A DNA stretch of 20,499 bases, from contig JBEKZX010000028.1 of NCBI GenBank assembly GCA_049509455.1, positions 1 to 20,499 of the forward strand. Reading direction: 5' to 3'. The notes under the pieces are model-generated. The model had not been told where the DNA came from. It saw nothing but the letters and a program-made list of their open reading frames with translations, and did not search any database. Each line of letters starts with the position of its first letter. The first letter of the stretch is position 1. Source of the DNA: Conexivisphaerales archaeon (GTDB taxonomy: Archaea > Thermoproteota > Nitrososphaeria > Conexivisphaerales > DTJL01). This document shows positions 1 to 20,499 of the stretch, piece by piece. Position numbers and translations under genes: made by a program.

Positions 1-1551
1 GGACGTACCGGTGGAGGTATTGGATGAGGATGGCATGACGGCCGTCCACCACTGATCCACGGTCGTCGGGTCGAAGGCTGTGGGGGCCGTTATGAGACCT
101 CCTGCTGCCATGGTTACGGTCTGGTTCGCCCCAACCGTCACGGTGTTGTTCCCTGTCAGGTCTGAGACTTCAAGCGTGCCGTTGAACAAGTATACAGTGG
201 TCTCAGACGAGTTTCCGATGAGTTCAAACGCGTTGTCAGCATCATGGATCACTCCCACTGGCACCTGAATGTCCCATCTGCCGATTTGGGGGCTAGATTC
301 GAAGTACACGTCGAATCGAGATTCGGGAATCGTAGGGTCCGGCGATACATCGACAGCACCGAGAGCACCATAAGGGTTAGAGGGAGGTAAAGCCCCCAGG
401 AGCACGACTGCTCCATCATCAAGCGCCATTCCATACACCCGCCCACCTTCGCTGTTGAAATAGTCTACCCAGATGCCTGTGTTGCTCACGCTTCCCCTGC
501 TGCTCTTTATCGCGTCACCTGGGTAGATCTCCATGAACGGTTCAATGAGTATCCACGGGCCAGTCCCTCCCCGCTGCACGTAGCAGTCTCCCTTCGCACT
601 CGATACGAGGAAGAATCCCCCCGCGCCCTGGCTCGTCTGACTAGTGCTCTGACTGGGGGTGTATATGGTTATTTTGGTATTAGCGCTAAGGCTGCCTTGC
701 TGCGCGATTATGGTCCAAGTGCCCGGCTCCAAGACTGAACCTGTCAAGACAGAAAGGGAGAATCCCCCGACCGAGTCAGCTTGAGTTACGACCGTCCCTA
801 GGTGTGCATTGAAGCAACCTGAAGTCAAAGTCACCTGCGTGTTCGGCGTCCAATTGCCGCCACTCACCGTGAGGGTAGCGCCCGCGGTCCCATTGGTCGT
901 GCCATCAGCGAACACCGCCGTGACCGTTGGCGTCTTCGGGTTCAGCTGCTTTGACGCGACCACGGCCGCAAAGTGGCTGTCCAGCAGGTTAACGATGTTC
1001 ACCAATTCGGAATCGCTGGTGAAGATCCCGTCGACGTGTATGTAGTACTCGAAGTTGGGATGCTGCGGGTCGTAGACTATCCTGAACGCGTAGCCTTGAT
1101 AATAGTTGCCGGCCACGAACTGTGTGGTGATTACGATGAGGGTGCGGGAGTTTGACTGGCTGTCCATCGTGATGACGCGGAAGTCGGAGTTGTTTTGGAA
1201 GGACTGCATGTAGGCGAGACTGAGATAGGTCTGAGCCGTCTCATTGTACATCCCGATGACTTCCTGGGGCACATCTCCATAATTGAGGTAGACGTAGGCC
1301 ACAGTGTGAAAGGTAGACCCCTCTACGATGGTCGGACTCGAATAAGTCGGCCACAACTCCTGCCCCCCGGTGATTCCCTCGATCGGCATAGGAACGTCGG
1401 TCCCGTTATCCAAAGTGAGGGGTAGTCCGGGAACTACCGCGTCCTGGGACGTGAAGACCTGCTGACTGGAAGATGCCGCCCTTTGGACGGTCATTCCCAC
1501 AAGGCTGCCCACTAACAGAATTACAATGACACAAGCCAAGGCTTTTCCCAT
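1..1551 (-). CDS. Secreted/surface protein with a probable Ig-like segment and a FecR-like C-terminal region (3' end runs off the window)
   Basis: Manual translation from ATG 1551 is open to base 1; it is missing from the ORF track because there is no stop in the window. N-terminus MGKALACVIVILLVGSLVGMTVQRAASS is signal-peptide-like. Later segments CYVQRGGTGPWILIEPFMEIYPGDAIKS and PVGVIHDADNAFELIGNSSETTVYLFNGTLEVSDLTGNNTVTVGANQ resemble FecR-domain patterns (by eye). TATA-like CTTATTAA lies about 35 bp upstream. Confidence 0.8.
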   Translation of the reverse strand, partial: MGKALACVIVILLVGSLVGMTVQRAASSSQQVFTSQDAVVPGLPLTLDNGTDVPMPIEGITGGQELWPTYSSPTIVEGSTFHTVAYVYLNYGDVPQEVIGMYNETAQTYLSLAYMQSFQNNSDFRVITMDSQSNSRTLIVITTQFVAGNYYQGYAFRIVYDPQHPNFEYYIHVDGIFTSDSELVNIVNLLDSHFAAVVASKQLNPKTPTVTAVFADGTTNGTAGATLTVSGGNWTPNTQVTLTSGCFNAHLGTVVTQADSVGGFSLSVLTGSVLEPGTWTIIAQQGSLSANTKITIYTPSQSTSQTSQGAGGFFLVSSAKGDCYVQRGGTGPWILIEPFMEIYPGDAIKSSRGSVSNTGIWVDYFNSEGGRVYGMALDDGAVVLLGALPPSNPYGALGAVDVSPDPTIPESRFDVYFESSPQIGRWDIQVPVGVIHDADNAFELIGNSSETTVYLFNGTLEVSDLTGNNTVTVGANQTVTMAAGGLITAPTAFDPTTVDQWWTAVMPSSSNTSTGTS

Positions 1552-1688
1552 GTGAAACGCCCAAGTAACCGTATGTTTCTTCCCTTAATAAGTAATATGG
1601 CTATGAAAGGGGGCGCGTTCTTCGAATGCTTGTCAGCTTGCGACGATGGCTCCACCGTAGAGGAGCTTCGTCTCCTGGAACGGTTCAA

Positions 1689-1760
1689 GCGGACTGACGA
1701 TGTCGTTTTCTCCTCCAGCAGCAATAGATGCCCAAGACTCTCATGACCGGCTTGGCCTTG
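1689..1760 (+). repeat. Dispersed repeat copy: 28-bp core (1700-1727) plus linker
   Basis: ATGTCGTTTTC-TCCTCC-AGCAGCAATAG, then ATGCCCAAGACTCTCATGACCGGCTTGGCCTTG, which aligns with 7409-7443. Confidence 0.75.
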
Positions 1761-1928
1761 ACCAACGGACGCTCGGAATGACGACACGTATTCCTATTCA
1801 AGTACGACTGCCAAATGCAATCCCCGAGAGTCCGCATCTACTAGTATCCGTTTCTAAGTAGGACTACCAGATGTACTTCGCTGCGTAGATATCATCTGAA
1901 GCCTCGATGAGTAACGGCACAAGGTCTA

Positions 1929-3353
1929 TCAGGGAACCCTTGACACCGTCCTCTTCCCCCTCATTATGGAGGGGATGATCGCCACAGCGTTCACGATGGC
2001 CATCACGATGAAGGCATGACCGAGGGCGAGCGAAAAGAGGCCCTTGTCCACGGTCGATATTGCCGCCGGGTTGGCGGACGCTATTATGGAGGATACGACG
2101 GGGTACGGGATGGTCGATGCCATGATAAGCATCGAGAGGTTCAGGGAGATGGTGAAGCCCACGTTGAAGAACACCGCCCTAAACGCCGATGCTATGCCCC
2201 TCCTATTCGAGGGGACGGAGCCCATCACCGAGCTCATGTTGGGTGACGAGAAGAGCCCAATCCCCACTCCCATGAGCACCTCATAGTACACGACGGTCAG
2301 GTACGGGGTCGCGGGTCCCATCGTCGCCATCAGGGCAAGGGCTACGGACATCACCGCAAGGCCTACGCTGGTGAACGCCCTGGCGCCGTACGTGTCTGAC
2401 AGCCTGCCGCTCAATGGACCGACCGCGAGGAAGGCAAATTCGTAAGGAAGGAGCTCTAGCCCTGCCTGAAGAGGGGTCTGGTTGTGCACGAGCTGGAGGA
2501 AAAGGCTCAGTAGCAGCAGCATGCTGCCCCACGTGATGGCGTTCAGCAGTTGTGCCGTCACAGCTCCCGTAAACTCCCTTATCTTGAGCAGGTCAAGGTC
2601 GAGGAGAGGGAACTTCCTCCCTTTCTCATATTGGACGAATGCTATCAAGGTGCCCGTGGCAACCAGGCTAAGGACGGCCACAAGGTCCGCTTCACCGAAC
2701 CCATATGCCGCGTATGTTAGCGCCAACAGGAAACTGGTGATGGATGTCGTAAACGTGGCGAAGCCCACCCAGTCGAACGGCGTACCCCTTTCCGGCTCGG
2801 CTACCTCCTTCAGGCGCTTGTATGCCCATATCGTCCCGAATATGCCGATGGGGACGTTGATGTAGAATAGCGCCCTCCAATCAACGAAGGCAAGGATGAC
2901 CCCGCTCAACGTAAGTCCAGCCATGGCCCCGAACCTGTAGGCGAGGTTATTGATGCCGAGGTGGAGTCCTAGCTCCTTGGCAGGCGTGGAGTCGGCAATC
3001 AAGGCCGCGCTGTTGGTGAAGAGCATCGAGGCGCCGAGGCCCTGGACCGCCCTGAACATTATCACTTCGTTAGGAGTCAACGAAAGACTGGTCAGCGCGG
3101 AGCCGATCGTGAAGATGATGAACCCGACGTTGTAGATCTTTACCCTCCCAGTCATGTCCGTTATCCTCCCTATGAGGAGGAGGAAGATCGTACTGGCGAG
3201 CGCGTAGGACTGCGTGAACCATATCGCCTGCTCAGCGTCGGCGTGCAGAGCGGCGGCGACCTGGGGGAGGCCGACGATCACGATCCTATCGTCTATCCCA
3301 GACATGAGGACGCCCACAGTCGTCACTGTGAGCACCGTCCACTTGTACTCCAT
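1929..3353 (-). CDS. MFS drug:H+ antiporter, DHA2 (EmrB/QacA, 14-TMS) family
   Basis: 474 aa. Motifs GLPQVAAALHA, WFTQSYAL, GRITDMTGRVKIY, FRAVQGLGA, WRALFYINVPIGIFG, FDWVG and G.LSDTYG.R. Confidence 0.92.
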   Translation of the reverse strand: MEYKWTVLTVTTVGVLMSGIDDRIVIVGLPQVAAALHADAEQAIWFTQSYALASTIFLLLIGRITDMTGRVKIYNVGFIIFTIGSALTSLSLTPNEVIMFRAVQGLGASMLFTNSAALIADSTPAKELGLHLGINNLAYRFGAMAGLTLSGVILAFVDWRALFYINVPIGIFGTIWAYKRLKEVAEPERGTPFDWVGFATFTTSITSFLLALTYAAYGFGEADLVAVLSLVATGTLIAFVQYEKGRKFPLLDLDLLKIREFTGAVTAQLLNAITWGSMLLLLSLFLQLVHNQTPLQAGLELLPYEFAFLAVGPLSGRLSDTYGARAFTSVGLAVMSVALALMATMGPATPYLTVVYYEVLMGVGIGLFSSPNMSSVMGSVPSNRRGIASAFRAVFFNVGFTISLNLSMLIMASTIPYPVVSSIIASANPAAISTVDKGLFSLALGHAFIVMAIVNAVAIIPSIMRGKRTVSRVP

Positions 3354-3402
3354 CCTCCTCAGGTAGCCGCATTCACAGATTACTTAAGCCTTATACTGGC
3401 GG

Positions 3403-3660
3403 TCAGAGCCCTGAGCTCGTGCTCAGCCTTCCCAGCCGCCTAAGGGCATCCGACCTGACCTCTTGTTCCAAGTTCCCTCTCTCCACCATCTCCTCGAGGA
3501 AGAATATGTCGTCAATTATAGCCCTCCTACCGAGCTCTGACGGAACGCAAGTGGGTCCGCAGAACAGCTCACATCCTATGCTCCAGTTACCGACTGGCAT
3601 TGCGAAGACTTGTGCCGGGGGCTAGCACCTGACATAAATCCCGACCCTTGCGACGTCCAT
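3403..3660 (-). pseudogene. Probable decayed gene with an in-frame TAG at codon 13; family uncertain
   Basis: TATA-like TTAATATA about 26-33 bp before ATG 3660. Reads MDVARVGIYVRC*PPAQVFAMPVGNW...SELGRRAIIDDIFFLEEMVERG... in one frame with ORF 3403-3600. Confidence 0.35.
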
Positions 3661-4024
3661 CGAGAAATCGGACAATATGCAACCAATATATTAAGCGAAT
3701 CCACATTCACGACTGGAACCAACCCAGTATTTACCTTGGAGAAGTGCACCGATCATCTGAGGCCACCATAGAAATAGTGATCCCATCGCTGGAAGTCCCG
3801 CTCGTAGGAGTCACCGTCCCCCGCGATAGCCGAGAAACAAGTCTTGCCCTCGGCCTATACGGATGTCAGGTTCTCTGGCATGAGCTTGGCTCACGCGCCA
3901 TCCCTCGTGCCACCAATCCGGTGAATCGCTGTAGAGGTACCGGCTTCCTAACTGCACGATGCCCTGAAGCAGGGTATCCAGTTATGAGACCAGACTTAAG
4001 AACTCCGAGGGTTCAAGAAACACT

Positions 4025-4177
4025 ATGCCAGTCTGCGACGTGTGCGGAAAGGTCGTAAGCAACCTTCGCAAGCACAAGGAGAGAGGTCGCTGCGGCAAGA
4101 AAGGGACCAAGAAGGGGAATCGGCCTCCCAAGTACCGGGTGGGGTCGCCCGAGTTCAGGTTGGGCCTGGACCTCTAG
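4025..4177 (+). CDS. 50-aa basic microprotein with a putative CxxC-x9-H-x5-C zinc-binding motif
   Basis: MPVCDVCGKVVSNLRKHKERGRCGKKGTKKGNRPPKYRVGSPEFRLGLDL. Below the ORF-track cutoff. Clear paralogue at 15243-15410. CTTAAG at 3995-4000 is 25-30 bp upstream. Confidence 0.8.
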   Translation: MPVCDVCGKVVSNLRKHKERGRCGKKGTKKGNRPPKYRVGSPEFRLGLDL

Positions 4178-4314
4178 CTCTCTGGATTCCGGTCGCTGTC
4201 TCTGTTAGAGAGGCTGTGGGACTCGGCCAATATCACGACTACTAGGCTATGGCTGACAGGTAGAACGTAGCCGGGGTGTCATGTTTATCTTACTCATTGT
4301 GCGAAGCACGGCTT

Positions 4315-4608
4315 ATGACGTTACATGCGAAAGTGGTAGCGACTTGGACAGGCGGTTCGGGGAGCGTAGCTGATAAGAAGCTGTCGAAGGAACTGAGCAA
4401 TATCATGGAAGCCATTCAGAAAGGAAGGGGCAAGATAACGAGCTTGACTTGGGGTTCCTTACCAGTTACCCCGTCCCATATGAAAGGTTTTGCCGCTATT
4501 CATTACCATAGCATAAATCTCTTTGGAACAGACGGGAATGAACATTTCATCGGAATCGTACCTCTGCCTTCCATGTACGTCCTCAAACGAGATTCTTCTA
4601 CCCATTAG
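4315..4608 (+). CDS. Putative small protein; its 3' half overlaps the GNAT gene antisense (possibly truncated)
   Basis: MTLHAKVVATWTGGSGSVADKKLSKELSNIMEAIQKGRGKITSLTWGSL reads as a natural beta-alpha-beta sequence. TTTATCT at 4284-4290 is 25-31 bp upstream. From 4459 the frame is antisense to GNAT. Confidence 0.35.
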   Translation: MTLHAKVVATWTGGSGSVADKKLSKELSNIMEAIQKGRGKITSLTWGSLPVTPSHMKGFAAIHYHSINLFGTDGNEHFIGIVPLPSMYVLKRDSSTH

Positions 4609-5010
4609 CCTGAAACCGAGCCGATGGTACAGCCCGCCGTCAGGATGCTCCTTCAAGTTAGCGCTGAGGCAGGCGATATGGCATCCCCTTCGCTTCAGAA
4701 TCGCCAACCCTCTCTTCGCCATATCTCCCCCCACTCCTTGGTGCCTTTCGGAAGCTGTAACGCACACTCCACCTATCCCACCGAGTAGTATTCTTCTCCT
4801 CTCGAACAGGACCTCTCTCTCGAATAACTCGGTCTGTCCTATGATTGTCGTATCACGGGACGCAAGTATTCTGCCAAAGCCCTCTGCTATGAAACATTCC
4901 TCAATCTCCGTTCTACTTACATGGCTGAAGCACTCTCTCTGAAGCTCCACTATCCGCAGGTTCTGAGCCGGAGTGAGCTCTTTGGTTGGAACGTATATTA
5001 TCCTAACCAT
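4459..5010 (-). CDS. GNAT family N-acetyltransferase (similar to the Eis N-terminal domain)
   Basis: 183 aa. Motif A region LGGIGGVCVTASERHQGVGGDM and motif B LYHRLGF. Lower GC than the ABC genes on spot counts. Confidence 0.88.
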   Translation of the reverse strand: MVRIIYVPTKELTPAQNLRIVELQRECFSHVSRTEIEECFIAEGFGRILASRDTTIIGQTELFEREVLFERRRILLGGIGGVCVTASERHQGVGGDMAKRGLAILKRRGCHIACLSANLKEHPDGGLYHRLGFRLMGRRISFEDVHGRQRYDSDEMFIPVCSKEIYAMVMNSGKTFHMGRGNW

Positions 5011-5060
5011 GGCACTGCCTCAAGTACTATGCGAATGCGGAAATAGAATCCTGACGATGG

Positions 5061-5131
5061 AGAGCCGAATGCATCGAAAGATGCACGTTCGGTTCGGAGA
5101 GAGGGATGGGCGGCAACGGGCATCCAGCAAT
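5061..5131 (+). mobile_element. Group II intron 3' remnant: domain V (5061-5094) and degenerate domain VI
   Basis: GAGCCGAATGCATC-GAAA-GATGCACGTTCGGTTC is a 34-nt hairpin with AGC catalytic triad (G pairs with U), GAAA tetraloop and AC bulge, the canonical D5. It is followed by GGAGAGAGGGATG..GCAA..CATCC and ends in AT. No RT ORF or domains I-III are recognisable nearby. Confidence 0.85.
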
Positions 5132-5193
5132 CGGTGAACCGCGCACCGTCTCTGCTCCGCAATGAGCGGCCCATTGGCAGGTCCAAGCCTACG
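5130..5193 (+). repeat. Dispersed repeat copy: module B (5168-5193) preceded by a possible degenerate module A
   Basis: GGCCCATTGGCAGGTCCAAGCCTACG matches 7335-7360 at 23/26 positions. Confidence 0.8.
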
Positions 5194-5295
5194 CCAGAAG
5201 TCCGAATGTGAATCTCGCCGCCGGCGGGCCGCGAACCAGAGCTTGGACTAAAGCTGGGCTGGAGAGCGCGCCTCATGCTTGCATTCGTATTCCCG

Positions 5296-5332
5296 GCATA
5301 GCCTCCGCTATGCGAGAGAAGATGGCTCATCT
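5296..5332. terminator. Two short hairpins just downstream of the alba stop; possible terminator or 3' UTR structure
   Basis: GCATAGC-CTCC-GCTATGC (5296-5313) and AGATG-GCT-CATCT (5320-5332). Confidence 0.3.
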
Positions 5333-5341
5333 CGACTCTGG

Positions 5342-5617
5342 CTACATCGCCAATGTTATTTCGATGCTGCTGACGTTCCTCATCGCGCCGGTTTCTGTGT
5401 CCTTCAGCTGCTCAGTTTCGATCTTGATGTCCTTGACCTTCACGTCGGTGGCAAAGCGCTTCCTCAATATCTCGGCCGTGTCGACGGCCGTGCTGATGGA
5501 CCTCCCTCTGGCCTTGATGAGCACGTCGTCGGGTCCGTTCTGGAGGAGGGTAAGACACGCCAGCACGTAGTTCATAACCGGTTTCTTTCCGATGAGTACA
5601 GTGTTAGGGGTTGACAT
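5342..5617 (-). CDS. albA: DNA/RNA-binding protein Alba
   Basis: [21 protein letters not shown]...[17 protein letters not shown]...VSSIEITL, 91 aa. Start set at ATG 5617, with a TTTAAG box about 32-37 bp upstream. Confidence 0.95.
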
Positions 5618-5684
5618 TGCTGTTACCTGCGGACACGACGGCATAGGTCTTAAACGTGTTCCGTGAGCCGGTTGCTTGGGCAAG

Positions 5685-5714
5685 TGATATTACTTTTCTT
5701 TTAAGCAGCAATAG
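5685..5714 (+). repeat. Dispersed repeat copy: 28-bp core (5687-5714)
   Basis: ATATTACTTTT-CTTTTA-AGCAGCAATAG has the same overall spacing; its right arm is identical to 7398-7408. Confidence 0.65.
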
Positions 5715-5861
5715 CAGACCGGGACACGGCGTCCAGTGTTCCGATCCCGGCCAGAGCACCACATATCATATTCAACCATACGGCCAACTGGCGCCATACA
5801 CGCTTTGAACGCTTTTATCACGCGGGCCTGTATTGTACGCTATAGGTAAGGATGCAGACTG

Positions 5862-7109
5862 ATGGCTTTCAAAGGGAATCTTTGGCGCCACCGAGACTTC
5901 CTGAAGTTCTGGACGGGTGACACAATCACCCAATTTACAGGCCAGGTTTCTGGGTTGGCACTCCCCACAGTCGCCATCCTTACCCTGCAAGTCACGGGAT
6001 TTCAGCTCGGAGTACTCAACGCCCTGGGCTTCATAGCTTTCCCGACGCTCGGCCTTTTCGTCGGCGTCTGGATGGACAGGATGAGACGGAGGCCTGTCAT
6101 GATAGTGGCGAACCTAATCCAGGTTGCGACGCTCTCGACGGTGCCTGCGGCTTTCGTATTCGGCGTACTCGGGTTGTATCAGCTGTATGCCGTCTCTCTG
6201 GTCATGGGGACGAGCACACTTTTCTTCGACGTTGCCTATCAGTCCTACCTCCCTAGTCTTGTCAACAAAGAGGACGTCGTAGAAGGCAACCAGAAGCTTC
6301 AGACGAGCGCGTCTGCTGCCCAGGTGGTCGGCCCGAGCGTAGCGAGTGGCATGATGCAGCTCGTTGGTGCGGCGCTGTCGGTCATCATGGACGTATTCGG
6401 AACCCTGGTCTCTGTGTTCACGTTAATCTCGATAAGAAAGCCCGAGCCCAAGCCTGAGCACAGCTCCGCCGACGGCCAGCGACACTTCTTCGCTGAGATG
6501 AGGGAAGGAATCAGTGTGGTCATTGGCAACAACCTGCTCTGGACACAGGCAGGATGCACCGGCACTGCGAACCTCGGCACGAACGTGTTCGCCGTAGCGG
6601 TCCTTCTGTACGCTTACCGCACGTTGGGAATTTCCAAGGGAGTCATAGGAATCGCCTTTTCCATCGGTGCAGTCGGCTTTCTTATAGGCGTCCTGATCTC
6701 TTCCGCTGTCACCAAGAGGCTTGGTTTGGGTAAGACCATCGCTCTATCTGTGGCGGGCAACTTCGGGCTATTAATCGTCCTGCTCGCGAACAGCAGTCTC
6801 GCCGTGCTCATAATAGGGGCCGCATACTTCGTAGGGAACCTCGGCATACCGATCTACAATATCAACCAGGTCAGCCTGAGGCAGATTATAACGCCAAACA
6901 GGCTTCAGGGGAGGATGAACGCTACGATGAGGACGATTGTCTGGGGCACGATCCCGCTTGGCTCTCTTCTGGGGGGAATTCTAAGCACAAGCTTGGGAAT
7001 TATACCTACGCTCGTCATTGGGGACCTAATTTCAGGCGGTTCAGTGCTTTGGATAGTTCTCGGGCCTATATTCAAGCTCAGCAAGCAACCCGGGCCGGTG
7101 GGCGATTGA
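5862..7109 (+). CDS. MFS transporter (DHA3 / macrolide-efflux-like, 12 TMS)
   Basis: 415 aa. LWRHRDFLKFWTG, GVWMDRMRRRPVMI, NQKLQTS.SAAQVVGP and SLRQIITPNRLQGRMNATMR. Confidence 0.9.
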   Translation: MAFKGNLWRHRDFLKFWTGDTITQFTGQVSGLALPTVAILTLQVTGFQLGVLNALGFIAFPTLGLFVGVWMDRMRRRPVMIVANLIQVATLSTVPAAFVFGVLGLYQLYAVSLVMGTSTLFFDVAYQSYLPSLVNKEDVVEGNQKLQTSASAAQVVGPSVASGMMQLVGAALSVIMDVFGTLVSVFTLISIRKPEPKPEHSSADGQRHFFAEMREGISVVIGNNLLWTQAGCTGTANLGTNVFAVAVLLYAYRTLGISKGVIGIAFSIGAVGFLIGVLISSAVTKRLGLGKTIALSVAGNFGLLIVLLANSSLAVLIIGAAYFVGNLGIPIYNINQVSLRQIITPNRLQGRMNATMRTIVWGTIPLGSLLGGILSTSLGIIPTLVIGDLISGGSVLWIVLGPIFKLSKQPGPVGD

Positions 7110-7267
7110 GCTTCATGGCAGTCAACCGATTTCTTACAGCGCCCTGAACCCGGAGAGTCAACTGAAGACTTCACAGAACCAGAATGCGGTTACTTCCTTT
7201 AAGCAGCTGCAGCGGAGTCGAACGATAATCCAAACGGGTCTAGAGTCCTGTCGGCATTTTCACAGGG

Positions 7268-7496
7268 AAGGCCCCATGAAAGCGCAAATCCTGTTTGCCT
7301 AGGCTACAGGTTGGGCAAACCAAAGACTGAATCAGGCCCATTCGCAGGTCCAAACCCACGTCCAAGATGGGCGGTTGAGGATATTGATTCCTTTTCCAGC
7401 AGCAATAGATACTTAGAACTATCATAACCGCCGGGCGGCCTTGCTTTCATTCAATTAACCGATTGCTTTCAATAACATAAAGACGGGCTCAGGCCC
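7268..7496 (+). repeat. Most complete repeat copy: module C - module B - 28-bp core (7381-7408) - linker - module A - restart of module B
   Basis: Every module has a homologue elsewhere in the window. AAAGAC and TCAGGCCC each recur 157 bp apart. A weak A-like remnant CAGTCAACCGATT lies at about 7119-7131. Confidence 0.9.
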
Positions 7497-7553
7497 TGAA
7501 TGGCTGGGGAAGGGTTTCTCTTCTACGGGATCTTGGCCGTGTTCAAGGCTCGG

Positions 7554-8130
7554 TCAAGCCACCATGATGCTGCTGGTTACGGTCACGTTCACCAGCATCT
7601 CGAGCGGTTCAACTATAGCGCCGCATCCGGAGTTCTCCCCTTCGAACCAGAGAACGAACTGGCCCTGGGGCAGATCCACCGAGAAACTCGTGACATTGAC
7701 CGACCCGCTCGAGTAGACCCAAGAAGAAGGATGGCCCTGCACGACATCTCCGGCCTGCTCGGCTGTAGACACGTAAAGTGTTACGAAACCAGTGGCATTG
7801 AACCCGCCCTCGAGCGTGGAGGCCTTGACCACGTCGAAGACCTGAGAGTAATGCGTGGCCAGGCAATCCCAACTGGATTGAACTGTGAAGGAGGTTCCGG
7901 CTGCCATTACGACCGCGGTGATGTGGGCTTCCGCAAGCAGGAAGTTTAGGTCGGCTATCATGTCGGACTGGTGTCGGATCGTGTTCTGTTGCGACCGTCA
8001 CGGATCCGAGCAGGATTACAGAGGCAACAAGGACGACAAGGATGGCGCGGGTGACGGTTGTTCCGTCCCTCCTACTCCTAGGTTCCACCGTCTCCGATCC
8101 GGTTCCAGCAAGGCGTCCCGAATAGGCCAT
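7554..8130 (-). pseudogene. Membrane-anchored/secreted beta-rich protein with one frameshift near 7995-8003
   Basis: TATA-like CTATAT about 25-30 bp before ATG 8130. The hydrophobic anchor RAILVVLVASVILLGSVTV is in one frame, and the body (SQQNTIRHQSDMIADLNFLL...VNVTVTSSIMVA, ORF 7554-7961) is in the next. Confidence 0.7.
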
Positions 8131-8270
8131 TACGTTGGACAACGTGGTGGGCAGATATAGTTCTACCTCCGTGAACGAACTTCCGATCCCAATCTGGACG
8201 CCGGGCCAGCGAAGCTTGGTCAAGATGCGGGGTCGGACTTCCACGGGCCCGCCAGTAAGGCGTCGCATCG

Positions 8271-8310
8271 ATGTTATTGATTTCTTTTCCGGCAGCAATA
8301 GATATCTAAG
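8271..8310 (+). repeat. Dispersed repeat copy: 28-bp core (8274-8301)
   Basis: TTATTGATTTC-TTTTCC-GGCAGCAATAG followed by ATATCTAAG. Confidence 0.85.
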
Positions 8311-8484
8311 GTTGGCTAAGCACAGGTTCCTTCCAGAATCGCGGGCTGCGCTCGCATCCGCAATTAGGATTCTGGGTCAACTCCCGTCGAAGGCATCGTT
8401 CGGGAGAGCAGACTCGAGCATGGATCCGCTGGGAATAAGCCCAAATGAGATATATTGCCGTCTAGCTGATAGCAGAGAGCGGTC

Positions 8485-9072
8485 ATGGTCATGGATAGTG
8501 AGCACATTAAGAAAAGAGCCTTTGAACCCTTGAAGCCGAGAAAGATATCCCCTCTAGACCACCTGCGAAGTCAGAGGGCTTGGAACTTGGAAAGACTAGG
8601 TAAGGCCTTCCTTCGTCCCAAGGGGAAGAGGTCCTTTGATTTCATAACCGTAGGAACAAGTAGCAAGAGACCCGAGGAACTCCTGGAACTTCTCAAATTG
8701 CCCATTTTCTCATGTGACTATTTGGTTGACATCCGAAACAATCCCAACAGCATGCACACACCATATTGGAACAAGAACAATATTTCTAAACTCTGCGAGG
8801 CCAAAGGAATCTGCTACATTCACAAGCCGAACCTTGGCGTGCCAAGCAGCATTCGCAAACTCCTATTCTCAGGGCAGATGAATTATGAACAGTTCTTTTC
8901 ATGGTATGACGAGAGCGTTCTCACGCAAGAGAATATGCAGCAAGTAGTCGACCTAGTAAGAACCAGCAATGTCTCTTTCATGTGCACAGAATTGGGTCCG
9001 ACTTATTGCCATCGACATCGAGTCGCGCTTAGACTTGAGAAAAGTTTTGGATACATTAGTTACGATTTGTAG
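8485..9072 (+). CDS. DUF488 family protein
   Basis: FITVGTS, LVDIRNNPNS, YIHKPNLG and MCTELGPTYCHR match the DUF488 pattern (T.G.S ... LVDVR..P.S ... LG ... C.E.....CHR). About 43% GC on a spot count. Confidence 0.8.
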   Translation: MVMDSEHIKKRAFEPLKPRKISPLDHLRSQRAWNLERLGKAFLRPKGKRSFDFITVGTSSKRPEELLELLKLPIFSCDYLVDIRNNPNSMHTPYWNKNNISKLCEAKGICYIHKPNLGVPSSIRKLLFSGQMNYEQFFSWYDESVLTQENMQQVVDLVRTSNVSFMCTELGPTYCHRHRVALRLEKSFGYISYDL

Positions 9073-9187
9073 TAGGCCAGCCTGACCCGTGATAACAAAC
9101 AGGAGTTCTAATTGCCGTCTGGAATCTAGTTGAGCCGACTTCAATGACTAACCCAGACAAATGCTAATCCCACCGCGCCCACGCTTT

Positions 9188-9268
9188 GCCTTGTTCCACT
9201 TCAGTCAACCCATTGTTTTCAATAACACATAGTAGAGTGAACGGCCCATTCACAAGTCCAAGCCTGCG
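9188..9268 (+). repeat. Dispersed repeat copy: module A followed by module B
   Basis: 9200-9227 matches 7450-7477 at 24/28. 9243-9268 matches 7335-7360 at 21/26. Confidence 0.85.
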
Positions 9269-9316
9269 TTTCCCAGAGTATGAATCAAAAGAGAGTGCGA
9301 CCAACTTGCACTTGGC

Positions 9317-9614
9317 TTGAGACAGGCCTACCTCGCGATTACGGCTGTCGTAGTGGCCTTGCTATTGTTCGCCTTCTTCGTTCCTTTCATTCAAGAGATT
9401 CCCTCGCCTGAGCCATGCAACACCCCAACAGGCTGCACTGAGATAACCTTCTCCGTCTCTTGACATATCATCTATTCAACATCGGTGAGGTTGTCTTCGG
9501 TTCCTCCCATCAGTTCTGGACATCCCCGCCAAACGTGTGTCCGGTAGAGAAGATCAATTCTTCAGTCAAGACGCACCGAGCCATATTCTCATCCTTTCAA
9601 AGTGCTGACGTCCG
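9317..9614 (+). pseudogene. Small membrane-anchored protein with a 1-nt deletion near 9458; true 3' end uncertain
   Basis: From TTG 9317 it reads (M)RQAYLAITAVVVALLLFAFFVPFIQEIPSPEPCNTPTGCTEITFSVS*. Adding one base (GTC TC_ TTG ACA TAT) joins it to LTYHLFNIGEVVFG... of ORF 9460. Confidence 0.55.
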
Positions 9615-9776
9615 TCATGCCTCCTTCCCCCCGCTCGGTTCGATTCCTTCGGCTACGATTAGCGCCCCAAGCGCCAGCAGCAGAAACCCTAAGATTAACC
9701 AGAGGTCGCCGATTGCCAGCACCCCCAACATCGCACTTATGATGGCGAGCCAGTCGAAGAATGCGTGAGGTTTCAT
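9615..9776 (-). CDS. 53-aa hydrophobic (about 2 TM) microprotein
   Basis: MKPHAFFDWLAIISAMLGVLAIGDLWLILGFLLLALGALIVAEGIEPSGGKEA. ATGA overlap with the upstream ORF. Confidence 0.6.
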   Translation of the reverse strand: MKPHAFFDWLAIISAMLGVLAIGDLWLILGFLLLALGALIVAEGIEPSGGKEA

Positions 9777-9862
9777 GCCTTCTTACCCGTCTCCTTCGGG
9801 ACTTCACCATTCCACGAACAGGGCTCCCAGTAACCACACTTCCTGCGGGGACAGAATTTCAT
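9773..9862 (-). CDS. 29-aa Cys-containing micropeptide
   Basis: MKFCPRRKCGYWEPCSWNGEVPKETGKKA. TATAAA lies 27-32 bp upstream (9889-9894), and the stop overlaps the next ATG. Confidence 0.45.
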   Translation of the reverse strand: MKFCPRRKCGYWEPCSWNGEVPKETGKKA

Positions 9863-10032
9863 TCTCACGTCACTCCGAGAGGTTCTTGTTTATACGGTTT
9901 GAGACGCAGGCCGGAGAATGAGGGCTCACCACTGGGCTCCCTCCGGGACGGGCCCCCCCAAGTCGTCTGTTCTGTTTGTGCCCTACCCTCACCCGCTTCA
10001 GGAGATATAAGCGGAAGTCAGAGGAAAGCTTG

Positions 10033-10130
10033 ATGATATTGATTTCTCTTCCGGAATCAATAGATATCCAAAGGTACCCAGGAGAGCGCAATTCCGTTTG
10101 CCTAATCTACAGCTTGGGCGGACGAAGAGA
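10033..10130 (+). repeat. Dispersed repeat copy: 28-bp core (10036-10063) followed by module C
   Basis: ATATTGATTTC-TCTTCC-GGAATCAATAG contains a perfect 8-bp inverted repeat, TATTGATT/AATCAATA. 10071-10124 aligns with 7268-7320. Confidence 0.88.
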
Positions 10131-10315
10131 AATCGGCGAACTCAAAGGCCACAATGGTGCATATCCCATATCTGCCGAAGTGGTCCTTCACAGCCTCGGC
10201 CTTCGGCGGCTTCAACAACCCCGGCCGGCTGACCATTCCAGTCGGAAGCTTCCAGTCGGCATCTTCCTCCTCAGATGCCGGCGCCTCACATCCGGCTCTA
10301 TGCGGTTTCTCCAGT

Positions 10316-10663
10316 TTACTTTTGCCTTGACCTGTAGCTGATCCTGAAAAGGTGGAGCCCATAGAGGGCCGAAGCATAGCCGAGAAGAAGCACTATAAGG
10401 CCGATGATTGTCACTGCGGGGTGCCCGCCTCCCAACGCCACGAGAATGAAGCCAAAGAACTGTATCACGAAGCCCCAGAACAACAGGTCCAATCCGTCCC
10501 CTGAGAGGATGGATGGCAGGGCCGAGGCAGGTGCCTGTTGAACCATGACCGGCGGAGCCGGGGGAACGGCTGCCCCTCCAGCCATGACCGTGCCTTGACC
10601 GCATTGACGGCAGAACGCGGCGCCCGGATCAAGCGGGCTTCCGCATTTCGAGCAGTAAGTCAA
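10316..10663 (-). CDS. Zinc-ribbon (CxxC...CxxC) membrane protein
   Basis: (M)TYCSKCGSPLDPGAAFCRQCG, a Pro-rich linker, then two TM helices. TTG start 10663 chosen for the upstream AGGAG and a TTAAAT box about 30-37 bp upstream. Confidence 0.85.
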   Translation of the reverse strand: MTYCSKCGSPLDPGAAFCRQCGQGTVMAGGAAVPPAPPVMVQQAPASALPSILSGDGLDLLFWGFVIQFFGFILVALGGGHPAVTIIGLIVLLLGYASALYGLHLFRISYRSRQK

Positions 10664-10831
10664 TTGCGCTCCTACAACTGTGGGCTTCATCCGAATTTAA
10701 GTTTTGCAACAAGCTTCTCTATACGAAAAGTCAACGCAAGCGTAAGCCGTTTCATACGCTTTGAAGACTGTTCAGGTTGACTATGGTCCCCTCACTTTTC
10801 CTGCGCTTGTATCAAGGAAAGGAAGAGGGAG

Positions 10832-11017
10832 ATGACGAGAGACACCACCGTCACGCTTATGATTGCTGCTCTCTTCTTGTGCTTGTCCGTTCCATGCTTC
10901 TTATCGTTGATCCCGATTCCCGCTGCCTCTGCGGTCTCCTGGCCTTCGACCAGGTGGTCAGGGGAAGGAGCTCCTCAGGGGCGCCTCGAGGCGGTCACCA
11001 CAGAGCACTTCACGAGG
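10832..11017 (+). pseudogene. Possible 5' fragment of a secreted-protein gene (signal peptide only)
   Basis: MTRDTTVTLMIAALFLCLSVPCFLSLIPIPAASAVSW is signal-peptide-like and is preceded by GAGGGAG. The frame then runs antisense into the ABC permease. Confidence 0.3.
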
Positions 11018-11812
11018 TCAGGCGATGAGTCGGCGGGCCTCTCGCCTAAAGAGGTACGTGGAGACGATGAGCATTATGGCATCGAACACGGCCAGGATCA
11101 CGATGTCTACCCCAGCAGTGACCCCTACGCCCGTGTGAAAGCCGGGGTTCATCAAGGCTTGCAGGGCGTCGACAGCGTAGGTCAGAGGATTGTATCTAGT
11201 CAATGCCGAGAGCCAGCCTGGCATCAGGGTAGGCGGGAACAGGGCGCTGCTCAGGAAGACTAGTGGCAGTCCTATCAGGTTGATGACGCTCCAGAACGCG
11301 TCGGAGGTGGTCGCGACTGTGGCGATGATGACGGAGATGGATGCGAAGCCAATGGCGAGCAGCATCGCTACGAGGATGACGGCGATGCCACCAGGAACCC
11401 CGGTCCCCACCCGGACGCCTAGAAGCAGAGCTATGCCTAGGATGATCAAGGCCTGGATGCCGGAGATGAAGGAGATGGCCGTAACCTTCCCTAGGGCCAA
11501 GGAGTAGCGCGCGATGGGCGTGGCAAGCTGCTTCTGAAAATACCCAAAGCGGCGGTCCCAGATCGTGGTCATCCCACCGAAGATGCTCCCGAAGATCACG
11601 ATCATGACGATGACGCCAGGGGCGATGTACTGAAAGTAGCTCCCTTGAAAGCCGACGGATCGCAGGAGACCACTAGTGCCCGAAAAGATCGACCCCACCA
11701 ACACCAGCCACGTAGCCGCCTGTATCAACCTGCTCGCCATCCCGAGCCTTGAGCGGAAGTAGTGTTTCACCTCCCGCCAAGCGATCCAGTAAATCTCCTC
11801 TAGGACGCTCAT
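11018..11812 (-). CDS. ABC-2 type exporter permease (DrrB-like)
   Basis: 264 aa with about 6 TM helices. YFQYIAPG, IWDRRFGYF, LSSALFP and NPLTYAVDALQ. ATGA overlap with the ATPase. Confidence 0.92.
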   Translation of the reverse strand: MSVLEEIYWIAWREVKHYFRSRLGMASRLIQAATWLVLVGSIFSGTSGLLRSVGFQGSYFQYIAPGVIVMIVIFGSIFGGMTTIWDRRFGYFQKQLATPIARYSLALGKVTAISFISGIQALIILGIALLLGVRVGTGVPGGIAVILVAMLLAIGFASISVIIATVATTSDAFWSVINLIGLPLVFLSSALFPPTLMPGWLSALTRYNPLTYAVDALQALMNPGFHTGVGVTAGVDIVILAVFDAIMLIVSTYLFRREARRLIA

Positions 11813-12825
11813 GCCCTGGCCCTCCTAGAACGCTCCATTCCGCGACGCCCCGTCCACGAGTCCCCATGCTCCTCCCGCAGCCCCTTTCCCGTGAGGGCCA
11901 GGAATACGTCGTCTAGGGACGGGCGCTTGGAGGAGATGGAGTCGATCCCCACCCCCAGGCCGCTGGCGAGCCGGAAGATCTCCGGGATGGTATGCTCAGG
12001 GTTCGTCACGCTCACAATCAACTTGGTATCCTGCTGCTGGAGCTGCACGACCGTGGGAAGCCCTCGGAGGCCTTCGCAGAAACGGGAGATCAATTCCGGC
12101 GGGGCTGAACGTACCACGACCTCGATCAGGTCTTTTCCCAAGGACCTCTTGAGGTTCTCGGGGGAGTCGAGGGCCCCTATTTCACCTTGGTCTATGATGG
12201 CCACCCTGTCGCAGAGGGCGTCGGCCTCGTCCAAGTAGTGGGTCGTGAGGAAGATCGTGAGTCCCTTTTGACTCCTCAGCCTTCGGATGTACTCCCAAAT
12301 CGCCGACCTGGTCTGCGGGTCCAGTCCCAAGGTCGGCTCGTCAAGAAATAGGATTTGCGGGCGATGCACCAGGCCCCCAGCTATGTCGAGCCGCCGGCGC
12401 ATCCCGCCGGAGTAATTGGCGACGAGCTTGTCAGCCCATTCGCTCATGTCGACTGTCCGGAGGACCTCATCGATTCTCTCATTCAGGGCTTTGCCCTTGA
12501 GGTGGTGGAGGTGCCCTTCTACCAGGAGGTTCTCTCTTCCGGTGAGGTATTCGTCGACGGCTATGTCCTGGGACACGTACCCTATCGTCTCTCGCACCTT
12601 TCCCGGTTGGTGCACGACATCATAACCGGCCACATGGGCCGTGCCCTCGGAGGGCGTGATTAGGGTAACTAGCATGAGTATCGTAGTTGTCTTCCCAGCT
12701 CCGTTGGGGCCTAGGAAACCGAATATTTCACCATCGTTCACGCTCAGGGAGACATGGTTCACGGCGGTGAAGGAGCCGAATTTCTTCGTCAGCCCGTCCG
12801 TGACGACGGCCGAACCACCGGTCAC
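11809..12825 (-). CDS. ABC exporter ATP-binding protein (DrrA-like, with C-terminal extension)
   Basis: Walker A GPNGAGKTT, signature YSGGMRRR, Walker B ILFLDEPT and H-loop LTTHY. Confidence 0.95.
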   Translation of the reverse strand: MTGGSAVVTDGLTKKFGSFTAVNHVSLSVNDGEIFGFLGPNGAGKTTTILMLVTLITPSEGTAHVAGYDVVHQPGKVRETIGYVSQDIAVDEYLTGRENLLVEGHLHHLKGKALNERIDEVLRTVDMSEWADKLVANYSGGMRRRLDIAGGLVHRPQILFLDEPTLGLDPQTRSAIWEYIRRLRSQKGLTIFLTTHYLDEADALCDRVAIIDQGEIGALDSPENLKRSLGKDLIEVVVRSAPPELISRFCEGLRGLPTVVQLQQQDTKLIVSVTNPEHTIPEIFRLASGLGVGIDSISSKRPSLDDVFLALTGKGLREEHGDSWTGRRGMERSRRARA

Positions 12826-12847
12826 AGCCCTTGGCCAGCCTCCTTGT

Positions 12848-12862
12848 CATATAGGTTTTTCG
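12848..12862 (-). promoter_or_regulatory. BRE/TATA promoter of the ABC operon
   Basis: Minus strand reads CGAAAAA-CC-TATATG, about 23-28 bp upstream of GTG 12825. Confidence 0.55.
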
Positions 12863-13184
12863 AACGCGTTGGGTGGCAGTCATTTTCCCTGCTCCCATTT
12901 CAGGCCGTTCCATATGACTTCCATCCTGCATTTCTTGGCCAGTGAACAGGTGAGGAAGACGCGGTGGTCGTTCTACTCGAAGTTCCAAGCCCCTCCGAGG
13001 CTTCAGTCGGTCCAAGAAGCTGTGAGGACCGAGTCTCAATACCCACGTTCGAGTCGGTATCGGAATCAGACCTGATTCCAGTCCTGGCGCCGGACTCTGC
13101 GATCGCATTTCAGGCACGGTTCGTAGAACCGGGCGATGCCGCTGTCCTTAGGCTGGAACGACCCAGGAGGCGACTTTGACGAGC

Positions 13185-13607
13185 CTATCTCGATCTCTTC
13201 TCTTGTAGGTATCCAAGGTAGGCCGCTCTCGTGAGTGCATCGGCCTTCTGGTTCATTTCTCTTGGAACCCACATGAACTCTAGCAACTTGAAGCTCTCGG
13301 CGAGCTTCTTAGCTTCGAGAGACCTTTCTCTATAAGCTCCCTTCTTGACCTTCCACCTGCCGCTCATCTGGTTCACTAGAAGCTGCGAGTCTGACATCAC
13401 GACCACCTGTTCGGTCGAGTACGAAAGTATCGCCTTCAGTCCCCGGATCAGCGCTTCGTATTCGGCTTCGTTGTTAGATACCGGGTCGCCGACGAACCCG
13501 CTGTCCTGAGCCAGCAGCTCTCCATCCCTATAGACGATGAAGGCATATGTGCCGATGCCGGGATTGCGGGGCTCGGCCAGCCCGTCGGTGAACATCTCAA
13601 TAGTCAT
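13185..13607 (-). CDS. rnhA: Ribonuclease HI (archaeal-type)
   Basis: FTDGLAEPRNPG, SNNEAEYEALIRGL, SDSQLLVNQMSGRWKVK and WVPREMNQKADAL supply the DEDD catalytic residues. Confidence 0.93.
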   Translation of the reverse strand: MTIEMFTDGLAEPRNPGIGTYAFIVYRDGELLAQDSGFVGDPVSNNEAEYEALIRGLKAILSYSTEQVVVMSDSQLLVNQMSGRWKVKKGAYRERSLEAKKLAESFKLLEFMWVPREMNQKADALTRAAYLGYLQEKRSR

Positions 13608-13635
13608 GCCTTGCAGCGAGCATGCTCAGCCCTCA

Positions 13636-14088
13636 CTATAATGCCTTTGTTCTGGAGGTTGACTTAGAGGGTCGCCATATCAGTACGACAGAACCGAAAC
13701 CAGTAACTGCGGAGAGCACTTCGCCTACGGGCACAACATGGACAGAGGATGGGAGGAGAGTGCAGGACGCGGCCTCAAGCAAGGACGCAAGTATGAAAGC
13801 GTCGCCGCCGGCCTTTTTGCCTTGAAGAGCAGGAGACAACCCATAATCAGCAGGGCGAATTCAATCAGGAATGTTATTCCGGTGACAGCGACGTAAGCCG
13901 TAGGCGGCGCACGTTGACCTGCGAGACCGAACGCAACGGAGATGAAGAAGAAGTTGACGCCCCCTCTGCGGCGTCGCCCAAAAGCCAACAAGCGTCCGAA
14001 GGGCAACAATCCCATATGTGGCATAGGCCAACAAGATAGTCAGGCTCCAAGGCACTAACGACGAAGCCATCCCCAACGATGCGAACAG
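13636..14088 (-). pseudogene. Multi-pass membrane protein broken by at least two frameshifts
   Basis: Three hydrophobic segments lie in three successive frames (ORFs 13861-14076, 13725-14024, 13636-13839). The shifts fall in a G5 run (near 13950-13954) and an A5 run (near 13814-13818). The 5' end is also disrupted. Confidence 0.55.
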
Positions 14089-14195
14089 CTTAGGTCAGGG
14101 CTGCATGGGGGGAAGCCATTGAACCAGCAGAGTCGGGTTCTACGGAAGGCGCAGATGCTGGAGCGGCTGTAGCTACTGCCTTATCGTGTCCGCCG

Positions 14196-15179
14196 TCACA
14201 CGTAGTCTTCACGCCGCATGACTCCGATAACCTTCTCACCGGTGAGGAAGCTTCTGACGTTCTCACCTGCGCGGCGGGCGGCGCCCACCAGTACGCTGGG
14301 GACGCTGCCGGAGTTATGGGGAGAGCCCAGCACGTTGGGCAACTCAAGGAACGGATGGTCCATCCTGAATTCGCCTTGGTGGCGCGGTTCGGTCCACCAT
14401 GTATCTATCCCGGCCATGAAGTCCGGGTGGCTCTTCAGGTGATCGTACAGCGCCTCCTCATCGATTATGGAGCCCCGGGCCACGTTGACGAGTATGGCGT
14501 TTGGCTTCATCATCTCGAGTTCTCTTCTTCCAATCAGGCACCTGGTGGCCTTCGTGAGCGGCAGGGAAAGCACTACGACATCGCTGGCCTTCAGGACCTT
14601 CTCGAGATCCCTGAGGGTGCCGATGAAATCGGTGGGCTCATCGCTCCTACCGCTGGTGTTGATGGCGTAGATGCTCATGCCGAACGGGCGCATCAGCCTC
14701 GCCGTCGCACGACCTATGCCTCCGAAGCCGACGATCCCGGCGGTCATCCCGGAAAGCAAGCGGTTAGGGGTAGTCTGGTCGAACTCCCCCTTCATCATTT
14801 TCATATCCTGAGCGACAAGTCGCTTCGCCAAGGCCAAGGTCATCGCCATGACGTGCTCGGCCATGGGCGCGGCGAAGGCGCCGACGTTGCCTGCGATGAT
14901 GGTGTTGGGTCCCAGGGCGGCAAAGGGCATGCTATCGGCCCCGGCGGACACGAGCTGGATGAACTTGACGTTCCCGAGCATGGGAAACTCCTGTGGAAGG
15001 ACTTCCTGAGGGAAGTTCCCTGAAAACAGCGCCGTCGCGCTACGCAGGAACTCCCCACGCTGCTCAGGCAAAGCATCTTGCAAGTAGATTACAGAGGCAA
15101 CGTCTCCCAGAACATAATCGAACAGGGCCCTCGCCTCGGTCGGGGCTCTAAGGGTCACGACGACCTTCCTCTTCTCCAA
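14196..15179 (-). CDS. D-isomer-specific 2-hydroxyacid dehydrogenase
   Basis: SAGAD, MAEHV, Rossmann GIVGFGGIGR, LVNVARGSIIDEEAL, AGIDTWW.EP and SPHNSG. Confidence 0.93.
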   Translation of the reverse strand: MEKRKVVVTLRAPTEARALFDYVLGDVASVIYLQDALPEQRGEFLRSATALFSGNFPQEVLPQEFPMLGNVKFIQLVSAGADSMPFAALGPNTIIAGNVGAFAAPMAEHVMAMTLALAKRLVAQDMKMMKGEFDQTTPNRLLSGMTAGIVGFGGIGRATARLMRPFGMSIYAINTSGRSDEPTDFIGTLRDLEKVLKASDVVVLSLPLTKATRCLIGRRELEMMKPNAILVNVARGSIIDEEALYDHLKSHPDFMAGIDTWWTEPRHQGEFRMDHPFLELPNVLGSPHNSGSVPSVLVGAARRAGENVRSFLTGEKVIGVMRREDYV

Positions 15180-15242
15180 GCTCCTCCTCCTGGATTCGGA
15201 GCCTGGCGTATATTAGGGAAGCCGAATCATTGGCGCTGGAGC

Positions 15243-15410
15243 TCAGAAGCCGGTGAAGCCCGAGTCCATGGACAACCTGCGCTCGGGGGAGTCCAGCCGG
15301 TATTTTGCAGGAAGACCGCCCTTCTTTCTTCCCTTCTTACCGCACCGCCCGCGGGCCTTATGCCTCCTGAGGTCCTTCACGACCTTTCCGCAGACGTCGC
15401 AGACTGGCAT
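15243..15410 (-). CDS. 55-aa basic microprotein, paralogue of 4025-4177
   Basis: MPVCDVCGKVVKDLRRHKARGRCGKKGRKKGGLPAKYRLDSPERRLSMDSGFTGF. Start placed at ATG 15410 by homology and by the GTTAAG box 26-31 bp upstream. Confidence 0.8.
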   Translation of the reverse strand: MPVCDVCGKVVKDLRRHKARGRCGKKGRKKGGLPAKYRLDSPERRLSMDSGFTGF

Positions 15411-15491
15411 CAGAGAAATGTAGTCCATGGTGTGGCTTAACCTTTGCGTGGAGGCGGAACAGGCTACCTATCCCTGCCGTCAGCTACCACT

Positions 15492-15532
15492 TTGAAGATC
15501 TCGTAATCTGGTCCAGCAGCCGACCCAAGACT
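15492..15532 (+). repeat. Possible highly degenerate copy of the repeat core
   Basis: 15492-15520 matches 7375-7403 at 20/29 without gaps, followed by CCCAAGACT as in the 1730s copy. Confidence 0.35.
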
Positions 15533-15597
15533 TGAGGTACTCTATAGGAAGTCTGAGAGAAGTATCATTCAAATAGGACTTAACAGTATTTTCGACT

Positions 15598-16494
15598 GTG
15601 CAGAAGTGGGTGCCGGCAGTGGTCGTGGTGCTGCTCCTCGTTGGAGGTACTGTAGCTTACGTGTCTTGGCAGACAATTCTCCTCAGGCAACAGAATGAGA
15701 CCGAGCGACAGGAGACCGAACAACTTCAGGAGCAACTCCAGTCGCTTCAACAACAGCTTCTCAACCAGAGTAATCAGCTGTCGGGGGAGATATCGAATCT
15801 CACAAGCGAGGTGAACATGTATCAGTCTCTGATTTCAAATCTCACAGCCGAAGTGGGCCAGGATCAGGGTTTAACATCGAACCTCACAGCCGAAGTGGGC
15901 CAGGATCAGTCTCTGATATCGAATCTCACAAGCGAGGTGAACATGTATCAGTCTCTCCTGTCTTTGAATACCACTTCCTCTAATTCCACGAACGGCCTCT
16001 TCCTGGGGATGAGCCTGAACACGACCACCCTGAGCCCCGGGCAGGGAGTCGATATCACCGTCGCCGAGCTCAACTTGCTGGACCAATTCAACAACATTTC
16101 CGTAGCTGACGCCTGGGCCCTGAAGGGCCTCGCGACGGGAGGGTGCCCCTCGCTCTACTACCCCTTCGGGATAGCCGTCCTCCAGGGCATCTACACGAGC
16201 GCGAACTTATCTCAGGCCGTGCCGCTTCGAATCTTCCCTGTGGTCGCCTGCCCGATGATCGTCATGTACATCACCGGATACTTGTTCCAGCCGATGAGCG
16301 ACAACGCGACAGTCCTCCCCGGCACGGGAGAGGTCACGATGGCGACGGCGGTCTCAGCGAGCGGGACCTACAGCACTACTGGGAATAAGTTGAACCAGCT
16401 TACGCCCTTCACGCCCGGGACCTACACCGTGGTAGCCGGCGACGAATGGGGAAGCGTGGCCTTCGCTTATTTCGTCGTGGTCGCCTCTTCGTAG
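15598..16494 (+). CDS. Membrane-anchored extracellular protein with a coiled-coil stalk and a C-terminal beta domain
   Basis: N-terminal TM segment, Q/L-rich heptads, several N-x-S/T sequons, and C-terminal PGTYTVVAGDEWG. Confidence 0.85.
   Translation: MQKWVPAVVVVLLLVGGTVAYVSWQTILLRQQNETERQETEQLQEQLQSLQQQLLNQSNQLSGEISNLTSEVNMYQSLISNLTAEVGQDQGLTSNLTAEVGQDQSLISNLTSEVNMYQSLLSLNTTSSNSTNGLFLGMSLNTTTLSPGQGVDITVAELNLLDQFNNISVADAWALKGLATGGCPSLYYPFGIAVLQGIYTSANLSQAVPLRIFPVVACPMIVMYITGYLFQPMSDNATVLPGTGEVTMATAVSASGTYSTTGNKLNQLTPFTPGTYTVVAGDEWGSVAFAYFVVVASS
15790..15957 (+). repeat. Four in-frame 42-bp (14-aa) tandem repeats in A-B-B-A order
   Basis: Units 1 and 4 are 41/42 identical (ISNLTSEVNMYQSL). 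Units 2 and 3 encode xSNLTAEVGQDQxL. Confidence 0.95.
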
Positions 16495-16629
16495 ATGACG
16501 GTCCGCGGAGAGAAATACGAACCCGAGGCGGAGCCCAGCGAGGGCGTGAGGAAGGGAATCACAGCTAAGGAGGAAGCTGAAGAGGTCGCGAACAGGAGCT
16601 TGATCGACGGAAACCTGAAGTTCCGCCTT

Positions 16630-16640
16630 CCCCCCCCCCC
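16630..16640. repeat. C11 homopolymer
   Basis: Eleven consecutive C residues between the 15598-16494 gene and catalase. Confidence 0.9.
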
Positions 16641-16786
16641 AGAAGCGGGCGCCAAAGGATACCGGAGCGGGAGGGCGCATCGCATCGTTTCCTCATCGGG
16701 CCGTACACCGTGGTCGTGGCTAGTCTGTAAAGGCGGACTTTGATGCTGTGGTATGAAGTAGTCTAGTGCTCAGCGAGCCAGCCGTC

Positions 16787-18250
16787 CTAGAGTTTGAGGC
16801 CTTTGGCTACGGCTTTCCCTAACGTCGGGTCAGCTTTAGTCAAGTTTGCAACCACCCGTTGCTGAATCTGTTTGTCTATGGGTGTAAGATCTGCAATGAG
16901 GTTGCCTACCAGATGCTCTTGGTCTACCTTGTTCAAGGAACGATACTTTTCTCTAGCTTGCTGGAAGTCGTTGGTTCTGCTAATCTTCTTCTTTGTGACA
17001 TCCCCATCAACGCGAAATGCGGATGATGCTCCTGACGGATCCTCCACGGGTGAGCCTCCGGCAAGGGTTGCTGGTTCATAATTCACAGGACCGCTGTATT
17101 CTCCCATTTGCATTGACCCGTCGCGCTGGCTGTTGTTGACCTCCGCCACGGGACGGTTTACTGGAATCTGCAAGTAGTTTGGTCCTAACCTATGGCGCTG
17201 GGTATCCGCGTACGAAAATGTTCTGCCCTGGAGCAACTTGTCGGCGGAGAATTCTATACCTGGAACGATGCTTGCTGGACAGAAGGCTGCTTGCTCAACT
17301 TCAGCGAAGAAGTTCTTGGGATTGCGATTCAATACCATCTTCCCGACTCGCATCAGCGAGAATTTGTCTTCAGGCCAGGTCTTCGTCGGGTCAAGTGGGT
17401 CAAAATCTTGTTTCAACTCGTCCCCAATCTTCATCAGCTGGACAAAGAGTTCATACTGTACCTCTTCACCCTTGGCTATTGCGTTCCAGAGGTCGCGGCT
17501 GAGATAGTCTGGGTCGACGCCAGCCAGCCGGGTTGCTTCATGACGGTCAAGGTTGTGAACTCCCAATTTTGGTTTCCAGTGGTACTTCACATACTGACGC
17601 TTGCCAGCCGAGTTCACCCAGACATAGGTGTTAACCCCGAAGCCCTCGGTCATCCTATAGCTTCTTGGTGTCCCGCGGTCTGAGAAGAGCCATATGATCA
17701 TGTGCGTTGATTCAGGGGTCAAAGATATGAAATCCCAGAAGCTGTTGTGGGACGACGAGGCCGCAGGCATGTTGTTGTCAGGTGCGCCCTTGAACGCATG
17801 AACCATGTCTGGGAATTTGATAGCGTCTCGGATGAAGAACACGGGAAGGTTGTTTCCAACTAGGTCGTAGTTGCCTTCCTCGGTGTAGAACTTTACGGCG
17901 AATCCACGTGGATCCCGCACCGTGTCAGCAGATCCTCTTCCACCGGTTACGGTTGAAAACCTTACGAACACGGGAGTCTTCTTGCTTGGGTCTTGGAGGA
18001 ACTTCGCCTTTGTGTAGGGCGCCATACTCTTGTAAACTTGGAAGTAGCCGTGTGCTGCTGCCCCCTTTGCGTGGACAACTCTTTCGGGGATGCGCTCTCT
18101 ATCAAAGTGTGCCATCTTCTCGACGAACTGGACATCTTGAAGCAAGACCGGGCCTCTTTCGCCAACAGTCAACGAATTCTGATTGTCGGCGATCGGCACG
18201 CCCTGATTTGTGGTCAAATGTTTCTTCTTTTCCGTTGTAGGCATCTCCAT
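16787..18250 (-). CDS. katA: Monofunctional heme catalase (small subunit)
   Basis: FDRERIPERVVHAKG, RFSTVTG, RDPRGFAVKFYTEEGNYDLVGNN and LLQGRTFSYADTQRHRLG; 487 aa. Confidence 0.96.
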   Translation of the reverse strand: MEMPTTEKKKHLTTNQGVPIADNQNSLTVGERGPVLLQDVQFVEKMAHFDRERIPERVVHAKGAAAHGYFQVYKSMAPYTKAKFLQDPSKKTPVFVRFSTVTGGRGSADTVRDPRGFAVKFYTEEGNYDLVGNNLPVFFIRDAIKFPDMVHAFKGAPDNNMPAASSSHNSFWDFISLTPESTHMIIWLFSDRGTPRSYRMTEGFGVNTYVWVNSAGKRQYVKYHWKPKLGVHNLDRHEATRLAGVDPDYLSRDLWNAIAKGEEVQYELFVQLMKIGDELKQDFDPLDPTKTWPEDKFSLMRVGKMVLNRNPKNFFAEVEQAAFCPASIVPGIEFSADKLLQGRTFSYADTQRHRLGPNYLQIPVNRPVAEVNNSQRDGSMQMGEYSGPVNYEPATLAGGSPVEDPSGASSAFRVDGDVTKKKISRTNDFQQAREKYRSLNKVDQEHLVGNLIADLTPIDKQIQQRVVANLTKADPTLGKAVAKGLKL

Positions 18251-18318
18251 TCAACAACAGTTGTTCGAATCCCCTATAAATTTCTATCGTCATCGCGAAA
18301 CTAGCTAGCAAAGGCAGG

Positions 18319-18574
18319 CTAAGCATGCGTCATGCGATTGCCGTGATGGTATCCGAATATCGAAGCAGAGACAAGCGCGCAAGCGATCGCAGCTCCGACA
18401 TAGAGGGGTTCGCCCGACTTTCCCGTCAGCGCACCCCATACAGACGACTCCACACTCAGCAAGGCCGCCGTGTCTTCAAAGCGGATCCTTTTCGGAGGGC
18501 CTCTCAGCGTAGCCAAGAGGTTTGCGGCACCCAGGATGATGACTTGAAATCTCCGCTAACTCCGCAGGAGTCAT
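18319..18574 (-). pseudogene. Small (about 85-aa) membrane protein with a +1 frameshift near 18545
   Basis: ATG 18574 lies 8 bp after the Lrp stop. MTPAELAEIS joins (ATT TCA A GTC ATC ATC, one extra A) to VIILGAANLLATLRGPPKRIRFEDTAALL...LYVGAAIACALVSASIFGYHHGNRMTHA. Confidence 0.6.
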
Positions 18575-18581
18575 TGGATCA

Positions 18582-19040
18582 TTATAGCTTGAACCGGGTT
18601 TCGATCTTCACAAGGCCTGTCGCGGCCCATACCGTGGCGTCCTCCACGCCGGAAATCATCTTAATCCTCCGTTTGAGTTCGTTCAAATGCTTCATGTCTT
18701 TGGCGTGGACGACGGCTATAGCGTCGTATTCACCCGTCGTCTGAAAGACGTGATGTGATTCTTCGAAGGAGGCCAACTCGCCTACCGCGTCGCTCAAGAG
18801 CATCGGGTCTGTCTTGACCAGCACCACGGCGGTCACGTTCATTCCAATTCTTCTCGGATCAAGCAGGGCCGTCATCCTGGTGATCACCTTCTCATCGGAC
18901 AGGCGTTTTAGCCTGTATCTTACGGTCGACTCGGCGACCCCCATCAGCTCTGCAATCTCGGCGAAAGAGATACGCGCATCATCCTGAAGCAGGTTCAGAA
19001 TGCTCTTGTCGATTTCATCAAGATCTTTCGGCAAACCCAT
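18582..19040 (-). CDS. Lrp/AsnC family transcriptional regulator
   Basis: LDEIDKSILNLLQDDARISFAEIAELMGVAESTVRYRLKRL helix-turn-helix, plus a C-terminal RAM domain (TTGEYDAI). Confidence 0.95.
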   Translation of the reverse strand: MGLPKDLDEIDKSILNLLQDDARISFAEIAELMGVAESTVRYRLKRLSDEKVITRMTALLDPRRIGMNVTAVVLVKTDPMLLSDAVGELASFEESHHVFQTTGEYDAIAVVHAKDMKHLNELKRRIKMISGVEDATVWAATGLVKIETRFKL

Positions 19041-19283
19041 GGGAAGTCAGTTGAATCGTGCTTATAATCGTGAGCCCGAAAGGGTCCGTTAAGTTGTCGG
19101 TCGATTATGGGAGGCTTTGAGCTCCAGTCAGCGGCGTGCTGGAGGAGAATCGGGTCAAGCCTCGGACACGTGACGACACGCGGGCCACCGAAGCCGATAT
19201 TTGCGGAAGACGCAATAAAAGCGGATAGATTCAGCGAAACCAGCAGATTTATAAGGTCGTCCACAGCAGCGTCTCGACTTGAA

Positions 19284-19997
19284 TTGGCCAACTACATTCC
19301 ACTGTTGACCACCGCCGTGGCCTTTGTCTTCTCCCTCCTCCTCGCCCGCCAGTACTTTCAGAGGCGCAGGGTTCACCAGCTCCTTTGGACGGTCGCCATG
19401 GCCTTTTACGCAATCTCGGCGTTTATGGAGTTCCTCATGAATCCGGACGTGATGGGAGCGAACCTCTCCCTGTTCAGGGTCTACTACGTCCTGGCGGCGC
19501 CCCTAGTGGGCCTGCTGGGCGCGGGGGTGGTGTATCTCCTTGCGAAGAGGGGCGTGGCCAGGCTCTTCCTCGGTTTCGTGGTGGTGTTCTCCCTGGCCTT
19601 GGTCGCCACGGGCCTGACTGCATCCCTCAATGCATCGACCTTCGTCAGCGGCTTCAGCGGGGGGCTGGCGCAGGGCATCAGCGCAGCCTCCAGCCTCTAT
19701 CCCATGACCGTGAGGGTCTTCGCCATCGTCCTGAACTCCGTCGGAGGCGTGGCCTTGATCGTTGGCGCCCTCTACAGCTTCCTGAGAGACATGAGCAGGA
19801 CGTACAACCTCTTCATCGCCGTCGGGGGCGTGCTGCCGATGGCGGGGGGAGCCCTTCTGGGGTTCTTCGAAAGCAGTGACCTGTTCTTCACGTTCGAGCT
19901 GGGAGGGACGGTCTTCCTCTTCCTGGGCTTCCTGTTGAGCGCGGGATACATCACGAGGAGGGAGGCCGCTAAGGCGGCACCGACCTCCAACCCTTGA
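19284..19997 (+). CDS. Multi-pass (about 7 TM) membrane protein of unknown function
   Basis: The hydrophobic sequence starts at (M)ANYIPLLTTAVAFVFS. TTTATAA at 19248-19254 supports TTG 19284 over the track start at 19107. Confidence 0.8.
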   Translation: MANYIPLLTTAVAFVFSLLLARQYFQRRRVHQLLWTVAMAFYAISAFMEFLMNPDVMGANLSLFRVYYVLAAPLVGLLGAGVVYLLAKRGVARLFLGFVVVFSLALVATGLTASLNASTFVSGFSGGLAQGISAASSLYPMTVRVFAIVLNSVGGVALIVGALYSFLRDMSRTYNLFIAVGGVLPMAGGALLGFFESSDLFFTFELGGTVFLFLGFLLSAGYITRREAAKAAPTSNP

Positions 19998-20039
19998 CCT
20001 ATAGGTGTGCTGCTAACAGCGGCCTCCGACATCTCCTCC

Positions 20040-20145
20040 CATTCGATTGACAGATTGTCTTCACTAACCTAAAGATGAATGAACGGCCCATTCGCGGGTC
20101 CAACCCCACGTCTAAGACTGGCGGCTGAAGATTTGGTCTTTCCAA
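20040..20145 (+). repeat. Dispersed repeat copy: module A - module B - degenerate core
   Basis: 20042-20069 matches 7450-7477 at 21/28. 20085-20132 matches 7335-7382 at 41/48 without gaps. Confidence 0.9.
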
Positions 20146-20238
20146 CCACTGAATCGTCTATTACAAAGGTCGAGTCAGTGAGCCCGCTTAACGACGTCTC
20201 CTTCCCTAAGGTTTCGCAACTTGAAGTCTGGAAAGGAT

Positions 20239-20499
20239 CTAGGACAGGGCTTGCTTGACGTCTTGGCGAATCTGTTCGTCGGACTTGCCGTCCGTCGAAA
20301 CCCCGAGCTCGTTCGCGGCCTTCAGCAGCTTGTCATGTTCAGAAAGCTGGGAAGGGGTCGAGCCCTGGGGAGGAGTAAGGCCCTGTTTGAGCTTCTGGAG
20401 CTCCAGATCGGACTCCACCTTCGCCTTCTGGAACTCTCCCTGAGCGCGTCCGAGGGACTTCGCCAAGTCAGGGATCTTGCCGGCGCCGAAGATCAGGAC
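20239..20499 (-). CDS. tatA: Twin-arginine translocase TatA/E (5' end outside the window)
   Basis: VLIFGAGKIPDLAKSLGRAQGEFQKAK...AANELGVSTDGKSDEQIR. Confidence 0.9.
   Translation of the reverse strand, partial: VLIFGAGKIPDLAKSLGRAQGEFQKAKVESDLELQKLKQGLTPPQGSTPSQLSEHDKLLKAANELGVSTDGKSDEQIRQDVKQALS

Follow-up and report, generated by a model that had tools for sequence, protein, structure and literature searches.

The window, a 20,499-nt stretch of DNA, carries copies of a modular repeat family from a genus of peat-soil archaea (Conexivisphaerales), made up of a site designated B and of modules designated A, C, D and core. Its loci were recovered twice, by repeat finding and with nhmmer profiles made from genome copies, and the sequence blocks that the original prediction saw shared among them stand far above chance. 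On the gene calls of an identical public contig, all window copies lie between genes and on the + strand, as had been predicted for every clear copy, and no transposase is present in the window. Being a hairpin, module C additionally gives matches on the − strand. The following features were identified:

1696-1734, + strand: solitary core with a conserved tail (..CCAAGACTCTCATGACC) to 1749 (repeat finding, profiles)
5060-5155, + strand: relic of group II intron domains V-VI (Rfam, 55.9 bits)
5168-5195, + strand: B joint site, variant TTGGCAGGTCCAAGCC, preceded from 5156 by an A-tail-like stretch (profiles, homology blocks)
5685-5714, + strand: core with diverged right half (repeat finding, profiles)
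7118-7140 and 7194-7216, + strand: degenerate A-like remnant and core-like remnant (repeat finding)
7276-7320, + strand: module C, conserved hairpin (GTTTGYCT..GGGCAAAC) (profiles, fold)
7330-7365 (profile match 7335-7365), + strand: B joint site (TCAGGCCCATT + CGCAGGTCCAAACC + CACG) (profiles)
7374-7430 (profile match 7377-7411), + strand: core at a fixed distance right of B (B-core composite)
7436-7492, + strand: module A (7439-7485), then the left half of B only (TCAGGCCC), then unique sequence
8270-8306, + strand: solitary core (profiles)
9189-9229 and 9243-9270, + strand: A-B composite, A and B respectively, B variant CACAAGTCCAAGCC (profiles)
10032-10070 and 10081-10123, + strand: core-C composite, core and C respectively, with no B after the hairpin (profiles)
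12978-12991, + strand: possible decayed B (CGAAGTTCCAAGCC, 2 mismatches), intergenic (weak)
15490-15520, + strand: core-like remnant (homology with G004:C7 stops inside it, at ..CCAGCAGC)
20036-20077 and 20085-20116, + strand: A-B composite, A and B respectively, with a degenerate core to 20155

Two loci predicted as weak, at 7119 (A-like) and 15492 (core-like), are degenerate copies. The repeat copy placed at 5130 is instead domain VI of the group II intron relic, whose 3′ end sits 12 nt ahead of B at 5168-5195, the actual repeat at that locus. By eye, a possible degenerate B can be made out at approximately 8312-8335, after the core at 8270-8306.

Composition and distribution of the repeat family

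Genome-wide profile searches, extended to relatives, confirmed the family and returned approximately 69 copies of B, 45 of core, 27 of A and 13 of C. The invariant 16-mer of B, TTCGCAGGTCCAAGCC, has 73 matches in the genome with up to two mismatches, against 1.6 expected, and a reversed-pattern control for the repeat search gave none. All modules are limited to a single Conexivisphaerales (Nitrososphaeria) genus among the 36 genomes of the order searched, and the exact 20-mer occurs in only three MAGs, all from this genus, among 185,579 species genomes. Genomes G002 and G001 both bear arrays, and the sister genome G003 is almost without the invariant B site.

The B consensus spans about 30-40 bp and is asymmetric, comprising TCAGCCCAT, a T-run of variable length and CGCAGGTCCAAGCCYACG. 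It is unchanging at every base, which fits a DNA site, and sequence diverges immediately past it. Modules A, C, D and core lie left of B, each at a fixed distance, and core also lies to its right, yielding the sets A-B-core, A-B, B-core, C-B and B alone. The predicted mosaic likeness to BOX and REP/BIME repeats is apt, with modules occurring in many combinations. Over half of all B sites have no side module and offer only some 25-30 bp of identity usable by homologous recombination; core stands alone in about half of its copies.

Inspection of the consensus revealed weak dyad symmetry in B, where 6-nt arms (CGCAGG / CCYACG) flank TCCAAG and agree at 4-5 of 6 positions. The DNA folds of A-B, C-B, B-core and full A-B-core, on both strands, are no better than shuffles (z from −1.23 to +0.46). 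The core, described in the prediction as a 28-bp quasi-palindrome, is weakly palindromic and has no significant fold, and the hairpin proposed for module C is conserved and specific to the + strand: 94% of its stem cells are paired on that strand versus 78% on the other, via C/T changes opposite G whose G.T pairs work on the + strand only. This strand preference, together with the AT-richness of A and core and the conserved ATG that follows each, would suit a multicopy non-coding RNA or transcript-end element acting from the + strand. However, the modules match no Rfam family and fold no better than shuffles (z about −1.2 to +0.5), the ORFs that start at the conserved ATGs are short and in varying frames, B is invariant at every base, in keeping with a DNA site, and site direction is unrelated to gene direction (60 genes with the site and 59 against, on rough ORF calls). 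We consider an RNA role very unlikely. The prediction had noted no obvious codon-position bias; the core does hint at third-position variation in one + frame, which meets a recurrent stop 16 codons in and is part of no long ORF.

Neighboring B sites are co-oriented in 40 of 42 pairs (p = 4e-10), with a median spacing of 1.4 kb, and B-to-B intervals most often contain a single gene. The 60-70 sites lie at gene-sized spacing in many separate clusters. Such an asymmetric, invariant site of 16-20 bp could conceivably be a polar, replication-directed chromosome site, either a Ter-like fork barrier or a KOPS-like orienting sequence, that provokes local rearrangement; on contig C2 of G004, sites are all + at 14.7-103.9 kb and all − at 104.6-178.9 kb, a convergent, fork-trap-like arrangement. 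Nevertheless, across four contigs of G004 the sites switch direction convergently at least five times and divergently twice, and these local changes do not support the simple switch at ori/ter raised in the prediction. The switch point harbors no Orc1/Cdc6 gene or other landmark, 60-70 always intergenic copies at gene-sized spacing would be out of keeping with such a function, and the side modules and B-to-B duplicates would be left unexplained. We consequently give polar sites very little credence.

Cassette joints and synteny breaks

The repeats are the joints of reshuffled cassettes: co-oriented, intergenic and restricted to one genus. In a sister-species comparison covering approximately 720 kb of DNA, between-species homology blocks, like within-genome duplicates, begin or end inside B, and modules mark synteny breaks, in agreement with the recombination-site reading put forward in the prediction. 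The ends of within-genome duplicates lie inside B 7.7 times more often than randomly chosen positions. Cassettes of the window show 82-90% identity to G004, where they are dispersed over contigs C2, C3, C4 and C7. The Alba cassette, common to G004:C3 and G000:C90, begins at the B 16-mer, with the B at 5168-5195 as its left end and the core at 5685-5714 as the right end of the block. Homology to a GNAT cassette of G004 ends exactly at 5060, where the intron relic starts, a cassette common to the window and G000:C96 begins at the B of 9243-9270, and an AsnC cassette block common with G004:C3 stops exactly where A begins (20036). The half of the window at 10.1-20 kb is rearranged too when compared with G004, yet has no intact B. 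Elsewhere, C112:2221-4391 and G004:C2:26692-28864 form a matching B-to-B block, 88-90% identical within its limits and about 55% beyond them, and C69:302-824 and C93:6348-6950 are further such blocks.

The flanks of module clusters are adjacent in the sister species in one of nine cases, versus 40 of 50 control intergenic points, and the single cluster with adjacent flanks has the site; the empty-site alleles sought on the basis of the prediction number zero among 95 clusters. The 165-kb module-bearing part of G004:C2 matches G000 only in pieces of 0.3-6 kb, most of them below 3 kb, versus a module-free 106 kb that is collinear with G000 in blocks of up to 20.7 kb. Identity reaches 87% or more in 40% of array blocks versus 7% of core blocks. 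No recent movement was seen in the peat population, where every metagenome contig found has the same gene order.

Recombinase genes and parasites of the repeats

The search for a recombinase linked to the arrays returned none. Within the genus, the occurrence of serine recombinase, Y1 and IS110 genes does not follow that of the arrays, and no recombinase gene lies at the edges, center or switch point of the G004:C2 array. The sole PF00589 match (tyrosine recombinase) in G000, on C100, is part of an element that integrates into a tRNA and that another sample lacks. Several long tyrosine integrases occur in the genus, at least one of which targets a tRNA 3′ end. The only Y1_Tnp gene (C118) forms a pair with TnpB in the sole IS200/IS605 element, the ends of which resemble none of the modules. 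The array-bearing G002 and G001 yielded no TnpA, and no RAYT was detected.

The mobile-element readings entertained in the prediction found no support in these searches. A MITE or other non-autonomous transposon is disfavored by the lack of empty sites, of terminal inverted repeats and of an autonomous parent element with the same ends, and no IS200/IS605 or MITE end was matched. Single-strand elements of the IS200/IS605 type (PATEs) are likewise disfavored, given the unrelated C118 ends, the lack of TnpA in G002 and G001 and the direction switches in G004.

IS110 copies interrupt modules and do not carry them. Three IS110-family copies split the core at TTCCAG-CA-GCAATAG, at the same CA dinucleotide and in one orientation, and another IS110-type gene lies inside module A. 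The IS110-family element IS621 targets REP sequences in E. coli (Durrant 2024, PMC11208160; Siddiquee 2024, PMC11187229). The likeness to enterobacterial REP/BIME repeats takes in the intergenic mosaic, in which a few short modules, one of them a palindromic hairpin, are variously combined, and the exploitation of the repeats as targets by IS110-family elements. The modules might accordingly be host or selfish intergenic elements that spread by themselves, and cassette shuffling would then follow incidentally from ordinary homologous recombination among scattered copies and not from dedicated site-specific machinery. The uniformly intergenic placement and the failure to find a recombinase are in line with this view. 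RAYT systems comprise a palindromic REP unit and a Y1 transposase flanked by repeats. Here, in contrast, the key unit B is not palindromic, RAYT is absent and the sole Y1 gene belongs to an element with unrelated ends. The copies are clustered and about 95% co-oriented, whereas REPs are dispersed and often form inverted pairs, and they coincide with synteny breaks and cassette ends. Empty sites are lacking, and the B sites without a side module, which are the majority, would provide homologous recombination with only the short identity of B itself. On balance, we deem REP-like spreading unlikely.

Serial integration offers another way of generating such arrays, with B as the att core used by a group of related integrative elements, perhaps descended from a tRNA T-arm, and the arrays as stacked, decayed elements instead of an active exchanger of cassettes. 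In the tycheposon islands of Prochlorococcus, repeats are clear tRNA fragments beside a tRNA gene, and the elements carry recombinases (bioRxiv 10.1101/2020.12.28.424599). Cargo modules there are separated by same-direction repeats, as here, and the att repeats are left by serial integration. B does resemble the T-arm of tRNA-Phe (TCGCAGGTTCAAATCCTGC in C86) at 17 of 19 positions with one gap, in our own alignment, and A-B-core, A-B and B-core are reminiscent of attP, attR and attL. The long tyrosine integrases of the genus and the stability of arrays within the population also speak for such scars. This best tRNA match is nonetheless weak, at about 1.9 standard deviations above shuffles of the consensus, and no array adjoins tRNA-Phe or any other tRNA gene. 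Unlike tycheposons, the arrays contain no recombinase. Their cassettes consist of one to a few ordinary genes without integrase remnants, and the sites form many separate clusters rather than occupying one attB. Serial integration hence appears quite improbable.

Likeness to integrons and proposed cassette exchange

The closest parallels are sedentary chromosomal integrons and clusters of attC sites that lack an integrase (CALINs), archaeal ones among them (Ghaly et al. 2022, PMC9668308). As in these systems, same-direction sites, alike within the lineage, separate accessory cassettes of one to a few genes that are reshuffled and common to several species. IS110/IS1111-type elements and a group II intron occur in or beside the repeats, the IS110-family insertions and the intron relic by B echoing parasites of integron attC sites. 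The integron attC site is an imperfect palindrome (R''-L''...L'-R', with a GTTRRRY core) that folds as single-stranded DNA, and integron cassette genes lie mostly in one direction and are read from Pc. B, by contrast, is defined by its sequence and lacks the attC hairpin, a significant single-strand fold and an R''/R' pair, no such complementary pair being seen by eye. The cassette genes of the peat archaeon point either way, no integron integrase (IntI) gene was found by the arrays, and B occurs in many separate clusters, some oppositely directed, with optional side modules. Overall, the system closely resembles an integron built around another kind of site, and the recombinase search identified no enzyme for it.

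Xer/dif sites are about 28 bp long, with two inverted 11-bp arms and a 6-8-bp spacer, and B was rejected as a site of this type on account of its 6-nt, imperfectly matching arms. The pdif (XerC/XerD) sites of Acinetobacter plasmids are 28-bp dyads in alternating orientation that flank dif modules (PMC6449649). They resemble B in that short recombination sites delimit separate accessory modules that have been shuffled, with no recombinase gene of their own next to them, and differ in that B is asymmetric, directly oriented and chromosomal, with no Xer enzyme tied to it.

With slightly better than even confidence, we interpret the repeats as joints between accessory-gene cassettes, in an integron-like array that is specific to the genus and does not rely on attC. 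The working site would be B, and conservative, presumably site-specific recombination between same-direction B sites would excise, insert and reorder packets of one to a few genes, which may lie in either direction and bear their own promoters. Modules A, C, D and core would be cassette-borne side arms of B, comparable to the arm regions of phage attP, and this would explain the mixed module sets; the arm model leaves the solitary half of the core copies unexplained. Being abundant and conserved, the modules could have been turned into landing sites for site-specific parasites, namely IS110-family elements in core and A and, once, a group II intron beside B. More tentatively, and at somewhat less than even likelihood, the genus may run true cassette exchange that arose independently of integrons, with a short duplex site (B), optional arms and a candidate unrecognized recombinase, and this system may already have picked up IS110-type and group II intron parasites of its own, as integrons did.

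If B works as a recombination site, approximately 8-20% of these genomes, as gauged from site-holding contigs (165-454 kb of 2.05 Mb), would be cassette-assembled and invisible to integron-finding software. The 16-20-nt invariant site, the defined carrier genomes and the near-lacking sister G003 would then provide a testable handle on the gain and reshuffling of accessory genes, such as transporters, catalase, acetyltransferases and regulators, in soil Nitrososphaeria that do not oxidize ammonia. The modules would also constitute natural targets for archaeal IS110-family (bridge/seeker-RNA) recombinases, with a defined insertion point in the core.

Distribution and orientation of the repeat family

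We searched the source genome (G000, a MAG of 2.05 Mb in 140 contigs) with nhmmer profiles of four repeat blocks, which started from the composite at 7268-7485 and were rebuilt over successive rounds on the genome, obtaining 69 copies of B, 45 of the core, 27 of A and about 13 of C. A repeat search (find_repeats) of the window, which is the whole of the 20.5-kb contig C62, recovered the blocks originally predicted, and gene calls from an identical 48.6-kb public contig of a peat metagenome bore out their placement, with all window copies on the + strand and between genes. The locus at 5130, previously counted as a repeat copy, instead forms part of a group II intron relic:

5060-5155 (+): domain V-VI relic, Rfam RF00029, 55.9 bits, ending 12 nt short of the B copy at 5168

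The invariant 16-mer of B (TTCGCAGGTCCAAGCC) has 73 matches in G000 at up to two mismatches, against 1.6 expected, with a median spacing between B sites of 1.4 kb. Neighbouring B sites on one contig share the same direction in 40 of 42 pairs (p = 4e-10), and for 17 of the 73 sites a contig end is no more than 500 nt away. Repeat copies are gathered on about 30 small contigs with slightly lower G+C. Gene direction is independent of site direction, with 60 genes running with the site and 59 against it (on rough ORF calls), on which grounds promoters or terminators of the neighbouring genes were rejected as an explanation that fits the modules poorly.

At up to one mismatch, the 16-mer occurs 60, 24, 44 and 58 times in four genomes of the genus and once in the fifth (G003), while 36 other genomes of the order and class yielded either no match or one at chance level (G015), and a reversed-pattern control yielded none. 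An exact 20-mer of B, scanned against 185,579 species genomes, matched only three MAGs of the genus, labelled Conexivisphaerales or uncultured Nitrososphaerota, and the complete composite is likewise confined to the genus. Arrays are carried by G000, G001, G002 and G004, with none in G003 or the sister genera. The single decayed B-like site of G003, accompanied by one chance match, was considered as an ancestral attB and set aside as uninformative.

Anatomy of the B site

Alignment of all B copies with their flanks yields the consensus TCAGCCCAT, a T-run of variable length and CGCAGGTCCAAGCCYACG, past which the sequence is unique at once. To the left of B, at a fixed distance, stands one of A, C, D or the core, or, in more than half of the copies, nothing; module D, missing from the initial list, reads GCATTTAAC..CATGAAACCCCACGC. 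To the right, a minority of copies carry the core at a fixed distance, and longer chains take the forms A-linker-core-(C)-B and core-C-B. Module C is a conserved hairpin, the stem cells of which are paired in 94% of cases on the + strand versus 78% on the - strand, via C/T changes opposite G. The C stem apart, single-stranded DNA folds of the units were no better than shuffles on either strand, and known RNA families gave no match to the modules, the intron relic being the sole match.

One + frame of the core reads ..DDIDFFSSSNRYPKLS*, with the stop 16 codons in, in about 12 copies. The reading frame from B to core varies, the ORFs upstream of the core are short and unrelated, and those starting at conserved ATGs after A and the core mostly span fewer than 30 codons, on which grounds we reject the modules as genes; the core and the post-A ATG ORFs could still have a relic coding origin. 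Read as its reverse complement, B resembles the 3′ terminus of a small zinc-ribbon gene, by estimate no more than chance would give. A basic zinc-ribbon gene (MPVCDVCGK...; 50-61 aa) has several copies in each of the five genomes of the genus. It and another coding feature of the window are located as follows:

4025-4177 (+) and 15243-15428 (-): inverted copies of the zinc-ribbon gene, sharing 74% identity across 147 nt
15792-15993: a tandem array of four to five 42-nt coding repeats in a 298-aa gene at 15598-16494 with a faint DUF8429 match

Reshuffling of cassettes between sister species

Genes of the window are 82-90% identical to those of the sister species G004, where each is placed elsewhere.

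Placement in G004 of cassettes found together in the window
Catalase: C4
AsnC regulator and neighbour: C3, 25.8 kb
135-aa gene: C3, 24.1 kb
GNAT acetyltransferase: C7
Alba: C3, 174 kb
RNase H: C3, 57 kb

The blocks of homology between the window and G004 end at modules. The Alba block starts at the B 16-mer and ends within a core, the AsnC block extends to the first base of A, and the GNAT block ends at the start of the intron relic. Elsewhere, C112:2221-4391 of G000 aligns with G004:C2:26692-28864 from B to B, with 88-90% identity inside and about 55% outside, and C69:302-824 and C93:6348-6950 are likewise B-to-B blocks. Duplicates internal to G000 also start at B (the Alba cassette on C62, the window contig, and C90; C58/C98), and duplicate ends are 7.7-fold enriched inside B over random positions.

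We further considered module clusters with both flanks findable in about 720 kb of sister-species DNA, drawn from a portion of G004 and short stretches of G001 and G002, all from fragmented MAGs, with crude gene calls outside the window. The flanks were adjacent in one of nine cases, compared to 40 of 50 control intergenic points, and no empty site was seen among the clusters in this DNA. With the repeat facts as a whole, the mobile-element reading of the original prediction, as a MITE in a stable backbone, fits poorly.

On the 286-kb contig C2 of G004, modules are all + from 14.7 to 103.9 kb and all - from 104.6 to 178.9 kb, with none beyond. Blocks collinear with G000 reach 20.7 kb in the module-free part, where the weighted identity is 81.6%; in the module-bearing part, only short scattered pieces match G000. 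Identity reaches at least 87% in 40% of the module-bearing pieces versus 7% of the core-genome blocks, a contrast that detection bias may inflate. The borders and the orientation switch of this array hold no recombinase, only cargo genes. One zinc-ribbon gene copy lies exactly at the switch (104.0 kb), between inverted B-core units. The stretch adjoining the left border (G004:C2:1-15000) has 42-46% G+C, versus about 58% elsewhere, encodes DegV, PQQ-propeller and alpha/beta-hydrolase proteins, and may be either foreign DNA or an assembly chimera.

Within the peat population, which is present in the metagenomes JGI 3300039412, 3300038428 and 3300018023 and ENA ERZ27250166/170/189, no recent movement was detected, cassette order being identical in all contigs found, and any turnover must therefore be slow. 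Contig breaks near the start of C69 fall inside a duplicated segment common to C121 (95% identical), and for this reason we read them as repeat-induced, not polymorphic.

Recombination model and associated elements

Taken together, the repeat facts agree with a junction site for cassette exchange. Because identity extends over only about 25-30 bp at more than half of the B sites, and breaks fall within that stretch, we favour conservative site-specific recombination at B as the process that would join or exchange cassettes, with a crossover placeable no finer than the 20-25-nt B core. By analogy with attP, attL and attR, the side modules might serve as arm regions, a model that leaves many solitary cores unexplained.

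Several candidate enzymes were weighed. The only tyrosine recombinase of G000, on C100, was rejected as the array enzyme because it is carried by an element that occupies the 3′ end of a tRNA gene and leaves an empty site in another sample. This integrative element (L091:10795-20795, compared with L093) encodes a 437-aa integrase, lies downstream of an NADH dehydrogenase operon and is present in some peat samples, another showing the clean empty site. The distribution of Y1, serine recombinase and IS110 genes across the genus does not follow that of the arrays, and the serine recombinase, found in G004 only, was discarded. An IS200/IS605 parent was rejected as well, since the ends of that element are unrelated to the modules. 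G000 holds a single intact copy, unrelated to the repeat family and with an ortholog in G004:C5:

G000:C118:4003-5504 (-): IS200/IS605 element, TnpA of 132 aa and TnpB of 368 aa

The modules are themselves targets of insertion. G004 carries three copies of an IS110-family element (about 1.28 kb, 92-95% identical), all three inserted at one identical position of a core and facing the same way:

L104:1505-2784, L105:1733-3009 and L021:1416-2699 (G004:C7 and C3): IS110-family element, inserted in the core at a CA dinucleotide

The element encodes a DEDD transposase of 364 aa, has subterminal inverted repeats of 17 nt and includes 124 nt of non-coding sequence upstream. Its left (..TTCCAG-CA) and right (CA-GCAATAG..) flanks join into an uninterrupted core consensus. 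As it always sits in a core at CA, the element provides a naturally occurring bridge/seeker-RNA recombinase whose target is known, target specificity being family-wide in IS110 (PMC11187229, PMC11208160); guide-like matches between its non-coding end and the core target amount to two 6-mers, at chance level. Another IS110-type gene, distinct from this element, sits within an A module of G000, immediately past ..CAATAACATA. Regarding the intron, a second, sub-threshold RF00029 copy occurs at G000:C80:5698-5763 (37.7 bits). A search of G000 for reverse transcriptase (PF00078) was negative, eight further genomes of the family gave no RF00029 match, and no full intron was found beside B in G004.

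In the literature searched, we found no description of such arrays in Nitrososphaeria. They share the mosaic form of BIMEs, but have neither a RAYT nor a palindromic key unit, and, like pdif modules, they stand without an adjacent enzyme, although the form of the site differs. The IS110-family insertions in core and A parallel IS621 in REP and the IS1111-attC elements of integrons, and the intron relic next to B has its counterpart in group IIC-attC introns (PMC3001079). Even though the B arrays fail the defining tests of an integron, in that they lack both an attC fold and IntI and hold genes in either direction, their likeness to a chromosomal integron or CALIN lies in the way of working.
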